Assembly: GCA_965222115.1 (NCBI GenBank)
Contig: CBDCTJ010000007.1
Location: forward strand, 992,001-1,056,000
DNA: 64,000 nucleotides
Direction of reading: 5' to 3'
From: Planctomycetota bacterium
GTDB taxonomy: Bacteria; Planctomycetota; PLA2; JAEUHO01
In this document: positions 1 through 64,000 of the stretch, piece by piece
Layout of the letters: every line of letters begins with the position of its first letter
Numbering within the stretch: the first letter of the stretch is position 1
The notes under the pieces: generated by a model
Seen by the model: the letters and a program-made list of their open reading frames with translations, nothing else
The model's database searches: none
Told to the model about the DNA's origin: nothing
Made by a program: the position numbers and the translations under genes

Positions 1-1
1 G

Positions 2-334
2 TTCGGAGCAGCGTCCGTTACGCGACAGAACCGGACCATCTACGAACAGACGTTGGACCTCTGCCACTCGATTCATCGTGGCGAGGTCGATTCGGTGCTT
101 CAAAGCCTGCCAGATGGGGCCTCATCCGGCGATGTTCGGTCTACGTTTGCCCTGCGCATCGAGCGCCGCGTCGGCCAGCCCTTTTCGATTCGCCGCGTTC
201 GTCGCGGCGACGATGGCGCTTGGGAATCCCAGGTGATTTGGTCCTCCGGCGATGGATCGCCGCCGATTCGGGACCGTTTTCATTGGTTGAGCTTGAGCGA
301 CGGGTCCTTGCTCGGTTGGTCCACCGATCGTTAG
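2..334 (+). CDS. 3' part of a hypothetical protein (open from the window edge)
   Basis: The frame of ORF 53..334 has no stop back to position 2 (FGAASVTRQNRTIYEQTLDL...). No recognisable motif. Confidence 0.55.
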   Translation, partial: FGAASVTRQNRTIYEQTLDLCHSIHRGEVDSVLQSLPDGASSGDVRSTFALRIERRVGQPFSIRRVRRGDDGAWESQVIWSSGDGSPPIRDRFHWLSLSDGSLLGWSTDR

Positions 335-420
335 CCACCCCACGCACGACCCCGAATCCGCCTGCAAGAGCCGCTACGATGCGTTTTGAAGCAATGACCC
401 CTCGACACTGGACCTTCCCC

Positions 421-1425
421 ATGACGCCACCATCGATTTCCCGTCCTGCATTGCGAACGTTTCTACGCCCGTCGTTCGCCGTGTGCCTCATCGTGTTTCT
501 TGGCTTCACGGGCATCGGAATGGCGCCGCCGGCTCAGGCCGACACGCTTGAACTAAACGATGGCCGCGTTGTGGAAGGCGCCGTGCTGGGCAGCGCAACA
601 GAAAAGGGCAAGAAAGGTCTCCTGGTTTTGGATCGTTTCGGTGTTGCCTTTGTTGCCAACGACACCATTAAGAAACGCACCAAAGGCCGCGACTTGGATT
701 CTCAGATTCGCGAACGGTTGGCCAAGCTACCGGAAGACGACTTCAAGAATCGTGCACGATTGGCCCGGTGGATGGCCACGGTGGGGCGCACCGAAGAAGC
801 GCTTGATCTTGCGGCACGCATCATTGCGAAAGACCCCGAAAACGCCATTGCACATGGTGTTTTGGGCCATGAGCGGTTTCGCGGCAAGTGGATGACGCCC
901 GACGCGGCGAAGCGCGCGCAGGGGCTCGAGCGTCACGGCAACCGCTGGTATACGCCCGACGAATGGAAGAATGCACAGGCGAAGGAACGTGATGCTGCCA
1001 ACGCTGCCGAAAGGAAAGCCCAGGCCGCAGCGCTTCGAAAGAAAGTTAATCGGCTTGTGGGACTCATGTTTAGCCCTCATCAAGCCACACGCGAGCGTGC
1101 GGAGGCGGCGCTACGCGCGCTCGGGGACGAGACCAAGTCCAAGGCGATTCCGGAGCTCATTGAACGCGTGAAGGCGTATCGCAACAAGCTCGACGACGTA
1201 CGCGTTAAGGCTGCAGCGGGAAGCATCGCCGGTGCCGGGGGCGGAGGGACCGGGTATGCCCTCACGGAATTTCGCGTTGCGATGAGCAAGCTAAAGCGCC
1301 CCATCCGAGAGTTTCAGACCAGCCTCGCAAGCAGTCTTGGCGGCGCGCCGGTGACCATCCAACTTCCCGAACTGTCTGTCATCAAGGTCAACACGACGGC
1401 GCTCATCCCTATTGTCGTCGACTAG
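421..1425 (+). CDS. Secreted hypothetical protein, helical/TPR-like
   Basis: Signal-like hydrophobic stretch ending APPAQA-DTLELNDGRVVEG, then helical repeats. Start uncertain (379, 394 or 421). Confidence 0.75.
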   Translation: MTPPSISRPALRTFLRPSFAVCLIVFLGFTGIGMAPPAQADTLELNDGRVVEGAVLGSATEKGKKGLLVLDRFGVAFVANDTIKKRTKGRDLDSQIRERLAKLPEDDFKNRARLARWMATVGRTEEALDLAARIIAKDPENAIAHGVLGHERFRGKWMTPDAAKRAQGLERHGNRWYTPDEWKNAQAKERDAANAAERKAQAAALRKKVNRLVGLMFSPHQATRERAEAALRALGDETKSKAIPELIERVKAYRNKLDDVRVKAAAGSIAGAGGGGTGYALTEFRVAMSKLKRPIREFQTSLASSLGGAPVTIQLPELSVIKVNTTALIPIVVD

Positions 1426-1470
1426 ACCATTAGCCGTTGACTACGCCATCTAGTCTTTGACTACGCCATC
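1418..1470. repeat. 20-bp-period tandem duplication over the stop codon
   Basis: TTGACTACGCCATC at 1437 and 1457, with a degenerate TCGACTAGACCAT copy at 1418. Confidence 0.8.
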
Positions 1471-1494
1471 GCCACCGGCGTTTGGAAGATTTGC

Positions 1495-1541
1495 GACAGG
1501 GTGTCAGGGAATTGACCCAAGGATCATGACATTTTGTCATG
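1495..1541. promoter_or_regulatory. Two GACA-N3-TGTC palindromic boxes (putative transcription factor sites)
   Basis: GACAgggTGTC at 1495-1505 and CATGACAtttTGTCATG at 1525-1541, 33 bp apart, upstream of an AT-rich stretch. Confidence 0.45.
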
Positions 1542-1646
1542 GAGCGCCACGCATCGTGTCCGCCTGAATCCGACGCTCATGTCATAACTTATTATTTTAC
1601 AGGATCTTATATTCGTTTGCTCACTAGCGTTGGAGGCCGAACGGGA

Positions 1647-2075
1647 ATGGCACCGGCATTGCCTTTTCGGGTTGCCATGACTCCCAATGCCTCGGTCCTG
1701 CTGGGCTTACGCGCGCGGACGGCTCCCGATCGGGATCTGCGCCAGCGCTTGGAGCGTTGGGTCAAGTGTCATGGTTTCCGTCCCCGATTCACGCCGGATG
1801 CGGGCGAAGCGCTTCGCTGGCTCGAAGAGGAGCCGTTTGCGGCTTCGCTCTTTGATTCCGACATGGAACGGCAGGACGGGCAGATGGTGTGGCAACTGGT
1901 TGAGCCGGTTGTTGCACGGCGCTCGGTCCTGTTGGCGCGGGATCGTCGTTCCACGATTTGGTTTGGCGCGCTCCGAACAGGCATGGGCACGGTGCTGCCG
2001 TTCCCGCCCGATGCGGGCACCTTTGAGGAGGCGCTGCGTGTGGTGGGGGCGTTTGGGCCACCCGGCACAGGCTAA
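1647..2075 (+). CDS. Atypical stand-alone receiver (CheY-like) domain protein
   Basis: DAGEALRWL...SLFDSDMERQDG resembles the receiver DxxMPxxDG motif. GGAGG lies ~10 nt before ATG 1647. The canonical Thr and Lys-Pro are missing. Confidence 0.6.
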   Translation: MAPALPFRVAMTPNASVLLGLRARTAPDRDLRQRLERWVKCHGFRPRFTPDAGEALRWLEEEPFAASLFDSDMERQDGQMVWQLVEPVVARRSVLLARDRRSTIWFGALRTGMGTVLPFPPDAGTFEEALRVVGAFGPPGTG

Positions 2076-2208
2076 AGCCACGTTGGGCATGAGCGCACTC
2101 GAGTAGATAGAAAGCGCGTGTAGTTAGCAAGCGTGTGCATGTGGTTTCGACGGGAACAACTCGTGTGTTCTCCATAGAGAGCAGGCACGCGTCCAAAGGA
2201 CAATACCT

Positions 2209-2568
2209 ATGCCGAAGATTCGCCCCCTCAACGATCGCGTTCTCATTCAGCGCATCGAAGCCAGTGACAAGACCGCGGGTGGCATCATCCTGCCCGACTC
2301 GGCCAAAGAGAAGCCCACCGAAGGCCGCGTCATCGCCGTTGGGTTGGGTCGCTCGGACGACAAGGGTGAGCGTGTGTCGCTCAGCGTGAAGAAGGGCGAT
2401 CACGTCCTCTTTAGTTCGTATGCCGGGACCAGCATCAACGACCAAGGCAACGAGTACTTGGTGCTCGAAGAGAAAGAGATTCTCGCCATCGTTGACGACA
2501 AACCCTTTGGTGGTTCCAAGAAGGCAAGCGGCTCCAAAGGCAAGACGAAGAAGAAGGCCAAGCGCTAA
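2209..2568 (+). CDS. groS: Co-chaperonin GroES with Lys-rich C-terminal tail
   Basis: IRPLNDRVLI...TAGGIILPDSAKEKP...EKEILAIV; directly upstream of groEL. Confidence 0.97.
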   Translation: MPKIRPLNDRVLIQRIEASDKTAGGIILPDSAKEKPTEGRVIAVGLGRSDDKGERVSLSVKKGDHVLFSSYAGTSINDQGNEYLVLEEKEILAIVDDKPFGGSKKASGSKGKTKKKAKR

Positions 2569-2673
2569 CTCGTTTCACCGTAACTCCAGTTTCTATGCGG
2601 CATGTGCGGTGCGCGGCGAACTTCGCCCGCGTTGCCTCCCACGCCATCATTGCTGTTCGAAGGGAATACACAC

Positions 2674-4353
2674 ATGGCAGCTAAGCAGATCGCCTACAAC
2701 CAAGATGCACGCGAGCGCATTCGCGCGGGTGTTCGTCAACTTGCACGCGCCGTCAAAGTCACGTTGGGACCGCGCGGTCGCAACGTCGTGATCCAAAAGT
2801 CGTTTGGTAGCCCCACCGTCACCAAAGACGGGGTGACGGTTGCCAAGGAAGTCGAGCTCAAGGACGCCTACGAGAACATGGGCGCCCAGATGGTTCGCGA
2901 AGTCGCCAGCAAGACATCCGACGTTGCGGGTGACGGTACGACTACGGCAACGGTACTCGCGGAGGCCATCTTCGAAGAAGGTCTCAAGAACGTAGCCGCA
3001 GGTGCGAGCCCGATCGGTATCAAGACGGGAATCGCGTTGGCCGTTGAGGCGGTCGTCAAGAAGCTTGAGAGTATGAAGACCCCCATCAAGGGCAGTAAGG
3101 AAATCGCGCAGATTGGCGCCATTGCCGCCAACAACGATCCCGAGATCGGCAAACAGATTGCCGAGGCCATGGATCGCGTGGGTAAGGACGGCGTGATTAC
3201 CGTGGAAGAGGGCAAGGGCCTTGAGACCAGTGTTGACTGGGTCGAAGGCATGCAGTTCGACAAGGGCTATCTCTCGCCCCACTTCATCAACAAGCCGCAG
3301 GCCATGACCTGTGAACTCGATCGTCCCGCTATTCTCGTGTTTGAGAAAAAGCTTTCGTCGGTCAAGGACATGCTTCCCTTGCTTGAGAAGGTTGCCAAGG
3401 GTGGCCGTCCCCTGCTCGTGATTGCCGAAGATGTTGAAAGCGAAGCGCTTGCCACGTTGGTGGTGAATCGTTTGCGCGGCGTGTTCCAGTGCTGCGCCGT
3501 CAAGGCACCCGGCTTTGGTGACCGTCGTAAGGCGATGTTGCAAGACATCGCGGCGCTTACAGGTGCCACGGCGGTTATGGAAGATTTGGGGCTTGACGTG
3601 TCGGGTCTTGATCTCAAGGACCTTGGCAGCGCCCAGCGCGTGATCATCGACAAAGACAACTGCACCATCATTGAAGGCGCTGGCAAGCGTGCCGCCATTC
3701 AGGCGCGTATCAGCCAAATCAAAGCCGAGCTTGAGAACGCCTCGTCGGACTACGATCGCGAGAAGCTTCAGGAGCGCCTCGCGAAGTTGGCCGGTGGCGT
3801 GGCACAGATCAATGTGGGTGCGGCAACCGAAGCCGAGATGAAGGAGAAGAAGGCGCGCGTCGAAGACGCCCTTCACGCCACGCGTGCTGCGGTGGAAGAA
3901 GGCATTCTTCCCGGCGGTGGTGTAGCGCTTCTTCGTTGCGTTCCGGTGCTTGACAAGCTCAAGACCACAGGCGACGCGGTTATCGGCGTGCAGATTGTTC
4001 GTCGTGCTCTGCAGGCGCCGCTGCGTCAGATTTCGAAGAACGCAGGCGTGGACGGCTCCATCGTCGTCAAGAACGTGCTCGACAACAGTTCACAGAACTA
4101 CGGCTACAACGCCGCCACCGACAAGTACCAAGACTTGGTCAAGGCCGGTGTGATCGATCCCACCAAGGTGGTTCGCACCGCGCTTCAAAACGCTGCCTCC
4201 ATCAGCACCCTCTTGCTCACCACCGAAGCGGTCATCTCCGAGATTCCCGAGGAGAAGGAAGCTCCGGCACCCGCGCCCGGTGGCATGGGCGGCATGGGCG
4301 GCATGGGTGGAATGGGAGGCATGGGCGGAATGGGGGGCATGGGAGGTTTCTAG
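2674..4353 (+). CDS. groL: Chaperonin GroEL
   Basis: [33 protein letters not shown] and a (GGM)n tail. Start at MAAKQ (2674). Confidence 0.99.
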
Positions 4354-4422
4354 CACCCGTTAGAAGCGCCTAACTTGCACCTGTAGCTTGCAACCGGCCT
4401 ACGCTGCACCAATCCTGTAACC

Positions 4423-5814
4423 ATGCAGGACGCACCGAAAGCACTTCAGCCGCTGTGTTTGCTCAACGTCGTTGGGTTGACACAGCGGCTGTTGCGTTTT
4501 GCGCCGCGGCTTGCTGCACTCGGGGAGGCGAAACCGCTCCAAGGTGTCGTGCCCGCGGTCACCATGACGGCACAGGCCACCATGCTGACAGGGCTCTCGC
4601 CATCGGGCCACGGCATTGTTGGCAACGGGTGGTTTGATCGCGGCTTTGGTGAGGTGCGTATGTGGCCTCAGAGCCACGCGCTTGTGCAAGGGGAAAGTCT
4701 TTACGCAGCCGCCCGGCGTTTGGCGCGTGCGGAGGGTCGCGCGTTCGTTTCGACGAAGCTGTTTTGGTGGTTCAACCAAGGCGCACCGGTGGACATTGCC
4801 GTCACGCCCAAGCCCTACTACGGAAGCGACGGGAACAAAGTCTTCGCGGTGCATGGCAAACCCACGCCGGTGGTTGCCGACCTCGTTCGTCGCTTGGGCG
4901 CGTTTCCGTTTCCTGCCTTTTGGGGGCCCATGGCGGGCCTTGCGTCCAGCACATGGATTGCAAACGCCGCCGCACACATCCTGCGTGAGCATCAGCCCAC
5001 GCTTTCCATGGTGTATCTCCCGCACTTGGACTACGACCTTCAACGATTGGGTCCCGACCATCCATCAGCCGCAGAACGCGTAAAAGAAGTCGACATCGCG
5101 GCCGGTAAAGTCATCGATGCTGCGACCGAGACCAAGACAAATGTCCTCGTTATTTCGGAGTACGGCATCGTGCCCGTCTCTCGTCCGATTTTTCCCAATC
5201 GAAGCCTACGAGCACAGGGACTGCTAACCGTTCGCGACGGTCCCTTTGGCGAAGGGCTCGAGACGTTTCAATCGCGTGCGTTCTGCGTATGCGATCACCA
5301 AGTGGCGCATGTGTATGTTCGTGACAGCGCCGACATTCGCGGCGTGTCCGAAATTCTTTCGTCCTTGGAAGGCGTGGCCCAGGTGCTCGATCGACGCGCA
5401 CGGGTTGCCATGGGTCTCGAGCATCCGCGTGCGGGCGACCTGTTGTTGTTGGCCGAGCCCGACGCGTGGTTTGCCTATCCCTACTGGCTTGACGACGCAC
5501 GCGCGCCCGACTTTGCGCGTTCCGTCGACATTCATCGAAAGCCCGGTTACGACCCGGCCGAGCTTTTCTTCGACCCACGCCTACGCGCACCCAAACTTCG
5601 TGCGGCAAGGCGCCTAATTCAAAAGAAATTTGGCATGCGTTACCGCATGGACGTGGTGCCGCTCGATCCCGCGTGTGTTCGCGGGAGCCACGGTCTGGCT
5701 GCAAGCGACCCCGCCGACGGACCATTGGGAATCACGAATCTCCCGCACGGCCTGGACCGACTCGAAAGCCTTTCTGACGTGAAGGATTACGCCCTCCGGG
5801 CGATGGGGTTCTAA
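4423..5814 (+). CDS. Alkaline phosphatase superfamily nucleotide pyrophosphatase/phosphodiesterase (EboF-like)
   Basis: PAVT..QAT..TG...HGIVGNGW, YLPHLDY, SEYG, DIHRKPGYDP, RGSHG. Confidence 0.85.
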   Translation: MQDAPKALQPLCLLNVVGLTQRLLRFAPRLAALGEAKPLQGVVPAVTMTAQATMLTGLSPSGHGIVGNGWFDRGFGEVRMWPQSHALVQGESLYAAARRLARAEGRAFVSTKLFWWFNQGAPVDIAVTPKPYYGSDGNKVFAVHGKPTPVVADLVRRLGAFPFPAFWGPMAGLASSTWIANAAAHILREHQPTLSMVYLPHLDYDLQRLGPDHPSAAERVKEVDIAAGKVIDAATETKTNVLVISEYGIVPVSRPIFPNRSLRAQGLLTVRDGPFGEGLETFQSRAFCVCDHQVAHVYVRDSADIRGVSEILSSLEGVAQVLDRRARVAMGLEHPRAGDLLLLAEPDAWFAYPYWLDDARAPDFARSVDIHRKPGYDPAELFFDPRLRAPKLRAARRLIQKKFGMRYRMDVVPLDPACVRGSHGLAASDPADGPLGITNLPHGLDRLESLSDVKDYALRAMGF

Positions 5815-5903
5815 GCGCGCCGTCTTTAGAGGCACTCGGCTCGGGCTGCGCAACTGCCCTCTTCGCGCGCACCTTGTTACGATTTTTCGCAAGGAGACCC
5901 CGC

Positions 5904-8900
5904 ATGGCGATTGACCTCAAGTCTAAAGATGTGCCGACGACGACGCGACCGCGCTATCCGGGCATTCGTCTCGTGTGCAATGGCAATCAGCTCGTCTCGT
6001 TGCATACCGAATCGCGCATTGCTGACGCGGGCATCTTCTATCCGATTACGCCCTCGACCGAGATGGGCGAGATGTTTCAGCTCACGTTCTCCGAGGGCGC
6101 GCTCAACGTCTTTGGCCGGCCGAAGTTGGCGGTGGAGGCCGAGGGCGAACATGCCGCGCAAGGCGGGGCCATTGCGTATGCCGTTACGGGCAAGCGCGTG
6201 GTGAATTTTACGTCCGGGCAGGGCATTGTTTACGGCATTGAGCAATACTACCACGCGCCCGGTAAGTTGGCGACCATGGTGGTGGAAGTCGCCGCGCGCG
6301 CACTTACCAAGCACGCGCTCAATGTGCACTGCGGACACGACGACATTTATTCCGCGTTGGATACGGGTTGGATCATGTTGATGGCGCGCGACGCCCAGCA
6401 GGCCGCCGACCAAGCCCTCATCATTCGGCGCGTGACCGAGCTTTCATTGACGCCAGGGATGAATATTCAAGATGGGTTTTTGACGTCACATCTTGAGCGC
6501 ACGTTTGTGAAGCCCGAAGCAGAGTTATTGCGCGAGTATCTGGGTTCTCCCGACGACATTATTGAGTGTCCCACGCCTGCGCAGATGGAACTCTTTGGAC
6601 CCCGCCGTCGGCGCATCCCCGAGATGATGAATCTTGCGCAACCGATTCTCCTGGGACCGGTGCAAAATCAAGAGCACTACATGAATGGCGTGGTCGCGCG
6701 TCGCAACAACTTCTATGAGCCGATTCTTGGGTTCCTTGAGGAAGCCTACGCCGAGTTTGGTCGTCTCACCGGGCGACACTATGGACTCCTGAGCGAGTAC
6801 AAGACGCAAGGTGCCGACACGGTCTTTCTCTCGCTGGGATCGGCGGCCGAAAACATTGAAGCCGCAATTGACCACTTAGAAGCAACGCGCGGTGAAACCG
6901 CCGGTTCGATTCACGTCAATGTGATTCGACCGTTCCCGGGCGATGCGATCGCCGCCGCCGTCAAGGGCAAGAAGCGCGTGATCGTTCTGGAGCGCACCGA
7001 CGAAGCGCTGGCCGGAGACAATCCACTCACGCGCGATGTGCGCACGGCGCTCAGTCGCGCGCTTGAAGTTCACGCCCTTGGCGGTGTTGAAGGGAAGACG
7101 TCGATTGCCTCGTCGGAAATGCCGCGCATCTTCAGTGGTACGTACGGCTTGGGATCGCGCGACTTCCGACCGGAAGGCATCCTCGGTGCGTATGAGTTCG
7201 CCACCGGTCAGCGTCCACGCGCCGATGGTCGCACGGCAAAGGATGGCGAATCCTACTTCACGCTCGGCATCAATCATCCCTACGAAGTGCGCTCCGACGA
7301 TCGACCCTCCTTGCTTCCCGATAACGCCATCGCCGTACGACTGCACTCCATTGGCGGCTGGGGCATGATCACCACCGGCAAGAATCTCGGGGCCATCATT
7401 GGTGCACTGGGCGAATACGTTTCCGAGAAGCGCGATCGGCGCGACGCATTCGGGCAACTTGAAGAGGCCATTCACGTAAGTGCCAATCCGCGCTACGGCT
7501 CGGAGAAGAAAGGTGCGCCCACGGCCTACTTCCTTGTCGTGGCGCCGCGTCGCATTCGTGTGAACTGCGATCTGCAGCATGTGAGCGTGGTGCTTTGTTG
7601 CGATCCCAAGGCCTTTACGCACTCCAATCCCCTTGACGGCATGGCCGAAGGCGGTGCCTTCGTGTGGGAGTCTTCGGAAACACCTGAGGGTGCCTGGCGA
7701 CGGATTCCAAAGCACTTGCGTCAGCAGATTATCGACAAAAACATCCGACTGTTCATTTTGCCGGGCTTTGAGATTGCGCGCAACGCTACCGACCGCACCG
7801 ATTTGCAGCTTCGAATGCAAGGTAACGCATTCCTGGGCGCGTTCTTCGGTGTCTCGTCTTTCCTCGGCGACAACGACATCGACCGGGAACGATTCGAACG
7901 ATTGGTGCGTGCGCAGTATCAAAAGAAGTTTGGTCGCTTCGGCGATGCGGTCGTTGAGTCCAACATGACCGTGATGACCGATGGTTTCTCACGCGTGCAG
8001 CCCGTGCCCTATGGCGATGTGAATGCCCCTGATGAGTCGGCCATGCGTGGACCGCGACTTATGCCTTGTTCCACAGGGCCTGCGGCGTGTGGCTCCGCGA
8101 GTGGCAAGGCAAACGTATTTCGCGGAGACTACTTCGATGCCGAGTTCCGCGCCGGGCTTGGGTATCGCCAACCGGCTTCTCCACTCGCTTCGGTGGGTGT
8201 GATGGCGGCCGCAACCGGTGCAACGTCTTCGAAGTATGTGGCGCGTCGCGAAACACCGATCTTTATTGCTGAGAACTGTACACAGTGCATGGCGTGCATC
8301 ACGGCGTGCCCCGATACGGCGCTGCCCAATACGTCGCAGCCACTCTCTGCGCACCTCGAAACCGCCATCAAGAACTACGTGTCGGACGAGAAGGACCGCG
8401 CCACATTGATGGCCGCGGCGCCAGAGATTGAATCCGAGGCCCGCGAAGCCATGAACGAGGCGGTGGCGGCCAAAGACGTGGTCCCGCTGGTTTCCATCCT
8501 GGGCGATCTCGTGAACGGGCGCGACGAGGTGAGTGAAGCGAGTCGCCAGGAACTTACGGCGATCTTGGATATCCTTCCGCTGGCCTACGGCAAGGTCAAC
8601 GCCATCTTCCGTGTGCCGGAACGTAAAGAAGCGGGGCAAGGCGGGATCTTCTCCATCTTCGTTTCCGACCTTTGCAAAGGATGTGGCGAATGCGTCGAGC
8701 AGTGCGGTGATCACGATGCCCTGCGCATGATGTCCGACAGTGAATCACTCAATGCGCAGGTCGCGAGTGCAACGACCTATCTTGATCTACTGCCCGAGAC
8801 GCCGCAGACCTACCTAGGTAGATACGACAATGAACATCCTGAAGACTCGCGGGCTGCCACCCTTCGCAATCACTTGATGGTCCAACGCAACTACCAAGCG

Positions 8901-10583
8901 CTTGTCTCCGGCGACGGCGCGTGCGCAGGTTGCGGCGAGAAGAGCATTCTGCATGTGATCGCCTCACTGACCGAGGCCTACATGCGTCCCATGTATCACC
9001 GGCACGCGGCGCGCCTTGATGAAAAGGCCAGCCGAATCGAAGCCGAAGGTGTCGAGCGGCTTACCGCGCTTGAATCCAGTGATCCCAAAGGGTTTGCGCT
9101 GCTTCGAAAGACGATTGCACACGTCATCATGGGCCTCGGAGGCGAAAACGACGACGACACGCAGGCGCGCATGAAGCGTGCCGATCTTTCGCCGCGCGCC
9201 ATGGTCGATGCGCTTGTGATGGTCATGCGCCAAGAAGCGCATAACCGTCGCGATCTTGAGACGTTGGAAGGACGCTTGGCGGGCGGTATGTCGGTCATGG
9301 CCATGGGCGCGAGCACGGGCTGTAACACGGTGTATGGATCTACGCCGCCCAACAACCCGCATCCCTACCCATGGATGAATTCACTCTTCCAAGATGGCAG
9401 CACGATTTCGTGGATGATGGGCGAGAGCTTTATCGACAACCACGCCCGTCGCGCGGTGATTCCCGAACGCGTGGCCGATGCCGTGCTTTCGCGCGACACG
9501 GATGTCGTAACGGATGACGAGTACTTCGCTTACACACACTTTGGCGATGCCATGATGTCGGACCAGGAGATTGCCGAGCTTCCCAAAGTGTGGTGTGTGG
9601 GGGGCGACGGTGGCTTAGGGGACATTGGGTTTCAGAATCTCTCCAAGGTCATGCTGCAAGGACGCCCCAACGTCAATGTGGTCATGCTCGACACGCAAGT
9701 TTACTCCAACACCGGCGGGCAAAACTCCGACTCCACGCCCATGCCCGGTGGCGGCGACATGAACCAGATCGGCGAGGCAACGCAAGGCAAGATGAGCGAA
9801 AAGAAGAGCGTGGCGGAAGCGTTTACCGCTGGCCACGGATCGGCCTTCGTGGCGCAGATGTCCATGGCCGACGAACCGCGGTTGCTTAAGTCCATCCTTG
9901 ATGGGTTGGAGTACCGCGGCACGAGCTTCTTTCAGTGCTTTACAACCTGTCAACCCGAGCACGGCGTGGGCGATCATATGTCGGCGGTACAGGCCACGCG
10001 CATTCGCGACTCGCGTGGCATGCCGCAGTTTGTCTTTGATCCACAGAAGGGCGAGACCTACGACGAAGCCATGGACATCGCTGGCAACCCGTTGCCCGAT
10101 CGCGACTGGAAAGGCGGCAAGGCGCGCGGCGAGCGGCGTACCCCGTGGTACACGACGGCCCACTGGGCCGCAACCGAGGCACGTTTCCGCCGTCACCTGA
10201 AGAAAATCTCCGCCGAACAAGCGGAGGCACTCGTGCCCATCGACCACATGTTGTTGTGCCTGAACCAAGAAGACGTGCGTCTCCGCCGCTTCTTGGATCC
10301 CACGCACCGCGCCTACGTACCCGACTTCGGCACCTACATCCAAATGCCCGGCGTCAAGGGCACCACGTACCACAGCATCTCACGCCAGATGGTCTTGTTC
10401 TGCGTCGAGCGACGCAAAGCGTGGCGCTTGCTTCAAAGCAAGGCGGGCGTAAAGAACAAAGACTATCCAGCGCACCGCTCGCTGCTCGCCAAGCTCGATG
10501 CCGGCGAAATCAAACGCGACGACGTGCTAAAAAACGGACGAGCGCTTTTGGAAGCGGAGGAGAATGCGTTGGCTGGGAAGTGA
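5904..10583 (+). CDS. Single-chain pyruvate:ferredoxin/flavodoxin oxidoreductase, long variant
   Basis: YPITPS, FTSGQG, YGSEKKG, two 4Fe-4S motifs (CTQCMACITACP, CKGCGECVEQC), GACAGCGE, GGDG, DTQVYSNTGGQ. AAGGAG RBS before ATG 5904. Confidence 0.93.
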   Translation: MAIDLKSKDVPTTTRPRYPGIRLVCNGNQLVSLHTESRIADAGIFYPITPSTEMGEMFQLTFSEGALNVFGRPKLAVEAEGEHAAQGGAIAYAVTGKRVVNFTSGQGIVYGIEQYYHAPGKLATMVVEVAARALTKHALNVHCGHDDIYSALDTGWIMLMARDAQQAADQALIIRRVTELSLTPGMNIQDGFLTSHLERTFVKPEAELLREYLGSPDDIIECPTPAQMELFGPRRRRIPEMMNLAQPILLGPVQNQEHYMNGVVARRNNFYEPILGFLEEAYAEFGRLTGRHYGLLSEYKTQGADTVFLSLGSAAENIEAAIDHLEATRGETAGSIHVNVIRPFPGDAIAAAVKGKKRVIVLERTDEALAGDNPLTRDVRTALSRALEVHALGGVEGKTSIASSEMPRIFSGTYGLGSRDFRPEGILGAYEFATGQRPRADGRTAKDGESYFTLGINHPYEVRSDDRPSLLPDNAIAVRLHSIGGWGMITTGKNLGAIIGALGEYVSEKRDRRDAFGQLEEAIHVSANPRYGSEKKGAPTAYFLVVAPRRIRVNCDLQHVSVVLCCDPKAFTHSNPLDGMAEGGAFVWESSETPEGAWRRIPKHLRQQIIDKNIRLFILPGFEIARNATDRTDLQLRMQGNAFLGAFFGVSSFLGDNDIDRERFERLVRAQYQKKFGRFGDAVVESNMTVMTDGFSRVQPVPYGDVNAPDESAMRGPRLMPCSTGPAACGSASGKANVFRGDYFDAEFRAGLGYRQPASPLASVGVMAAATGATSSKYVARRETPIFIAENCTQCMACITACPDTALPNTSQPLSAHLETAIKNYVSDEKDRATLMAAAPEIESEAREAMNEAVAAKDVVPLVSILGDLVNGRDEVSEASRQELTAILDILPLAYGKVNAIFRVPERKEAGQGGIFSIFVSDLCKGCGECVEQCGDHDALRMMSDSESLNAQVASATTYLDLLPETPQTYLGRYDNEHPEDSRAATLRNHLMVQRNYQALVSGDGACAGCGEKSILHVIASLTEAYMRPMYHRHAARLDEKASRIEAEGVERLTALESSDPKGFALLRKTIAHVIMGLGGENDDDTQARMKRADLSPRAMVDALVMVMRQEAHNRRDLETLEGRLAGGMSVMAMGASTGCNTVYGSTPPNNPHPYPWMNSLFQDGSTISWMMGESFIDNHARRAVIPERVADAVLSRDTDVVTDDEYFAYTHFGDAMMSDQEIAELPKVWCVGGDGGLGDIGFQNLSKVMLQGRPNVNVVMLDTQVYSNTGGQNSDSTPMPGGGDMNQIGEATQGKMSEKKSVAEAFTAGHGSAFVAQMSMADEPRLLKSILDGLEYRGTSFFQCFTTCQPEHGVGDHMSAVQATRIRDSRGMPQFVFDPQKGETYDEAMDIAGNPLPDRDWKGGKARGERRTPWYTTAHWAATEARFRRHLKKISAEQAEALVPIDHMLLCLNQEDVRLRRFLDPTHRAYVPDFGTYIQMPGVKGTTYHSISRQMVLFCVERRKAWRLLQSKAGVKNKDYPAHRSLLAKLDAGEIKRDDVLKNGRALLEAEENALAGK

Positions 10584-10601
10584 TGGGTGGTCGGGATATA
10601 C

Positions 10602-10667
10602 CGGTTCATCTCAAACCTGCTAGTCGAACGTCACCAAGCTGGTGGGAAGAAACGCGGCACGGTACTC
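10602..10667 (-). repeat. Truncated third copy of the long element's head (contains the 38-bp site S at 10630-10667)
   Basis: GTCACCAAGCTGGTGGGAAGAAACGCGGCACGGTACTC matches the reverse complement of 11195-11232 (29/38) and 43667-43704 (28/38). Similarity to 43640-43666 continues leftward. Confidence 0.75.
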
Positions 10668-10682
10668 TATTCCTGTCGAATC

Positions 10683-11075
10683 TCAGGAATTCGGCTCATC
10701 TAGCCCGTTGGCCAGGACACTTGCCGCTGCTACATCAATTGCGCCAGCGTCGTCGAAGTACAGAATATAGTGGCGCAGCAAGGTGGGCAGTTGTGTACGC
10801 GTATCAAGTAGGCTGTCTCGTGAACTCAATATCATTTGCAACCAGTCCGAATCATCACTTACTTTCAACGACTCGGCAGGTGAGACGTGGCGTACTTCCC
10901 AGCAACTCGAATCCCAGTAGCTAATTGCGACTGTGCCGCTAAATCGCACGTGAGCCCATACAACACTCCCGTCATCATTTTCGTAATCATATTCAATGAC
11001 AACATCTGGACCACTCATCCGGATTTTAGGACCATCGACGGTTCGATTGGTCGGCACAAGGAGTTTTAGTTCCAC
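10683..11075 (-). CDS. Small acidic orphan protein, AT-richer than its flanks (possibly immunity-protein-like)
   Basis: GGAGG-N6-GTG start at 11075; C-terminal LRHYILYFDDAGAIDVAA. Function is inference only. Confidence 0.7.
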   Translation of the reverse strand: MELKLLVPTNRTVDGPKIRMSGPDVVIEYDYENDDGSVVWAHVRFSGTVAISYWDSSCWEVRHVSPAESLKVSDDSDWLQMILSSRDSLLDTRTQLPTLLRHYILYFDDAGAIDVAAASVLANGLDEPNS

Positions 11076-11194
11076 TAATTGCCTCCGCCTCGAATTCTTG
11101 GTACAGACCAGCGCGACTCCCACTTTCGCGCAAGCGCGTAGTCAACTGCGCTCGAACCGAGCGAAACCGGTTTCATTTCTTATCATAATACAAC

Positions 11195-11712
11195 GAATAC
11201 AATGCCGGGTATCTTCCCGCCAAGTTAGTGACTTTGAATTGGAACCCTTGCGAACGCCGTCAACGTAGAAGCGAAGGAGCGAACTCGCTTGCGTAATTCA
11301 GCAATCAGGTCGCACGAATCGCGTGTTGTCCATTGCGAACGGAATTGCGTTGCGGATGACTCCTTACGAACGCAACAGACATATTCGACTCCACCGCCCT
11401 GTCAGGGCAGCAACTATGGGGGTGAGTTACCTGACTCGGGGTTCTGCGCCGCTACGCTGGCGCGCCACCCCGGGGCTGTGTCCGTGGCTCCTACGGGGCC
11501 GTTGACGATTTCGCGTAACGCAACCGGCGAAGACATTGATTCTTTTCGCGAGATTCGCCAAGAGTCGAACCGATTGAGAGTCGTTCGGCGCATTCGCAGT
11601 TCGCATTCAGCGTCGCTAGCGCTTCTTTGCGCGGTCCTTCAACAAGCACCTACTGACTTGACCAAGTGCGTTCACCTCACGGCTGCGCTTGGTGTCCTTC
11701 GTGCCCTTTGTG
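11195..11712 (+). repeat. Long non-coding element, copy 1, 5' part (up to the intron insertion)
   Basis: Aligns almost gap-free to the reverse complement of 43224-43704; 122/156 identities in the block starting at 11221 (hand count). Confidence 0.9.
11396..11500. repeat. REP-like three-hairpin module inside the long element
   Basis: GCCCTgtcAGGGC, CTCGGGGT...ACCCCGGG and GGCTCCtacGGGGCC; same layout as 25637-25756 (reverse) and 43437-43500. Confidence 0.7.
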
Positions 11713-13636
11713 GTGCGTCAGGATAAGCCGATGGAGATCAGAGAATGAAAGAGTCTTACGGCGAAGAGCTAGCCACTCACGCCGGCCTCGTGTCTTGCGT
11801 GGGCGCTCGTAAGGGCGCGCTGCGAAGCGTAGACAGAGGGGAGGTAGGCCCGGTATTGAGCCGCGAAACCACGATGAAATTCCAGGAGGCCGACACGATC
11901 ACCAACGTGAGAAGGCAACACGGCTGGGTGCGTCCTTGGCGAGCGTCCAGTTGCTCCTGCGCGGTCTTAGATCCGGTGCATGCCCCAATAGATTTCCATA
12001 CGGAACCTGAGAGAGCCTACGTTTGGCCCGCCTTTGGCAACGGGTCCGCGTCGGGAACCTCGATGAGGTCACGCCGACGATGAACGAACGCAGGCAGTCG
12101 GACAAACCCGTAGTACCGAAGAAGCGACCGAACAAGGGTCGGGATGCGTCCCGGTCTGCGGAGGACGTGAAGGGAAGGGGTTTGGCCAAGGGGAACTCGA
12201 TCCGACGAAGCAGAACCCGTGCGCAGATACGGAATGTTCTGAACCAGAAGATGGATCGGGTACGGCAAGTTGCTGTGGAACGAAAAGATGAGAAGTTCAC
12301 TACGCTCTGGCATCACGTGTACTCCGTGGATCGGCTTCGAGAGGCGTACTTCAGCCTCAAGCGCAAAGGCGCAGCCGGCGTTGATGGGGTTACGTGGGAG
12401 GCCTACGGCAAGAACCTTGAGAATAATCTCGTGGACTTGTCCGATCGCCTCAAGCGCGGCGCGTACCGAGCGCCTCCGGTGCGACGTGTGTACATCCCGA
12501 AAGCCGATGGACGGCAGCGTCCACTCGGTGTGCCTGCGATTGAGGACCGCGTGGTCCAACGCGCAGCTTCGGAGGTGATTGGCACGGTGTACGAGGAGGA
12601 ATTTCTCGGGTTCAGCTACGGCTTCCGCCCCGGGCGCAGCCAGCACAACGCGCTGGACGCCCTATGCGTGGGAATCGAGCGCAAGAAGGTGAACTGGGTG
12701 CTTGATGCAGACATTCGTGGGTTTTTCGATGCCATCGACCATGAGTGGCTAATGAAGTTCATCTCGCACCGGATTGCGGACAAACGTGTGCATCGCTTTA
12801 TCAAGAAGTGGTTGCACGCGGGCGTTATGGAAGATGGCGTGCGCAGGCCGACGAAGGTCGGCACCCCGCAAGGGGGCGGCATTAGTCCGCTGCTTGCCAA
12901 CGTGTACCTGCACTACGCCTTTGATCTGTGGGCCCACCAGTGGCGGCGGCGCCATGCGCGCGATGACATCATCATCGTGCGCTACGCTGACGACTTTGTG
13001 GTGGGATTCAAGTACAAGAACGAGGCTGAGCGATTCCTACGGGAACTCCGCGAACGCCTCAACACGTTCAAGCTGGAACTGCATCCCGACAAGACGCGTC
13101 TGATTGAGTTTGGCCGCTTTGCAGCGGTAAACCGAGCGGAACGCGGTGAAGGGAAGCCGCCCACATTCAAGTTTCTGGGCTTTACGCACATATGCGCAAC
13201 TACCCGGAAAGGCCGTTTCAAGGTTGTACGCAGAACGCGTGCGGATCGACTGGTAGCCACGCTACGAGCCATCCGTGATGCGCTCCGAAAACGACTCCAC
13301 TGGAAACCCGTACGTGTGGCTAAATGGCTCGCGTCTGTTATGCGGGGCTGGCTGAACTATCATGCCATCCCCGATAACGGCACAGCGCTCCAGCTCTTTC
13401 GGAGGCGGCTCCTGCGCATCTGGCGCAACCACCTACGGCGGCGTAGCCAACGCTCACGGTGTTCCTGGTGTCGCATGTATGCCTTGGAAAAACGCTACTT
13501 CCCAAGCCTTCGCATCCGTCACAAACGTCCCTACATGAACTTGCGCGTCATTACCTAAGGCAGGAGCCCGGTGCGGGAAATCCGCACGCCGGGATCTGTG
13601 CGGGGGGCTCCGGGAAACCGGAGTCCCTACCGCGAC
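11713..13636 (+). mobile_element. Group II intron (IIB-type, bacterial class E-like, no endonuclease domain)
   Basis: 5' GTGCG at 11713; domain V GAGCCCGGTGCGGGAAATCCGCACGCCGGGATC at 13564-13596; domain VI with bulged A, ending CGCGAC at 13636. Boundaries are confirmed by the intron-free element copy at 43223/43224. Class assignment is from recalled similarity. Confidence 0.95.
12080..13558 (+). CDS. ltrA: Group II intron reverse transcriptase/maturase
   Basis: AAGVDG, RRVYIPKADGRQRPLG, SYGFRPGRS, DADIRGFFD, GTPQGGGISPLLAN, YADD, FLGF, domain X (GWLNY). Start could be 12080 or 12251. Confidence 0.96.
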   Translation: MNERRQSDKPVVPKKRPNKGRDASRSAEDVKGRGLAKGNSIRRSRTRAQIRNVLNQKMDRVRQVAVERKDEKFTTLWHHVYSVDRLREAYFSLKRKGAAGVDGVTWEAYGKNLENNLVDLSDRLKRGAYRAPPVRRVYIPKADGRQRPLGVPAIEDRVVQRAASEVIGTVYEEEFLGFSYGFRPGRSQHNALDALCVGIERKKVNWVLDADIRGFFDAIDHEWLMKFISHRIADKRVHRFIKKWLHAGVMEDGVRRPTKVGTPQGGGISPLLANVYLHYAFDLWAHQWRRRHARDDIIIVRYADDFVVGFKYKNEAERFLRELRERLNTFKLELHPDKTRLIEFGRFAAVNRAERGEGKPPTFKFLGFTHICATTRKGRFKVVRRTRADRLVATLRAIRDALRKRLHWKPVRVAKWLASVMRGWLNYHAIPDNGTALQLFRRRLLRIWRNHLRRRSQRSRCSWCRMYALEKRYFPSLRIRHKRPYMNLRVIT

Positions 13637-13740
13637 AGAGTCCTCTTCTTCAACAGCGTTCCTATACGGCGCGCGTTCGCTCCCGCCAATCGGCGCTCCC
13701 CCACGCTTGCGCTTCGTTTCTTAGTTTCTTCGTGTGATCC
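13637..13740 (+). repeat. Long non-coding element, copy 1, 3' part (after the intron)
   Basis: AGAGTCCTCTTCTTCAAC...CGCTCCCGCCAA...CCCCCACGCTTGCGCTTCG...GATCC matches the reverse complement of 43132-43223. Confidence 0.9.
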
Positions 13741-13793
13741 ATCTTGAAACGAGCTGCTTACACACACCACCACTCTCCCCGAACCGCTTCCAT

Positions 13794-13854
13794 CAACGCT
13801 TGCGCCCTGCGCCTCCGCGCTCGTTGCGCCCCTGCGTGAGGTGAGGTCCGTCCG
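13794..13854 (+). repeat. 61-bp cap repeat, copy A
   Basis: CAACGCTTGCG...CTGCGTGAGGTGAGGT.CGTCCG, also at 44315-44375 in the same orientation. Confidence 0.85.
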
Positions 13855-13918
13855 ACGAGCACCTAATTGACCACACTCCACGAAACGTGTGATTCTTGTC
13901 CCGATACCGTATGGCGCG

Positions 13919-15265
13919 TTACGGAAACAACCCCCGCTCCGCGTACGCATCGGCGACGCGCTTGACAGCTACGGCCATAGCGGCGTCGCGCGGAGTGGCG
14001 CCGTACTTCTTGCGAGCCGCGGAGACGCGATCGTAGGCGTCGGTAATGCGACGCTTGAGCTTATGGCGCACTTCGTCGATATACCACGTCTCGCCGCGAC
14101 GGTTTTGTGTCCACTCGAAGAACGAGACGATCACACCACCCGAGTTGCAGAGGATGTCGGGAATGATGTCGATGCCCTTGTCGAGCAAGGTGGCCTCGGC
14201 CGATGAGGTGAGCGGGCCATTGGCCGCTTCGGCGATGAGTTTGCAGTCGAGGTCGTCGGCGTTTTCGTCGGTGACTTGCCACTCAAGTGCGCCGGGAATG
14301 ATGATGTCGGCTTTCACGCGCCAGAAGTCGGCTTTGTCGATGGCCTCGGCGTTTTCAAATCCCGCGACGCCGCCCGTCTTCTCCACGTGTTCGGCCAACG
14401 CGAACGCATCGATGCCGCTTGAGGCATAAACGCTTCCGGTGTGATCTTGTGCCGCAAGCATTTTGGATCCATGCTCGCGTTCAAGTATGCGCGCCGCCCA
14501 TGACCCCACGTTGCCGTAGCCCTGTACGGTGAACGTGGCTTCAGAGAGGTCCATGTCGTTTTCCATGGCCCACGCCGCAATGTTGTAGACCGTGCCGCGA
14601 CCGGTGGCTTCTTCGCGACCCAATGATCCGCCGGCGGCAATCGATTTGCCGGTTACTACGTGACGTTGCACGTTCTTGTGGGCGTAACCAATGCTGTTGA
14701 TGTAGGTGTCCATCATCCAGACCATGGTTTGCGCGTCGGTGCCCATGTCGGGCGCGGGAATGTCATAGTCCGGGCCGATGTTATTGCCGAGCGCGTGACA
14801 GAAGCGGCGTGTGAGACGCTCCAATTCGTTGCGCGTGAGTTTGGTCGGATCAATCTGCACACCACCCTTGGCACCGCCAAAGGGAAGATCGACCAGCGAA
14901 CACTTCCAGGTCATCCACGCGGCGAGCGCTTTCACTTCATCGAGATGGACGTGGGGACTAAAGCGCAAACCGCCCTTGTAGCAACCGAGCATATTGTTGT
15001 GCTGAATGCGATAGCCTTTGCACAGCAGCACCTGCCCGGTCTTGTCGCGGCGCAGCGGGAAATTGACGATGAGTTCGTTTTGCGGCTGGCTGAGGATGCC
15101 GCGCGTGCCCGCGTCGAGGTCGATGATGTCGGCCGCGCGGTTGAATTGCGCCACCGCCATTTGGTAGAGATTATCAAACTCATCGACTTTGATGCGTTTG
15201 GGGTTCTTGGTCGCGGGGCGGACGCTGTCATCGTGGGACGCGGAGTTCACGTGGGTGGAGGTCAC
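13919..15265 (-). CDS. gdhA: Glu/Leu/Phe/Val dehydrogenase (glutamate dehydrogenase)
   Basis: YKGGLRF, LPFGGAKGG, DIPAPDMGT, VTGK...GGSLGREEATGRG, QGYGNVG, EAANGP. Confidence 0.93.
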   Translation of the reverse strand: MTSTHVNSASHDDSVRPATKNPKRIKVDEFDNLYQMAVAQFNRAADIIDLDAGTRGILSQPQNELIVNFPLRRDKTGQVLLCKGYRIQHNNMLGCYKGGLRFSPHVHLDEVKALAAWMTWKCSLVDLPFGGAKGGVQIDPTKLTRNELERLTRRFCHALGNNIGPDYDIPAPDMGTDAQTMVWMMDTYINSIGYAHKNVQRHVVTGKSIAAGGSLGREEATGRGTVYNIAAWAMENDMDLSEATFTVQGYGNVGSWAARILEREHGSKMLAAQDHTGSVYASSGIDAFALAEHVEKTGGVAGFENAEAIDKADFWRVKADIIIPGALEWQVTDENADDLDCKLIAEAANGPLTSSAEATLLDKGIDIIPDILCNSGGVIVSFFEWTQNRRGETWYIDEVRHKLKRRITDAYDRVSAARKKYGATPRDAAMAVAVKRVADAYAERGLFP

Positions 15266-15505
15266 GGCGGATTCCTAGGACCAAAGGGGGTCGAACCGGG
15301 GGCTGCCAATCACGGGCGAGGCGACTATCCCTTGATCGGTGCCCTTTGGCAAAGGCCTTTGTGGGCGGCGCCGATTTAGAATTCTGCGGGCAGACACCGT
15401 TCCGTCACGAAAGTGCAAGGGCAAAGCGTGGCTGCCAGCGAGACCCTTGCGACACTGGATCGGGTAGCGGTCGATTCGGGCGCCGCGAACGCGCCCCTCG
15501 CCCGG

Positions 15506-15853
15506 ATGTCGGTGAAGCGCGTGGAGGCACGATTGACCAAATTGTTGATTCAAGACGCGGGGCTTACGCACATCGTAGATCTTCGGCCCAAGGAGACGCT
15601 CGTCGTTGGACGTTCGTTTGATTGTGGGTTTCAAGTCCGCAGCGAGGGCGCGTCGCGGCGTCACGTGATTTTGCGACCTGATGGAGACGGGCACTCGGTG
15701 GAAGACGCGGGATCTACCAATGGCACGCTGCTCAATGCCGCCCCGCTCACGGGCTCGCGACCGATCAAGGCTGGCGACGTGGTGACCCTCGGTGCGTGCA
15801 CGATCCAGGTGTTCGACGATCCGCCTCGACTCGCCGCCGAGCAGGCCGGCTAA
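15506..15853 (+). CDS. FHA domain protein
   Basis: VGR...SRRH...DAGSTNGT; start uncertain. Confidence 0.88.
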   Translation: MSVKRVEARLTKLLIQDAGLTHIVDLRPKETLVVGRSFDCGFQVRSEGASRRHVILRPDGDGHSVEDAGSTNGTLLNAAPLTGSRPIKAGDVVTLGACTIQVFDDPPRLAAEQAG

Positions 15854-15868
15854 GGGCCAAGGACAACC

Positions 15869-17107
15869 GTGCCGCTTTCGTTTCGCCGCGAAGACGCGCT
15901 GCGCTCACGGGCGTTGGTAGCCGCAATGCCGTACACAATCGGTGCGAGTGTTGACTGTGACTTGTGCATTCCGCGTTTGATCTCACCTCCCACGGCTTCC
16001 GACGAATCGGCCTATGCCAAGCTAAGTTCGAAACGAGGTGAGTTCGTACTCTCAGCGGTGGGCGACCACGCGCTACTCGTCAACGGCGAGCGCATCCCGT
16101 TTATTCCCTTGCGAGACGGCGACACACTCACCGTCGAGCTTATCGATGCCAACTCGCCACGTGAGGGCACGGTGCCTACGCCGTTTCGATTTCATAACTT
16201 TATGCCCGGCGCATTCGTGCAGCCGGGAGTGTCGCTGGCCTCGGCGTGGTGCGCGCATGAAGGTTCGCAGGACGACCGATTTGGTCCCATGCGGTATCTC
16301 AAGGAAAGCGCGTTAAATGCTACCACGATCGCGTCAGGCACAACCCTGGCGAACGACCAACTGATCAAAGTGAGTCGCCCGTATCGCGACATGGACCACG
16401 CGCAGGCTCAATTGGCGCTGCTTGCAGCCATCAGCGGTAGCGAGCATCCTGGCTTGGTGCCGTTCATTGATGGCGGACTGTTTCGGCAAGAGGATCGCGT
16501 CCATAGTTTCCTTGTTACGAAGTATGTCGCGGGTCAAACGGCCGGTGAATTGATGCAGCGTGCCGCAAGTGCTACTCACGGTGAGCGGGCGCGAATGCTC
16601 TATGGCGTGGTGGGCGCCGCGAAGGGTCTGCGCCATCTCCATCGACGCGGCATCCTTCATCGCGACGTGTCGCCTGGCAATGTCATTGTGCGCAGCGATG
16701 GAGAAGGTTTCTTGATCGATTACGATCAGGCCGTCCTCATGCGCCAGGTGTCCTCATCCAGCGACGCGATTGTGGGGACCCCCGGGTTTATTGCGCCGGA
16801 AGTCGTCACCGAAGGCTCTGCGGCCATCAGCGCCGAGAGTGATATCTATGCGCTTGTTGCGGTGATCTATGCGATGTGTACGGGTTCCGCGCCGGTGGAC
16901 GGCGAGAATCCATTGGCAGCGGTATCTCGAAGCGTGAGACCACCGCCCCGTCCGAGTGAACTTGGGGTACGACTTACCACAACGTTGGAAGATCTATTGA
17001 TGGCGGGCCTCTCGGCGAAACCGAACGATCGTCCACATGCGCGCGACGTCATTGACACGTTGGAACGCGCGGTTCGTCGTCTATTGATCGAATCAGAGCG
17101 GTCATGA
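15869..17107 (+). CDS. Degenerate FHA-like domain plus Ser/Thr protein kinase
   Basis: HRDVSPGN, LIDYD, GTPGFIAPE, SDIYAL; N-terminal beta-rich FHA-like region (LLVNGERI...LRDGD). Confidence 0.85.
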   Translation: MPLSFRREDALRSRALVAAMPYTIGASVDCDLCIPRLISPPTASDESAYAKLSSKRGEFVLSAVGDHALLVNGERIPFIPLRDGDTLTVELIDANSPREGTVPTPFRFHNFMPGAFVQPGVSLASAWCAHEGSQDDRFGPMRYLKESALNATTIASGTTLANDQLIKVSRPYRDMDHAQAQLALLAAISGSEHPGLVPFIDGGLFRQEDRVHSFLVTKYVAGQTAGELMQRAASATHGERARMLYGVVGAAKGLRHLHRRGILHRDVSPGNVIVRSDGEGFLIDYDQAVLMRQVSSSSDAIVGTPGFIAPEVVTEGSAAISAESDIYALVAVIYAMCTGSAPVDGENPLAAVSRSVRPPPRPSELGVRLTTTLEDLLMAGLSAKPNDRPHARDVIDTLERAVRRLLIESERS

Positions 17108-18309
17108 CGAGACAGCCGCGTCGTCGAGCATCCTCGGGTCAGGGTCGCGTGGTGTTGCGTGGAGGCCCTCCCGCACATCCGCTCGTGTTTTCTAAGCGCG
17201 TGGCGCATGTCGATCGGGATGTGACCAGTGGCGACGTTGCGCTCGTGTGTACGCGCGAAGGGGAACCCATTGGGCATGGTTTTTATCACGCCTCGTCTCA
17301 GATTGCGGTGCGCATGCTATCGCGCGACATGCGCGTGCGCCCCGACCCGGCGTGGCTGCGGGCGAAACTTCAGCGCGCTCACGAGCTGCGCACCGAACTT
17401 CTAAGTCTTCCCGCCGTCACCGACGCGTGGCGCGCTGTGCATGCGGAAGCTGATGGGCTGTCGGGGCTCGTTGTGGATCGATACGGCGACGTGGCGGTTG
17501 CATCGCTATTCAGTTTGGGTTGGTTTCGGCGATTCGATGACGTTGTGGCGGCTCTAAAAGAAGTGCTCGGCGTGAAGGATGTGTACATGCGCGTGGATCC
17601 GCGCACCGAGCAACACGAAGGCTTTCAAGCCGTCGATCAGCGTGCGCCAAAACCGTTTCTTGTTCGCGAACATGGCCTTTCGTTCATGGTGGATGTGCTC
17701 GGTGGGCACAAGACCGGCTACTTTCTCGACCAACGTGACAATCGCAGGCGCATTCATGATTTGGCGAAGGGTCGCCGTGTATTTGACGGCATGACCTATA
17801 CCGGCGGATTTGCACTTGCCGCCGCGCAAGGCGGTGCAGAGTCGGTAGAAGGGATGGACCTCGACGAGAAGGCGATTGCAGTTGCCAAGAAAAACGCCGA
17901 CGCAAACAAGTTGAAGGCCACCTTCGTACATGGCGACGTCTTTCATCGTCTGCGCGACTTTGCTGGGCGCCCAAACAACGAGCGCCCCGATTTGCTCATT
18001 GTGGACCCCGCCAAATGGGCCAAGAACCGCAACGCGCTCCCCGCGGCACGCAGTCGCTACTTTGATTTGAACCGGTTGGCGTTTCGTGCCGTGCGCACCG
18101 GTGGTCTGGTGTTTACGCACTCGTGCAGCGGACTCCTATCGGAAGAGGACTTCCTTCAGATCCTTCGCAACGCTTCCCTCGACGCCAACCGCAATGTGAA
18201 CATTCTCAGCATCTCCGGCGCCGCGCCCGACCACCCCGTCTCCTTGCGCACGCCCGAGACGCGCTATCTGAAATCGGTGTTGTGTGTTGTTGAACGATCG
18301 TCCGAATGA
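17104..18309 (+). CDS. rlmI: 23S rRNA m5C1962 methyltransferase (RlmI family)
   Basis: PUA-like N-terminus, EADGLSGLVVDRY, GHKTGYFLDQRDNR, YTGGF, DP, SCS, PDHP...YLK. Confidence 0.9.
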   Translation: MTRQPRRRASSGQGRVVLRGGPPAHPLVFSKRVAHVDRDVTSGDVALVCTREGEPIGHGFYHASSQIAVRMLSRDMRVRPDPAWLRAKLQRAHELRTELLSLPAVTDAWRAVHAEADGLSGLVVDRYGDVAVASLFSLGWFRRFDDVVAALKEVLGVKDVYMRVDPRTEQHEGFQAVDQRAPKPFLVREHGLSFMVDVLGGHKTGYFLDQRDNRRRIHDLAKGRRVFDGMTYTGGFALAAAQGGAESVEGMDLDEKAIAVAKKNADANKLKATFVHGDVFHRLRDFAGRPNNERPDLLIVDPAKWAKNRNALPAARSRYFDLNRLAFRAVRTGGLVFTHSCSGLLSEEDFLQILRNASLDANRNVNILSISGAAPDHPVSLRTPETRYLKSVLCVVERSSE

Positions 18310-18376
18310 TGATGCGACTTCCCGTTAGGCGCCGCGCGCGTTTGGTGTGTCATGGGGCCAGTGCAACAATGCGCAC

Positions 18377-21076
18377 GTGACGACTTCACACCATCGACTG
18401 TTTGAGCCTGTCGTTTTGTTGGATGGCAGCAGTGCCCTGTGGCGGATTGCTACCCGCGACGATGGGCGCGATCTCGCGACATTTTTCGTAGTGCTTCAGG
18501 AAGAGGCAGGGGACACGCCGACCTGCTTTCCTCGCTGGATAAAGGAAGACGTCGACGCGGCATCGCGCGTGATAACTCACATCATCGCGAAAGGGGTGGC
18601 GGGGGAGCAGGAAGTGATCGCCGCAGGTGCCTGGCGTGTCGCGAGCGCAGATGAGGCGGAAATCACGCTCGCCGTGCACCCTGAGTTTCGCGGGCGAGGG
18701 CTTGCGCGCGTTTTGCTGCCGCGCTTGGCGCGAGACGCTGCATTCCAAGGAATTCGCCAGCTTGTCGCGGTGACGGATCGCAACAACGTTCCACTGATTC
18801 AGTTGCTGCGCGACAGCGGCTATGCCGTGGACGTGACTCTTGATGGGAATGGCGCTCCGGACGAAAGCGACGTGCGCATTGCGCTCGATGTGGCACCGGA
18901 CGACGAGGGCCGCGCCATGGCCGCGCTGCGCAAGCAAGTGGCGACTACCGCGTCGTTGCAGCCCCTCCTTCGCCCGTCGAGCGTTGCGGTCGTTGGCGCG
19001 TCTCGGGATCGGTCAAGCATCGGCTATCGCATCTTGGATGCGCTTGTGCACTGCGGGTTTCATGGGCCGGTGTATGCCGTGAACCCGAGTACGCCGGTGG
19101 TGGGATCGTTTCCAACGGTTCCCTCGCTGCGGGACCTGCCTCAGCCTGTCGACTTGGCAGTAGTCGTAGTGCCAGCGCGACACGTTTCGTCCGTGGTGAA
19201 GGACGCCGCCGCCTCAGGCGTGCGTGGACTCGTTGTGATCACCGCGGGCTTTGCCGAAGTGGGCCCTGATGGTCATAGGGCCCAGATGGAGCTTATGCAC
19301 TACGTGCGCGGACACGGGATGCGCATGATTGGCCCCAACTGCATGGGTCTGCTCAACACCGATCCCGCGATCTCAATGAATGCGTCGTTTTCGCCGGTGT
19401 TCCCGCCGCAGGGTTCGGTCGCGATGCTCTCGCAGAGTGGTGCGCTGGGTCTCGCCATTTTGACGTTCGCGTCCACGCTCGGTGTGGGGCTCTCATCGTT
19501 CGTGAGCATTGGCAATAAGGCCGACGTGTCGAGCAACGATTTGCTTGAGTATTGGGAAGCCGATCCAGCCACCGACGTCATTTTGCTCTACTTGGAATCG
19601 TTTGGAAATCCGCGACGCTTTGCACCCATTGCGCGCCGTGTGTCGCGTACGAAACCGATTGTGGCCGTGAAGGGCGGGCGTTCGGTGGCAGGTGAACGTG
19701 CGGCTGGGTCACACACCGCGGCGCTTGTGGGTGCCGACGTTGCGGTCGATGCACTCTTTCGGCAGGCGGGTGTGATTCGTGTGGACACGCTAGAAGAGAT
19801 GTTTCACGTTGGGTTGTTGCTTAGCAATCAGCCGTTGCCCCTTGGACGACGTGTCGGTGTTATCACCAACGCAGGCGGCCCGGCTATTTTGGCGGCGGAT
19901 GCGCTTGCGGCGTGGGGATTGGATGTTCCCGAGCTATCCGATGCGATGCAGTCCAAGTTGGCGGCGTTTCTTCCCCCCGAAGCCAGCACAAAGAACCCGG
20001 TGGACATGATTGCGTCGGCCACGCCCGATGCGTTTCGTCAGGCGGCGGCGTTGCTCTTGGCAACGGAAGAGATCGACGCGCTGATCGTGATCGACATTCC
20101 ACTCGACGCCTCGGGATGGGAAGCCATTGAACCGGAGCTGTTGCGCGGCATCGATGCCGGGCGTGCGGCCTCCCCGATCGCCAAGCCCGTGCTGGCCTAT
20201 GTCATGAGTGGCGGCGGATCTTCGCAGCCGCGACTCATTGCTGGCAACATTCCCGCGTTTCCCTTTCCGGAGTCGGCCGCCAAGGCGTTGGGCCATGCGG
20301 TGTCCTATGCAGAGTGGCGTCGTCGTCCCCTCAGTGCGCCGGATGAGACAACGTCGTTTGATGCCGCATCCATACGCGCATGGTGTCAGTCGTGGCTGGA
20401 ACGCTACGGCGACGGATGGCTACCGCTTGACGCGGCGTTTGCGCTGTTGGCGTTGGCCGGACTCCCCATTGCGACCGGCGCCCGTGCAACAACAGCGGAC
20501 GAAGCGGAGCAGGCCGCACGCTCCATGCCGTCGTGCGTTGCGATGAAAGCAATTTCACCTGGTGCCCTCCATAAGAGTGACGAGGGTGGCGTACAGCTAA
20601 GACTTGAGACAACAGAAGAGGTCCGGCGCGCGTTCACCGAAATGCAGCGGGCGTATCCAGATTTAGAATCCGTGTGGATTCAGCCCATGGTGGATGACGC
20701 GCTTGAAGTACTTGTGGGCATGACGGAAGACCACGTCTTTGGTCCGCTCATCGCGTTCGGATTGGGCGGCATCCACGTTGAGGCGCTCGGTGATGTCGCG
20801 TTTCGCATAACGCCGCTCGAAGTTACCGATGCCCAAGCCATGTTGAAGGACATTCGCGCGCACGCGCTGCTCGAAGGGCATCGCGGTCGTCCGCCTGTGG
20901 ATCGAGAAGCCTTGGTGACGGTGTTGCTCAGCGTGGCGCGTTTGGTAGAAGACGTGCCGGCGATTGCGGAGATGGATCTCAATCCGGTGATGGCCTTGCC
21001 TCAGGGCTGCATTGTCGTGGACGCCCGCATACGCCTAGCCACGCCACAGGTCGGCCGTTCCCCCGCGCGCTTGTAG
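18377..21076 (+). CDS. GNAT acetyltransferase fused to NDP-forming acyl-CoA synthetase (Pat/Pka-like, GNAT N-terminal)
   Basis: VHPEFRGRGLA, VAVVGAS, GPNCMG, SQSGA, GNKADV, AAGSHT, NPVD, HKSDEGGV, DLNP. Start uncertain. Confidence 0.9.
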   Translation: MTTSHHRLFEPVVLLDGSSALWRIATRDDGRDLATFFVVLQEEAGDTPTCFPRWIKEDVDAASRVITHIIAKGVAGEQEVIAAGAWRVASADEAEITLAVHPEFRGRGLARVLLPRLARDAAFQGIRQLVAVTDRNNVPLIQLLRDSGYAVDVTLDGNGAPDESDVRIALDVAPDDEGRAMAALRKQVATTASLQPLLRPSSVAVVGASRDRSSIGYRILDALVHCGFHGPVYAVNPSTPVVGSFPTVPSLRDLPQPVDLAVVVVPARHVSSVVKDAAASGVRGLVVITAGFAEVGPDGHRAQMELMHYVRGHGMRMIGPNCMGLLNTDPAISMNASFSPVFPPQGSVAMLSQSGALGLAILTFASTLGVGLSSFVSIGNKADVSSNDLLEYWEADPATDVILLYLESFGNPRRFAPIARRVSRTKPIVAVKGGRSVAGERAAGSHTAALVGADVAVDALFRQAGVIRVDTLEEMFHVGLLLSNQPLPLGRRVGVITNAGGPAILAADALAAWGLDVPELSDAMQSKLAAFLPPEASTKNPVDMIASATPDAFRQAAALLLATEEIDALIVIDIPLDASGWEAIEPELLRGIDAGRAASPIAKPVLAYVMSGGGSSQPRLIAGNIPAFPFPESAAKALGHAVSYAEWRRRPLSAPDETTSFDAASIRAWCQSWLERYGDGWLPLDAAFALLALAGLPIATGARATTADEAEQAARSMPSCVAMKAISPGALHKSDEGGVQLRLETTEEVRRAFTEMQRAYPDLESVWIQPMVDDALEVLVGMTEDHVFGPLIAFGLGGIHVEALGDVAFRITPLEVTDAQAMLKDIRAHALLEGHRGRPPVDREALVTVLLSVARLVEDVPAIAEMDLNPVMALPQGCIVVDARIRLATPQVGRSPARL

Positions 21077-21085
21077 GCGCCCGTG

Positions 21086-22750
21086 TTACGTCGTGGGACT
21101 TAATTCGCTTCCAAGATCGATTGGCCGCGCGATGGGCATGCGCCAACCCACGCCAAAGGCACGTCGCGTCACCTTCAAGCCCGGTGCAAGTTGACGGCGT
21201 TTGTATTCATTGCGATCGATGAGCTTGAGAATGCGAATGACGCGCCCGCGATCGTGGCCCATGGCGATGATCTCTTCGGCGCTCTTGCCCTGTTCGATGC
21301 GCGCCTTGAGTAGAGGATCCAACTCGGCGTAGGGCGGAAGGCTGTCGGAGTCCTGTTGGCCGGGGCGAAGCTCGGCGGAGGGCGGGCGTTCAATAATGCG
21401 CGCGGGCATCACGCCTTCGTCCATGTAGAGCCGCGAAATGTCGTAAACCTCGGTCTTCCACACGTCGGACAGCACCGCGAGGCCGCCGTTCATGTCGCCG
21501 TAAAGCGTGCAGTAGCCCACCGCGACTTCACTCTTGTTGCCCGTCGTGAGCACGAGGTGACCGAACTTGTTGGAGAGCGCCATCAGAATCAGTCCGCGCG
21601 TGCGCGCTTGGATATTCTCCTCGGTCACGTCAAACGGCTTGCCTCCGAAATGTGGCTCAAGCATCTTTAGAAATGTGTCGTAGGCGGGTTCGATGGGAAT
21701 CGTCGAGAAGCGAATGCCCAGGTTGCCAGCGAGCGTTTCGGCATCCGTGCGGCTCATCTCCAAGTTGAACGCGCTGGGCATAGCAATCGCCCACACGTTT
21801 TCTGGTCCTAGGGCTTCGGCAGCCAAGCATGCCGTGAGGGCAGAATCCACACCGCCGGATAGACCCAACAAGACTTGCTTCAGGCCGGTCTTGCTTGAGT
21901 AGTCCGCGATGCCCATGGTGAGCGCACGTCGCACGTCGTGGGCGTCATCCAACTCGGGCAGCGGTTCGAGGGCGTCCGGAAGATTGTTGAGGTCCACCGT
22001 GCCGTCGGCGGATTCGAATCCGGGAAGCCGTAGGCGCTCGTTACCGGCTTGATCGAACACGCGGCTGCGTCCATCAAAGAGCACATCGTCGTTGGCACCC
22101 ACTTGATGAACGCAAACAAGAACGGCACCCATGCGTTTGGCTTCGTTTGCAAAGAGCGCCGTTCGGTGAACGTCTTTGCCGCCATGAAACGGCGACGCCG
22201 AGAGGCCCACCACCACATCGACACCGCGCTCGGCCAACTGGGCGGACGGATCCGCGCCGTAGCGCTCGCGGCCATAGACCAAGTCGCGATGCCATAAGTC
22301 CTCGCATACAAGCAGACCAATGCGACGGCCCTTGTAGGTCACCACGACACTCGATTCGCCGGGTGCGAAGTAGCGCCGCTCGTCAAATACGTCGTAGGTG
22401 GGCAGGAGTTGCTTGGCGTAGGTCGCTTGAATCTTGCCATCGGCCATGAACACGGCCGCATTGCTGAGCGGCGCACCATGCGGTCGGGGATTGCGAGTTA
22501 CGGTCCCGACGATGGCGGCGGGTCCGTTACGAAATGACTCAGCGAGGGAGACCGTTGCCGCTTCGGCGTGGCGCACCACGGCATCGCGCAAGAGCAAGTC
22601 GCGCGGCGGGTATCCGAGCACGGCCAGCTCCGGAAAGCAGACGAGATCGGCGCCGCGCTCCGCTGCGCGCGTCCAGGCCGAGCGAATCAACGCGATATTG
22701 CCGGGAATGTCGCCGGCAATGGGATTGATTTGGGCCAGGGCGATTTTCAA
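21086..22750 (-). CDS. nadE: Glutamine-dependent NAD+ synthetase
   Basis: Nitrilase domain (FPEL, K..LPTYDVFDE, CEDLW) plus GLSGGVDSA, ENIQAR, TGNKSE, YCTLYGD, PPSAEL. Confidence 0.97.
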   Translation of the reverse strand: MKIALAQINPIAGDIPGNIALIRSAWTRAAERGADLVCFPELAVLGYPPRDLLLRDAVVRHAEAATVSLAESFRNGPAAIVGTVTRNPRPHGAPLSNAAVFMADGKIQATYAKQLLPTYDVFDERRYFAPGESSVVVTYKGRRIGLLVCEDLWHRDLVYGRERYGADPSAQLAERGVDVVVGLSASPFHGGKDVHRTALFANEAKRMGAVLVCVHQVGANDDVLFDGRSRVFDQAGNERLRLPGFESADGTVDLNNLPDALEPLPELDDAHDVRRALTMGIADYSSKTGLKQVLLGLSGGVDSALTACLAAEALGPENVWAIAMPSAFNLEMSRTDAETLAGNLGIRFSTIPIEPAYDTFLKMLEPHFGGKPFDVTEENIQARTRGLILMALSNKFGHLVLTTGNKSEVAVGYCTLYGDMNGGLAVLSDVWKTEVYDISRLYMDEGVMPARIIERPPSAELRPGQQDSDSLPPYAELDPLLKARIEQGKSAEEIIAMGHDRGRVIRILKLIDRNEYKRRQLAPGLKVTRRAFGVGWRMPIARPIDLGSELSPTT

Positions 22751-22922
22751 TCCGTTTCCTTTCGAGGAGGGCGACCAGCGAAAGTGTAGCCGTGACCGAG
22801 CAGCATGGGCGTTTGGGTTCGATCCGGAGGCGGAAAGTGAGGACGCCGTTGACGATGCCTATGAAATCTGTATAGCTGGGGCTGTGACGGGCGCAACGCG
22901 CGCGTTGCGTGGAGGTTGGTCG

Positions 22923-24002
22923 ATGCCCGCGTGGCCCCTAGACGACATTCCCAATGAAGTCAGCCCCAATGAAGTCAGCATTCCCCATGAAGTCAAGCCC
23001 GTGGGTGAGGTCACTAGGGCCTATCGTGTCGAGTTTGTGACGCTGGACCCCGATGCACGGATACATGCTCTTGCGCATCATGCAATCGCATTGAGCACGA
23101 TGGCTGTAGGAGCCGACGCGAACGTGTTGGTGCCGTTTGAAACTACGGCAGACATGCCAACACGTCCCATGACGTTTGAGCCCGGCGTCGAACCGTTGCC
23201 GCTGTGGATCGTGGATGTTCCCCGTGATGCATTGGGAACTACACGCACCGTGGGGGCCGCAATGGCCGCGTCCAACGTTCCGTCCAACCGGAGTCCGTAT
23301 GGGTTGGGTATTACGGTCGCGGTGCCGATAGAGCTCGTGCCACCTGTCGATGTGCCGCCTACCGATTTTCCGCGAGACGATTTGTCGCAGGAAGATTTGA
23401 ATTCAAGCGGCGTGCCTCCATCCTGCGCGCCCACAGGTCTCTTCGGCGACCCGTTTGCCCTGTTGCGCGCCATATTCGGTTCATCCTCTGATGAATCTAG
23501 CGACGACTCCGGGAAGCAAGACGCACCCGTTGAAAACGAACCGGTCAAAGAGGCGGCGCCGTTCGAAGACGTTCCTGTTGCTGGCGATGAGGACGGTGGC
23601 GAAGACTTTGATTTGTACAAGCCATGGGGCTCGTACAACCCGTGGGATAACAACGACGAGATCTTCGATGAAGATGAATACGACGTCTTTGTTGAGGAGG
23701 GCGACGATAGCGATGCGTACGACGTCTATGTTGATGGCGACGAGGATATCTTTGGTGCGGACAAAGATCTAGACGGCGACGATGATGAAGATGTTGATGG
23801 GGAAGACCATCAAAACGACGAAGATGAAGATATGAGCGATTTTGGCGACGACTACGCGCTGATCGATGATGTGGACGACGAGATTAATGACAATTACGAT
23901 GACCTAGGGGCCGGTATAGGCCATCCCGACACCACGCTGGACGACTACGCCGATCCGGATGAGTCGCCGGACAGCGACTGGGACGCTAGCGAGTACGAAT
24001 AG
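22923..24002 (+). CDS. Hypothetical protein with a very acidic Asp/Glu-rich C-terminal half
   Basis: GGAGG at 22911 before ATG 22923; the last ~150 aa are dominated by D/E with scattered Y/F/W. Confidence 0.75.
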   Translation: MPAWPLDDIPNEVSPNEVSIPHEVKPVGEVTRAYRVEFVTLDPDARIHALAHHAIALSTMAVGADANVLVPFETTADMPTRPMTFEPGVEPLPLWIVDVPRDALGTTRTVGAAMAASNVPSNRSPYGLGITVAVPIELVPPVDVPPTDFPRDDLSQEDLNSSGVPPSCAPTGLFGDPFALLRAIFGSSSDESSDDSGKQDAPVENEPVKEAAPFEDVPVAGDEDGGEDFDLYKPWGSYNPWDNNDEIFDEDEYDVFVEEGDDSDAYDVYVDGDEDIFGADKDLDGDDDEDVDGEDHQNDEDEDMSDFGDDYALIDDVDDEINDNYDDLGAGIGHPDTTLDDYADPDESPDSDWDASEYE

Positions 24003-24100
24003 GCTCGATTCGAATGGGTATCGCTAGCAATAGGTGAGTGCAGCGAGGGTGGGGCTGGTTTTGCAACAGGCGAGATTGAAGAACCCGTCTTGTGGACTTG

Positions 24101-25360
24101 TTAGTCTTCGTCAGTGTTCTTTGATGTGAGGGACTTACCGTCGACGAGTTGAAGTAAGGCGTCGCCGTAGAGGCGGATGCGTTTGGGGCCAATGTCGGGG
24201 CACGATTCGAGGTCGCCTACGTGCTCGGGGTGTTCATCGAAGAGCCATTGAATGGCTGCGTTGGGGAGAATGACCCGCGGGATGACGCCTCGCTCAGCAC
24301 TCTGTTCCTTGCGCCAATCGCGAAGTCGCTGTTCGAAGTCTTTGAGAAGCTTGCGTTTGACGGGATCTATGGGTGGGCCATCGCGTGGGGCTTTTGCTGG
24401 TGGAATGTCACCAGCGTTGAAGTCTTTCTCCGCATTGCTCAGTACGCGTTCGATTATTTGGCGCCAGCGCGAACGCAGTTTGGGGGAGAGCCCGCGCCGT
24501 ATGGCCTCTGACTTGGACGTGTGATCCACGCCGCGCGCGACGGCAATCATGACCTGCGGTGGAAACACCTTGAACGTGGGACGGTTGCGCCGCTCGGCTT
24601 CGGATTCGCGCCAATGAAAGAGGGCGCGTAGTGCGCAGCGGCCCTTGTCCTTGAGATCGCGTGCGCCTTTGATGCGACGCCAGCCTTCGGGATGCACGGT
24701 AACCACACGATTGACGCGCTGAGCCTGTCGCGCGAACTCAATCTGCGCCTCCTCAACAAGATCAGCATCAACGAGGGCCTGGTCGTAGTGCTCGCGGAGC
24801 GCCGGCAGGTAGATCGTGTCGCGTTGCAGGTAGAGTCGCGCCGCGGGATCCACGGGGCGCGCGGTCCAGTCGGCCTTTTGAAATCGTTTGTCGAGTACGG
24901 CGCCAAAGTGCCGCTCCACCAACGCGGCGAGGCCCACACCCTCTTCGCCCAAGATCGTTGCGGCGAGCATCGTGTCGAAAATTTTGTGAAACGGAAACCC
25001 GTGATCGCGCCGAAGCATGGACACGTCGTAGTCGCCGCCATGAAGAATGATCTCTACGTCGTCGCGATCAAGCGCGTCCGCAAGCGGTGCCAGTGAATCC
25101 AGCGCATCCACATCAATAATGATGTCGGCCTCGGGAATCGTGATTTGGATGATGCAAATGCGATCCCGGTAGGTGTGGAGCGAGCTCCCCTCCGAATCAA
25201 GCGCCACCCGCGACGCGCGACCGATCAACCTCGCGACGTCCTCCATCCCCTTCGCCGAGTCCACCCATCGAGCGCGCCGTCGGGGCGGCGCGGACAAGCG
25301 CGGCGCCGCCTCCGTCGTTCGATCGTCGCGCGGCGGAATGTCAACATCGGGTTCGGGCAT
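24101..25360 (-). CDS. rnd: Ribonuclease D (DEDDy exonuclease plus two HRDC domains)
   Basis: ALDSE, ILHGGDYD, FDTMLAA, QKADW..RP, Y...D; WRE..A..RNRP and GPKR..YG HRDC motifs. Confidence 0.9.
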   Translation of the reverse strand: MPEPDVDIPPRDDRTTEAAPRLSAPPRRRARWVDSAKGMEDVARLIGRASRVALDSEGSSLHTYRDRICIIQITIPEADIIIDVDALDSLAPLADALDRDDVEIILHGGDYDVSMLRRDHGFPFHKIFDTMLAATILGEEGVGLAALVERHFGAVLDKRFQKADWTARPVDPAARLYLQRDTIYLPALREHYDQALVDADLVEEAQIEFARQAQRVNRVVTVHPEGWRRIKGARDLKDKGRCALRALFHWRESEAERRNRPTFKVFPPQVMIAVARGVDHTSKSEAIRRGLSPKLRSRWRQIIERVLSNAEKDFNAGDIPPAKAPRDGPPIDPVKRKLLKDFEQRLRDWRKEQSAERGVIPRVILPNAAIQWLFDEHPEHVGDLESCPDIGPKRIRLYGDALLQLVDGKSLTSKNTDED

Positions 25361-25465
25361 AGAGCTTCGTATACCACCGCCATGAACCCCGTGCGTCATG
25401 CGCGGGCTGTGTTTGGGGAAGTTGTTGGGGTGATCCGCAACCTTGCGTTCTTTTTGGGGGAATCC

Positions 25466-25756
25466 TATTACCAGGGTTCGGAAGCCTCACCCTTCGCTAT
25501 CAACTTCCATGCCTTCGGCATGGTCTTGAGTTTCCAATACGTGTGGCGGTTCGAAGAAGAGCCATCCTTCCCGGCGAAGCATGCGTTGATAGTCAGTGCT
25601 CGGCCATGCACGCGTTCTTCGTGTAGACATGCCCTGGTCCCGAAGGGACACACGCTGATAGCCCCGGGGGGCTCGAGTTGAAGTAGATTCGAGAGCGCAG
25701 CGAGATGAAACCCTGGGTCTAAGCATGGAGTAAAGGATTGCGCCCTGCAAGGGTGC
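25466..25756. repeat. Inverted pair of REP-like hairpin modules
   Basis: CCAGGGT...ACCCT and CCATGCCttcGGCATGG (25507-25523), facing GTCCCgaaGGGAC (25637-25649), CCCCGGGG...ACCCTGGG and GCGCCCTgcaAGGGTGC (25740-25756). Confidence 0.7.
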
Positions 25757-25796
25757 GATCGGGCCGTCCCATCGCCGCGTTGAAATCTTGTTCCCG

Positions 25797-25825
25797 TTAC
25801 CAAAACCCACTTCGCGCGTTATAGT
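25797..25825 (+). promoter_or_regulatory. Putative sigma70 promoter of the Uma2 gene
   Basis: TTACCA-N17-TATAGT directly before ATG codons at 25829, 25835 and 25844. Confidence 0.45.
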
Positions 25826-25828
25826 GGT

Positions 25829-26344
25829 ATGGACATGACTTCCATGATGACCCGCCGCGATTACGAATTGCTCCCCGAGGGCACGCAAGTCGAACTCTGC
25901 GACGGCGTGCTCGTAAAGCAACCGTCGCCGCGATTCGGCCACCAACGCGTGCAGCGCGAGATTTTGAAGCAGCTTTTCCAGCTTCCAGATCCGCTATTCG
26001 CCGTACCGGGTCCCCTCGACGTACTCATAGACGAGATCAATGTGTTCGTGCCCGACATTGTCGTGCTCGATACAATGCCCAAAGACGATGACCCGTATGT
26101 TGGAGTGCCTATCGCGGTGTTCGAGATCCTCTCGCCATCAACGCGAGAGCGCGATCGAAACTACAAAGCTAGGCGGCTGCTTGGATTGGGCGTCGAGGAG
26201 GTCTGGCTCGTCGATCCCCTTAGCTGCACGATTGATGTGGTCAGCGTGAACGAAGTCCGTGCCTTTGAAGGCGATTCCCCGGCGCGATCCGATGTCATGC
26301 CGGATTTTTCGTTGGTGCCTGCTCAACTCTTCATGACCACGTGA
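25829..26344 (+). CDS. Uma2 family PD-(D/E)XK endonuclease
   Basis: ELCDG...PSP..HQ, VPDIVV, FEILSPST..RD..K, GVEEVWLVDP. Confidence 0.92.
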   Translation: MDMTSMMTRRDYELLPEGTQVELCDGVLVKQPSPRFGHQRVQREILKQLFQLPDPLFAVPGPLDVLIDEINVFVPDIVVLDTMPKDDDPYVGVPIAVFEILSPSTRERDRNYKARRLLGLGVEEVWLVDPLSCTIDVVSVNEVRAFEGDSPARSDVMPDFSLVPAQLFMTT

Positions 26345-26412
26345 TCGCTAGCAGCCAGGGAAGCAGTCCTTTTCAACGCCAGTAGAAGATCGCGACACGG
26401 TAGACTCAGCTC

Positions 26413-26970
26413 ATGACTGTGTCGGCGTCGATATCCAAGGATGTTCATGTGCAGGGTGGAGACACCGGGGCTCGAGACACCGGGGCTCGAGACACCGGGG
26501 CTCAGGGTGTAGACGTGTTTGAAGTGCCCTTTCGCGTAACGGTGTTCCACAAGATCTGGAGCGTGTTCGCGGTGGTGGGGTTGATCTTCTCCGTTCACGC
26601 TGGATCGGTGCGAACCCATCGTCTCGGGGCGGTCTACTTTTGGGTCGATGCTGTGCTGACGGTGGCCGCGTTTGGGCTTCCTATCATCTATGTAATGCTC
26701 ACCAGGTTGCGCCCGGCTGCGATCGTTACACCCACGGCGATCGGGTACCTGCGAAATGCGTTTTCCGCGCGCGTTTGGATAGCCAAAGAGGACATTGCCC
26801 GCGCCTACTACGACGGCTTTTGGATCTCACTTATTCGCGCCGAGGGCGCCGAGAGCATCGACATTCCGGGCGCCTCTCCCGATTGCCAGCGACTGTTGGA
26901 CGAACTCAACCGAGTGGGCGAGTCGGCCATCGATTTGCGTTCTGTAGCTCCCGAGGGTTGGGCCACATAG
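26413..26970 (+). CDS. Hypothetical membrane protein (2 TM, possible bacterial PH-like C-terminus)
   Basis: Two hydrophobic helices; TAGACT-N6-ATG start; N-terminal DTGAR repeats. Confidence 0.65.
   Translation: MTVSASISKDVHVQGGDTGARDTGARDTGAQGVDVFEVPFRVTVFHKIWSVFAVVGLIFSVHAGSVRTHRLGAVYFWVDAVLTVAAFGLPIIYVMLTRLRPAAIVTPTAIGYLRNAFSARVWIAKEDIARAYYDGFWISLIRAEGAESIDIPGASPDCQRLLDELNRVGESAIDLRSVAPEGWAT
26459..26503. repeat. 3 x 15-bp perfect tandem repeat
   Basis: (GAGACACCGGGGCTC)x3, flanked by CAGGGTG on both sides. Confidence 0.95.
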
Positions 26971-27051
26971 CAATTCTGAAATTGTTTCGGCCTGCACGCA
27001 TCTTGAAGCAAGCCGAGCCCCAATTCCGACGGCTCGAGGAGATTTCGACCG

Positions 27052-28044
27052 ATGTACCACTCCGCCAAGTCCCTTCAGCGCGCGTTATCGCTTCTATGCC
27101 TCGCGGGTTTCGTGTTGGGTGCCATCGCCTGTGGCCAGACTCAGACCGCAGAGACCAAAGATGCGCTCATCGGGCATTGGATCGTGGATCCCGATGGCAA
27201 GGAGCACGACATCTTTCCCGTGGAGCTGGAGCTGCGGGACGACGGCAGTGCCAAAGTATTCGAGATTCGGCGAGATGGGACTCGAAACCTTGAGGATCAC
27301 GGCACCTGGAAGCGCAAGGACGGCCGTGACGTGGCGCTGATTGAGCTCGAGAGTGCGTTGAAGGAAAAACAACCGGCAACGTTTACCGCGCGCATAAGTG
27401 AGGGTCGCTTGATTTTTGAAATGAAGCAAGGGGGCCGCGCACAATCGATGCCCCTCGTGCCATTCGTGGACGCAAAGCGCCAGGGGCATGTAGAGCGAAT
27501 GAATGGTGCCAGCAAGTCCGAAGACGCAGCGATTGAGCGCGATGTTGCGGTGTCGATGGACAACATGAAGAATCTGATCACCTTGATGCTTGCGTCTACA
27601 GGAGCTGATGCAAAGAAGTGGCCCCGCTATGCAGGGAAGAACTTCATCCTTTGGCTTGTTGCGAAAGGAGTCATCGACCGGAACAACAAGGGACAACTGG
27701 CCAATCTCTTTAGTCCCGCCGATCCGAGTCGCAGCGCCGACAAGGTGCCCGAGGCGAAGTGGAAGCAAGTTACTGTTCGTGCTCTCAAAGGCGGTGAAGA
27801 CTTCGGTGACCTCACCTCGTACGCCGGGCGCATCAACGACAGGCCGCGCTTCCGCATTACGCCCGCACGAATCAAGGACCGGGCCATCATCTTGGTGGAT
27901 CCTCACTTCGCACCCCATGGCTTCGTTCTGGTAGGTCGCCTCGATGGCAGTGTCGAGAAGATGGCCGTTGAGGTCGAGCCCGGCATTCCATTCTTGGGTG
28001 AGGACGCCGACAACGAAGACCTCGGGGCCATCAGCGATCGGTAG
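27052..28044 (+). CDS. Hypothetical lipoprotein
   Basis: Signal peptide with lipobox GAIAC; beta-rich N-domain (LIGHW...GTWK). Confidence 0.75.
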   Translation: MYHSAKSLQRALSLLCLAGFVLGAIACGQTQTAETKDALIGHWIVDPDGKEHDIFPVELELRDDGSAKVFEIRRDGTRNLEDHGTWKRKDGRDVALIELESALKEKQPATFTARISEGRLIFEMKQGGRAQSMPLVPFVDAKRQGHVERMNGASKSEDAAIERDVAVSMDNMKNLITLMLASTGADAKKWPRYAGKNFILWLVAKGVIDRNNKGQLANLFSPADPSRSADKVPEAKWKQVTVRALKGGEDFGDLTSYAGRINDRPRFRITPARIKDRAIILVDPHFAPHGFVLVGRLDGSVEKMAVEVEPGIPFLGEDADNEDLGAISDR

Positions 28045-28153
28045 TCGCGCGACAGCGACGGTACGCTCGAGAACACCCGACTCCTAGCTGGCCCCATCGC
28101 CTTCCGTGGTGGATCCTGCCACCCGAACGCGTCAACATTCGCTAGGAGTCGTC

Positions 28154-29704
28154 ATGACCAGTCGCCCGGCCTATGCCCCCGAAGCTCTTACGGACTTTTC
28201 AAAGCCTGAGAATGTAAAGGCGCTCAAGGCCGCGATAGACGACGTTACGAGCCAACTAGGCGCCTCGTATCCCAATGTGATTGGCGGCGAGCGATTCAAT
28301 GTCGACACCACATTGGACACCACCAACCCCGCCAATCCTGCCGAGCTGATAGGTACGGTGCCCAATTCAGGTGCCGAGGAAGCGGATCGGGCGATCGCTG
28401 CGGCCACCAAAGCCTTTCCTGCCTGGGCCGCCAAGAGTTTTGAAGAGCGCGCCGAGTACTTGTTCAAGGCCGCTGATATTGTTCGCAAAAACAGGCACAC
28501 CTTTTCTGCTTGGATGGTGAAGGAGTGCGGCAAGAACTTTGTTGAGGCCGACGCCGACACGGCCGAGGCCATCGACTTTCTTGACTACTATGCGCGCGAA
28601 GCGATTCGCTATGGTGCGGGCATGAAGGTCGTGCAGACCGCCGACAAGAACGAGTGCTTCTACATTCCACTAGGTGTTGGCGCGATTATCGCCCCGTGGA
28701 ACTTCCCATTTGCCATTCTCTGCGGCATGACCACAGCGGCGATCGTTGCGGGAAACACGGTCGTGATCAAACCCGCCGAAGATAGCTCGGTGATCGGCTA
28801 CAAGTTTATGGAGCTGATGGAGCAAGTCGGCGTGCCGCCCGGTGTGATCAACTTCCTGACCGGCGATGGTGCCAAGGTGGGCGCGCGCATGGTTGAGCAT
28901 CCCGACACGCGCTTCATTTCGTTTACCGGTTCCAAAGCGGTGGGACTGTTGATTCAGGAAGTGGCCAACAAGCGCGTCGAGGGGCAGCGCTGGATGAAGC
29001 GCGTCGTTGCTGAAATGGGCGGCAAGGACGCCATGATTATCGACGAAGACGCCGATTTGAACGACTCGGCCGATGCGATTGTTGCCGCGGCGTTTGGCTT
29101 CCAGGGACAGAAGTGCAGCGCCTGTTCACGCGCCATTATTCACGAGAGGATTTACGACAAGATGTTGCCGCTGCTCAAGGAGCGCGCCGAAGCACTCAAG
29201 CTCGGCGACCCCGCGGATGTCAACACACCCTATGGCCCCGTAATCAATGAAGAGGCCTATGAGAAGACGCAGCGCTATATCGCGATCGGCAAGAAGGAGG
29301 GCAAGTTGCTCACCGGTGGCTCGTGTCCCGATCGCCCCGGTTGGTTTATCGATCCCACGATCATTTATGACGTGGCGCCGGGCGCGAAACTCGAGCAAGA
29401 GGAAGTCTTTGGCCCGCTGTTGGCCGTCATCAAAGCGCGCGATTGGGATCACGCCATTGAAATCGCCAACGGCACCGACTACGGCTTGACCGGCGGCGTC
29501 ATGTCGAACAATCCCGCCCATCTAGAAGACGCCAAGCGCCGTTTCCATGTGGGCAATCTCTATCTCAACCGCAAATGCACCGGCGCGCTGGTCGGCGCAC
29601 AGCCCTTTGGCGGCTACAAAATGAGCGGCACGTGTTCCAAGGCCGGCGGGCCCGACTATCTCGGGCTCTTTCTCCAGCAAAAGGCGGTTGCTACGCGCGA
29701 ATAG
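28154..29704 (+). CDS. pruA: L-glutamate gamma-semialdehyde (P5C) dehydrogenase
   Basis: EADADTAEAIDF, PWNFP, FTGS, AEMGGKDA, GFQGQKCSACSR, GNLYLNRKCTGALVG, KAGGPDYL. AGGAG RBS. Confidence 0.95.
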   Translation: MTSRPAYAPEALTDFSKPENVKALKAAIDDVTSQLGASYPNVIGGERFNVDTTLDTTNPANPAELIGTVPNSGAEEADRAIAAATKAFPAWAAKSFEERAEYLFKAADIVRKNRHTFSAWMVKECGKNFVEADADTAEAIDFLDYYAREAIRYGAGMKVVQTADKNECFYIPLGVGAIIAPWNFPFAILCGMTTAAIVAGNTVVIKPAEDSSVIGYKFMELMEQVGVPPGVINFLTGDGAKVGARMVEHPDTRFISFTGSKAVGLLIQEVANKRVEGQRWMKRVVAEMGGKDAMIIDEDADLNDSADAIVAAAFGFQGQKCSACSRAIIHERIYDKMLPLLKERAEALKLGDPADVNTPYGPVINEEAYEKTQRYIAIGKKEGKLLTGGSCPDRPGWFIDPTIIYDVAPGAKLEQEEVFGPLLAVIKARDWDHAIEIANGTDYGLTGGVMSNNPAHLEDAKRRFHVGNLYLNRKCTGALVGAQPFGGYKMSGTCSKAGGPDYLGLFLQQKAVATRE

Positions 29705-29859
29705 CGCCGCGCGTTGGCTTCTTGGAGCTTACAGGGGTGGCACAAGCCGGGTAGCGGGCGCGATTGCTTAGTTCCTGTTGCACCGTTCAAGTTCGTATCG
29801 GCTCAGTCGTGCAAGGCCCCCAGCTGCGACGTTTGGAGTCCTATCACATAGGAGATCAA

Positions 29860-30141
29860 ATGAGCGACGCACAAGAACGCGGTATGTGCGGGTGGCTATC
29901 AACGCTATTGCTGGCGCTGATGGTCGCCCTTTTGGCCTATCAGACGTTTCGTCCTGAACCTCAGTGGGTGTATCAGTTCAAGACACTGGGAACATCCGAT
30001 GAATCGGGCAAGACACTTCTCAAGCAAGTTAACGAACTCGCTCAAGTGGGGTGGCGGCTTGATGCGGTTGACTTTGTTGCTTGGGGCACCGATGACGACA
30101 CCCCAACAATCATTCGAGCGGCCCTTAAGCGTAGGCGATAG
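29860..30141 (+). CDS. Small membrane-anchored hypothetical protein (DUF4177-like)
   Basis: AGGAG RBS; one TM helix, then W.Y...NELAQVGWRL...LKR. Confidence 0.65.
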   Translation: MSDAQERGMCGWLSTLLLALMVALLAYQTFRPEPQWVYQFKTLGTSDESGKTLLKQVNELAQVGWRLDAVDFVAWGTDDDTPTIIRAALKRRR

Positions 30142-30210
30142 TCGGCGTGGATGCCCCGCGCAGCTAGTTCAATCCAAGCTGAGCTCGCACTTCGATAGGA
30201 CATTGAAGTT

Positions 30211-30489
30211 ATGGCCGACTCGCTCTTCACGTTCATCCTGGACTATGATGGTGGAACGTACATCTGCCAGTACGAAGCTGAAGATGAGTTCGCGGTGGCA
30301 AAGATCTATGGGCAGGAGTTGGCCTGCGGACGCGTACTTCCCGAACGTGTGGCCATGCCAGTAGAGTACGTTGAAGGAATTCGTGAAAGCTGCGAAGCCC
30401 CTGTGCCCTTGGATGGCCTTATTGGCGCTTGGTGTATCGAAGCGATGCCTGAGTACACCCTAAATGTTGTCAGGACCGCTCGACCGTAG
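30211..30489 (+). CDS. Small acidic hypothetical protein
   Basis: FTFILDYDGGTYICQ...PVPLDGLIGAWC...LNVVRT; fills the intergenic gap. Confidence 0.7.
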   Translation: MADSLFTFILDYDGGTYICQYEAEDEFAVAKIYGQELACGRVLPERVAMPVEYVEGIRESCEAPVPLDGLIGAWCIEAMPEYTLNVVRTARP

Positions 30490-30494
30490 CGCCG

Positions 30495-31166
30495 CTAGGT
30501 TGACTTCCCTAACCGCGCCTTCTTCTTGGCTTCGACTTCAGCTTCCACGCGGGCCCAGCGGGCGCTTGCGTCGGTGGCGATGGCGAGGTCTTCGGGGGTG
30601 TCGATGTCGAAACACACGTCGGGTTCGTGAATATGGAGACGGACCGTATCAACTTGGTACCGAAGAATGATCTCGCGCGCACCTACGTTGTCGCCGTGGA
30701 GGAAAAAGTCCTCGCGCAGATTGCCTGAGAACACGCCGGGGTGTCCACCGAGGCCCTTGTACGTCGGTATCAGGATCTTGCAGCCGCGGGTGGCGAAGGC
30801 GGCCGCGATGCGATCCACGTATTCGGGATCGACGTAGGGAATGTCGGCCGGCGCAATCATAAAATTGCGTTCGTGCGCCCATGTGCAATTCAACCCGGCG
30901 CGGATAGACGAAATCATGCCGCCCTCGGGATTGGGATTCTCGACGATGTGGATGCGCACATTGCGGTAGGGTTCGAAGCGTTCGCGCGTGCCCTTGGGCA
31001 CGACGAGGATTACGTCCTGCACGCGCTTGGCCTTGCGGTAGGGACGGAGGGCGCGGTAAATGAGCGGACGCCCGCCGACGTCGACGAAGGGTTTGTCGGC
31101 GCCGAGTCGCGAGCCCTCGCCCGCCGCAAGAAGGAGCGCCACCGGATCGGAACCGGGAATCGTCAT
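30495..31166 (-). CDS. MocA/MobA-like NTP transferase (Moco cytidylyltransferase family)
   Basis: LLAAGEGSRLG..K, GMISSIRAGL, ADIP, GHPG, DIDTPED. Confidence 0.88.
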   Translation of the reverse strand: MTIPGSDPVALLLAAGEGSRLGADKPFVDVGGRPLIYRALRPYRKAKRVQDVILVVPKGTRERFEPYRNVRIHIVENPNPEGGMISSIRAGLNCTWAHERNFMIAPADIPYVDPEYVDRIAAAFATRGCKILIPTYKGLGGHPGVFSGNLREDFFLHGDNVGAREIILRYQVDTVRLHIHEPDVCFDIDTPEDLAIATDASARWARVEAEVEAKKKARLGKST

Positions 31167-31246
31167 GGCGCTACTGTAATCCAAGCACGTCCGACTGCAT
31201 ACTCACGCTACGGCGCTCGTGAGGTGCAGCGTTTGGAGGCAGGTGC

Positions 31247-31594
31247 ATGAAACGTGTCGTAGACGTCACTGGCATCATCGCAACGCGTGGCGATAAGATG
31301 GCCAAGCACAACTTGTTTGAAACCGCGCGATGCTTTGCCGACGTGTACGTGCTTGCGCCGGGGCAAGCCCAACCCGTACACCGTCACGAGGGCGAAGATA
31401 AGTTCTATTACGTGCTTTCGGGGCGTGGACGCGTGACATCGGGGGACGCCGCGCATGACGTGAGTCCCGGTTCGATCGTTTTTTGCCCTGCAGGCGACCC
31501 GCACGGCGTCGCAAACGACGCAACCGCCGAGCAGAACCTGCGACTTCTGGTATTTATGGCACCTCACCCGCGCGCATCGCAATTCGAGTCGTGA
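31247..31594 (+). CDS. Cupin domain protein
   Basis: PGQ.QPVHRH...YYVLSGRG...PAGDPHGV.N. Confidence 0.88.
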   Translation: MKRVVDVTGIIATRGDKMAKHNLFETARCFADVYVLAPGQAQPVHRHEGEDKFYYVLSGRGRVTSGDAAHDVSPGSIVFCPAGDPHGVANDATAEQNLRLLVFMAPHPRASQFES

Positions 31595-31653
31595 ATCGAA
31601 CACAGTCGCGTATCGAGGCGTAGGGCGTTGCATGGAAATGACGGAGGTTAGGC

Positions 31654-32334
31654 ATGTCCACACGTGTTTGTGTCGTACTGAGTGGTTGCGGATTCAAAGA
31701 TGGCGCCGAGATTCACGAGAGCGTTCTTACGTTGCTCGCCCTCGATCGCGCAGGCGCCACGGTTTCGTGTTTCGCACCCAACATTGCCCAGTCCACTGTG
31801 GTCGATCACGTCACGGGGGAGGCGACCCAGGAGTCTAGAAATGTCTTGGTGGAATCGGCACGCATTGCCCGTGGCGAGATTGCCGATGTTGCAGAGGCCG
31901 ACGCGGAAGACTTCGACGCGCTTATCTTGCCGGGTGGCTTTGGCGCGGCACTCAACTTATCCAATTTTGCAAGCGAAGGCGTCAAGGCCACGGTTGACCC
32001 CGGCGTCGCCAAACTCGTGCGGAGCATGCATGCCGCGAGAAAGCCCATTGGCGCCATTTGCATTGCACCCGCGCTGATTGCGCTCCTGCTTGGCTCCGAT
32101 GCTCCCACCCTAACGATTGGTAGCGAAGCGGGTACGGCAAGTGCCCTGGAGGCGTGCGGCGCCAAGCACAAAGAATGCCCCGTCGATCAGTTTGTGGTCG
32201 ACGAAATGCAGCGCATCGTGTCCACGCCGGCCTACATGCTCGGCCCGTCGATTCGACATGTGGCGACGGGAATCGAGCGTTGCGTGGACGAAGTGCTAAG
32301 GCTTGTCCGTGTAACAGCGGCCTCCACATCGTAG
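31654..32334 (+). CDS. elbB: DJ-1/PfpI family glyoxalase ElbB
   Basis: LSGCGFKDGAEIHE, RNVLVESARIARG, PGGFGAA.NL, CIAP, STPAYM. Confidence 0.95.
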   Translation: MSTRVCVVLSGCGFKDGAEIHESVLTLLALDRAGATVSCFAPNIAQSTVVDHVTGEATQESRNVLVESARIARGEIADVAEADAEDFDALILPGGFGAALNLSNFASEGVKATVDPGVAKLVRSMHAARKPIGAICIAPALIALLLGSDAPTLTIGSEAGTASALEACGAKHKECPVDQFVVDEMQRIVSTPAYMLGPSIRHVATGIERCVDEVLRLVRVTAASTS

Positions 32335-32441
32335 CGCGTAGACACACTCGATTCGCCACGCCTTTTCAAGAGTCGCGCTCGGCTTCGCAGTAGGCTTTCG
32401 CCGTCACAGACGATTCACCGATGAATCGCGAGGAGGCTGCG

Positions 32442-33317
32442 ATGGCCGGTCAACCCAAGTCACCTGATTCCCAGAAGCCGAGTCCGGGCGCTGCACTATC
32501 CGGCGTAAAGCACATTGTTGCCGTAGGTGCGGGCAAAGGCGGTGTGGGCAAATCCACAGTCGCCGTAAATTTGGCGTTGGCGCTTAAAGAACAAGGTGCA
32601 CAGGTCGGCCTGATGGACGGCGACGTCTATGGCCCGTCCATTCCCACCATGCTCAAGAATCACGACGCACCCACTGGCATGGGACCGGGTCGCATCGTGC
32701 CAAATGAAGCCTACGGCCTCAAACTCATGTCGATGGGGTTCTTGCTCGATCCCGAGAAGCCCATGGTGGTTCGTGGGCCCATCGTGCATACCGTCGTTCG
32801 CCAGTTCCTCACCGACGTCATGTGGGGCAAACTCGATTACTTGATCGTAGACCTACCGCCGGGAACGGGTGATGTGGCACTCAGTTTGGGGCAGTCGGCG
32901 CCGCTACGTGGTGCCGTCGTCGTATCCACGCCGCAAGATGTCGCGCTCATTGACGTGCATCGCGCCGTGTCGATGTTTCAAACGCTGAAGGTACCAGTCG
33001 TTGGGATGGTCGAGAACATGTCGTGGTATCAGTGCTCGGCCTGCGGACAACGCGAAAACATCTTTGGGCACGGCGGCGCCGAGGCGTGGAGCAAGGAGCA
33101 CGAGATTCCGTTTCTGGGCGGCGTACCATTGCATGCCTCCGTTGCGGTGGGCGGCGATGAAGGCCTGCCCGCGCTGCTCGATGAACGCACACCCGATCAT
33201 GTGAAAGACGCGTTCCGCGCCTGTGCCAAGGCACTCGCCGAACAAACTGAAAAGCTTGTGTCGATAGAGCCCCCGCCGCCGCTCATTCAGATTCAAGGAC
33301 TTCCACCAAAGAAGTAG
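32442..33317 (+). CDS. apbC: Mrp/NBP35 Fe-S cluster carrier ATPase
   Basis: GKGGVGKST, DVYGPS, DLPPGTGD, TPQ, ENMS..C..C; AGGAGG RBS. Confidence 0.93.
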   Translation: MAGQPKSPDSQKPSPGAALSGVKHIVAVGAGKGGVGKSTVAVNLALALKEQGAQVGLMDGDVYGPSIPTMLKNHDAPTGMGPGRIVPNEAYGLKLMSMGFLLDPEKPMVVRGPIVHTVVRQFLTDVMWGKLDYLIVDLPPGTGDVALSLGQSAPLRGAVVVSTPQDVALIDVHRAVSMFQTLKVPVVGMVENMSWYQCSACGQRENIFGHGGAEAWSKEHEIPFLGGVPLHASVAVGGDEGLPALLDERTPDHVKDAFRACAKALAEQTEKLVSIEPPPPLIQIQGLPPKK

Positions 33318-33338
33318 GCGCAAACGGGAGCCGATCGC

Positions 33339-33680
33339 ATGAACGAAAGCACGCTTATTCTATTTACCAATGACGGTCTCGGTCGCGCTAAGAAAGAGTT
33401 GCGTCGCAAGGTTCTGACGCCCTACCTCAAACTCGTTCTAGAAAGCGGCAAGCTGCCCGGTGCGCTCGCGTTCTACACGCGCGGCGTCAAACTCGTTGCC
33501 GAGGGCTCGCCGGTATTGGATCTACTCGCGGAGTTCGAGAAACAGCGGGTGGCACTCATCGTGTGCAAGACGTGTGTGGATTACTTCGACCTGGGCGACA
33601 AGGTTCGCGTGGGTACCGTCGGCGGCATGGGCGACATCATCTTGGCGCAGCAACAGGCCAGCAAGGTGATTTCCGCTTGA
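33339..33680 (+). CDS. DsrE family (YedF-like) sulfur relay protein
   Basis: FYTRGVKL...CKTCVDY...VG.VGGM.DI. Confidence 0.85.
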   Translation: MNESTLILFTNDGLGRAKKELRRKVLTPYLKLVLESGKLPGALAFYTRGVKLVAEGSPVLDLLAEFEKQRVALIVCKTCVDYFDLGDKVRVGTVGGMGDIILAQQQASKVISA

Positions 33681-33773
33681 ACGCGGCAATCCGACTCACC
33701 GATTGTCCGGATCGCACCGCCGCGCCTCATCTGTGCTCGAATCTCAATCTGTTTCCTGACTCGTCTCCTACGG

Positions 33774-34628
33774 CTATGCATCCGTGCGACACGTCGGATC
33801 TAAGTAACTCTTGAGACGCTTACTCATAACCTCGATCGCTTCGTCTTGAACATCCATTAGCACGAATTGCCTGCCATTTCGTGCCGCTGCTTCACCCATG
33901 GATCCACTTCCCGCGAAAAAATCGAGGACGACGTCGCCTTCATTCGAATGCACGCGGATAATGCGTTCCAACACGCCTAGTGGCTTCTGCGTTGCATACC
34001 CGGTTCGTTCATGGCTGTTTGGAGCCACAATCGTGTGCCACCAAACGTCTGTGGGGGTCTTGCCTCGGGCGGCCTTCTCGGGACCTACAAGCCCAGGCGC
34101 CATGTAGGGAATGCGATCCATGGCGTTGAAATTGAAGGTGTATTCCTTTGGATTCTTCGCGTACCACAAAATGGAGTCGTGCTTCGCTGACCACCTTTTC
34201 TTGGTTCGCGCGCCATAGTCATATGCCCAGATGATCTCGTTCATGAAGGATTCACGTCCGAATATCTGATCGAGCAGCACTTTGCAGTAGTGAACTTCTC
34301 GATAGTCAATGTGAAAGAAGAGGCTCCCGTTGCTCTTCAGTACGCGATAGCCTTCTTCTAGCCGTGGCGTGAGAAATGCCATGTAGTCGTCGAACGCGTC
34401 GTCGTATCCCGACGAGCCCAATTTCTCGGTTCGATAGGTCTTGCCGCCAAACCCTACGCGATCACCATCGTCGTCTTGAATGGTCTTTAGGCGTGTTCTG
34501 ACTTGCCGTTTCCCGGTATTAAACGGAGGGTCGATGTAAATGAGATCGACGGATTCATCGTGAAGACTTGGAAGCAACTCCAGGCAATCACCCTGACGAA
34601 TGACGTTGGTGGGAATCGGTGGTGCCAT
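33774..34628 (-). CDS. Orphan N4-C/N6-A DNA methyltransferase (beta class)
   Basis: DPPF in the N-terminal part, then TQKP and DFFAGSG; no adjacent restriction gene. Confidence 0.93.
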   Translation of the reverse strand: MAPPIPTNVIRQGDCLELLPSLHDESVDLIYIDPPFNTGKRQVRTRLKTIQDDDGDRVGFGGKTYRTEKLGSSGYDDAFDDYMAFLTPRLEEGYRVLKSNGSLFFHIDYREVHYCKVLLDQIFGRESFMNEIIWAYDYGARTKKRWSAKHDSILWYAKNPKEYTFNFNAMDRIPYMAPGLVGPEKAARGKTPTDVWWHTIVAPNSHERTGYATQKPLGVLERIIRVHSNEGDVVLDFFAGSGSMGEAAARNGRQFVLMDVQDEAIEVMSKRLKSYLDPTCRTDA

Positions 34629-34715
34629 GATCTACACTCTATCTTCGCGTCACGACAAGATGAATCCCGACATGACGATCGACACCTCGCGACGCGCCAC
34701 GTCTTGCCAGTCGCG

Positions 34716-35270
34716 TCAGTTCATCTCCGGCGACGACAGATCGCCTTCCCCAAAGTGTTCCGGGAATACGTCCGGTGACGAGGCGCGTCGAAACGCCATG
34801 CGCCACAAATCGCCGTCGTCGACGTCAAACACGAGTTCGCGATCGGCATCTATGGTGAGCCAGGAACCGGTTTGGAGTTCGCCCTCAAGCTGGCCGCGGC
34901 CCCATCCCGCGTACCCTGCAAAGAGTCGAAGGGACTTCACGTTTCCTTTGACCAACCGAACCACGCGATCGGTGGCGAGGGTGCAGTAGAGGCCCTCGGC
35001 AATAGCGACATCCGCCTCGTGGGAGTCTCCGTGCAGGGCGACCAAAGGACCCGCCACCGGGCCGCCAGCGTGCAGCGGAAGATCGCGCGTGCACGTGCCC
35101 TCCGCTACGTGCTCCCAAATGGTGGCGAGTGACTGCGGCGTGGGTCGGTTGAGCACCACGCCGATCGCGCCGCCCGGGTCGTGTTGAATCATCAGGACCA
35201 CGGTGCGCGAGAAGTTGGGATCGGTCATGTGGGCGGGCGCGATCAGGAGTTGGCCGCCAAGCATCGACAT
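34716..35270 (-). CDS. YqgE/AlgH family protein
   Basis: LLIA..DPNFSRTVV..H..GA.GVVLNRP, GGPV, GYAGW..GQLE.E..GSW. Confidence 0.95.
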   Translation of the reverse strand: MSMLGGQLLIAPAHMTDPNFSRTVVLMIQHDPGGAIGVVLNRPTPQSLATIWEHVAEGTCTRDLPLHAGGPVAGPLVALHGDSHEADVAIAEGLYCTLATDRVVRLVKGNVKSLRLFAGYAGWGRGQLEGELQTGSWLTIDADRELVFDVDDGDLWRMAFRRASSPDVFPEHFGEGDLSSPEMN

Positions 35271-35441
35271 CGCGTCCAGTCTACTCCCGGTTGGTCGGGG
35301 CGCCCCGATCGGCTAATCCACAGGATCGGCTGATGGTGAACATCCCTGATAGGAACGAGACCCGGTATAGTCCCTCAACGCCCGATGCTCTAGGTCGGAC
35401 GGTCTGCGTTGGAGGTTCACGTGGCAGGTCCAAGCGGTTCG

Positions 35442-36329
35442 ATGAGAGTTGTGCTGTTGGCACTCTTCGCCAATGCAGGTATCGCGATTGCCAAATTTGT
35501 CGTTGCCTTGATTACGAAGTCTGGATCGATGATGGCCGAGTCGATTCACAGCGCGGCCGATGCCGGCAACCAAGCGCTGCTCATCGTGGGGCACAAACGC
35601 GCGTCCAAGCCACCCGACGAGCGTCATCCGATTGGATATGGACGCGAAGCTTACTTTTGGGCACTGCTTGTTGCCGGCATGTTGTTCGTCTTGGGCGGCG
35701 CCTATTCGCTCTACGAGGGTTTTCATAAACTCTCAAATCCCCACCCGCTCAAGCATGGGTGGTGGGCGATTGGCGTGTTGACCTTTGGCATCCTGTTGGA
35801 GGGGTACAGCTTGCTAGCCGCGCTCAAAGAGCGCAAGCGCGTTGCTGGAGGTCGCTCCCTCTGGGAATGGGCAAAGACAACCGGGCGTGTCAATCTCTTG
35901 GTCGTCGTATTCGAAGATCTGGCGGCCGAACTCGGCATGGTGATTGCGATCATCGCAATCGGGCTAACCATGGCCACCGGAAATCCCGTCTTCGATGCCA
36001 TCGGGTCCCTGTGTATTGGTGTCCTGCTCCTTGGTGTTGCGATTCTCCTCGCGACACAAGTACGACGATTGATCGTGGGGTTTACCGTTCCCCAGTCGAT
36101 CCAGTCTCGGTTGCGTTATGTCTGGAAAGAACGTGGCTTCGATGTGTTGAATCTCATCGCCATCTGGAGCGGTCCTGCGGACATTGCCGTCGTGTGCAAG
36201 GTGCGTCCCCACGACATGTCCCTTGGTGTTCCGGCGCTCATGCGCACGATCAATGAGTGCGAAACAGAGATTCGAAACGAGTATCCGCATATTGTGTTGC
36301 ACTACGTGGAACCCGATTTCGTTGACTGA
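35442..36329 (+). CDS. Cation diffusion facilitator transporter
   Basis: AESIHSAADAGNQ, HPIGYGRE.YFW, FED.AA; six TM helices. Confidence 0.92.
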   Translation: MRVVLLALFANAGIAIAKFVVALITKSGSMMAESIHSAADAGNQALLIVGHKRASKPPDERHPIGYGREAYFWALLVAGMLFVLGGAYSLYEGFHKLSNPHPLKHGWWAIGVLTFGILLEGYSLLAALKERKRVAGGRSLWEWAKTTGRVNLLVVVFEDLAAELGMVIAIIAIGLTMATGNPVFDAIGSLCIGVLLLGVAILLATQVRRLIVGFTVPQSIQSRLRYVWKERGFDVLNLIAIWSGPADIAVVCKVRPHDMSLGVPALMRTINECETEIRNEYPHIVLHYVEPDFVD

Positions 36330-36350
36330 TGCCAAGCCCTGGGGGCGAAC

Positions 36351-37223
36351 GTGATGAGGCGCGCCTCGCTTGACCGCTTGATGCATCCCGAGCGCGGCCA
36401 TGCGTTTGAAGTCGACGTTTTGCGTGAACACGAAGGCGATGTGATAGAGGGCTATCTCGTTTGTCGTGTGACGCGTGCGGTGTGGCCTCTTGTGGCCGGG
36501 TTGGCAATTGTGACGCCCACCCTCAAAGCCTATGTTCGACAACACGCCAACGTTTTCGCGCGGCTACCCATTGCCGACCCTCGACTCACTCGCTTTCTTC
36601 TTGCGATCGAGGGGCGCGGATTTGATCGCGTGAATTTTGACGATGTCGTTTCGCAATACTGCGACCTTGCCGTCGATCCCCCGGATGGGTATCGCATTGA
36701 AATCGACGATGAGCTGCTTGCATTGGAGCGGTTGTTGGCGCGCGTCGTTCGTGGGCGACCGGCATATGGTATTGACCTTGGTTGTTCGGTGGGTCGAAGC
36801 GTGTTCATCTTGCGCACATATGTTGAGCGCGCGCTCGGTGTGGACTATGGACTTGCCGTCTTGCGACGCGCTCGAAACATTGCGCAATCGCAAGAGGACT
36901 TTTTCCTGCCAGGTTTGCCGTGTGCCGACGGCGAAGGGCGTGGACCTGAGGTGAAGCTCGACTTGGATCGGTTGGTGCGACCGCGCGTTGACTTTCTGGC
37001 TGCACAGGTCGAGCAGCTGCCCATCAAAGACGACTGTGTTGATGTTTGCGTGATCCACGCAGGTGATCAGCGCGGCGCGTGGCAACGGCCAACTGAGGTT
37101 GCATGTCACGCCCTGCGCGTCGTGCGTCGTTCCGGCATCGTGATTGCGCACAAAGATGTGCCCGTCAACGGGTCCGTTACCGATGGCGAGGGTCCATGGT
37201 GTGCGCAGGTTGTCCAATCATGA
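36351..37223 (+). CDS. Class I SAM methyltransferase with Trm112-like N-terminus
   Basis: EGYLVC...WPLVAG; IDLGCSVGR, GVD, VEQLP..D..VD. Confidence 0.75.
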   Translation: MMRRASLDRLMHPERGHAFEVDVLREHEGDVIEGYLVCRVTRAVWPLVAGLAIVTPTLKAYVRQHANVFARLPIADPRLTRFLLAIEGRGFDRVNFDDVVSQYCDLAVDPPDGYRIEIDDELLALERLLARVVRGRPAYGIDLGCSVGRSVFILRTYVERALGVDYGLAVLRRARNIAQSQEDFFLPGLPCADGEGRGPEVKLDLDRLVRPRVDFLAAQVEQLPIKDDCVDVCVIHAGDQRGAWQRPTEVACHALRVVRRSGIVIAHKDVPVNGSVTDGEGPWCAQVVQS

Positions 37224-37795
37224 GTCAAATGCGGGGCGACGTTTCCATTGCGCGTCTAGCGGTTCACGCCTGCACGGGATTATTCGCGCTGTTGCTTGGT
37301 GTACTCACGCCGACTCAAGCCATCCTGTGCGCCGGGCTCGGTGTCGTAATGGGTTGGGTCGTATTTCCGTTATCGAGCATTGAGTCCAAGCTCGCTCGAA
37401 CGCACGAGGGATACTTCAACGGACTCAGAACCTACCCACTAGCGGTGTTTTTGTTGGTCGCAGCACTGCCCGCGCCCAAAGCGGCTGCGGCGTGGGCGAT
37501 TTTGGCATATGGCGATAGCGCCGCCGCGTGGGTGGGCACCCGCGTGCCGTCACCGAAACTGTTCGGACATCCAAAGGCGACGTGGGCCGGCTCTCTGGCG
37601 CTTCTCTTCGTAGGTGTGTTCACGGCACTGGGCTGTTCTGCGTTTGTTGCACACACGGGACGTCCGCCGTCCGTTTCGCTGCTCTCATGCGCTCTTGCCG
37701 CCCTTGCAGCGGTCATTGCGGACTTGCTTCCCCTGCCTATCGACGACAATCTACCGATCGCGGCTGCGGCGGGGCTTGTGCTCGGCCTCATGTAG
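37220..37795 (+). CDS. Dolichol/phytol kinase-like membrane protein (CTP-transferase family)
   Basis: AYGDSAAA.VG, K.TWAGS, IDDNLPI; multiple TM helices. Confidence 0.8.
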   Translation: MSQMRGDVSIARLAVHACTGLFALLLGVLTPTQAILCAGLGVVMGWVVFPLSSIESKLARTHEGYFNGLRTYPLAVFLLVAALPAPKAAAAWAILAYGDSAAAWVGTRVPSPKLFGHPKATWAGSLALLFVGVFTALGCSAFVAHTGRPPSVSLLSCALAALAAVIADLLPLPIDDNLPIAAAAGLVLGLM

Positions 37796-37846
37796 GCCGT
37801 GCTCGCAAAGCGTGCTTGTAGAACGTGCGTGTAGGAACATCAATAC

Positions 37847-39748
37847 GTGAACGCATCGACGCGCATCAGTCTCGCCCTTCTCGCACTCGGTTTCCTCAGC
37901 ATTGTGGCGGGGCATGCGACGGCCAAAGATCCCGCACCGCCCACATGGACCTTGCCCACTGTCCGGGGCATCACGATCGACGGCAACGCGAACGAAAAGG
38001 GTTGGTCTGCGTCGGGTCTACGCATCTCGATGCCCACCGTTACTTCTTCGGCGCGGCCTGATACGGACGGGGTGCCTACGGTAGAACCGGAAGTTCGCCT
38101 TGCTACGCAAGACGGCGAGTTGCTTGTGTCGGCCATCGTCTCGGAGCCCCCGGGCACCGGAATGGGGGCGCTACTAATGGTTGCGTCAGATGACGCAAAG
38201 ACGGCAGCCGAAGCCACGTCCATCGTCTTTCGTCCGTTTGACATTCGTCATCCCACGTACACGGTGCGTTCCGCGCGCGCCATCGGCCGTGGTGCCGTCC
38301 GTGTTCGCGGCGCAACCGATCTATCAATGCGGGATCGATGGTCGCTTGAACTGTCCGTTCCGTTAGAAGACCTTGCGCGTTCCACGGTGCCGAAGAAGGC
38401 ATCCGGCGAGGAGTCCAACAAGGACAAAGGTTCGGCGATCCCAAGTACACTTCGCGTCGCGATTACGATCTCGTTGGCCACACCGAATGTGGCGAGCACT
38501 GCGCCGGACCGGGCGCGATGGCGTGGACCTGCCGCGTGGGCAATTGTGGAAGCGCCCGCATCGGGATGGCAGGCAGTATCCGCGGTCAAGGGCGAGGCGC
38601 TTCTCGAACAGGATGCCAAGGAAGACGGTTGGCGCGCGCCATGGAATGCCTACCAACTTGGCGGGACGGAGGGTCCACCCCGAGCATCCCACCGTCAGGC
38701 CATGTTGGATGCACTCGAAGAGCGTGTCGCACGGCCCTTGGACCGCGTCACCGAGTTTCGACCTGCACTTTTGCCCGTCACCGAATCGCTGCGCGGTGAC
38801 TTTCTGGAAAAAGTAGGCGAGTTTGAGCGTGCAAAGAAAGCCTATGACAAAGCGCTCGCTGTCGCGCCCGGTTGGCGCATGGCGCGCTTCGGTCGTGACG
38901 TTCGGTTGCTCGCACGTTCCCTCATCGAGGGCAGGGTCGGTGGACCCACGAGCTACACGTTGGCGTTTGAACGCATTGCGGAAACACGCAAGCGAGCCAG
39001 CGACGATCCGTGGGTGCAGAGCGGTTGCGATTTGGCCGAGGGTATTTTGCGTTCGCGGTTGGGCGACATGAAGCGAGCCGAAGAACTTCTCTCGCCGCAG
39101 CTTGCATGGTTCGGTCACGATGAGCTTGTCGTGCGTAACGCTCGGATTGCGACCGAAAAACGCACGCGCGAGCGGCTCATGAGTGAACGCGGACGCCAGC
39201 ACATGGATGCCGACAAGGAGTTTTCCCGTGTTCAAATCAACACGTCGCGCGGCAAGATTGTTGTGGAGCTCTACGAACGCGAGGCGCCCAACACAGTAAA
39301 GCACTTTCTGTGGCTCGTCGGCGCCCAGTTCTACGACGGCACCAAGGTGCATCACACGGTGCCCTTCTTCTACGCGCACCTCGGTGATCCCTTGACCCGA
39401 GACGCAAAGGATGCGTCCGCCATCGAAGACAATCCACGGATCGGAACCGGTCGTGCGAACTACACGATTCCTGATGAAAACTCGAGACGGCTTCCTTTGC
39501 GCGGGACGCTCATGCTCACGCGCGACGGACCGGGCACCGGCAGTAGCCGGTTCTTCGTTTTGACCGGCGCGGCCTTTCATCTAAGCCAGCAAATGACCGC
39601 GTTCGGGCGCGTCGTGGAAGGCATGGACGTCGTGGATCGGTTGGAGCGAGGCGACACCATCGAGTCGGTGGTCGTGCTGCGTCCGTCCAAGGCGCTTACA
39701 GGTCCTCCAAAGACAACCTCCGGTTCGCCGGCGCCCAATCCGAAGTAA
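37847..39748 (+). CDS. Secreted multidomain protein with TPR region and C-terminal cyclophilin-like domain
   Basis: Signal peptide; TSRGKIVVELY...APNTV..F...FYDG; GSSRFFV; AFGRVVEGMDVV. Confidence 0.85.
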   Translation: MNASTRISLALLALGFLSIVAGHATAKDPAPPTWTLPTVRGITIDGNANEKGWSASGLRISMPTVTSSARPDTDGVPTVEPEVRLATQDGELLVSAIVSEPPGTGMGALLMVASDDAKTAAEATSIVFRPFDIRHPTYTVRSARAIGRGAVRVRGATDLSMRDRWSLELSVPLEDLARSTVPKKASGEESNKDKGSAIPSTLRVAITISLATPNVASTAPDRARWRGPAAWAIVEAPASGWQAVSAVKGEALLEQDAKEDGWRAPWNAYQLGGTEGPPRASHRQAMLDALEERVARPLDRVTEFRPALLPVTESLRGDFLEKVGEFERAKKAYDKALAVAPGWRMARFGRDVRLLARSLIEGRVGGPTSYTLAFERIAETRKRASDDPWVQSGCDLAEGILRSRLGDMKRAEELLSPQLAWFGHDELVVRNARIATEKRTRERLMSERGRQHMDADKEFSRVQINTSRGKIVVELYEREAPNTVKHFLWLVGAQFYDGTKVHHTVPFFYAHLGDPLTRDAKDASAIEDNPRIGTGRANYTIPDENSRRLPLRGTLMLTRDGPGTGSSRFFVLTGAAFHLSQQMTAFGRVVEGMDVVDRLERGDTIESVVVLRPSKALTGPPKTTSGSPAPNPK

Positions 39749-39768
39749 CACGTTCCGAAGTAACACGT
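39739..39768. repeat. 2 x 15-bp tandem duplication across a stop codon
   Basis: (TCCGAAGTAACACGT)x2. Confidence 0.9.
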
Positions 39769-39787
39769 TGGCCCCGGGCTACGCATC

Positions 39788-41662
39788 ATGAGTTTTCCAA
39801 TCCGCGACGCGCGACGGCTTTACGGCATCGATTCATGGGGCAACGGCTACTTTGGTGTCAATGCCAAGGGGCGTCTCACCGTCCATCCCATGCGCGCAAC
39901 GCATCGCGTTGATTTGTTGGAATTGATGAACTCGCTCAAGCGAAAGAAGCTCCGCTTTCCCGTGCTGCTTCGCTTTCCGCAGATTCTGGAAGACCGGGTC
40001 AAGCAGATCGCAGACGCATTTTCGGCGGCGTCCGTGGAGTTTGAGTACGACGCGGGCTATCAGGGCGTGTTTCCAATCAAAGTCAACCAACACGGAGACG
40101 TCGTGGATGCGTTGGCCCGAGCAGGCAAGAACCACAAGCTTGGGCTTGAGGCCGGCAGCAAGGCGGAGCTTCTGATCGCGCTCACGCATGATCTCGCACC
40201 TGATGCGCTCATCGTGTGCAACGGCTACAAAGATGCCGACTACATCGAGTTGGCCCTGCGCGCGCAGGCGCTTGGGCGACGAATTGTTTTGATCATTGAA
40301 AAGCCGCAGGAATTGCCGCGCATCTTGCGGGTGGCCAAGAAACTCAAGGTCACGCCCACGCTTGGCATTCGCGTGCGACTTCACGCCAAGTCGTCGGGCA
40401 AGTGGGAAGGGTCCAGCGGGAGTGCCGCCAAGTTTGGGCTCACCACCAGTGAGTTGTTGGATGCCGTACACGCACTCAAGGAAGCCAAACTACTTGATGT
40501 ATTCGAGATGCTCCACTTTCATGTGGGCAGTCAGATTACCGAAATCCGACGCATCAAAAAGGCCGTGCGTGAGGGTGCGCGGGTCTACGCCAAGCTGCGC
40601 GCCGAAGGCTGTCCGTTGCGTTACCTCGATGTGGGCGGTGGGTTGGGCGTGGACTACGACGGAAGCAACTCGTCCTACGAAGCTAGCATTAACTACACCA
40701 TTCCCGAGTACGCCAACGGCGTTGTGTATGCGGTCAAAGAAATCTGCGACGCCGAAGAGGTGCCGGTGCCCATTCTCGTGTCGGAATCGGGGCGTGCGCT
40801 TACGGCCTATCACGCGCTGTTGGTGACGGAAGCCCGCGGGCGCAATGTGTCGCAGCCGCCTCAAGACTTGGCGATTGGCTCAAACCCCCATGATGCCGTT
40901 CGCGAGCTGATTGAGATCTTTGATGGCATTACTCGTAAGAACCACCGCGAGTACTTCCACGACGCCGAAGAGATGCGTGATCAGGTGGAGCGGTTGTTTG
41001 ACCTAGGACTGTTGTCACTACGCGAACGCGCCTACTGCGAGCAGTTGATTCGCGAAATCGGATTAGCGGCGTTTGCCTATGCCAAGAGTGAGCGCGTATT
41101 GCCGGAAGAGTTTCAGCGCGTCAAGCGACGCCTTGTTGCCAAATACATCCTGAACTTCAGCGTGTTTCAGTCGGCTCCCGACAGTTGGGCGCTCGATCAG
41201 CTCTTTCCGATTCTCCCCATTCATCGCCTCAATGAACGACCCACCGTGGCCGCGACGCTTTGCGACGTGACGTGTGATAGCGACGGCGAGATCGATCGCT
41301 TCGTCGACGTGCGCGATGTGAGCGAGAGCCTGCCCTTGCATCCGCTCAAACCCGATGAACCGTACTACCTCGCGATCTGTTTGCTTGGTGCCTACCAAGA
41401 CGTGCTCGGTGACTACCACAACCTCTTTGGGCGCGTAGACGAGGCGCAGATCAAGGTCAACAAGAACGGTGCGACGCGCGTCACGAAAACCATCACGGGC
41501 GATCGCAACCGCGACGTGTTGGCGCTATTTGGTCACGACCCCGATGACATGCTTGAGCGCATTGCAGAGCGTGCAGTCGAGCTACCGAAAGACGAAGCGA
41601 AGAAGCTTGTTGATCACGCGGCGCATGTGTTGGGGCAGTACACGTATTTGGGGCGGGACTAA
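39788..41662 (+). CDS. speA: Biosynthetic arginine decarboxylase
   Basis: WGNGYF, PIKVNQ, GLEAGSK, CNGYKD, HFHVGSQI, GGGLGVDYDG, ESGRA, DVTCDSDG, GAYQ. Confidence 0.97.
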   Translation: MSFPIRDARRLYGIDSWGNGYFGVNAKGRLTVHPMRATHRVDLLELMNSLKRKKLRFPVLLRFPQILEDRVKQIADAFSAASVEFEYDAGYQGVFPIKVNQHGDVVDALARAGKNHKLGLEAGSKAELLIALTHDLAPDALIVCNGYKDADYIELALRAQALGRRIVLIIEKPQELPRILRVAKKLKVTPTLGIRVRLHAKSSGKWEGSSGSAAKFGLTTSELLDAVHALKEAKLLDVFEMLHFHVGSQITEIRRIKKAVREGARVYAKLRAEGCPLRYLDVGGGLGVDYDGSNSSYEASINYTIPEYANGVVYAVKEICDAEEVPVPILVSESGRALTAYHALLVTEARGRNVSQPPQDLAIGSNPHDAVRELIEIFDGITRKNHREYFHDAEEMRDQVERLFDLGLLSLRERAYCEQLIREIGLAAFAYAKSERVLPEEFQRVKRRLVAKYILNFSVFQSAPDSWALDQLFPILPIHRLNERPTVAATLCDVTCDSDGEIDRFVDVRDVSESLPLHPLKPDEPYYLAICLLGAYQDVLGDYHNLFGRVDEAQIKVNKNGATRVTKTITGDRNRDVLALFGHDPDDMLERIAERAVELPKDEAKKLVDHAAHVLGQYTYLGRD

Positions 41663-41754
41663 GGCAGCCATGCGGGCTTGATCAACTGCTTTGGTGAGCG
41701 TAGGCTCACAGCGATTCGACCGCATGAGTACCTTCTAGCGTCAGAGGATGAGGC

Positions 41755-43116
41755 ATGAATTCACGTGCAGCGTTGTTGTTGGGCCTACTGTTGACGAGCG
41801 TGTCGAGCGCAACTACGACCATGACGGCAGCAGCCAAGAAGGCAGACGGTACGACTGCCGCGGACTATGAACGGGCGATCGATGAAGCCCTGGACACCAA
41901 GAATGTTGAGCTGATCTTGGCATCGCTCGGTGAAGACGCCTTGAACATCCTCGCGAAGGACGCGAAGAGGGTCTTATCGATCACGAGTACCGTTCAGTAC
42001 CGAATGAAGATGATTGCTGAGCTGGCAGGGAAGGACAAGCAGGAGCAGGTAAGCAAGCTATGCGCGTGGATGGTCGCGCTGGCGACATCGGCGCGAACTC
42101 GAGCGCCTAAGGATGAACGCGTGCATGCAGCGATGGCGAATGCCGCTGATGCCACCATTCGCGCGGCGATTGTGTTTCGTGGGGAGCAAGAAGTCGAGGC
42201 CTACCGACGCGTTGCGAGGCATTGGCGCGACGCGGTGCGACGAGGTGGCCGTAAGTCAGCAGAGTACTTTCGAGAGTCAATCTATGCACTCCGCGATTCG
42301 ACCGTAGGGACGACGACGCCCGCGCTTGAACACTATGCCGCGCTGTACGCAACGCTTCTTGCTTCCCTAAAGCAGAACTCTTCGCGAGATCTCAAAATCG
42401 AAGCAGGTCAGGTGGCTGCCATCTACACCAGTCGACTTATTGAAAAGAAAAAGAAGGCAGACGCTCGCAAGATCGTGAAGGAAGCCCTGGCCACCATCGA
42501 GTCGATTCGAGATCGATCGTCCAACGACTACCCATGTGCATCGATGGTGTACAATGCACTGCTCATCAATGGGTATGCAGCTGGTCTAAAGAAGATCGGT
42601 GAGTTTCGATGCGAGAAGAAGAAGGGGCGTTGGAGTCGATTGTCATTTGATCTGCCCTTGGGTTGGCGACTCGCCTACGGCAGCGATTCCAACGGACAAG
42701 ATCTCAATACGATTACTGGTTATGGCGTGCGAGCGCTCACTCGGATCGAGTTTTACCGCTATCGCCGTCACATTGAATACACCCATTCGAATGGCTCCGG
42801 CGTAGGTGGAGACAACCCGACCGGGCTCGCGGATCGTGATCGAGAGGGATTGCGCGGCGGGCTCGGTAAGATCACGCGCGAGCGCAAGCGCGTCTCAGGT
42901 GTTTTGAACAAGACCGTCCGTAAGTCGGTGGGCTACGAGTTAGCGGGCGAGCGATCGGGGCGACCGCGATGGTATCGCTCGTGGTACTTCCGCGGTACAG
43001 TGAAGCGTGACACCTATCTGGTGGCGGTGAGTAAGTCCAATGGATTGGTTCGAATGGATGCAGCGTTGGAGCACGTTCTTGATTCGATTCGAGAAATGCC
43101 TCCCAAGAAAGAGTAG
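41755..43116 (+). CDS. Secreted orphan protein
   Basis: GAGG RBS, signal peptide, 453-aa ORF with no recognisable motif. Confidence 0.75.
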   Translation: MNSRAALLLGLLLTSVSSATTTMTAAAKKADGTTAADYERAIDEALDTKNVELILASLGEDALNILAKDAKRVLSITSTVQYRMKMIAELAGKDKQEQVSKLCAWMVALATSARTRAPKDERVHAAMANAADATIRAAIVFRGEQEVEAYRRVARHWRDAVRRGGRKSAEYFRESIYALRDSTVGTTTPALEHYAALYATLLASLKQNSSRDLKIEAGQVAAIYTSRLIEKKKKADARKIVKEALATIESIRDRSSNDYPCASMVYNALLINGYAAGLKKIGEFRCEKKKGRWSRLSFDLPLGWRLAYGSDSNGQDLNTITGYGVRALTRIEFYRYRRHIEYTHSNGSGVGGDNPTGLADRDREGLRGGLGKITRERKRVSGVLNKTVRKSVGYELAGERSGRPRWYRSWYFRGTVKRDTYLVAVSKSNGLVRMDAALEHVLDSIREMPPKKE

Positions 43117-43131
43117 ATAGACCCAGACTCC

Positions 43132-43704
43132 GGATCTCCGCGAAGCAACTAAGGAGCGAAGCGCAAGCGTGGGGGGCGTCGTTTGGCGGGAGCGTAAGGA
43201 ACGCGGTTGAAGAAGAACGCTCTCACTAAGGGTACGAAGGACACCAAGCGCAACCGTGAGATGAACGTATTTGGTCAAGTCAGTGAGCGCTGGTTGCAGG
43301 ACGGTGTTTAGAACGCGCAAGCGGCGCTGAGTGCGAACTGCGAATACGTGGAACGGCTCTCAATCGATTCGACCCGTGGTGGACGTCACAAGGAAGATCA
43401 TTGTCCTCGTCGTAAGCGCAACACAAGACTGTCAACGGCCTCGTAGGGGCCACGCATCACCCCGGGTCAAGTAGCCCCATAGTTACCGCCCTGACGGAGG
43501 GTGCGGAGTTGTGCGAAACTTCGTTGCGTCCGTTAAGAGTCATGCGCAACGCCCTTTCGTTCGCAATGAACAATACGCGATTCATGCGACCTGATCGCTG
43601 AACCACGCGAGCAAGTTCGCGCCACCGCTCCTGCATTTACGGCTCTTCCAATCGGCTGAGTCCAAAGTCACTAACTTGTTGGGGAAAAGCGAGGCACGGT
43701 ATCC
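43132..43704 (-). repeat. Long non-coding element, copy 2 (intron-free)
   Basis: Reverse complement aligns to 11195-11712 joined to 13637-13740; the empty intron site is between 43224 and 43223. Confidence 0.9.
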
Positions 43705-43748
43705 CGTATCCGAGTGTCTTCTCCGTCTAAAGGAAAAGACAACAGCGT

Positions 43749-44174
43749 TCACTTAAACTCATCGCGTCCCACCTCCGAACTGCCCTTCATGAATCGAAGA
43801 TGAACGACGTGACCCTCGACAAGTACTACGAGCCACTTGCTCGATCCCAGCCAGCGAAATTCAACTTTGTCATCGATTTTCTTGGCCCATGCTCTCTGCG
43901 ACTCCGTTCCAGTCGTCCTCCCTCGCAAGTCCCCGTCGAACCGATAAGCCAACGCTGACTCCGACAGCCCCACCAACTGATTCTGAATGCCAGGATCGAC
44001 TTGCATTATGCGATAGGCGTTGGATGGCGGAGACCCAAGAACACCCGCCTTCCACAGTACGTACTTGGGCTCCAGCGGGTGGTCGGTTCCACCGAACACT
44101 ATCCACCAGCCGCAGGCCACCAATAGGGAGACTATACCCACGGCCCGGACCCATCGCACGCGATTCGATCGCAT
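43749..44174 (-). CDS. Small membrane-anchored or secreted orphan protein
   Basis: GAGGTG-N6-ATG at 44174; N-terminal hydrophobic helix. Confidence 0.65.
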   Translation of the reverse strand: MRSNRVRWVRAVGIVSLLVACGWWIVFGGTDHPLEPKYVLWKAGVLGSPPSNAYRIMQVDPGIQNQLVGLSESALAYRFDGDLRGRTTGTESQRAWAKKIDDKVEFRWLGSSKWLVVLVEGHVVHLRFMKGSSEVGRDEFK

Positions 44175-44232
44175 CGGGAACACCTCGTACGGCCGATCCT
44201 ACAGCCCACGCCCAATTCCGCTAGTCATCGAT

Positions 44233-44263
44233 CCTTGTGTTCTTCGTGAGAGCATTCTTCTTC
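44233..44263 (+). repeat. Third copy of the junction (intron target) motif
   Basis: CCTTGTGTTCTTCGTG|AGAGCATTCTTCTTC compared with CCTTCGTACCCTTAGTG|AGAGCGTTCTTCTTC (copy 2). Confidence 0.7.
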
Positions 44264-44314
44264 CTAGACGCGCACCACAACCAATCACACACGCACTCAC
44301 CAAACAACGTTCCC

Positions 44315-44375
44315 CAACGCTTGCGACTCAGCGCCCCTGCAACTTGGCGTCTCTGCGTGAGGTGAGGTGCGTCCG
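44315..44375 (+). repeat. 61-bp cap repeat, copy B
   Basis: Matches 13794-13854, including the identical CTGCGTGAGGTGAGGT. Confidence 0.85.
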
Positions 44376-44393
44376 GCTTTAGGATCTAATCGC

Positions 44394-45650
44394 TCAAGCC
44401 TTCTTCTCTCCTCGCTTTGGAAGCGTGAGGATATGGCCCATCTTCTCGGCCTTTGTGCGCAAGTACTTTGCGTTGCCTTCGGTGGTGGGGGCTTCCAGGG
44501 CTTCTCGACGTTCAATGTCGAGCCCGTAGCCTTTGAGGGCACGGAACTTGACGGGATTGTTGGTCAATAGCGCCATGCGACGTACGCCGAGATCGTAGAG
44601 AATCTGCGCGCCCACGCCATAGTCGCGGTGGTCGGGTTTGAAGCCGAGTTTCACGTTGGCCTCGACTGTATCGAGCCCGTCGTCTTGTAGTGCGTAGGCT
44701 TTGATCTTGTTGATGAGACCAATGCCGCGCCCTTCTTGGCGCATGTAGAGAATGACGCCGCGGCCCACTTCGGCAATGCGCTGTTGGGCGAGCCTAAGTT
44801 GCGAGCCGCAATCGCAGCGATCGGAGTGAAAGAGGTCGCCCGTCAAGCACTCGCTGTGCGCGCGCACAAGCACCGTGTCATCAATTGGATCGCAGGGCGT
44901 ATCGACTGAGGGGAAGTCCATGCCCATCGTGAGTGCCAAGTGGGGCTCGGGGTCGGCTTTGGCGGTGTAGATGTGTACGCCAAACTCGCCATATTCGGTT
45001 GGTAGTTTGGCCGAGGCCTCAAGCGATATCAGCCGTTCCTTATGCCGACGCCACTCAATGACATCGCGCACCGTGCAAATTTTGAGGTCGTGTTCAGCGG
45101 CGAACGATTCAAGCTGCGGCATGCGCATCATGGTGCCGTCTTCGTTCATCAACTCGCTAATCACGCCAAGCGGTTGTAGTCCCGCGAGTCGGCAAAGATC
45201 CACCGATCCTTCGGTCTGCCCGCTGCGTCGAAGCACGCCTTCATGGGCGGCGCGAATGGGATAGACGTGGCCCGGACGCGCCAGGTCCGTGTGTTGGCAG
45301 TCGGGATTGGCAATCGTGCGAATGGTTGTAGCGCGATCGGCGGCACTCACGCCGGTCGTCACACCCTCTTTCGCTTCTACGCTCACGGTGAACTGTGTGC
45401 CAAAGCGACTCGAGTTGTTTTCGCCCCCGACTTGCAGAGGGAGCTTGAGCTCGTCCGCTTTTTCTTGAGGCATCGTCACGCAAATGATGCCGCTCGCGTG
45501 GCGCAGCATGAACGCCATGTCTTCCGCGCGCGTGAACTCGGCGGCCATGACGAGGTCGCCCTCGTTTTCACGATCGGGGTCGTCCACGAGAATGACCATG
45601 CGGCCGGCACGAAGATCGTCAAATACGTCAGGCAGTTGTGCAAAGCTCAT
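44394..45650 (-). CDS. ribBA: Bifunctional DHBP synthase/GTP cyclohydrolase II
   Basis: DDPDRENEGD, TTGVSAADR, RPGH, HSECLTGD, RCDCG, QEGRGIGL, LLTNNP. Confidence 0.97.
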   Translation of the reverse strand: MSFAQLPDVFDDLRAGRMVILVDDPDRENEGDLVMAAEFTRAEDMAFMLRHASGIICVTMPQEKADELKLPLQVGGENNSSRFGTQFTVSVEAKEGVTTGVSAADRATTIRTIANPDCQHTDLARPGHVYPIRAAHEGVLRRSGQTEGSVDLCRLAGLQPLGVISELMNEDGTMMRMPQLESFAAEHDLKICTVRDVIEWRRHKERLISLEASAKLPTEYGEFGVHIYTAKADPEPHLALTMGMDFPSVDTPCDPIDDTVLVRAHSECLTGDLFHSDRCDCGSQLRLAQQRIAEVGRGVILYMRQEGRGIGLINKIKAYALQDDGLDTVEANVKLGFKPDHRDYGVGAQILYDLGVRRMALLTNNPVKFRALKGYGLDIERREALEAPTTEGNAKYLRTKAEKMGHILTLPKRGEKKA

Positions 45651-45714
45651 GCGCGCAGCGTAACGCTGGAGGAGCGGCTCGCCTTCTATCGCGCGAGTTC
45701 GTCCGGGCTTGGGT

Positions 45715-46593
45715 CTACCCAACAACGTTGAACGTTGCGGAGCCGCGCGTGAAGTTGGGCGTGTCGGCGTTGAACGGTCCGGGAATGTCGGACCATTCGG
45801 GCTCTTCGCCGCCCTTGGTCTGTTCCTGAATCCACACGTCGATCTTGTGCGAGCCGGGCTTGAGGTCCTTCAACACGATGGGTCCCGGTGCGGTCAAGTA
45901 GGCCGTCTTGTCGCCCACCTTGTAGGCCACGCGGTGCTTTGTGCCCCACGTGAGTCCCGCGATTGCCGCGTGAATCGAAACGTTTCCATCGGCATTGGCT
46001 TTGACGTCGCCACTGGGTCCAACGACAAACACAGTCGGGCCGTTTTCGTTAAAAGCGCCTCGCGGAAACTCGGCACCTGGCGTCTTGCGGTCGTACTCAC
46101 CGCCTTCGGCGCCGAGGTGGAAGATGCGCACGGCGGTCGCTTCTGGGTTGGTATAGAGCTCGCCGCGCTTGCTGTTGTAGACGCACGCGCGCAAGACATG
46201 GGAGCCTGCCGGCCACGACTCGTCCCCAAGCGCCACCGATTGCGTGGGATCCTTGAGCGTTTTGAATTCACCCCCATCGAGGCTGTACCAAATCTCATCC
46301 CCTTCGCGAACCTCGGCGGTGCTGGTGTTGCGCAGATCAAAGAGCGCGCGCGGCATGCGGTAGCGCACGAGTCCCTGCGGCTGACCCTCGGCATCTTTTG
46401 CGCCGTCTGGATGGGGTACCACTTCCGTCAGTTTGATGACTTGACCCGGACCCGGCTGCACGATGGTGAGTTCGGGGCCCGGCCAACGGTTGTCGCCGCC
46501 GGGATCATTGCGATTGCCCGCCTCGCATCCAACGAGGAGGAAGGCAGCGGAAAGCACGAGGAGCGGGGTGAGCCGGTTTGCGCCCAGGCACAT
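45715..46593 (-). CDS. Hypothetical lipoprotein with Ig-like beta domains
   Basis: AAGGAG RBS; lipobox LVGC; two similar YSLDGG..GSHVL / YKVGD..GSHKI units. Confidence 0.75.
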   Translation of the reverse strand: MCLGANRLTPLLVLSAAFLLVGCEAGNRNDPGGDNRWPGPELTIVQPGPGQVIKLTEVVPHPDGAKDAEGQPQGLVRYRMPRALFDLRNTSTAEVREGDEIWYSLDGGEFKTLKDPTQSVALGDESWPAGSHVLRACVYNSKRGELYTNPEATAVRIFHLGAEGGEYDRKTPGAEFPRGAFNENGPTVFVVGPSGDVKANADGNVSIHAAIAGLTWGTKHRVAYKVGDKTAYLTAPGPIVLKDLKPGSHKIDVWIQEQTKGGEEPEWSDIPGPFNADTPNFTRGSATFNVVG

Positions 46594-46736
46594 GACGGTT
46601 CTCCTTGATCGGGGGCGCGGGAAGTATACGTCCCGACCCCGAGGGACCGCCATTCAGGTCTACCGTCACACCTATCTTGTGCCGTTTGCCGCAGGATTTA
46701 CAGTGGTCCGACCGGCCACACGTAGGAGACGGACTC

Positions 46737-48044
46737 ATGGTGGATCTACGCAATTCGTCACGGACGCCACGCGCGTGGTTGCTGGCGCTGCCCTTCGTGC
46801 TTGTGCTCGCGTTCGGCCTTGCCAGCTGCGGCGGTGACGATTCCAGCGACACGGACGGCGCGGGCAACAATGCTGCAACGTCCGGCAATGGGGATCTGGC
46901 AAACGAGGATCCTGCGAAGAACGGTGGTCAGGATCCCGTTGATAAGACGGATGGTGACACGTCTACATCTTCAGGGGTTGTTCATCAGGGGACTCTTAGC
47001 GTTGGCGTGATTCTCCCCATGACGGGACCGCATGCGACCTATGGCGAGGAATCTTGGAACGGTTTGCAACTCGCCGAAGAGGACCTGATGGCAGCCGGCC
47101 TCCCCATGAAGATCAAACTGATACGACGCGACGAGAAATCGACGCCGCAGGAAGCGCGCACGCAGGCCAAGGTGCTGATTGAGAACGACGGTGTGGATGT
47201 GCTCATCGGCTCAGTGGCGTCGTCAAACACGAAGGGCATATTTCTGGTGGCGCGCGAGGCGGAAGTGCCGTGCATCAGCCCGGCCTCCACCAACGACAAA
47301 CTCACCATCGAAGGCGGTCCCTACACCAGCCGCATTTGCTTCAAAGACAGTTTTCAGGGGGCCGTGCTTGCAAAGTTCGCGCTCAGCCAAGGCTGGAAAA
47401 AGGTTGCGATCGCGTGCGACAAGGCGCAGGACTACTCCATTGGCCTCAAGGACAACTTCATCCCCATCTTCAAGAAAGGCGGCGGGGAAGTTACCGAGGC
47501 CTACTTCACCAGTGACGACACCGATTTTTCCAATGTGATTCAGTCCGTTGCGAGCGCGAGCCCCGACGCCATCTTCATCTCGGGCTACTACGAGCAAGCC
47601 GGTCCGATGATTAAGCAATCCAAAGGCAAATGGGATGGCAAACCCATTTTCGGTGGCGACGGGCTGGACTCGCCCAATCTTGTTCAACTCGTCGGAGATA
47701 CGAAAGCCGACATCTACTTGTCGTCGCATTTTGCCGCGAACGCGCCTATCAAGCAGGTTCAGGAGTTTGCCAAGCGATACAAGAACCGCTTCGGTGAGGC
47801 ACCCGGTGCCATGGCCGCTCTTGGGTATGACGTCCTGGTGGTCTTGATGGACGCCGTGCGTCGCTGCAAGGAACCTAAAGATCCTGAAGTGTTGGCGAAG
47901 ACCATCGCGGCAACAACAGGCGTGAAGGGCATTACGGGCACCATCAACATGAACACGCCCGACCGCACGCCCATCAAAGACGCGGTCATTGTGAAGGTTG
48001 ACGGGGGACTGAAGTTCTTCAAGTCCATACCTGCGACTGAATAG
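46737..48044 (+). CDS. livK: Branched-chain amino acid ABC transporter substrate-binding lipoprotein
   Basis: Lipobox LASC; PMTG..A.YG, ISPAST, R.CF.DSFQG, GGDG, GYD. Confidence 0.9.
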   Translation: MVDLRNSSRTPRAWLLALPFVLVLAFGLASCGGDDSSDTDGAGNNAATSGNGDLANEDPAKNGGQDPVDKTDGDTSTSSGVVHQGTLSVGVILPMTGPHATYGEESWNGLQLAEEDLMAAGLPMKIKLIRRDEKSTPQEARTQAKVLIENDGVDVLIGSVASSNTKGIFLVAREAEVPCISPASTNDKLTIEGGPYTSRICFKDSFQGAVLAKFALSQGWKKVAIACDKAQDYSIGLKDNFIPIFKKGGGEVTEAYFTSDDTDFSNVIQSVASASPDAIFISGYYEQAGPMIKQSKGKWDGKPIFGGDGLDSPNLVQLVGDTKADIYLSSHFAANAPIKQVQEFAKRYKNRFGEAPGAMAALGYDVLVVLMDAVRRCKEPKDPEVLAKTIAATTGVKGITGTINMNTPDRTPIKDAVIVKVDGGLKFFKSIPATE

Positions 48045-48066
48045 ATAGGGCTCCAGCCGCCCACGC

Positions 48067-49170
48067 GTGTCTGAGTTCTTCGACTACTTCCTAAACGGCC
48101 TAGGCCTTGGCGCGATCTTCGCGTTCATCGCGCTCGGCTACACGATGGTCTACGGGATCATCAAGCTCATTAACTTCGCGCACGGCGAGTTCTTCATGGT
48201 CGGTGCGTTCGTGGGCTATTTCTGCCTGCGCGATTTGGACCTCGAGTACCTCCCGCTGCCCCAGCCGTTACCGATTGTCGTCGATTTCTTGGTGGCACTG
48301 TTGGCGGCTGCATTGGCTGCTGCCATTCTGGCTGTGATTACGGAACGCGTCGCGTATCGCCCTGTGCGCTCAGCCGGTCGTATCGCCGCGCTACTTACAG
48401 CCGTGGGCGTATCGCTCTTGCTCCAGAATCTGGGCATCCAAATCTGGGGCGCTAAGAAGCGCGCTTATCCCGACCCCAAGGTGCCGGTGGCGGTCGCTGA
48501 ACTCAATGGCCCTCTCAGGCACTCGCTGTGGACGGACACGGTATTCACCACCACGTCCGGCGAGACTGTAAAAGAGGTCAAACAGCTCGCGTCCGAGGGC
48601 GACACGGTTAGCGAGGCGATGAAGACGTCGTGGGAGGAGAAGGGGCACGACAGGGTCTACCGGCGCATCACCATTAGCAAGACGACCTATCAGTGGTTTG
48701 TGATTGCGTTGTTGATCTTGTTTACGCCCATTCTTTGGTGGCTCGTCAAGCGCACTCGACTTGGCAAAGCGATGCGCGCGGTGTCGGAGGATGCAGACGC
48801 CGGGCAGTTGATGGGGATTCCGATCAACTGGGTCGTGGCCGCCACGTTTTTCCTAGGTGCGTTCGTGGCCGGCATTGGCGGCGTGGCCTACATGGCCACC
48901 TATGGCGTAGTGTTTCCGCTTGTCGGATTCTTGCCGGGCTTGAAGGCGTTTGTCGCGGCCGTAATTGGCGGTATCGGCTCCATTCCCGGCGCAATCGTCG
49001 GTGGCCTCATCTTAGGGCTGGCCGAGTCCATTATTCCCTACGCGCTTACGAAGATGGGGTGGTCCGAAGCGTTTGCATGGAAGGACGCCATTGCGTTTGC
49101 GTTCTTGATCGTAGTGCTTGTCGTCAAACCCACCGGTATCTTTGGAACTGATGTTCGGGAGAAGGTGTAG
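48067..49170 (+). CDS. livH: BCAA ABC transporter permease
   Basis: ALGYTMVYGIIKLINFAHGE, GKAMRAVS, KAFVAAVIGGIGS. Confidence 0.94.
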   Translation: MSEFFDYFLNGLGLGAIFAFIALGYTMVYGIIKLINFAHGEFFMVGAFVGYFCLRDLDLEYLPLPQPLPIVVDFLVALLAAALAAAILAVITERVAYRPVRSAGRIAALLTAVGVSLLLQNLGIQIWGAKKRAYPDPKVPVAVAELNGPLRHSLWTDTVFTTTSGETVKEVKQLASEGDTVSEAMKTSWEEKGHDRVYRRITISKTTYQWFVIALLILFTPILWWLVKRTRLGKAMRAVSEDADAGQLMGIPINWVVAATFFLGAFVAGIGGVAYMATYGVVFPLVGFLPGLKAFVAAVIGGIGSIPGAIVGGLILGLAESIIPYALTKMGWSEAFAWKDAIAFAFLIVVLVVKPTGIFGTDVREKV

Positions 49171-50186
49171 TGCCGGGCGGGTTCCTAACCACTCTCCATA
49201 CGTGGACTACGCCGTTGGCGTTCGGGACCTATTGGTGGACCGATCTGCTGGTGCTGACCTGCATCTACGCTCTGCTCGCACTTTCACTCAACTTCATTAA
49301 TGGTTACGCCAAGATGTTCAGTTTGGGGCATCACGGATTTTACGCCATGGGTGCCTACGGCGCGGCGTGGCTCACGCGCACATTGCACGACACGGCATTC
49401 TTTGCGTCCGTGGGTGGTCCTGCGGTGTTCGTTCTGAGCGCGCTTTTCGCCATGTTGGTGGCGGCCATCGGCGGCATCATCATTGGTCTGCCGTGTTTGC
49501 GACTGCGCGGCGACTACTTAGCAATTGCCACGTTGGGCTTTGGCGAAATTGTACGCATTGCGCTTGCCAACTCCCGCGAAGACACGTTGGGTGGCAGCCT
49601 CGGAATCACTATTCCGCGTGTCTTGATCAAGAAAACCCGAAAGACAACGGGCGACTTTTATCTTGTTTTTTTGGCTCTTGGCGTGGTCTTGGTCATCTTG
49701 ATTGCATGGGCCATACGCAACTACATTAAGTCGGCCAAGGGACGCGCCTTGTTGGCAACGGCGCAAGATGAGCGAGCCGCGGGGTTGCTCGGCATCAATC
49801 CCACCACGTCCAAGGTGACGGCGTTCGTACTGGGATCTAGCGTGGCAGGTCTAGCAGGAGCACTTTACGCTCACTACCAGGCCACCATCGCGCCGCTCGA
49901 TTTCCAGTTTATGGAAACGGTCAAGATCTTCTTGATCGTGGTGCTTGGCGGGCTGGGATCAATTAGCGGCTGTCTCTTGGCGGCTTTCCTTCTCATGTTC
50001 GTAGAGAAAGTGCTCGCGACGCAATTGCCCGAGAGCATTCAGTGGATGCAGGATTGGTGGCAAGTGGAGTACGCCGCCATCCTCGTCTTGCTCATGATCT
50101 TTTTGCCACGCGGCATGTTTGGCAATCGCGAGATAACGGACTTGTTCAAGAGGCAAACAATGCCCACGCCGGGATCTAAACCATGA
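49170..50186 (+). CDS. livM: BCAA ABC transporter permease
   Basis: SLGH.GF, LRLRGDYLAIATLGFGEI, VVLGGLGS. Confidence 0.94.
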   Translation: MPGGFLTTLHTWTTPLAFGTYWWTDLLVLTCIYALLALSLNFINGYAKMFSLGHHGFYAMGAYGAAWLTRTLHDTAFFASVGGPAVFVLSALFAMLVAAIGGIIIGLPCLRLRGDYLAIATLGFGEIVRIALANSREDTLGGSLGITIPRVLIKKTRKTTGDFYLVFLALGVVLVILIAWAIRNYIKSAKGRALLATAQDERAAGLLGINPTTSKVTAFVLGSSVAGLAGALYAHYQATIAPLDFQFMETVKIFLIVVLGGLGSISGCLLAAFLLMFVEKVLATQLPESIQWMQDWWQVEYAAILVLLMIFLPRGMFGNREITDLFKRQTMPTPGSKP

Positions 50187-50968
50187 GCGAGGGTAGAGGT
50201 GCAAAGCGGCTGTTCGAGACCCGGGGCGCCACCAAGCGTTACGGCGGACTTGTGGCTGTATCGGATGTGAGTCTGCACCTGCACGCGGGCGAACTGGTGG
50301 GACTGATTGGTCCCAACGGCGCGGGTAAAACGACGCTCTTCAATCTCATTACGGGTGCCGATCCCGTAACGTCGGGCACGATTCACTTCGATGGTCAGGA
50401 TGTAACAGAGTTCCGTGATTTCGAGCGAGCGCGCTTGGGCATGGCGCGCACGTTTCAGAACATTCGCTTATGGCCTGAGATGAGTGCGCTTGACAACGTA
50501 CGTGCTGTCTACCAAGGGCCGCGTGGGAATAGTGGCTTTGGGGCCGTATTTCGGCTGCGAGCGTTTCGTCGATCGGAAGCCGCCATTCGCGAGACGTCGT
50601 TGGATCTCATGGAGCGCCTTGAGCTCATGGGCTATGCCGACATCCCCGCCGTGGATTTGCCCTATGGCGACCAGCGAAAGCTCGAGATTTGCCGCGCATT
50701 GGCGCTCGATCCGAAGCTCTTGTTGCTGGACGAGCCGGCGGCGGGAATGAACCCAACCGAGAAGGCGGAGCTCATGGAGACCGTGCGTCGCGTTCGCGAC
50801 GAGTTTTCGCTCACTATTTTGCTCATCGAGCATGACATGAAGTTCGTGATGGGCATCTGCGAACGCATCTATGTGATTGACTACGGTAAGGAGATCGCCC
50901 ACGGCACACCAGAGGAGATTCGAACCAACCCCAAGGTGATTGAGGCCTACTTGGGGGGAACCGACTGA
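50183..50968 (+). CDS. livG: BCAA ABC transporter ATPase
   Basis: GPNGAGKTT, ARTFQN, LPYG, LLDEPAAG, IEHDM. Confidence 0.95.
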   Translation: MSEGRGAKRLFETRGATKRYGGLVAVSDVSLHLHAGELVGLIGPNGAGKTTLFNLITGADPVTSGTIHFDGQDVTEFRDFERARLGMARTFQNIRLWPEMSALDNVRAVYQGPRGNSGFGAVFRLRAFRRSEAAIRETSLDLMERLELMGYADIPAVDLPYGDQRKLEICRALALDPKLLLLDEPAAGMNPTEKAELMETVRRVRDEFSLTILLIEHDMKFVMGICERIYVIDYGKEIAHGTPEEIRTNPKVIEAYLGGTD

Positions 50969-51672
50969 TGCTTAGACTCACAGACGTCGAAGTCTTCTAT
51001 GGCAACATCCGCGCGCTGCATGGCATATCACTTGAAGTCAATCAAGGCGAGATCGTCACGCTGATCGGAAGTAACGGCGCGGGCAAAACGACAACGTTGC
51101 GCACCATTTCTGGATTGCTTGCGCCGCGGCAAGGTCAAATTGAGTTTGGACCCGGGCGAATTGACGGGATGCGCGCGGATCGTGTGGTGGCAGCCGGTAT
51201 TGCGCAGTCTCCCGAAGGTCGGCGAATCTTTACTGATCTCACGGTGCGTGAGAACTTGGAGATGGGTGCCTATCTCATTCGCGACGCAAAGAAAGCGTCG
51301 TCCATGCTCGAGCGCGTGTTCTCACTCTTTCCGCGCTTGGAAGAACGCCTTGGACAATCCGGCGGCACGCTTTCGGGTGGGGAGCAGCAGATGCTCGCCA
51401 TCGGCCGCGCGCTCATGGCCCACCCCAAGCTCCTTTTGCTGGATGAACCGAGCCTGGGAATCGCGCCCATCCTCGTTCAAGAGATCTTTCGCGAGATCAA
51501 GAACATCAATCAGACGCTCGGCACCACCATTCTTATTGTTGAACAGAACGCCAATCAGGCGCTCAAGCTCGCCGACCGTGGCTACGTCATCGAAACCGGC
51601 CACATTGTGCTTGAGGGGCCAGCCGACAAGTTGCTTCATGACCCGCAAGTGCGTGAGGCCTACCTCGGATGA
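50968..51672 (+). CDS. livF: BCAA ABC transporter ATPase
   Basis: GSNGAGKTT, PEGRRIF, LSGGEQQMLA, LDEPSLG, VEQNA. Confidence 0.95.
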   Translation: MLRLTDVEVFYGNIRALHGISLEVNQGEIVTLIGSNGAGKTTTLRTISGLLAPRQGQIEFGPGRIDGMRADRVVAAGIAQSPEGRRIFTDLTVRENLEMGAYLIRDAKKASSMLERVFSLFPRLEERLGQSGGTLSGGEQQMLAIGRALMAHPKLLLLDEPSLGIAPILVQEIFREIKNINQTLGTTILIVEQNANQALKLADRGYVIETGHIVLEGPADKLLHDPQVREAYLG

Positions 51673-52415
51673 CCGCGTCCACGCCGAAGCGTGCGGCGGT
51701 AGTGCTCCTTAGCGGTGGCATGGATTCGGCGACGGCCGCTGCCATGGTGCGGCGCGAAGGCTATGACGTGATGGCGCTGTCGGTGGACTATGGACAGCGT
51801 CATGCCGTGGAACTCGAAGCGGCCCGGATGGTGGCCGCCTCCATGTCGATCGAACGCCACGAAATCGTGCGCGTTGATCTCTCGCGTCTGGGTGGGAGCG
51901 CACTGACCGATCCCGCAATTGCGATTCCCAAGGACCGACCGGTAGAAACCGCTGACGACATTCCTGCGACCTACGTTCCCGCTCGCAACATCGTCTTCGC
52001 GTCGTTGGGCTTGGCGGCGGTAGAGAGTTGGCATGCCGATGCGCTGGTGCTCGGCATCAATGCGGTTGACTACTCTGGCTACCCCGATTGCCGTCCTGCG
52101 TTCGTGGACGCGTTCCAGCATGTTGCCCATGTAGGAACACGACGCGGTGTCGAGGGCGCGGCGCCCAAACTTCTCACACCGCTGATCGATATGACGAAGG
52201 CGGCCATCGTCAAGACGGCATCGGAACTTGAGGTGCCTTTGCATATGACACTCTCGTGTTACGACCCACAAGATCGCAATGAATTGGCGTCTTCCATTGA
52301 CTCGCAATCCCATGTTTCATGGCGAGCTTGCGCAACGTGCGATGCGTGCCAGCTTCGAATCGCGGGCTTTGCAGAGGCGGGCATCGAGGACCCGGCCTTG
52401 CACCCAGTGCGTTGA
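51669..52415 (+). CDS. queC: 7-cyano-7-deazaguanine synthase
   Basis: LSGGMDS, DYGQRH, TYVPARN, DYSGYPDCR, SCY...C..CDAC..R. Confidence 0.96.
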   Translation: MTASTPKRAAVVLLSGGMDSATAAAMVRREGYDVMALSVDYGQRHAVELEAARMVAASMSIERHEIVRVDLSRLGGSALTDPAIAIPKDRPVETADDIPATYVPARNIVFASLGLAAVESWHADALVLGINAVDYSGYPDCRPAFVDAFQHVAHVGTRRGVEGAAPKLLTPLIDMTKAAIVKTASELEVPLHMTLSCYDPQDRNELASSIDSQSHVSWRACATCDACQLRIAGFAEAGIEDPALHPVR

Positions 52416-52419
52416 CCGG

Positions 52420-52615
52420 ACCCCAATAATGGACCTTTCGTGGCTTTGAGGTAGGCGTTGACTCATTCTGACGACCGCTGGGTGCCCCCAAGACCATCGA
52501 ATCGAGATCCCGCTCACGTGTGATGGCAAGCGCACGGTTCGATGGGTTCCTGCAACACGGAATGTGGTTTTTCGTGAACGCAACTTGGCGAGAGTTCGCC
52601 GTGCAGGGAAGGCAG
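52420..52615 (-). ncRNA. Candidate structured RNA, possibly 6S-like
   Basis: ~190-nt ORF-free stretch with nested stems (CCATCGAA/TTCGATGG; CGCTTGC/GTGAGCG) and GGAACCC...GGGCACCCA motifs reminiscent of 6S RNA. Not verified. Confidence 0.3.
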
Positions 52616-52760
52616 GTGTTCCGTCCGATAGGTGCGTGTCGACGAGAGTCGAGCCGCGATGCGCTGCAACGCAACGCGGTGGTCCAGACTGAGTATTTGC
52701 CCTGTCAACCCAAAACCTTCCACCACATCCCGAATCTCACAAGTCCCCTCAGTTTGGATC

Positions 52761-52804
52761 GGCGTTGTTGGGCCCACCACCCAACAACGCCACCTTTCTT
52801 TTTG
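52761..52804 (+). terminator. Intrinsic terminator
   Basis: Perfect 12-bp stem GGCGTTGTTGGG/CCCAACAACGCC followed by ACCTTTCTTTTT. Confidence 0.7.
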
Positions 52805-52811
52805 GTCGGTT

Positions 52812-53120
52812 GCGCACTTTGCAAACACGAACGACTTACTGGATGCTCGGTCTCACTTGCTCCGTCGTCCTTGCGTAGCAGACTACGCGGCGTCCTCCGT
52901 AGCGGCGCGATACCTTCGCCCCAGCAAGCCGCTTGGTTGGAGCGCGCTTAAGAGCTGAAATCACCTCGATTTAGGGGTGCTGACCGTTGGATGCTCGGTC
53001 CTGCACGTCCGTGTCGTTCTTGCGTAGCTCGGCTACGCGGCGGCCTCCACGAACGCACATTACCGTCGCCCCAACGATCCGATTGCGTATTCAAGCTCAT
53101 CTTAACTAGGCAGCTCGTTA
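52812..53120. repeat. Two tandem long imperfect palindromes (REP/MITE-like), period ~148 bp
   Basis: TGGATGCTCGGTC...CTTGCGTAG..CTACGCGGCG.CCTCC...TACC.TCGCCCCA at 52840 and 52988. Confidence 0.8.
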
Positions 53121-53279
53121 CTGGGGGCTCACGGGACGTCTTCCGTTGCTTGCGAACTCTTGGGTAGCTATGGGGCGCGTTTCGCGAGTTCGTGTTGGTT
53201 TGGGCGACTGAGAGTCGCGGATGGAGACGCGAGCTTCCAATGATGGGGTGCGTGGGCCGTTGGGTTGTAAGCTTGCGCC

Positions 53280-54926
53280 ATGAACTCAGCACGACGATGC
53301 GGGCTTCTCTTGTTGATGTCGGTTGTTGCGTCGTGTGGAGGGTCGGGTGGTGGGGGAGGGAGTGGCGGCGGGACGACGCCGCCCACGAGTTGGCGCAGTG
53401 CGTATTATCCGGTGGATTGGATGCCGGGGGACGTGGATGCTGAGGGACGGGCATTGCCGGATGTTTCGTATGCCGGATATAAATATGGAACAAGCGCGCC
53501 GGTGCGGCCGGCGGGGCCGGTTGTGGATGTGGTTGTTGATCACGGGGCGAATAATAGCGGTACGGGCGATGCAACAGCCGCGGTGCAGGCAGCGATTGAT
53601 GCGATCGAGGCGCTTGGTGGGGGGGTGGTGTTCTTTCCGGCGGGTACGTATCGCGTCGATGATGTGCTGCGTGTCGAAACAGATGGCGTGGTGTTGCGTG
53701 GCGAAGATGCCGATACGACGCAGTTGGCGTTTTCACGTCATGCCGGGATGTCGGACAAGGCGCATCTGACTTTTGCAGGCAACGTTTGGTTGGGTGCGCA
53801 CGTTTTGTTGTCGGCAGATGGTGAACGTGATTCGCATGACGTGTTCGTAGATGACGCTTCTTCGTATGTCGTGGGCGACACTGTCATTGTGGGTTGGACG
53901 ATTACGCCCGAGTTTGTTACCGAGCACGCGATGGACGGAACGTGGGGGCCCTTCAATGGCCAGTGGCAGCCGTTCTTTCGACGTGAGATTACCGCCATCG
54001 ACATGGCGGCGTCGCCCAACAAGATCACGGTGGACGTGCCGCTGCGCTATGTGGCAAAGACGCGTGACGCTGCGAGCATTCGCAAGGCATCGGTGTATCT
54101 ACGCGATGTCGCATTGGAGTCGATTGGTGTATCGACGGCAGTTGGATGGAATGATGCGTGGGCCGAAGAGCGCACCCATGCAGTGCGCATGGAAGGCGTG
54201 GTGGATGGCTGGATTCATGGCGTAAAGTCTCGCGTTTCCCCCTTCGCACCCACCAGTGGATCCGGGGCCAACGCGCATCTTCAGAATTGCGGCATTCTCA
54301 TTCTGGAGAGTCAGCGTGTAACTGTTGCTGAGTCGTCGATGGCGTTTGCCCAACATCGCGGCGGAGGGGGCTGTGGCTATCTCTTCGAGATCCGACAGTC
54401 GAGCGAAGTTCTCACGCGGGATTGCGACGCACGGGCGGGTCGGCACGGCTTCATTCAGAACTGGGGCTTTGGCGCGAGCGGTTGCGTGTGGTTGCGCTGC
54501 ACCAGTCGCGATGGGCTGGCGCTCTTCAGTCAAGCCTTCCCCACGATTGGCTCCCTCGGCTACAGTGAGTATCACCATTCACTTGCCATGGCGAATCTCG
54601 TGGATCAATGTGAAATTCACGATGGATGGTCCGCCGTCAATCGCGGGACGTTTAGCAGCGGCGCAGGTCATTCATCCACGCGCTGCGTGCTTTGGAACAC
54701 CACCGGAACGGGCAACCTGCGATCCGCGCAGTGGGGGTACGGGTACGTGATAGGAACCTCGCCGAGCTTAAGCGTGGATGTTTCGCCCACCACAGGGACT
54801 GCGGGTACGGCACCAACAGACGTGACCGAAGGTCTTGGCGAGCCCCTGCCCTTGGATCCACCCTCGCTTTATGAAGATCAGTTTCAGCGGCGCACCGGTT
54901 CGTCACCGGAGTCTGCGGGGCCCTAG
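53280..54926 (+). CDS. Lipoprotein with pectate-lyase-like beta-helix (polysaccharide-active)
   Basis: Lipobox VASC, Gly linker, LPDVSYAGY, DATAAVQAAID...GGGVVFFPAGTY, VVLRGE. Confidence 0.82.
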   Translation: MNSARRCGLLLLMSVVASCGGSGGGGGSGGGTTPPTSWRSAYYPVDWMPGDVDAEGRALPDVSYAGYKYGTSAPVRPAGPVVDVVVDHGANNSGTGDATAAVQAAIDAIEALGGGVVFFPAGTYRVDDVLRVETDGVVLRGEDADTTQLAFSRHAGMSDKAHLTFAGNVWLGAHVLLSADGERDSHDVFVDDASSYVVGDTVIVGWTITPEFVTEHAMDGTWGPFNGQWQPFFRREITAIDMAASPNKITVDVPLRYVAKTRDAASIRKASVYLRDVALESIGVSTAVGWNDAWAEERTHAVRMEGVVDGWIHGVKSRVSPFAPTSGSGANAHLQNCGILILESQRVTVAESSMAFAQHRGGGGCGYLFEIRQSSEVLTRDCDARAGRHGFIQNWGFGASGCVWLRCTSRDGLALFSQAFPTIGSLGYSEYHHSLAMANLVDQCEIHDGWSAVNRGTFSSGAGHSSTRCVLWNTTGTGNLRSAQWGYGYVIGTSPSLSVDVSPTTGTAGTAPTDVTEGLGEPLPLDPPSLYEDQFQRRTGSSPESAGP

Positions 54927-54994
54927 CATCTGTCTCTCGTCGCGCGGTCGGATTTCCTCTGACACTCTGACTACCATCTTCCCCTTATAGAAGT

Positions 54995-55615
54995 ATGGCA
55001 ACACACGAATCATCTCTACGAGGGAACGGCGGCCTGCAGTCGTCGACTGAGGCGCTATGCACTCGGGCGCAGCTGGGTGACGAGGAGGCGCGGGCGGCGC
55101 TCTTTGATGCCGCTGTCGAGAAGGCCAGGCTCTTTGTGCGGCTGCGCCTCGGCCCTCGTCTTCGAACGCGGCTCGATTCGCAAGACGTACTGCAGGAGGC
55201 CTTCATCGAAGCCCACCGTGCCTTTGACCGCTTCGAGTATCGCGGTTCGGGATCGTTCACACGCTGGCTCTGTCGCTTGATTGAAAATCGAATACGCGGG
55301 CTTGCCGACCATTACGATGCAAAGAAGCGACAACCGCCCGGTGAAATGGCACGCGTATCTCAAGTCGCTGGACGCCTTGCGCAGGCTACGCTTGATCCCG
55401 CCAAACAGGTGCAGCAACAGGAAACGCACCGGCGTTTGGTAGAGGGCGTTGACAATCTTGAAGCCGATCAACGTGAGGTGTTGTTGCTAAGGTTCTTTCA
55501 AGATCGTTCGATCACAGAAATTGCCACCTTGACCGAATGCAGTACGTCCACAGTTCGCAGACTCATGGGACGCGCCGCTTTGGCACTCGGCGAACATCTT
55601 GAGCAGGCGCCTTAG
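54995..55615 (+). CDS. ECF sigma factor, planctomycete-type
   Basis: RLRTRLDSQDVLQEAFIEAH...F..WL..I; region 4 QREVLLLRFF...EIA...STVRR. Confidence 0.9.
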   Translation: MATHESSLRGNGGLQSSTEALCTRAQLGDEEARAALFDAAVEKARLFVRLRLGPRLRTRLDSQDVLQEAFIEAHRAFDRFEYRGSGSFTRWLCRLIENRIRGLADHYDAKKRQPPGEMARVSQVAGRLAQATLDPAKQVQQQETHRRLVEGVDNLEADQREVLLLRFFQDRSITEIATLTECSTSTVRRLMGRAALALGEHLEQAP

Positions 55616-58600
55616 ATGTCGACACCGGACGAGGAAGAACTCGGGGCCTTCTTGGATCGATGCGCCGGTAACTTGGCGAGTCCGCCAAATGTAGACGATG
55701 CAAGCGAAGGAGAGCGGCATGCAGCTCGAGTCGCAAGTGCGTTTCGCTCGCTGCTAGCAGACGGCGGCGAATCACTTGAGGCGCTGCATGGCGACGAGCA
55801 GGTGTTCGTCCCTCCGCTTCCCGGGGACTATGACGTCATAAGCGAAATCGGGCGTGGGGGGATGGGCGTTGTCTATCAAGTACGGCAACGATCCTTGCCT
55901 CGCGTTCTCGCGATGAAAGTGCTGCATCCAACCACGCGCATGTTTCACGATGCCATTGTGCGATTCAAACGCGAGGCGACGCTGCTTGCTCGACTGCGCC
56001 ATCCCAATATTGTGAGCATTTACGACGTGGGAGAGGTGGATGGGCACGTCTACTTCACGATGGAATGGATCGACGGTGAGCCACTCGATACGATTTTGGA
56101 ACAGGGCCCGCTATCGGCTAAGCGCGCAGCGCGCCTCATGCAGCAGGTGGCATCGGCGGTGGACTATGTCCACGAACACGGGCTCATTCACCGGGATCTC
56201 AAGCCCGCCAACATCATTGTGGATGATCAAGACGTTGCCTACGTCACGGATTTCGGCCTTGCAATGGAACTCAATGCCGATTCCACGTTGACGCTCACGG
56301 GCCAAGTTGTGGGCACGCCGGCCTACATGAGTCCCGAACAAGCACGCGGCGGCAGCCATGCCGTCGACGAACGAAGCGATGTGTATGCGCTGGGCGTGAT
56401 GCTCTACGAGTGTGTGACGGGAAAGCGTCCGTTTCGTGAAGACTCACCCGCCGAACAGGTATATGCCGCGATCCATCGCGATCCGCCCACACTCAGGAGC
56501 ATCGATCGTCGTGCGCCACGGGATCTTGAAGTCATTACTCAAAAGGCGATGAACAAAAGCACCGAGGCGCGTTACGCGTCGGCATCGGCGTTTCGCGATG
56601 ATCTGGATCGCTATCTCGCCGATCGTCCGATTCGCGCGCGCCCGCCGCGGTGGACCTATCGCATAGGGAAATTCCTGGGTAGGCATCGTTTTGGAATCAC
56701 CGCCGCGGCGATGCTTTTGTTGGTCGGCGGCGCACTCTGGTGGCACATCGCGCAGCGAGAACGGGATCGATCCTTGGATCTCAATCGTTGGATGGCGTTT
56801 GCCAAAGAGCGCAGCGACGCGGGGGATCACGGTGCGGCTCGTCGATCGCTAGAGTACGCCTGGGAACAGTCCAGCGAGAGAACCGATGCGCTCTTTGATG
56901 CACGTACGGATGCGCGGTTTGGCCACGTTCAGGTGCTATGGCGAGATAAGCGGCTGAAGGACGCAGACCGGTTATTGTCCCGGATCGAACGCGATGCCAC
57001 GGAGCGCTACGGTGAGCAATGGAATGATAGGTCTCGATTTGATGTCTATTGGGCGCTCGCTGGCGTCGTGGAGAAGTCTACTTCAGAGAACGTGAATGCG
57101 CTGCATTGCCGCATTTGTGAGTGGGTGCCTCCATTGCGGACGCTACCTCCCGCACCCGCCGACTCTGAGCAACAGCGCATTTCGCCGGAGGCCGCGGCAA
57201 CTAGTCTCCTGATGCGCGTCGCACTTGATCAGTGGAAGCAGGCCGAGGCGTCTTCACGCCTTACCGCAAAGGTGATCCTCGGATCTCCACCCGCGTTTGA
57301 TAGTCAATCATCTCACCGTGTGCGGTGGCTGCAGAACGTGGCTGACGACGAATTCTTCCATGGCCTTGCCATGTTGCTGTCGACCTACGTCGATCCGAAG
57401 GTGGGCATTGACGATTGGGCTCGTGAACTCCTCGGGATGCTTGCGCTGTCAAACGCGTTGATCTCGGAGCTAGAGCTCACTCGTTTGCGTGCCGGACTTC
57501 GTCTATTGATGTCAAGTTCCGGCGACTTCGTCGTTCAGAAGGCCGCAGCTTGGGTCCTTTGCCAACTGCAGCGTATACCCCTGGAACCCGCATTTCGGGA
57601 TCCGAGGGTCAAGCAGGCCATCGAAGATCTGGATGTGGAGCACGTGCTTGCGCTCGATAGGACCCTTCTAGATCTTTCTCCCGGGCGAGCCTTTGAGCAA
57701 AGAAACGAGATCGCTGCCGAGTCGCTTATTGAGGCGACGCGACGCGGCCGCGAACCCCATTTGGGTCGTGATGCCTCTAGGCGCTGGCTCCTGGATCGAA
57801 CCGGTTTGACGTTGCCGGTGGAGGGGAAAGGTCGTGAACCCGATGCTCGCGCCCTTGAGCAGTGGTGGTCCGAAGTGAAGGCAATCGAACCCAAGCAACG
57901 ACTTGCATTGGCGCTCCGCGTAAACGTGCCGACGAGCAGGGAGCAGGCACGCACGCTCCTTCGAGAGTTCTCGACACAGCACGAGCAAAAGCAGCGTTGG
58001 CTAATAAATCTCCTCACGGTCGCAAACGTCTTAGATGAGAAGGCCCCACTCGTACTGCCAATTCATCTCCGAAGTACGAAGTCTTGGTACAGAGCTTGGG
58101 CGCTGCGACTTCGGCCAGCGGGGGAGGCGTACCGCGTTCTGTTGCAGGACGTGTTCTATCGTGACGGTGCATGGCACCTTGGTGAGACGCGCCAATCGTG
58201 GAGGCCACGGGGCGCCCTGATTCCACTTTCCGTTGACTACGAATCGATTACAGCCAATAGAGTCATGGTCAATGTTGGTGTGTCTCTGCCTGGCCTGGGC
58301 GCGCTGGGTCACCGCCGGGTACTAAAGTTCGCCTCGCTTCACGACACCGGGGTCAATGAATTCGGAGGCAGCATTCAGAGTGTCGTGACTAGTGGAGGGG
58401 TATTCAGTTCCGGCGGAACCATCTCTCGAACGCAGACTGCTGGCGGCATTACGCTAGCAACGGGATTCGTGTCGTCGCCAGATCTAAGAATCAGTGGAAT
58501 GAGCATTCCTGACCACTTCAGGCATCAATTCACCTTGGCGCTGCCAACCACCCAGAGCGAGTCGAGTGACCCGAGAACGCTCGACGACTGGAAGCAGCGC

Positions 58601-60079
58601 CTCGGGAACAATCTTGCGTTTCTCGCGAAAGGGATCACCGAGAGTGCCGCAGAAGCAAATTCTCCTCCTCTTCGATTCATCGCAGACTACTTTCACACCA
58701 TTCGAATGCAGTGTGCACTAGCCGCGCGATTTCCTCTGCCCGAGGCGATTCCTCACTTGGTTGTGATTCAGCGTGGTTCAGAGGCGTCACGGCGACGTCG
58801 CTATCCCGCGAGTGCGGACACTCATCAAATCACGGCCGCCTTTGCGAGGCTCATGGCTGGCGATTTACATGCGCTCGATGAAAAGGACACGCTGTCTCTG
58901 TTGGAGCGCATAGATGGAAATCGACATGGTGCCGATCTCGCTGTTGGGCGTTCGGGTGAGTCTTGGGCGCGCCTCGCCATCTCAACGAAACACGAACCCA
59001 TTCGCGAGTATGCGTTCGAGCGTCTGCGCGCTTGTTCCACGATCATGCCGAGCGCTGCCGGCGATCTGTTAGATGCTATGCGCGCCGGAGCACTCTCCGT
59101 CCCCGACTGGCTCGCGAAACGAATCAAGGAAGGTCCTACGGACGATCGGACGCTCCTTGGTCTCCTCAAGAAGTCTCTATGGATCAGCGTGGCGGCGGTT
59201 CTGTTCTGGTTGGCCACCCTGTGGACACTAGCGCGAGTCCTCGTAGGCGATCGCACGAAGGGACACGGCATCGTTCCGTCGGCACTCCTCGTTGTCTTTG
59301 GCGTGTTGATGGCGTCTGTTGACGTTTTCTACATGGGCACCGACGTGTTGTCCGATATTGCCGGGTATGCCCTAGCGGCGTTTGGTTGCTACAGGCTGGG
59401 GACGTTGAGCCAAGGAAGGCGTTCCTTGCGTTCCGCGAGGAGCTTCGCGATTGCCGGTCTGGCGATGCTCGTTGACCGGTGGATCACGCCCGTGCCTGCG
59501 TTGACGTGGCTCACGTTCGTTGCTGCCACGTCCGGCGTGATCGGATTGTATTGGCTGGCCAGCTATGTGCGCGGAACACCGAAGCTTAGTGCGACGCACT
59601 TGCCGGATCGACCCTCGGCTGCCACTAGTCCTTGGGTCGGGCGAATCGCGCTCATCACTGTGTTGGCGATGGTGCTGATGCTGATGACGATGACTGCGTT
59701 TGCTACCCCTCAGGGCGTTGGGTCTACTGGTTTTGGGTCGTTGTTCATTCTGATTGTCATCCTGACCCTTGCCTTGATTATTGCATTCATCGTGTCAGGC
59801 AAATCGCACCGTGCTTCGCTTCGAGATACGGATCGCGCGGTCGCTCGAATTCCCTTGTTGTTCCTGTTCTTCTACGTTCTTCCCTGCACGCTCGTTGCCG
59901 TGGCATGGCTAGTGGTGTTGACGGCGTCCAGCGAAAGCACGTGGTCAATCCGAGTCAAAGAGGCAACGGCACCGCTCATGCTCATTGCCTTATTGTGTGT
60001 CTTCGCGGCACTCGCACGATTGCTGCGAGCCGCGCGGGTACGAAAGGCGTACGTCCGGTATCGGGCGAACACGGCTTGA
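55616..60079 (+). CDS. Large membrane Ser/Thr protein kinase (Hanks type)
   Basis: IGRGGMGVVY, AMK, HRDLKPAN, DFGLA, GTPAYMSPEQA, SDVYALG; one TM after the kinase and many C-terminal TM helices. ATG abuts the sigma factor's TAG. Confidence 0.93.
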   Translation: MSTPDEEELGAFLDRCAGNLASPPNVDDASEGERHAARVASAFRSLLADGGESLEALHGDEQVFVPPLPGDYDVISEIGRGGMGVVYQVRQRSLPRVLAMKVLHPTTRMFHDAIVRFKREATLLARLRHPNIVSIYDVGEVDGHVYFTMEWIDGEPLDTILEQGPLSAKRAARLMQQVASAVDYVHEHGLIHRDLKPANIIVDDQDVAYVTDFGLAMELNADSTLTLTGQVVGTPAYMSPEQARGGSHAVDERSDVYALGVMLYECVTGKRPFREDSPAEQVYAAIHRDPPTLRSIDRRAPRDLEVITQKAMNKSTEARYASASAFRDDLDRYLADRPIRARPPRWTYRIGKFLGRHRFGITAAAMLLLVGGALWWHIAQRERDRSLDLNRWMAFAKERSDAGDHGAARRSLEYAWEQSSERTDALFDARTDARFGHVQVLWRDKRLKDADRLLSRIERDATERYGEQWNDRSRFDVYWALAGVVEKSTSENVNALHCRICEWVPPLRTLPPAPADSEQQRISPEAAATSLLMRVALDQWKQAEASSRLTAKVILGSPPAFDSQSSHRVRWLQNVADDEFFHGLAMLLSTYVDPKVGIDDWARELLGMLALSNALISELELTRLRAGLRLLMSSSGDFVVQKAAAWVLCQLQRIPLEPAFRDPRVKQAIEDLDVEHVLALDRTLLDLSPGRAFEQRNEIAAESLIEATRRGREPHLGRDASRRWLLDRTGLTLPVEGKGREPDARALEQWWSEVKAIEPKQRLALALRVNVPTSREQARTLLREFSTQHEQKQRWLINLLTVANVLDEKAPLVLPIHLRSTKSWYRAWALRLRPAGEAYRVLLQDVFYRDGAWHLGETRQSWRPRGALIPLSVDYESITANRVMVNVGVSLPGLGALGHRRVLKFASLHDTGVNEFGGSIQSVVTSGGVFSSGGTISRTQTAGGITLATGFVSSPDLRISGMSIPDHFRHQFTLALPTTQSESSDPRTLDDWKQRLGNNLAFLAKGITESAAEANSPPLRFIADYFHTIRMQCALAARFPLPEAIPHLVVIQRGSEASRRRRYPASADTHQITAAFARLMAGDLHALDEKDTLSLLERIDGNRHGADLAVGRSGESWARLAISTKHEPIREYAFERLRACSTIMPSAAGDLLDAMRAGALSVPDWLAKRIKEGPTDDRTLLGLLKKSLWISVAAVLFWLATLWTLARVLVGDRTKGHGIVPSALLVVFGVLMASVDVFYMGTDVLSDIAGYALAAFGCYRLGTLSQGRRSLRSARSFAIAGLAMLVDRWITPVPALTWLTFVAATSGVIGLYWLASYVRGTPKLSATHLPDRPSAATSPWVGRIALITVLAMVLMLMTMTAFATPQGVGSTGFGSLFILIVILTLALIIAFIVSGKSHRASLRDTDRAVARIPLLFLFFYVLPCTLVAVAWLVVLTASSESTWSIRVKEATAPLMLIALLCVFAALARLLRAARVRKAYVRYRANTA

Positions 60080-60140
60080 CGATAACGCTTCTACCTGTTC
60101 GGAGATGGAAGTGTGATCGCTCGGTGTTTCACTGAGGGGC

Positions 60141-61859
60141 GTGAGAAACGAACAAGCAAACTCCTTCCGTACCCGAGTCCTCGCTTGCGCGCTGATTTTG
60201 TTGGCGTGTCTCTTGTGTCGTCCAGCGCCAGTGCACGCCAAGTGGGGCGACGACATTAATGCCGGTGCGGGACCGCGATTGATCGATCGCATTCGAACCG
60301 GTTTGAAGAATGTGTTGGATACGCCGGAAGATCGGCGGGAAGAAGTCATCGCGCGTTTTGTGGACGTACACGCCGAGCCGCATACTGAGTCGCTCAAGCG
60401 CTTTCGTAACCCTGAGTTCAAGGCGCTCTTTGTGCGCATGCTGAATCATGCATCCTGGAAGATCAAGCATCGCGCGCTCTTTGCGCTTGAGTACTATCGT
60501 GATCCTGGAGTGTTGAAGCATGTATGGCCCTTCCTCGAAGACAAGGAGGCTCGGCTTCGTGAGAAGGCCGCGATTACGACCATCAAGTTATGGGGTAAGG
60601 GTGCGCCTAAGCCGCCGAAGTCGATCGAGTCGTTGCTTGAGGTTGAGAAAGACCTTCATGTGCGTTCATGTCTGCACGCGCTTCAGGCGCGCATGAGCGG
60701 CAAGCTATATGTGGAGCGCGTCTACGATGAAGTGCTCATCGATCTCGACGGTGGACTGAAGATCACACCGTTTGTCAGCGGCCTTGCGAGTGCCAAGAGT
60801 TCCGTGCCGAGCTACAAGGCCAATGTGCAGTCGCGCTCGGGTGGTGGCAGCGCGACAAAGTTGCCCGCGACTTCGCGCTGGACCACGCCGCTCTTGGGCT
60901 ACGGCGATGAAGAGGTCAAGGGCGCGTCGTTACAGCCGTTTGCCAACTTGCGCGGTGGCGGCAAGACCTATCACACCGGGCAAGACGTGGGCGCCTCGCT
61001 TGATGGGGCGGGTTACTACGCGCCCGCCGATGGCATTGTCCGTTTGATTCATACGGGCAGCGACATGGGGACCTTGATCGTTGTTGAGCATCATCTTGGC
61101 GATAAAGGCCTCGTGAATGGCGTCTACATGCACGGCGGCGATACGGTTTTCGTGAAAGCAGGCGACAAAGTGACGTGTGGGCAGCTACTGGGCACCATGG
61201 GCATGAGCTTTAGCATTGAGAACGGCGGCCACTATTCCCATTTACACTACGGTATGTATCCCGGTCCGTTTTCGATGACGCATAACTATGGGTACAAGCC
61301 GGTCAAAGCAGGGCTTGCGGACTGGTACGACCCGGCCAAGTTCCTGCCTCTTTGGATAGAACGAACGGCGCCGCTCATAAACGAGTTTCTTGGGGCGCCC
61401 AAAGAGCTCGCAGGCATTGCCAAGCTCATCCGCGAAGGTGCCCACGGGAAGGCCTACGCCCTGCTCCACTTGTCCATGGATTCGCTGAATGGAGACAGTG
61501 CCAAGCGCGTGGGCGAGGCAATGAGAATCGCGCTGGAGTTAGTTCCAACCGCTGCAATGTCTCGTGCCACTACACTTCGTGGCAAGGGCTATCCTAAGGA
61601 GGCGCTACGTGTCCTGGTTGATGTGGGCGCGCGTGCAAAGGGCATTCCCGGGATCGGTTCACTGACGGAGACGTCCAGTACCTGGAAGAAGGACAAGGCC
61701 TTCAAAGCCGAACTCAAGGCCGAGAAGGCGTTCAAGAAGGCCGTAAAATCCGCCGCCGAGCAAAAGGACGCAAAGAAGCGCGACGCGATTTGGAGTAAGG
61801 CACTCAAGGCGAGCACCGGTACGCCCGTGGAGCAGCGAGTCAAGGAGAAGATGAAGTAG
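60141..61859 (+). CDS. Secreted HEAT-repeat plus M23 metallopeptidase protein
   Basis: Signal peptide; HEAT-like helices; HTGQD, Y.H, V..G..LGTMG, HLHY. Confidence 0.85.
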   Translation: MRNEQANSFRTRVLACALILLACLLCRPAPVHAKWGDDINAGAGPRLIDRIRTGLKNVLDTPEDRREEVIARFVDVHAEPHTESLKRFRNPEFKALFVRMLNHASWKIKHRALFALEYYRDPGVLKHVWPFLEDKEARLREKAAITTIKLWGKGAPKPPKSIESLLEVEKDLHVRSCLHALQARMSGKLYVERVYDEVLIDLDGGLKITPFVSGLASAKSSVPSYKANVQSRSGGGSATKLPATSRWTTPLLGYGDEEVKGASLQPFANLRGGGKTYHTGQDVGASLDGAGYYAPADGIVRLIHTGSDMGTLIVVEHHLGDKGLVNGVYMHGGDTVFVKAGDKVTCGQLLGTMGMSFSIENGGHYSHLHYGMYPGPFSMTHNYGYKPVKAGLADWYDPAKFLPLWIERTAPLINEFLGAPKELAGIAKLIREGAHGKAYALLHLSMDSLNGDSAKRVGEAMRIALELVPTAAMSRATTLRGKGYPKEALRVLVDVGARAKGIPGIGSLTETSSTWKKDKAFKAELKAEKAFKKAVKSAAEQKDAKKRDAIWSKALKASTGTPVEQRVKEKMK

Positions 61860-61863
61860 TCGT

Positions 61864-64000
61864 TTAGCGCCCCGTCGTGAAACTCCAACGAATCGTGCCG
61901 TGGCCGGGCACATGTGTGGCGGTTACGTGGTATGTGGTGCGGGACTTGAGGCGCTGCTTGGGAATCAGGCAGTAGGCACCGCGAGGTGCCAGTTCTGGGT
62001 TCGTGGGTTTGTCTGGTGTCGAGTAGTGACAGGGTACGACATCGCCGGTTACGGAACCGACTCGTAGCGACATCTCAATGGGCGGGTCCACGCGTTGCCA
62101 ATAGATCTGTAGTGTGATTGGGTAGCCCCACGCTGTTTGATCCTCTCCCGGCACGGGATGGGGCATCTCGCCGGAGGCGAAATGGGTTGGCAGTGCTCTG
62201 CCGTTACGCGGGGGCCACACAACAACGTGCGGTGCTTGGACGTCGATGCGTAGGGAAGAGGTGTCGAGCACGGCAATGCCCTTCTTGAACCCGTAGCCGA
62301 CATGGAGCAGCCCGGGATCGAGCAACGGCAGTCGATGATAAAACGTGCCCATCCACCAATCGAGGGCCTGCTTGGTGTCACGAGCGCCTGTTGCGATGAC
62401 ACTGTTCTTTGCGGCGCGCGCACCTTCCTGCGTAAAGCCCTTTTGTCCTGGAACTTCGGCATGAATGTCGGGCCACTTCGATGCTTCGTCGGGGTGCAGC
62501 AGTAGGTAGGCCGCATGATTCTTGGCGCCTTCGCAAAGTGCGCGATCGAGCGTGAGATCCTCCGGTGCCTTTTGACGGGCGTCGAATGACTTGCGCCGAA
62601 TGCCATTGAGGTAGGCCAGCCACGCAGCCGTATCCTTTGGGTTGCCAAGGTCCGGCTGATCCAGCCGCTCGGCGAGCCCTTCGTTTACTCCGAGTAGCCA
62701 CTTATGAAAGCGCTGCTCAAATTCAGCGAGCGATGTGCCAAGCGCCTTCGCCATTGCGGGCGGGATTTCGGCGCTCGCTTGCTTTTTCGTTGGACGCGTC
62801 GCCATCACAACCTTCAAAAATTCGCGGTTCTCTTGGAGATATTCCGTAACTACGGTGGTCTTGAGCAGGTTTACGCCGCCAATGTCAACGTAGTCATTGA
62901 GCATGGCGCGTGACCACGCTGGAGCCTCACCGCGTTGTGTGGCGTAGCGCAGCCACGCGCGCGTACCAAATAGGCCCGCGCTCGACAACACCTTGAAGTA
63001 CTCGCGTTCGCGTTCATGGGCGGGCGAAGCCGTCGTGGGTTTGTGCTTTTTGCCTTGATCGATTCGATTGAGTCGAGGCATGGGGACGCCGAGGTATCGC
63101 AGACAGAGCCAGTTGACGTGGCCACGACCGAGACAGGGCTGAATGCGGCGACCGTACAGCGCCCACTCCGAGTCCCGCCAGCAACACCACATGACCATGG
63201 CGTTCTGACTGACTTCCACCTGTGGACGCGACACGACGGTGTTGTCTATCCAATGGAAGTCCCATCCCTTGATGACATTCGATGTCTTCTTGTCGATGGT
63301 GCCCGCTTGTTCCGCGAGTTTGCGCCAGCGGTCGAAGTCGTCTCGCTCATCCAAGATCACGATTTCGGGGCGCCCGCGTTCCTTTGGAACCTTGATCTCT
63401 CCGGTGTCAAACCAATGCGACAGTGCCATCATGCGTACGCCGGTCGTTACGAGACGCCGCAGTCGTGCTTCGTTGGTCTTGTGGGCCTCGATCACGACGG
63501 GCCCAGCCTCGAGGCGCACGCCCTTCTCGCCATAGACCTGTACGATGGTCTTGTTTTGGCTGACGCTCGTCTTGATGTCCACCGACAACGCTCTTGCACG
63601 CATCAATGCGTGTTCGATTTCGTGCGATCGCGTTCGTTGCGCGTCGCCCTTCTTGGTGAACCACATGCCTTCACGCTTGATATGGCCGAGCAGTTTGTGG
63701 GCCTCGTCTTGATTCGCGGAGAGACGGATCATGATCGATGCGATCGTCCGCTGCTTGCCTTCGTCTTTGGTGGCATTCAGCGTTCGTGCGAGCGACTTGT
63801 TTAGCTTACGGAGTCGTTCGGCAAGCTTGGGTGCATATGCAGCGCGCGACGTACTTGTGTTGCCCGCTTTCCCGACCGCGGCTTCTATCTTTTTGCGAAT
63901 TCGATCCGGCGTATTCGCGTCCTTCAGAATCCCCAACAACAAGTCAGCATCCGCCGCCCGCCCTTTCGCCGCGAGTTCCTTGGCAACTTTGCCGAGTTCT
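61864..64000 (-). CDS. CAP (SCP-like) domain protein, 5'-truncated by the window edge
   Basis: LN.IRR...L...A.NHA.Y...H.E...WMGTFYHR..LL.P...VGYG; the frame stays open to 64000. Confidence 0.85.
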   Translation of the reverse strand, partial: ELGKVAKELAAKGRAADADLLLGILKDANTPDRIRKKIEAAVGKAGNTSTSRAAYAPKLAERLRKLNKSLARTLNATKDEGKQRTIASIMIRLSANQDEAHKLLGHIKREGMWFTKKGDAQRTRSHEIEHALMRARALSVDIKTSVSQNKTIVQVYGEKGVRLEAGPVVIEAHKTNEARLRRLVTTGVRMMALSHWFDTGEIKVPKERGRPEIVILDERDDFDRWRKLAEQAGTIDKKTSNVIKGWDFHWIDNTVVSRPQVEVSQNAMVMWCCWRDSEWALYGRRIQPCLGRGHVNWLCLRYLGVPMPRLNRIDQGKKHKPTTASPAHEREREYFKVLSSAGLFGTRAWLRYATQRGEAPAWSRAMLNDYVDIGGVNLLKTTVVTEYLQENREFLKVVMATRPTKKQASAEIPPAMAKALGTSLAEFEQRFHKWLLGVNEGLAERLDQPDLGNPKDTAAWLAYLNGIRRKSFDARQKAPEDLTLDRALCEGAKNHAAYLLLHPDEASKWPDIHAEVPGQKGFTQEGARAAKNSVIATGARDTKQALDWWMGTFYHRLPLLDPGLLHVGYGFKKGIAVLDTSSLRIDVQAPHVVVWPPRNGRALPTHFASGEMPHPVPGEDQTAWGYPITLQIYWQRVDPPIEMSLRVGSVTGDVVPCHYSTPDKPTNPELAPRGAYCLIPKQRLKSRTTYHVTATHVPGHGTIRWSFTTGR

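Follow-up and report, generated by a model that had tools for sequence, protein, structure and literature searches.

Two intergenic gaps of an uncultured planctomycete (Planctomycetota bacterium, assembly GCA_965222115.1, contig CBDCTJ010000007.1) carry unrelated genes together with shared non-coding sequence, and the question raised by this locus is whether such islands form a platform that captures and shuffles genes, as a preliminary description proposed, or are repeats of a more ordinary kind. The window, the whole stretch of DNA analysed, spans 64,000 nt (positions 992,001-1,056,000, forward strand). Island 1 (10584-13918) lies between a pyruvate:ferredoxin oxidoreductase-like gene (PFOR; 5874-10583, plus strand; Pfam POR_N, POR and PFOR_II) and the glutamate dehydrogenase gene gdh (13919-15265, minus strand; Pfam ELFV_dehydrog, Glu/Leu/Phe/Val dehydrogenase). 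Similarly, island 2 (41663-44393) separates the arginine decarboxylase gene speA (39788-41662, plus strand; Orn_Arg_deC_N and Arg_decarb_HB) from ribBA (44394-45725, minus strand; DHBP_synthase and GTP_cyclohydro2). The strands and Pfam identities of the four border genes thus define both islands as convergent gaps between housekeeping genes, as had been described. In 5 of 11 relatives speA and ribBA are adjacent across a short, empty junction of about 30-190 nt, compared with 2731 nt here, and the content of this junction differs among relatives, being empty, a GNAT-like ORF or tandem repeats. No close strain of the source genome is present in the collections searched.

Three ORFs occupy the islands, namely ORF146 (10683-11123, minus strand, 146 aa, GC 0.51), ORF453 (41755-43116, plus strand, 453 aa) and ORF144 (43749-44183, minus strand, 144 aa), and none matches a family in Pfam or NCBIfam. 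The small ORFs, ORF146 and ORF144, are single-copy and gave no homolog in a search of 300 other genomes of the phylum, in agreement with their earlier portrayal as mutually unrelated orphans, and 7 of these 300 genomes contain, at other loci, remote homologs of ORF453 (24-28% identity). These ORFs would be unrelated accessory or spurious genes in permissive gaps, bystanders rather than cargo.

The two islands have in common the four non-coding modules originally recognised: a ~600-nt element, a 38-nt motif S, a CT-rich junction motif and a cap. Without the intron, the element copies are mutually inverted and agree at 442 of 624 alignment columns (70.8%; 63 columns contain gaps). The similarity is carried by inverted repeats between 11197-11376 and 43523-43702 (180 nt, 76%), 11483-11622 and 43315-43454 (140 nt, 75%), 11623-11712 and 43224-43313 (90 nt, 82%), and 13698-13732 and 43141-43175 (35 nt, 91%). 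The left part of copy 1 (11197-11712, plus strand) comprises an S head, modules A/A2, a core module, modules D/D2 and the 5' exon of an intron site, as delimited by these repeats and a module census; its right part (13637-13792, plus strand) comprises the 3' exon, a CT-rich G module and an H module. Copy 2 (43135-43703, minus strand) is intron-free, with a decayed core. The cap is on the plus strand in both islands, so that the element is indeed flipped relative to it. S is present as a solo copy 41 nt after the PFOR stop codon, flanked on its left by unique sequence (10625-10664, plus strand; nhmmer E 2e-09), and as the head of element copy 1 (11197-11236, minus strand; pairwise alignment) and of copy 2 (43663-43703, plus strand; E 7e-09), the pairwise identities being 29/39, 29/39 and 30/40. 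The two S copies of island 1 are thus inverted around ORF146 and face outward.

The cap, or I module, consists of short tandem CT-rich 8-mers (13793-13856 in island 1 and 44315-44378 in island 2, 50/64 identical, 78%). Its reported position beside the stop codon of the right-hand gene holds for island 2, where it lies 15 nt from that of ribBA, but not for island 1, since a 63-nt J module, a hairpin followed by a T-rich tail (13856-13918, plus strand), intervenes and abuts the gdh stop codon. The junction motif of island 2 (44225-44300, plus strand) is a CT-rich E/F-G-type module with an H-like stretch, covered by 5-9 copies in BLAST; as a pair with 13700-13745 it is weak (24/35 identical), yet it belongs to a multi-copy CT-rich family. 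Short tandem 8-9-mers within the E/F, G and I modules, and stutters next to S, point to slippage.

Copy 1 of the element is split by an intron, as had been noted, which is a group II intron of 1924 nt (11713-13636, plus strand; Rfam RF02005 at 11750-11974, 168 bits, and RF00029 at 13562-13636). Positions 12023-13558 (plus strand) contain the gene for the intron protein (TIGR04416, 383 bits), in which Pfam showed no endonuclease domain. The genome holds three intron copies, 99.4% alike, all at the identical position of one repeat module; 3 junction-like sites are occupied and 14 unoccupied, and element copy 2 contains one of the unoccupied look-alikes.

Beyond the islands, the modules resolve into separate families with 30 (S), 36 (C), 22 (D), 48 (G), 62 (I) and 44 (J) copies per genome. 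The census gave 277 hits in 105 loci (105-106, depending on the count). Since each module is a genome-wide family of 22-62 copies, a dedicated platform is rejected; restriction to two copies, an outcome that the preliminary description had held to be damaging to it, does not apply. A single family occupies 61 of 106 loci by itself, and, of 30 S copies, 5 have a core module within 500 nt and 0 have a cap; the families therefore occur largely independently of each other, the other outcome said to count against a platform. A2 and D2 have two hits each, confined to the two islands. Reversed control patterns give 0 and 1 hits in the genome, compared with 39 and 21 for the core motifs, and the sharing therefore exceeds chance. 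The motifs are genome-specific, their counts falling to 0-2 and 0-1 in 30 relatives from the same family and order. Of 547 convergent gaps, 47 contain modules (8.6%), compared with 54 of the 1781 gaps between co-directional genes (3.0%) and 14 of the 546 between divergent ones (2.6%), an approximately 3-fold enrichment at convergent positions.

The element core is a four-helix module of 107-127 nt (BC), detected in 44 copies by nhmmer and 45 by covariance model R1. The island-1 copy (11382-11510, plus strand) scores 92 bits with R1 and its single-strand fold partly recovers the helices (z -1.9), while that of island 2 is missed by R1 and folds no better than shuffled sequence (z +0.43). Outside the islands, the window holds two further copies, mutually inverted, at 25432-25532 (plus strand; R1 E 1.5e-8, also found by nhmmer) and 25626-25768 (minus strand; R1 E 7.2e-13). 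The structure comprises 25 pairs, with 88.1% of cells paired against 30-53% when the alignment is slid, and the covariation is strong: in 15 of 25 pairs both partners change, and 0 of 500 shuffles match. Single-strand folds of two core copies recover the helices (z -2.6 and -3.9). With respect to replication, the core copies show a weak strand bias (21 of the 29 on contig C7, which are not independent).

A search for HUH/Y1 genes, proposed earlier as a check, retrieved genes bordered in each case by the core module or S in inverted copies. The sole subclass-1.2-type Y1 gene of the genome (TnpA, 150 aa, C7:1411598-1412047; Y1_Tnp 84 bits; NCBIfam transpos_IS200 66.6, cut-off 55) lies between inverted core modules at C7:1411447-1411573 (minus strand) and 1412199-1412311 (plus strand), with helix-1 ends facing the gene. 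The same left (minus) and right (plus) layout surrounds TnpA homologs in the distant planctomycete genomes G042, G051 and G052, and a single side of it is seen in a fourth, G059. Across nine homolog loci, both flanks reach E<0.1 in five and at least one flank in seven. The motifs DHxH, WQxGY and YIxxQxxHH are invariant in 8/8 homologs. In G053, 38 of 48 core hits form 19 abutting inverted (minus, plus) doublets, which are the TnpA-flanking layout minus the gene; G053, G057 and G047 carry the core module with no TnpA homolog at E<=1e-10. Because subclass 1.2 is described, in the parts of Quentin et al. 2018 (PMC6006769) drawn on here, without IS properties and without associated hairpins, an action of TnpA on the core modules is something that we purely infer.

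S is likewise tied to a Y1 gene. A 671-nt unit at C1:601526-602196 has the 38-nt motif as its terminal inverted repeat and contains a Y1 gene with an internal deletion; over 103 aa, the 152-aa ORF of this gene shares 47% identity with the N-terminus of a 341-aa Y1 protein (E 2e-26). The gene is internally deleted in both copies of the unit, which count as one independent locus because they are adjacent duplicates, and an intact cognate gene was not found. ISL3 elements or miniature derivatives occur in or beside S four times, and S is an ISL3 insertion target, probably through its A-tract. In the other genomes with the core module, neither S nor the cap motif shows enrichment, and no enzyme could be assigned to modules D, G, I and J.

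Since two module families are the ends of Y1 transposase units elsewhere, the islands look like ordinary mosaic repeat clusters. They are quite probably variable junctions holding decayed, mosaic copies of independent lineage-specific repeats, at least two families of which are Y1-unit ends. Such REP/BIME/TIRtron-like mosaics were probably moved in trans, and the earlier proposal that the modules are non-coding, non-autonomous and acted on by enzymes encoded elsewhere is to this extent supported as probable. The accompanying claim that they are distinct from IS elements falls, because the modules are transposase-end derivatives. The modules would have spread as single-stranded, non-autonomous hairpins that Y1-type enzymes cut and rejoined in trans, with copies persisting mainly at gene 3' ends, where insertion would be harmless. 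A composite of ~570-620 nt may have been copied once between gaps, in opposite orientation, and then have diverged to ~71% identity; the group II intron would later have homed into its multi-copy target site in the island-1 copy, and ISL3 elements may likewise target the A-tract of S.

Gene capture, in which module sites would let a Y1 or other recombinase acting in trans excise, invert and insert ORFs among convergent junctions, accommodates several of these observations. Inverted S copies bracket ORF146, the speA-ribBA junction is variably loaded in relatives, genes adjoining S have a low GC content (often 0.49-0.57), and modules enclose an ORF in 13 of 106 loci, as a cassette model also predicts. 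Such a model likewise predicts the arrangement at C7:2276-2284 kb, where three repeats of 290-355 nt, 86-88% identical, alternate with unrelated ORFs. However, no ORF was seen twice with matching flanks, the homologs of ORF453 lie at unrelated loci, and the S copies around ORF146 face opposite to those of the S-bounded Y1 unit. The side of S facing a gene tail in 22 of 30 cases is close to the ~64% expected from gap types, and the predominance of ORF-free, single-family loci (61 of 106) runs against cargo. The genome has seven Phage_integrase matches, 0 near the islands, and contigs from two samples show the assembled arrangement alone. Capture or shuffling of genes is thus unsupported and, as an explanation, very unlikely.

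Retention of the modules as domesticated host elements, that is 3'-end terminators or insulators, mRNA-stabilising hairpins or protein-binding sites, is unlikely too. It would fit the 3-fold enrichment in convergent gaps, the J hairpin and T-rich tail adjoining stop codons, the closeness of the cap to the ribBA stop codon and the compensatory changes that preserve helices; parts of PMC6006769 and PMC3733652 list termination, mRNA stability and IHF or gyrase binding as roles of REPs. On the other hand, the motifs are at control level in 30 same-family or same-order genomes, and are therefore not required for any conserved host function; the island copies have decayed, that of the island-2 core to shuffled-like folding, and in a simple terminator scan the islands showed no surplus and J was not singled out. 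Spread without a transposase, as debris of segmental duplication, gene conversion and rearrangement, draws on the slippage-like repeats and on the confinement of A2 and D2 to the two islands, which means that the ~600-nt composite itself was copied a single time. This origin is extremely improbable, given 45 copies of a structured 110-nt unit dispersed over four contigs with unrelated flanks, the presence of that unit in six genomes of six other families of the phylum yet in 0 of 39 same-family or same-order genomes searched, and its recurrent placement as inverted copies around a Y1 gene.

The mosaic repeats preferred here can be compared with several known systems. Integron cassettes and pdif modules resemble the islands in that conserved non-coding sites separate small unrelated ORFs and the array contains no enzyme; in contrast, the islands have no adjacent integrase, no attI and no constant-orientation site per ORF, and the modules are mostly ORF-free. 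The intron behaves like group II introns homing into repeated or mobile DNA (one module position, 3 copies, 14 empty look-alikes), although it targets a CT-rich mosaic-repeat module and not a terminator hairpin or an IS. TnpA, with 150 aa, DHIH, WQ, YIEHQREHH and a low copy number, agrees with subclass 1.2 as given in Table 1 of Quentin et al. 2018 (PMC6006769; DH[IV]H, WQ, YIKNQKEHH, median length 148 aa), but in this and four other planctomycete genomes its gene is bordered by inverted copies of a structured module that has been amplified. According to parts of PMC6006769, PMC1525189 and PMC3116915, REP/REPIN-RAYT systems (REPtrons) and BIMEs are likewise short structured extragenic repeats in tens of copies, with a single-copy Y1 HUH transposase gene between inverted repeats, abutting inverted doublets (found here in the related genome G053), mosaic clusters with other motifs enriched at gene 3' ends, and a role as targets for insertion sequences. 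The present unit differs in having 107-127 nt and four to five helices instead of a 20-40-nt palindrome, no invariant GTAG or CGTC tag, and copies in the source genome that are mostly singlets fused to other modules. TnpA carries the subclass-1.2 (IS200-like) YxxxQxxHH rather than the class-2 YxxxNP signature, and reaches 20.4 bits on NCBIfam REP_Tyr_transpos (cut-off 80). The S-bounded unit and the core-flanked TnpA also fit the description of TIRtrons and TIRYT genes in parts of Di Nocera et al. 2013 (PMC3733652), where the planctomycete R. baltica has many TIRYT-type genes and repeats. In contrast to TIRtrons, the gene of the S unit is internally deleted, and the core repeat is multi-hairpin and conserved across families of the phylum.

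Island 1 (10584–13918) occupies the gap between a pyruvate:ferredoxin oxidoreductase-like gene (PFOR; 5874–10583, plus strand) and glutamate dehydrogenase (gdh; 13919–15265, minus strand), and island 2 (41663–44393) the gap between arginine decarboxylase (speA; 39788–41662, plus strand) and ribBA (44394–45725, minus strand). Pfam confirms the four border genes and their strands and both gaps are thus convergent. Positions 11197–11712 and 13698–13732 of island 1 match 43141–43702 of island 2 in inverted orientation (repeat finder, 75–91% identity per block), and the two copies of this ~600-nt composite element display 70.8% identity over 624 columns when the intron of island 1 is removed. The 38-nt S motif is found at the head of both element copies (11197–11236, minus strand; 43663–43703, plus strand) and alone in island 1 (10625–10664, plus strand). 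A match in direct orientation connects 13826–13854 with 44347–44375, and the cap modules of the two islands are 78% alike over 64 columns. The preliminary description of both islands is accurate in all but the position of one cap, which it had placed beside the stop codon of the right-hand gene in each island; the island 1 cap and the gdh stop codon are separated by a hairpin module of 63 nt. ORF146 (10683–11123, minus strand), ORF453 (41755–43116, plus strand) and ORF144 (43749–44183, minus strand) match nothing in Pfam or NCBIfam. Among 300 other genomes of the phylum, homologs of ORF146 and ORF144 are absent and distant homologs of ORF453 are found in 7, all at other loci.

The intron aside, the only Rfam match in the islands at E ≤ 10 was a chance one of 16 bits, and the modules thus do not correspond to any described RNA family. 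Scans of the islands for promoters and terminators gave no excess over shuffled sequence and flagged neither S nor J, the hairpin module with a T-rich tail; by-eye interpretations that took S for a promoter or a terminator were dropped. The CT-rich modules (13700–13740, 11682–11712, 13793–13850 and copies elsewhere in the genome) consist of 8–9-mers in short tandem arrays, preceded by a conserved ACGCTTGCG-like lead, and one copy (C7:~2182200, C7 being the contig of the window) has its 9-mer expanded to five units. Lys/Arg-rich peptides encoded on the reverse strand of these modules were considered and dropped, as the copies vary by indels and by 8- and 9-nt tandem units. Stutters of 7–12-nt units also lie just outside many S copies. 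Elsewhere in the window, at 4279–4349, the repeat finder reports a 9-nt tandem unit in six overlapping copies (family D1).

The distribution of the modules was established in the source assembly (4.55 Mb, 7 contigs; the window is C7:992001–1056000) by iterative nhmmer, with 13 slices taken from island 1 as queries. Contig C6 of this assembly (48116 nt) has a GC content of 39.7%, against 55–59% for the other six, a difference that foreign DNA, a plasmid or phage, or faulty binning could explain. The census comprises 277 matches at 105 loci: 62 for the cap (slice I), 48 for G, 44 for J, 36 for C, 30 for S, 28 for A (mostly overlapping S) and 22 for D, followed by two each for A2 and D2, one each for B, F and H, and none for E. 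Adding the re-searched core module, the 107–127-nt centre of the element, brings the count to 106 loci, 61 with a single family and 45 with two to six, only 12 having four or more. The families mostly lie apart, with the core module within 500 nt of S for 5 of the 30 S copies and the cap for none of them. When genes are mapped crudely by greedy choice of the longest ORFs, modules occupy 47 of 547 convergent gaps (8.6%), 54 of 1781 co-directional gaps (3.0%) and 14 of 546 divergent gaps (2.6%), and 33 of 321 module matches fall within ORFs of at least 150 aa. The presence of four common modules in two convergent gaps is thus expected from abundant mosaic repeats with a preference for gene 3′ ends. 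A2 and D2 are confined to the two islands, which shows that the ~600-nt composite itself was duplicated a single time. In this genome the cap core motif is found 39 times and the S core motif 21 times; the corresponding counts are 0–2 and 0–1 per genome among 30 members of its family or order.

Searching again with the conserved centre of the element (11370–11520) retrieved 44 copies of the core module, 34 of which, near full length, were aligned. The alignment supports a fold of 25 pairs in five helices over 127 model positions. Cells are paired in 88.1% of cases, against 30–53% when the partners are slid, and changes on both sides are observed in 15 of the 25 pairs, against 7.5 ± 1.7 in shuffles, with none of 500 shuffles attaining the observed values; the structure was drawn by eye from the same sequences that served for testing, which biases these figures in its favour. 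RNAalifold found no plus-strand structure on the HMM alignment, and independent single-strand folds of two copies (z −2.6 and −3.9) reproduce the helices. The island 1 copy folds weakly (z −1.9) and the island 2 copy, which has a deletion, does not fold (z +0.43). The bases ahead of helix 1 vary among copies. A covariance model of the core module (R1), run on 61 genomes, detects 45 copies here. The 28 members of the same family and 11 of the same order that were searched have none, and six genomes belonging to other families within the phylum contain 48, 29, 8, 4, 4 and 3. In these other genomes with core modules, S and cap motifs are no more numerous than in controls. On C7 the cumulative GC skew reaches a minimum around 0.58 Mb and a maximum around 2.76 Mb; the modelled strand has the same orientation relative to replication in 21 of the 29 core-module copies of this contig, a weak bias among copies that are not independent.

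A genome search with Pfam Y1_Tnp gave one strong match (84 bits), a 150-aa gene at C7:1411598–1412047 termed here TnpA, whose product scores 66.6 against NCBIfam transpos_IS200 (cut-off 55) and 20.4 against REP_Tyr_transpos (cut-off 80). Core modules flank this gene on the left (minus strand) and on the right (plus strand), both with helix 1 toward the gene, and a third module lies beyond. The gene is present in a single copy, compared with 44–45 copies of the module. Homologs at E ≤ 1e-10 were found in G059, G042 (three), G051 (two) and G052 (two), and the flanks of all nine loci were searched with R1 with filters off. Both flanks reach E < 0.1 at five loci (this genome, G042, G051 twice and G052) with the left-minus, right-plus arrangement kept; of the remainder, two loci have one flank at E < 0.1, one has two weak flanks (E 0.3–0.5) and one has none. 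Thirty-eight of the 48 matches in G053, one of the other genomes with the module, form 19 abutting minus–plus doublets, the layout that a gene-less, MITE-like TnpA unit would have; in the source genome the copies are mostly singlets or direct pairs. The motifs DHxH, WQxGY and YIxxQxxHH are invariant in all eight aligned homologs and fit TnpA-Y1 subclass 1.2 (PMC6006769, Table 1), which is characterized by DH[IV]H, WQ and YIKNQKEHH, a median length of 148 aa and a low copy number (Quentin et al. 2018, PMC6006769).

S displays a different association. In an alignment of its copies, which fall into several sub-families, similarity between copies extends to one side only, and S is therefore an end. 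Inverted S copies (minus strand, 601526–601566; plus strand, 602162–602196) bound a 671-nt unit at C1:601526–602196, and a second copy, 91% identical, lies 1.5 kb away. The unit carries an ORF of 152 aa (160 aa in the second copy) that has no Pfam match of its own and shares 47% identity across 103 aa (E 2e-26) with the N-terminal, HUH-bearing part of a 341-aa Y1-like protein, the ORF being internally deleted and lacking the middle part that bears the Tyr motif. The gene for the 341-aa protein (C7:1066413–1067438, ~10.4 kb past the right end of the window; Pfam Y1_Tnp 33.6 bits, motifs HYH and YIHRNP) has no S-like or other modules nearby. It is flanked by a short palindromic repeat, four copies upstream (plus strand) and two downstream (minus strand), whose 17-nt core is matched 49 times across the genome but never within the window, and the gene with its repeats looks like a classical REPtron. 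No intact Y1 partner of S was found, tblastn yielding only a fourth Y1-like gene of ~300 aa (C7:306167–306952; 27% identical to the 341-aa protein), which lies between copies of a different palindromic repeat (305835–305986 and 307002–307165) with about 40 BLAST copies. The genome thus holds at least four separate pairs of a Y1 gene and a repeat. S also heads a unit with a 285–290-aa ORF of no known family, present in four copies of 80–90% nucleotide identity over 740–900 nt (C5:86322–87400, C3:452900–453853, C1:269771–270600 and C1:67324–68100), two of them degraded. A small ORF ahead of one such unit has a sub-threshold SUKH_5 match (17.7 bits, cut-off 27).

Two further types of mobile DNA are inserted in these repeats. 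A group II intron (11713–13636; Rfam RF02005, 168 bits, and RF00029, 44.6 bits) lies between the two parts of the island 1 element. Its three genomic copies are 99.4–100% alike over 1896 nt and all break the same position of a CT-rich module; 14 further junction-like sites (with 6 or fewer substitutions in 28), including that of island 2, are unoccupied. The intron encodes a reverse transcriptase/maturase (TIGR04416, 383 bits) in which Pfam detects no endonuclease domain. With ribozyme domains, such a protein and several copies at one target, the intron has the properties of mobile group II introns. In addition, an ISL3 element is present in five full copies of 1424–1442 nt, and in four cases it or its miniature derivatives lie in or beside the A-tract of S.

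Among 11 related genomes, speA and ribBA are convergent neighbours with a gap of ~30–190 nt in five and ~0.9 kb in two, the genes being unlinked within 1.5 kb in four, against 2731 nt here. One of the ~0.9-kb junctions (G009, L156:578–1504) is repetitive in all frames and likely a tandem repeat, and the G012 junction (L151:2781–3761) holds a 286-aa GNAT-like ORF. At none of the 11 relatives' loci is the C-terminus of PFOR found closer than 1.5 kb to gdh, which precludes an empty-site comparison there. A metagenome scan with gdh found no sister strain, the best match being 54–55% identical. Logan contigs (2–5x depth) from four runs, made on two samples from a single study that may include the source sample, agree with the assembly over 9800–29700; one covers 9914–11468 with no differences and others span 11441–13592 and 10392–11739. 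None of the runs listed as containing the region is an RNA run. The contigs display neither inversions nor circles, which such contigs would not reveal, and they speak neither for nor against mobility. A joint 11708→13693 (X2 and X3) was not counted as an intron-less allele, its shorter side being 28 letters, ambiguous and possibly derived from other repeat copies.

These data bear directly on the proposal of the preliminary description that the islands are a gene-capture or cassette platform, which now appears highly unlikely. ORF146 does sit between inverted S copies, but these point outward, the reverse of the true S-bounded unit. An ORF is enclosed at 13 of the 106 loci and most loci have none. 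At C7:2276000–2284400, a low-GC accessory stretch, three repeats of 290–355 nt (86–88% identical, each core module plus J hairpin) are separated by unrelated ORFs (243 and 321 aa), an arrangement that a capture platform would produce; however, no ORF recurs together with its flanks, and the module families do not occur as a set, whether in this genome or across genomes. A gene tail adjoins 22 of the 30 S copies, close to the ~64% that gap types alone predict. The module map reveals no module of constant position or orientation beside each ORF. An integron array would have an adjacent integrase, an attI site and one attC per cassette, and no such organization is apparent in the islands; the genome has seven Phage_integrase matches, none of them on C7 between 646 and 1625 kb, where the islands lie (~1003 and 1035 kb). 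A variant in which Y1 transposases, acting on hairpin modules that by chance flank an ORF, could move module–ORF–module composites as single-strand units, so that the repeats would also serve as a cassette system worked in trans and load orphan genes into convergent junctions, is scarcely more probable. More likely than the cassette reading is that subclass-1.2 Y1 proteins own a large four-helix REPIN-like module that proliferated independently to 29–48 copies in distant planctomycete lineages.

The islands are best read as a BIME-like mosaic built from lineage-specific repeat families in permissive convergent junctions, in which at least two families derive from the ends of Y1 transposases. 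The modules derived from such ends are probably moved in trans, the transposition itself being inferred. The mosaic would have been invaded secondarily by the group II intron and ISL3, for which its repeats act as safe-haven targets; the title of PMC1525189 likewise presents REPs as targets of insertion sequences.

As in BIMEs, a hairpin repeat is combined here with other motifs in variable order and orientation, in extragenic positions and with a preference for gene 3′ ends. REPtrons and BIMEs have been described in PMC6006769, as has a class 3 from Planctomycetes that has atypical flanking structures and a Y motif unlike that of TnpA. As in REP/RAYT systems, TnpA is a Y1 HUH enzyme with HUH and catalytic Tyr motifs, encoded by a single-copy gene within inverted copies of a genome-wide repeat. 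In contrast, it is not of the class 2 with YxxxNP, and the core module is not an imperfect palindrome of 20–40 nt with 5′ GTAG or CGTC. IS200/IS605 elements occur in several near-identical copies, with subterminal hairpins on one strand and no inverted ends, whereas here one gene copy is flanked by inverted modules. The S-bounded unit, a Y1-derived gene within long terminal inverted repeats of a 30-copy family, resembles TIRtrons, described by Di Nocera et al. (2013, PMC3733652) as tyrosine-transposase genes between long inverted repeats whose families are moderately abundant, with many such pairs in R. baltica. No publication naming the four-helix module was found; supplementary tables might list it. 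Subclass-1.2 proteins are presented in PMC6006769 as having neither IS properties nor associated hairpins; the motifs of TnpA agree with that subclass, whereas its flanks are structured and amplified. The layout of TnpA and module is conserved in five genomes from different planctomycete families, and tying an enigmatic subclass to an amplified, covarying module of 107–127 nt offers it a testable substrate; this putative link would be the most useful new detail of the analysis. Nothing here is categorically new: a new gene-capture platform is unsupported, and the islands take their place among the known Y1-associated repeats of the REP, BIME and TIRtron types.
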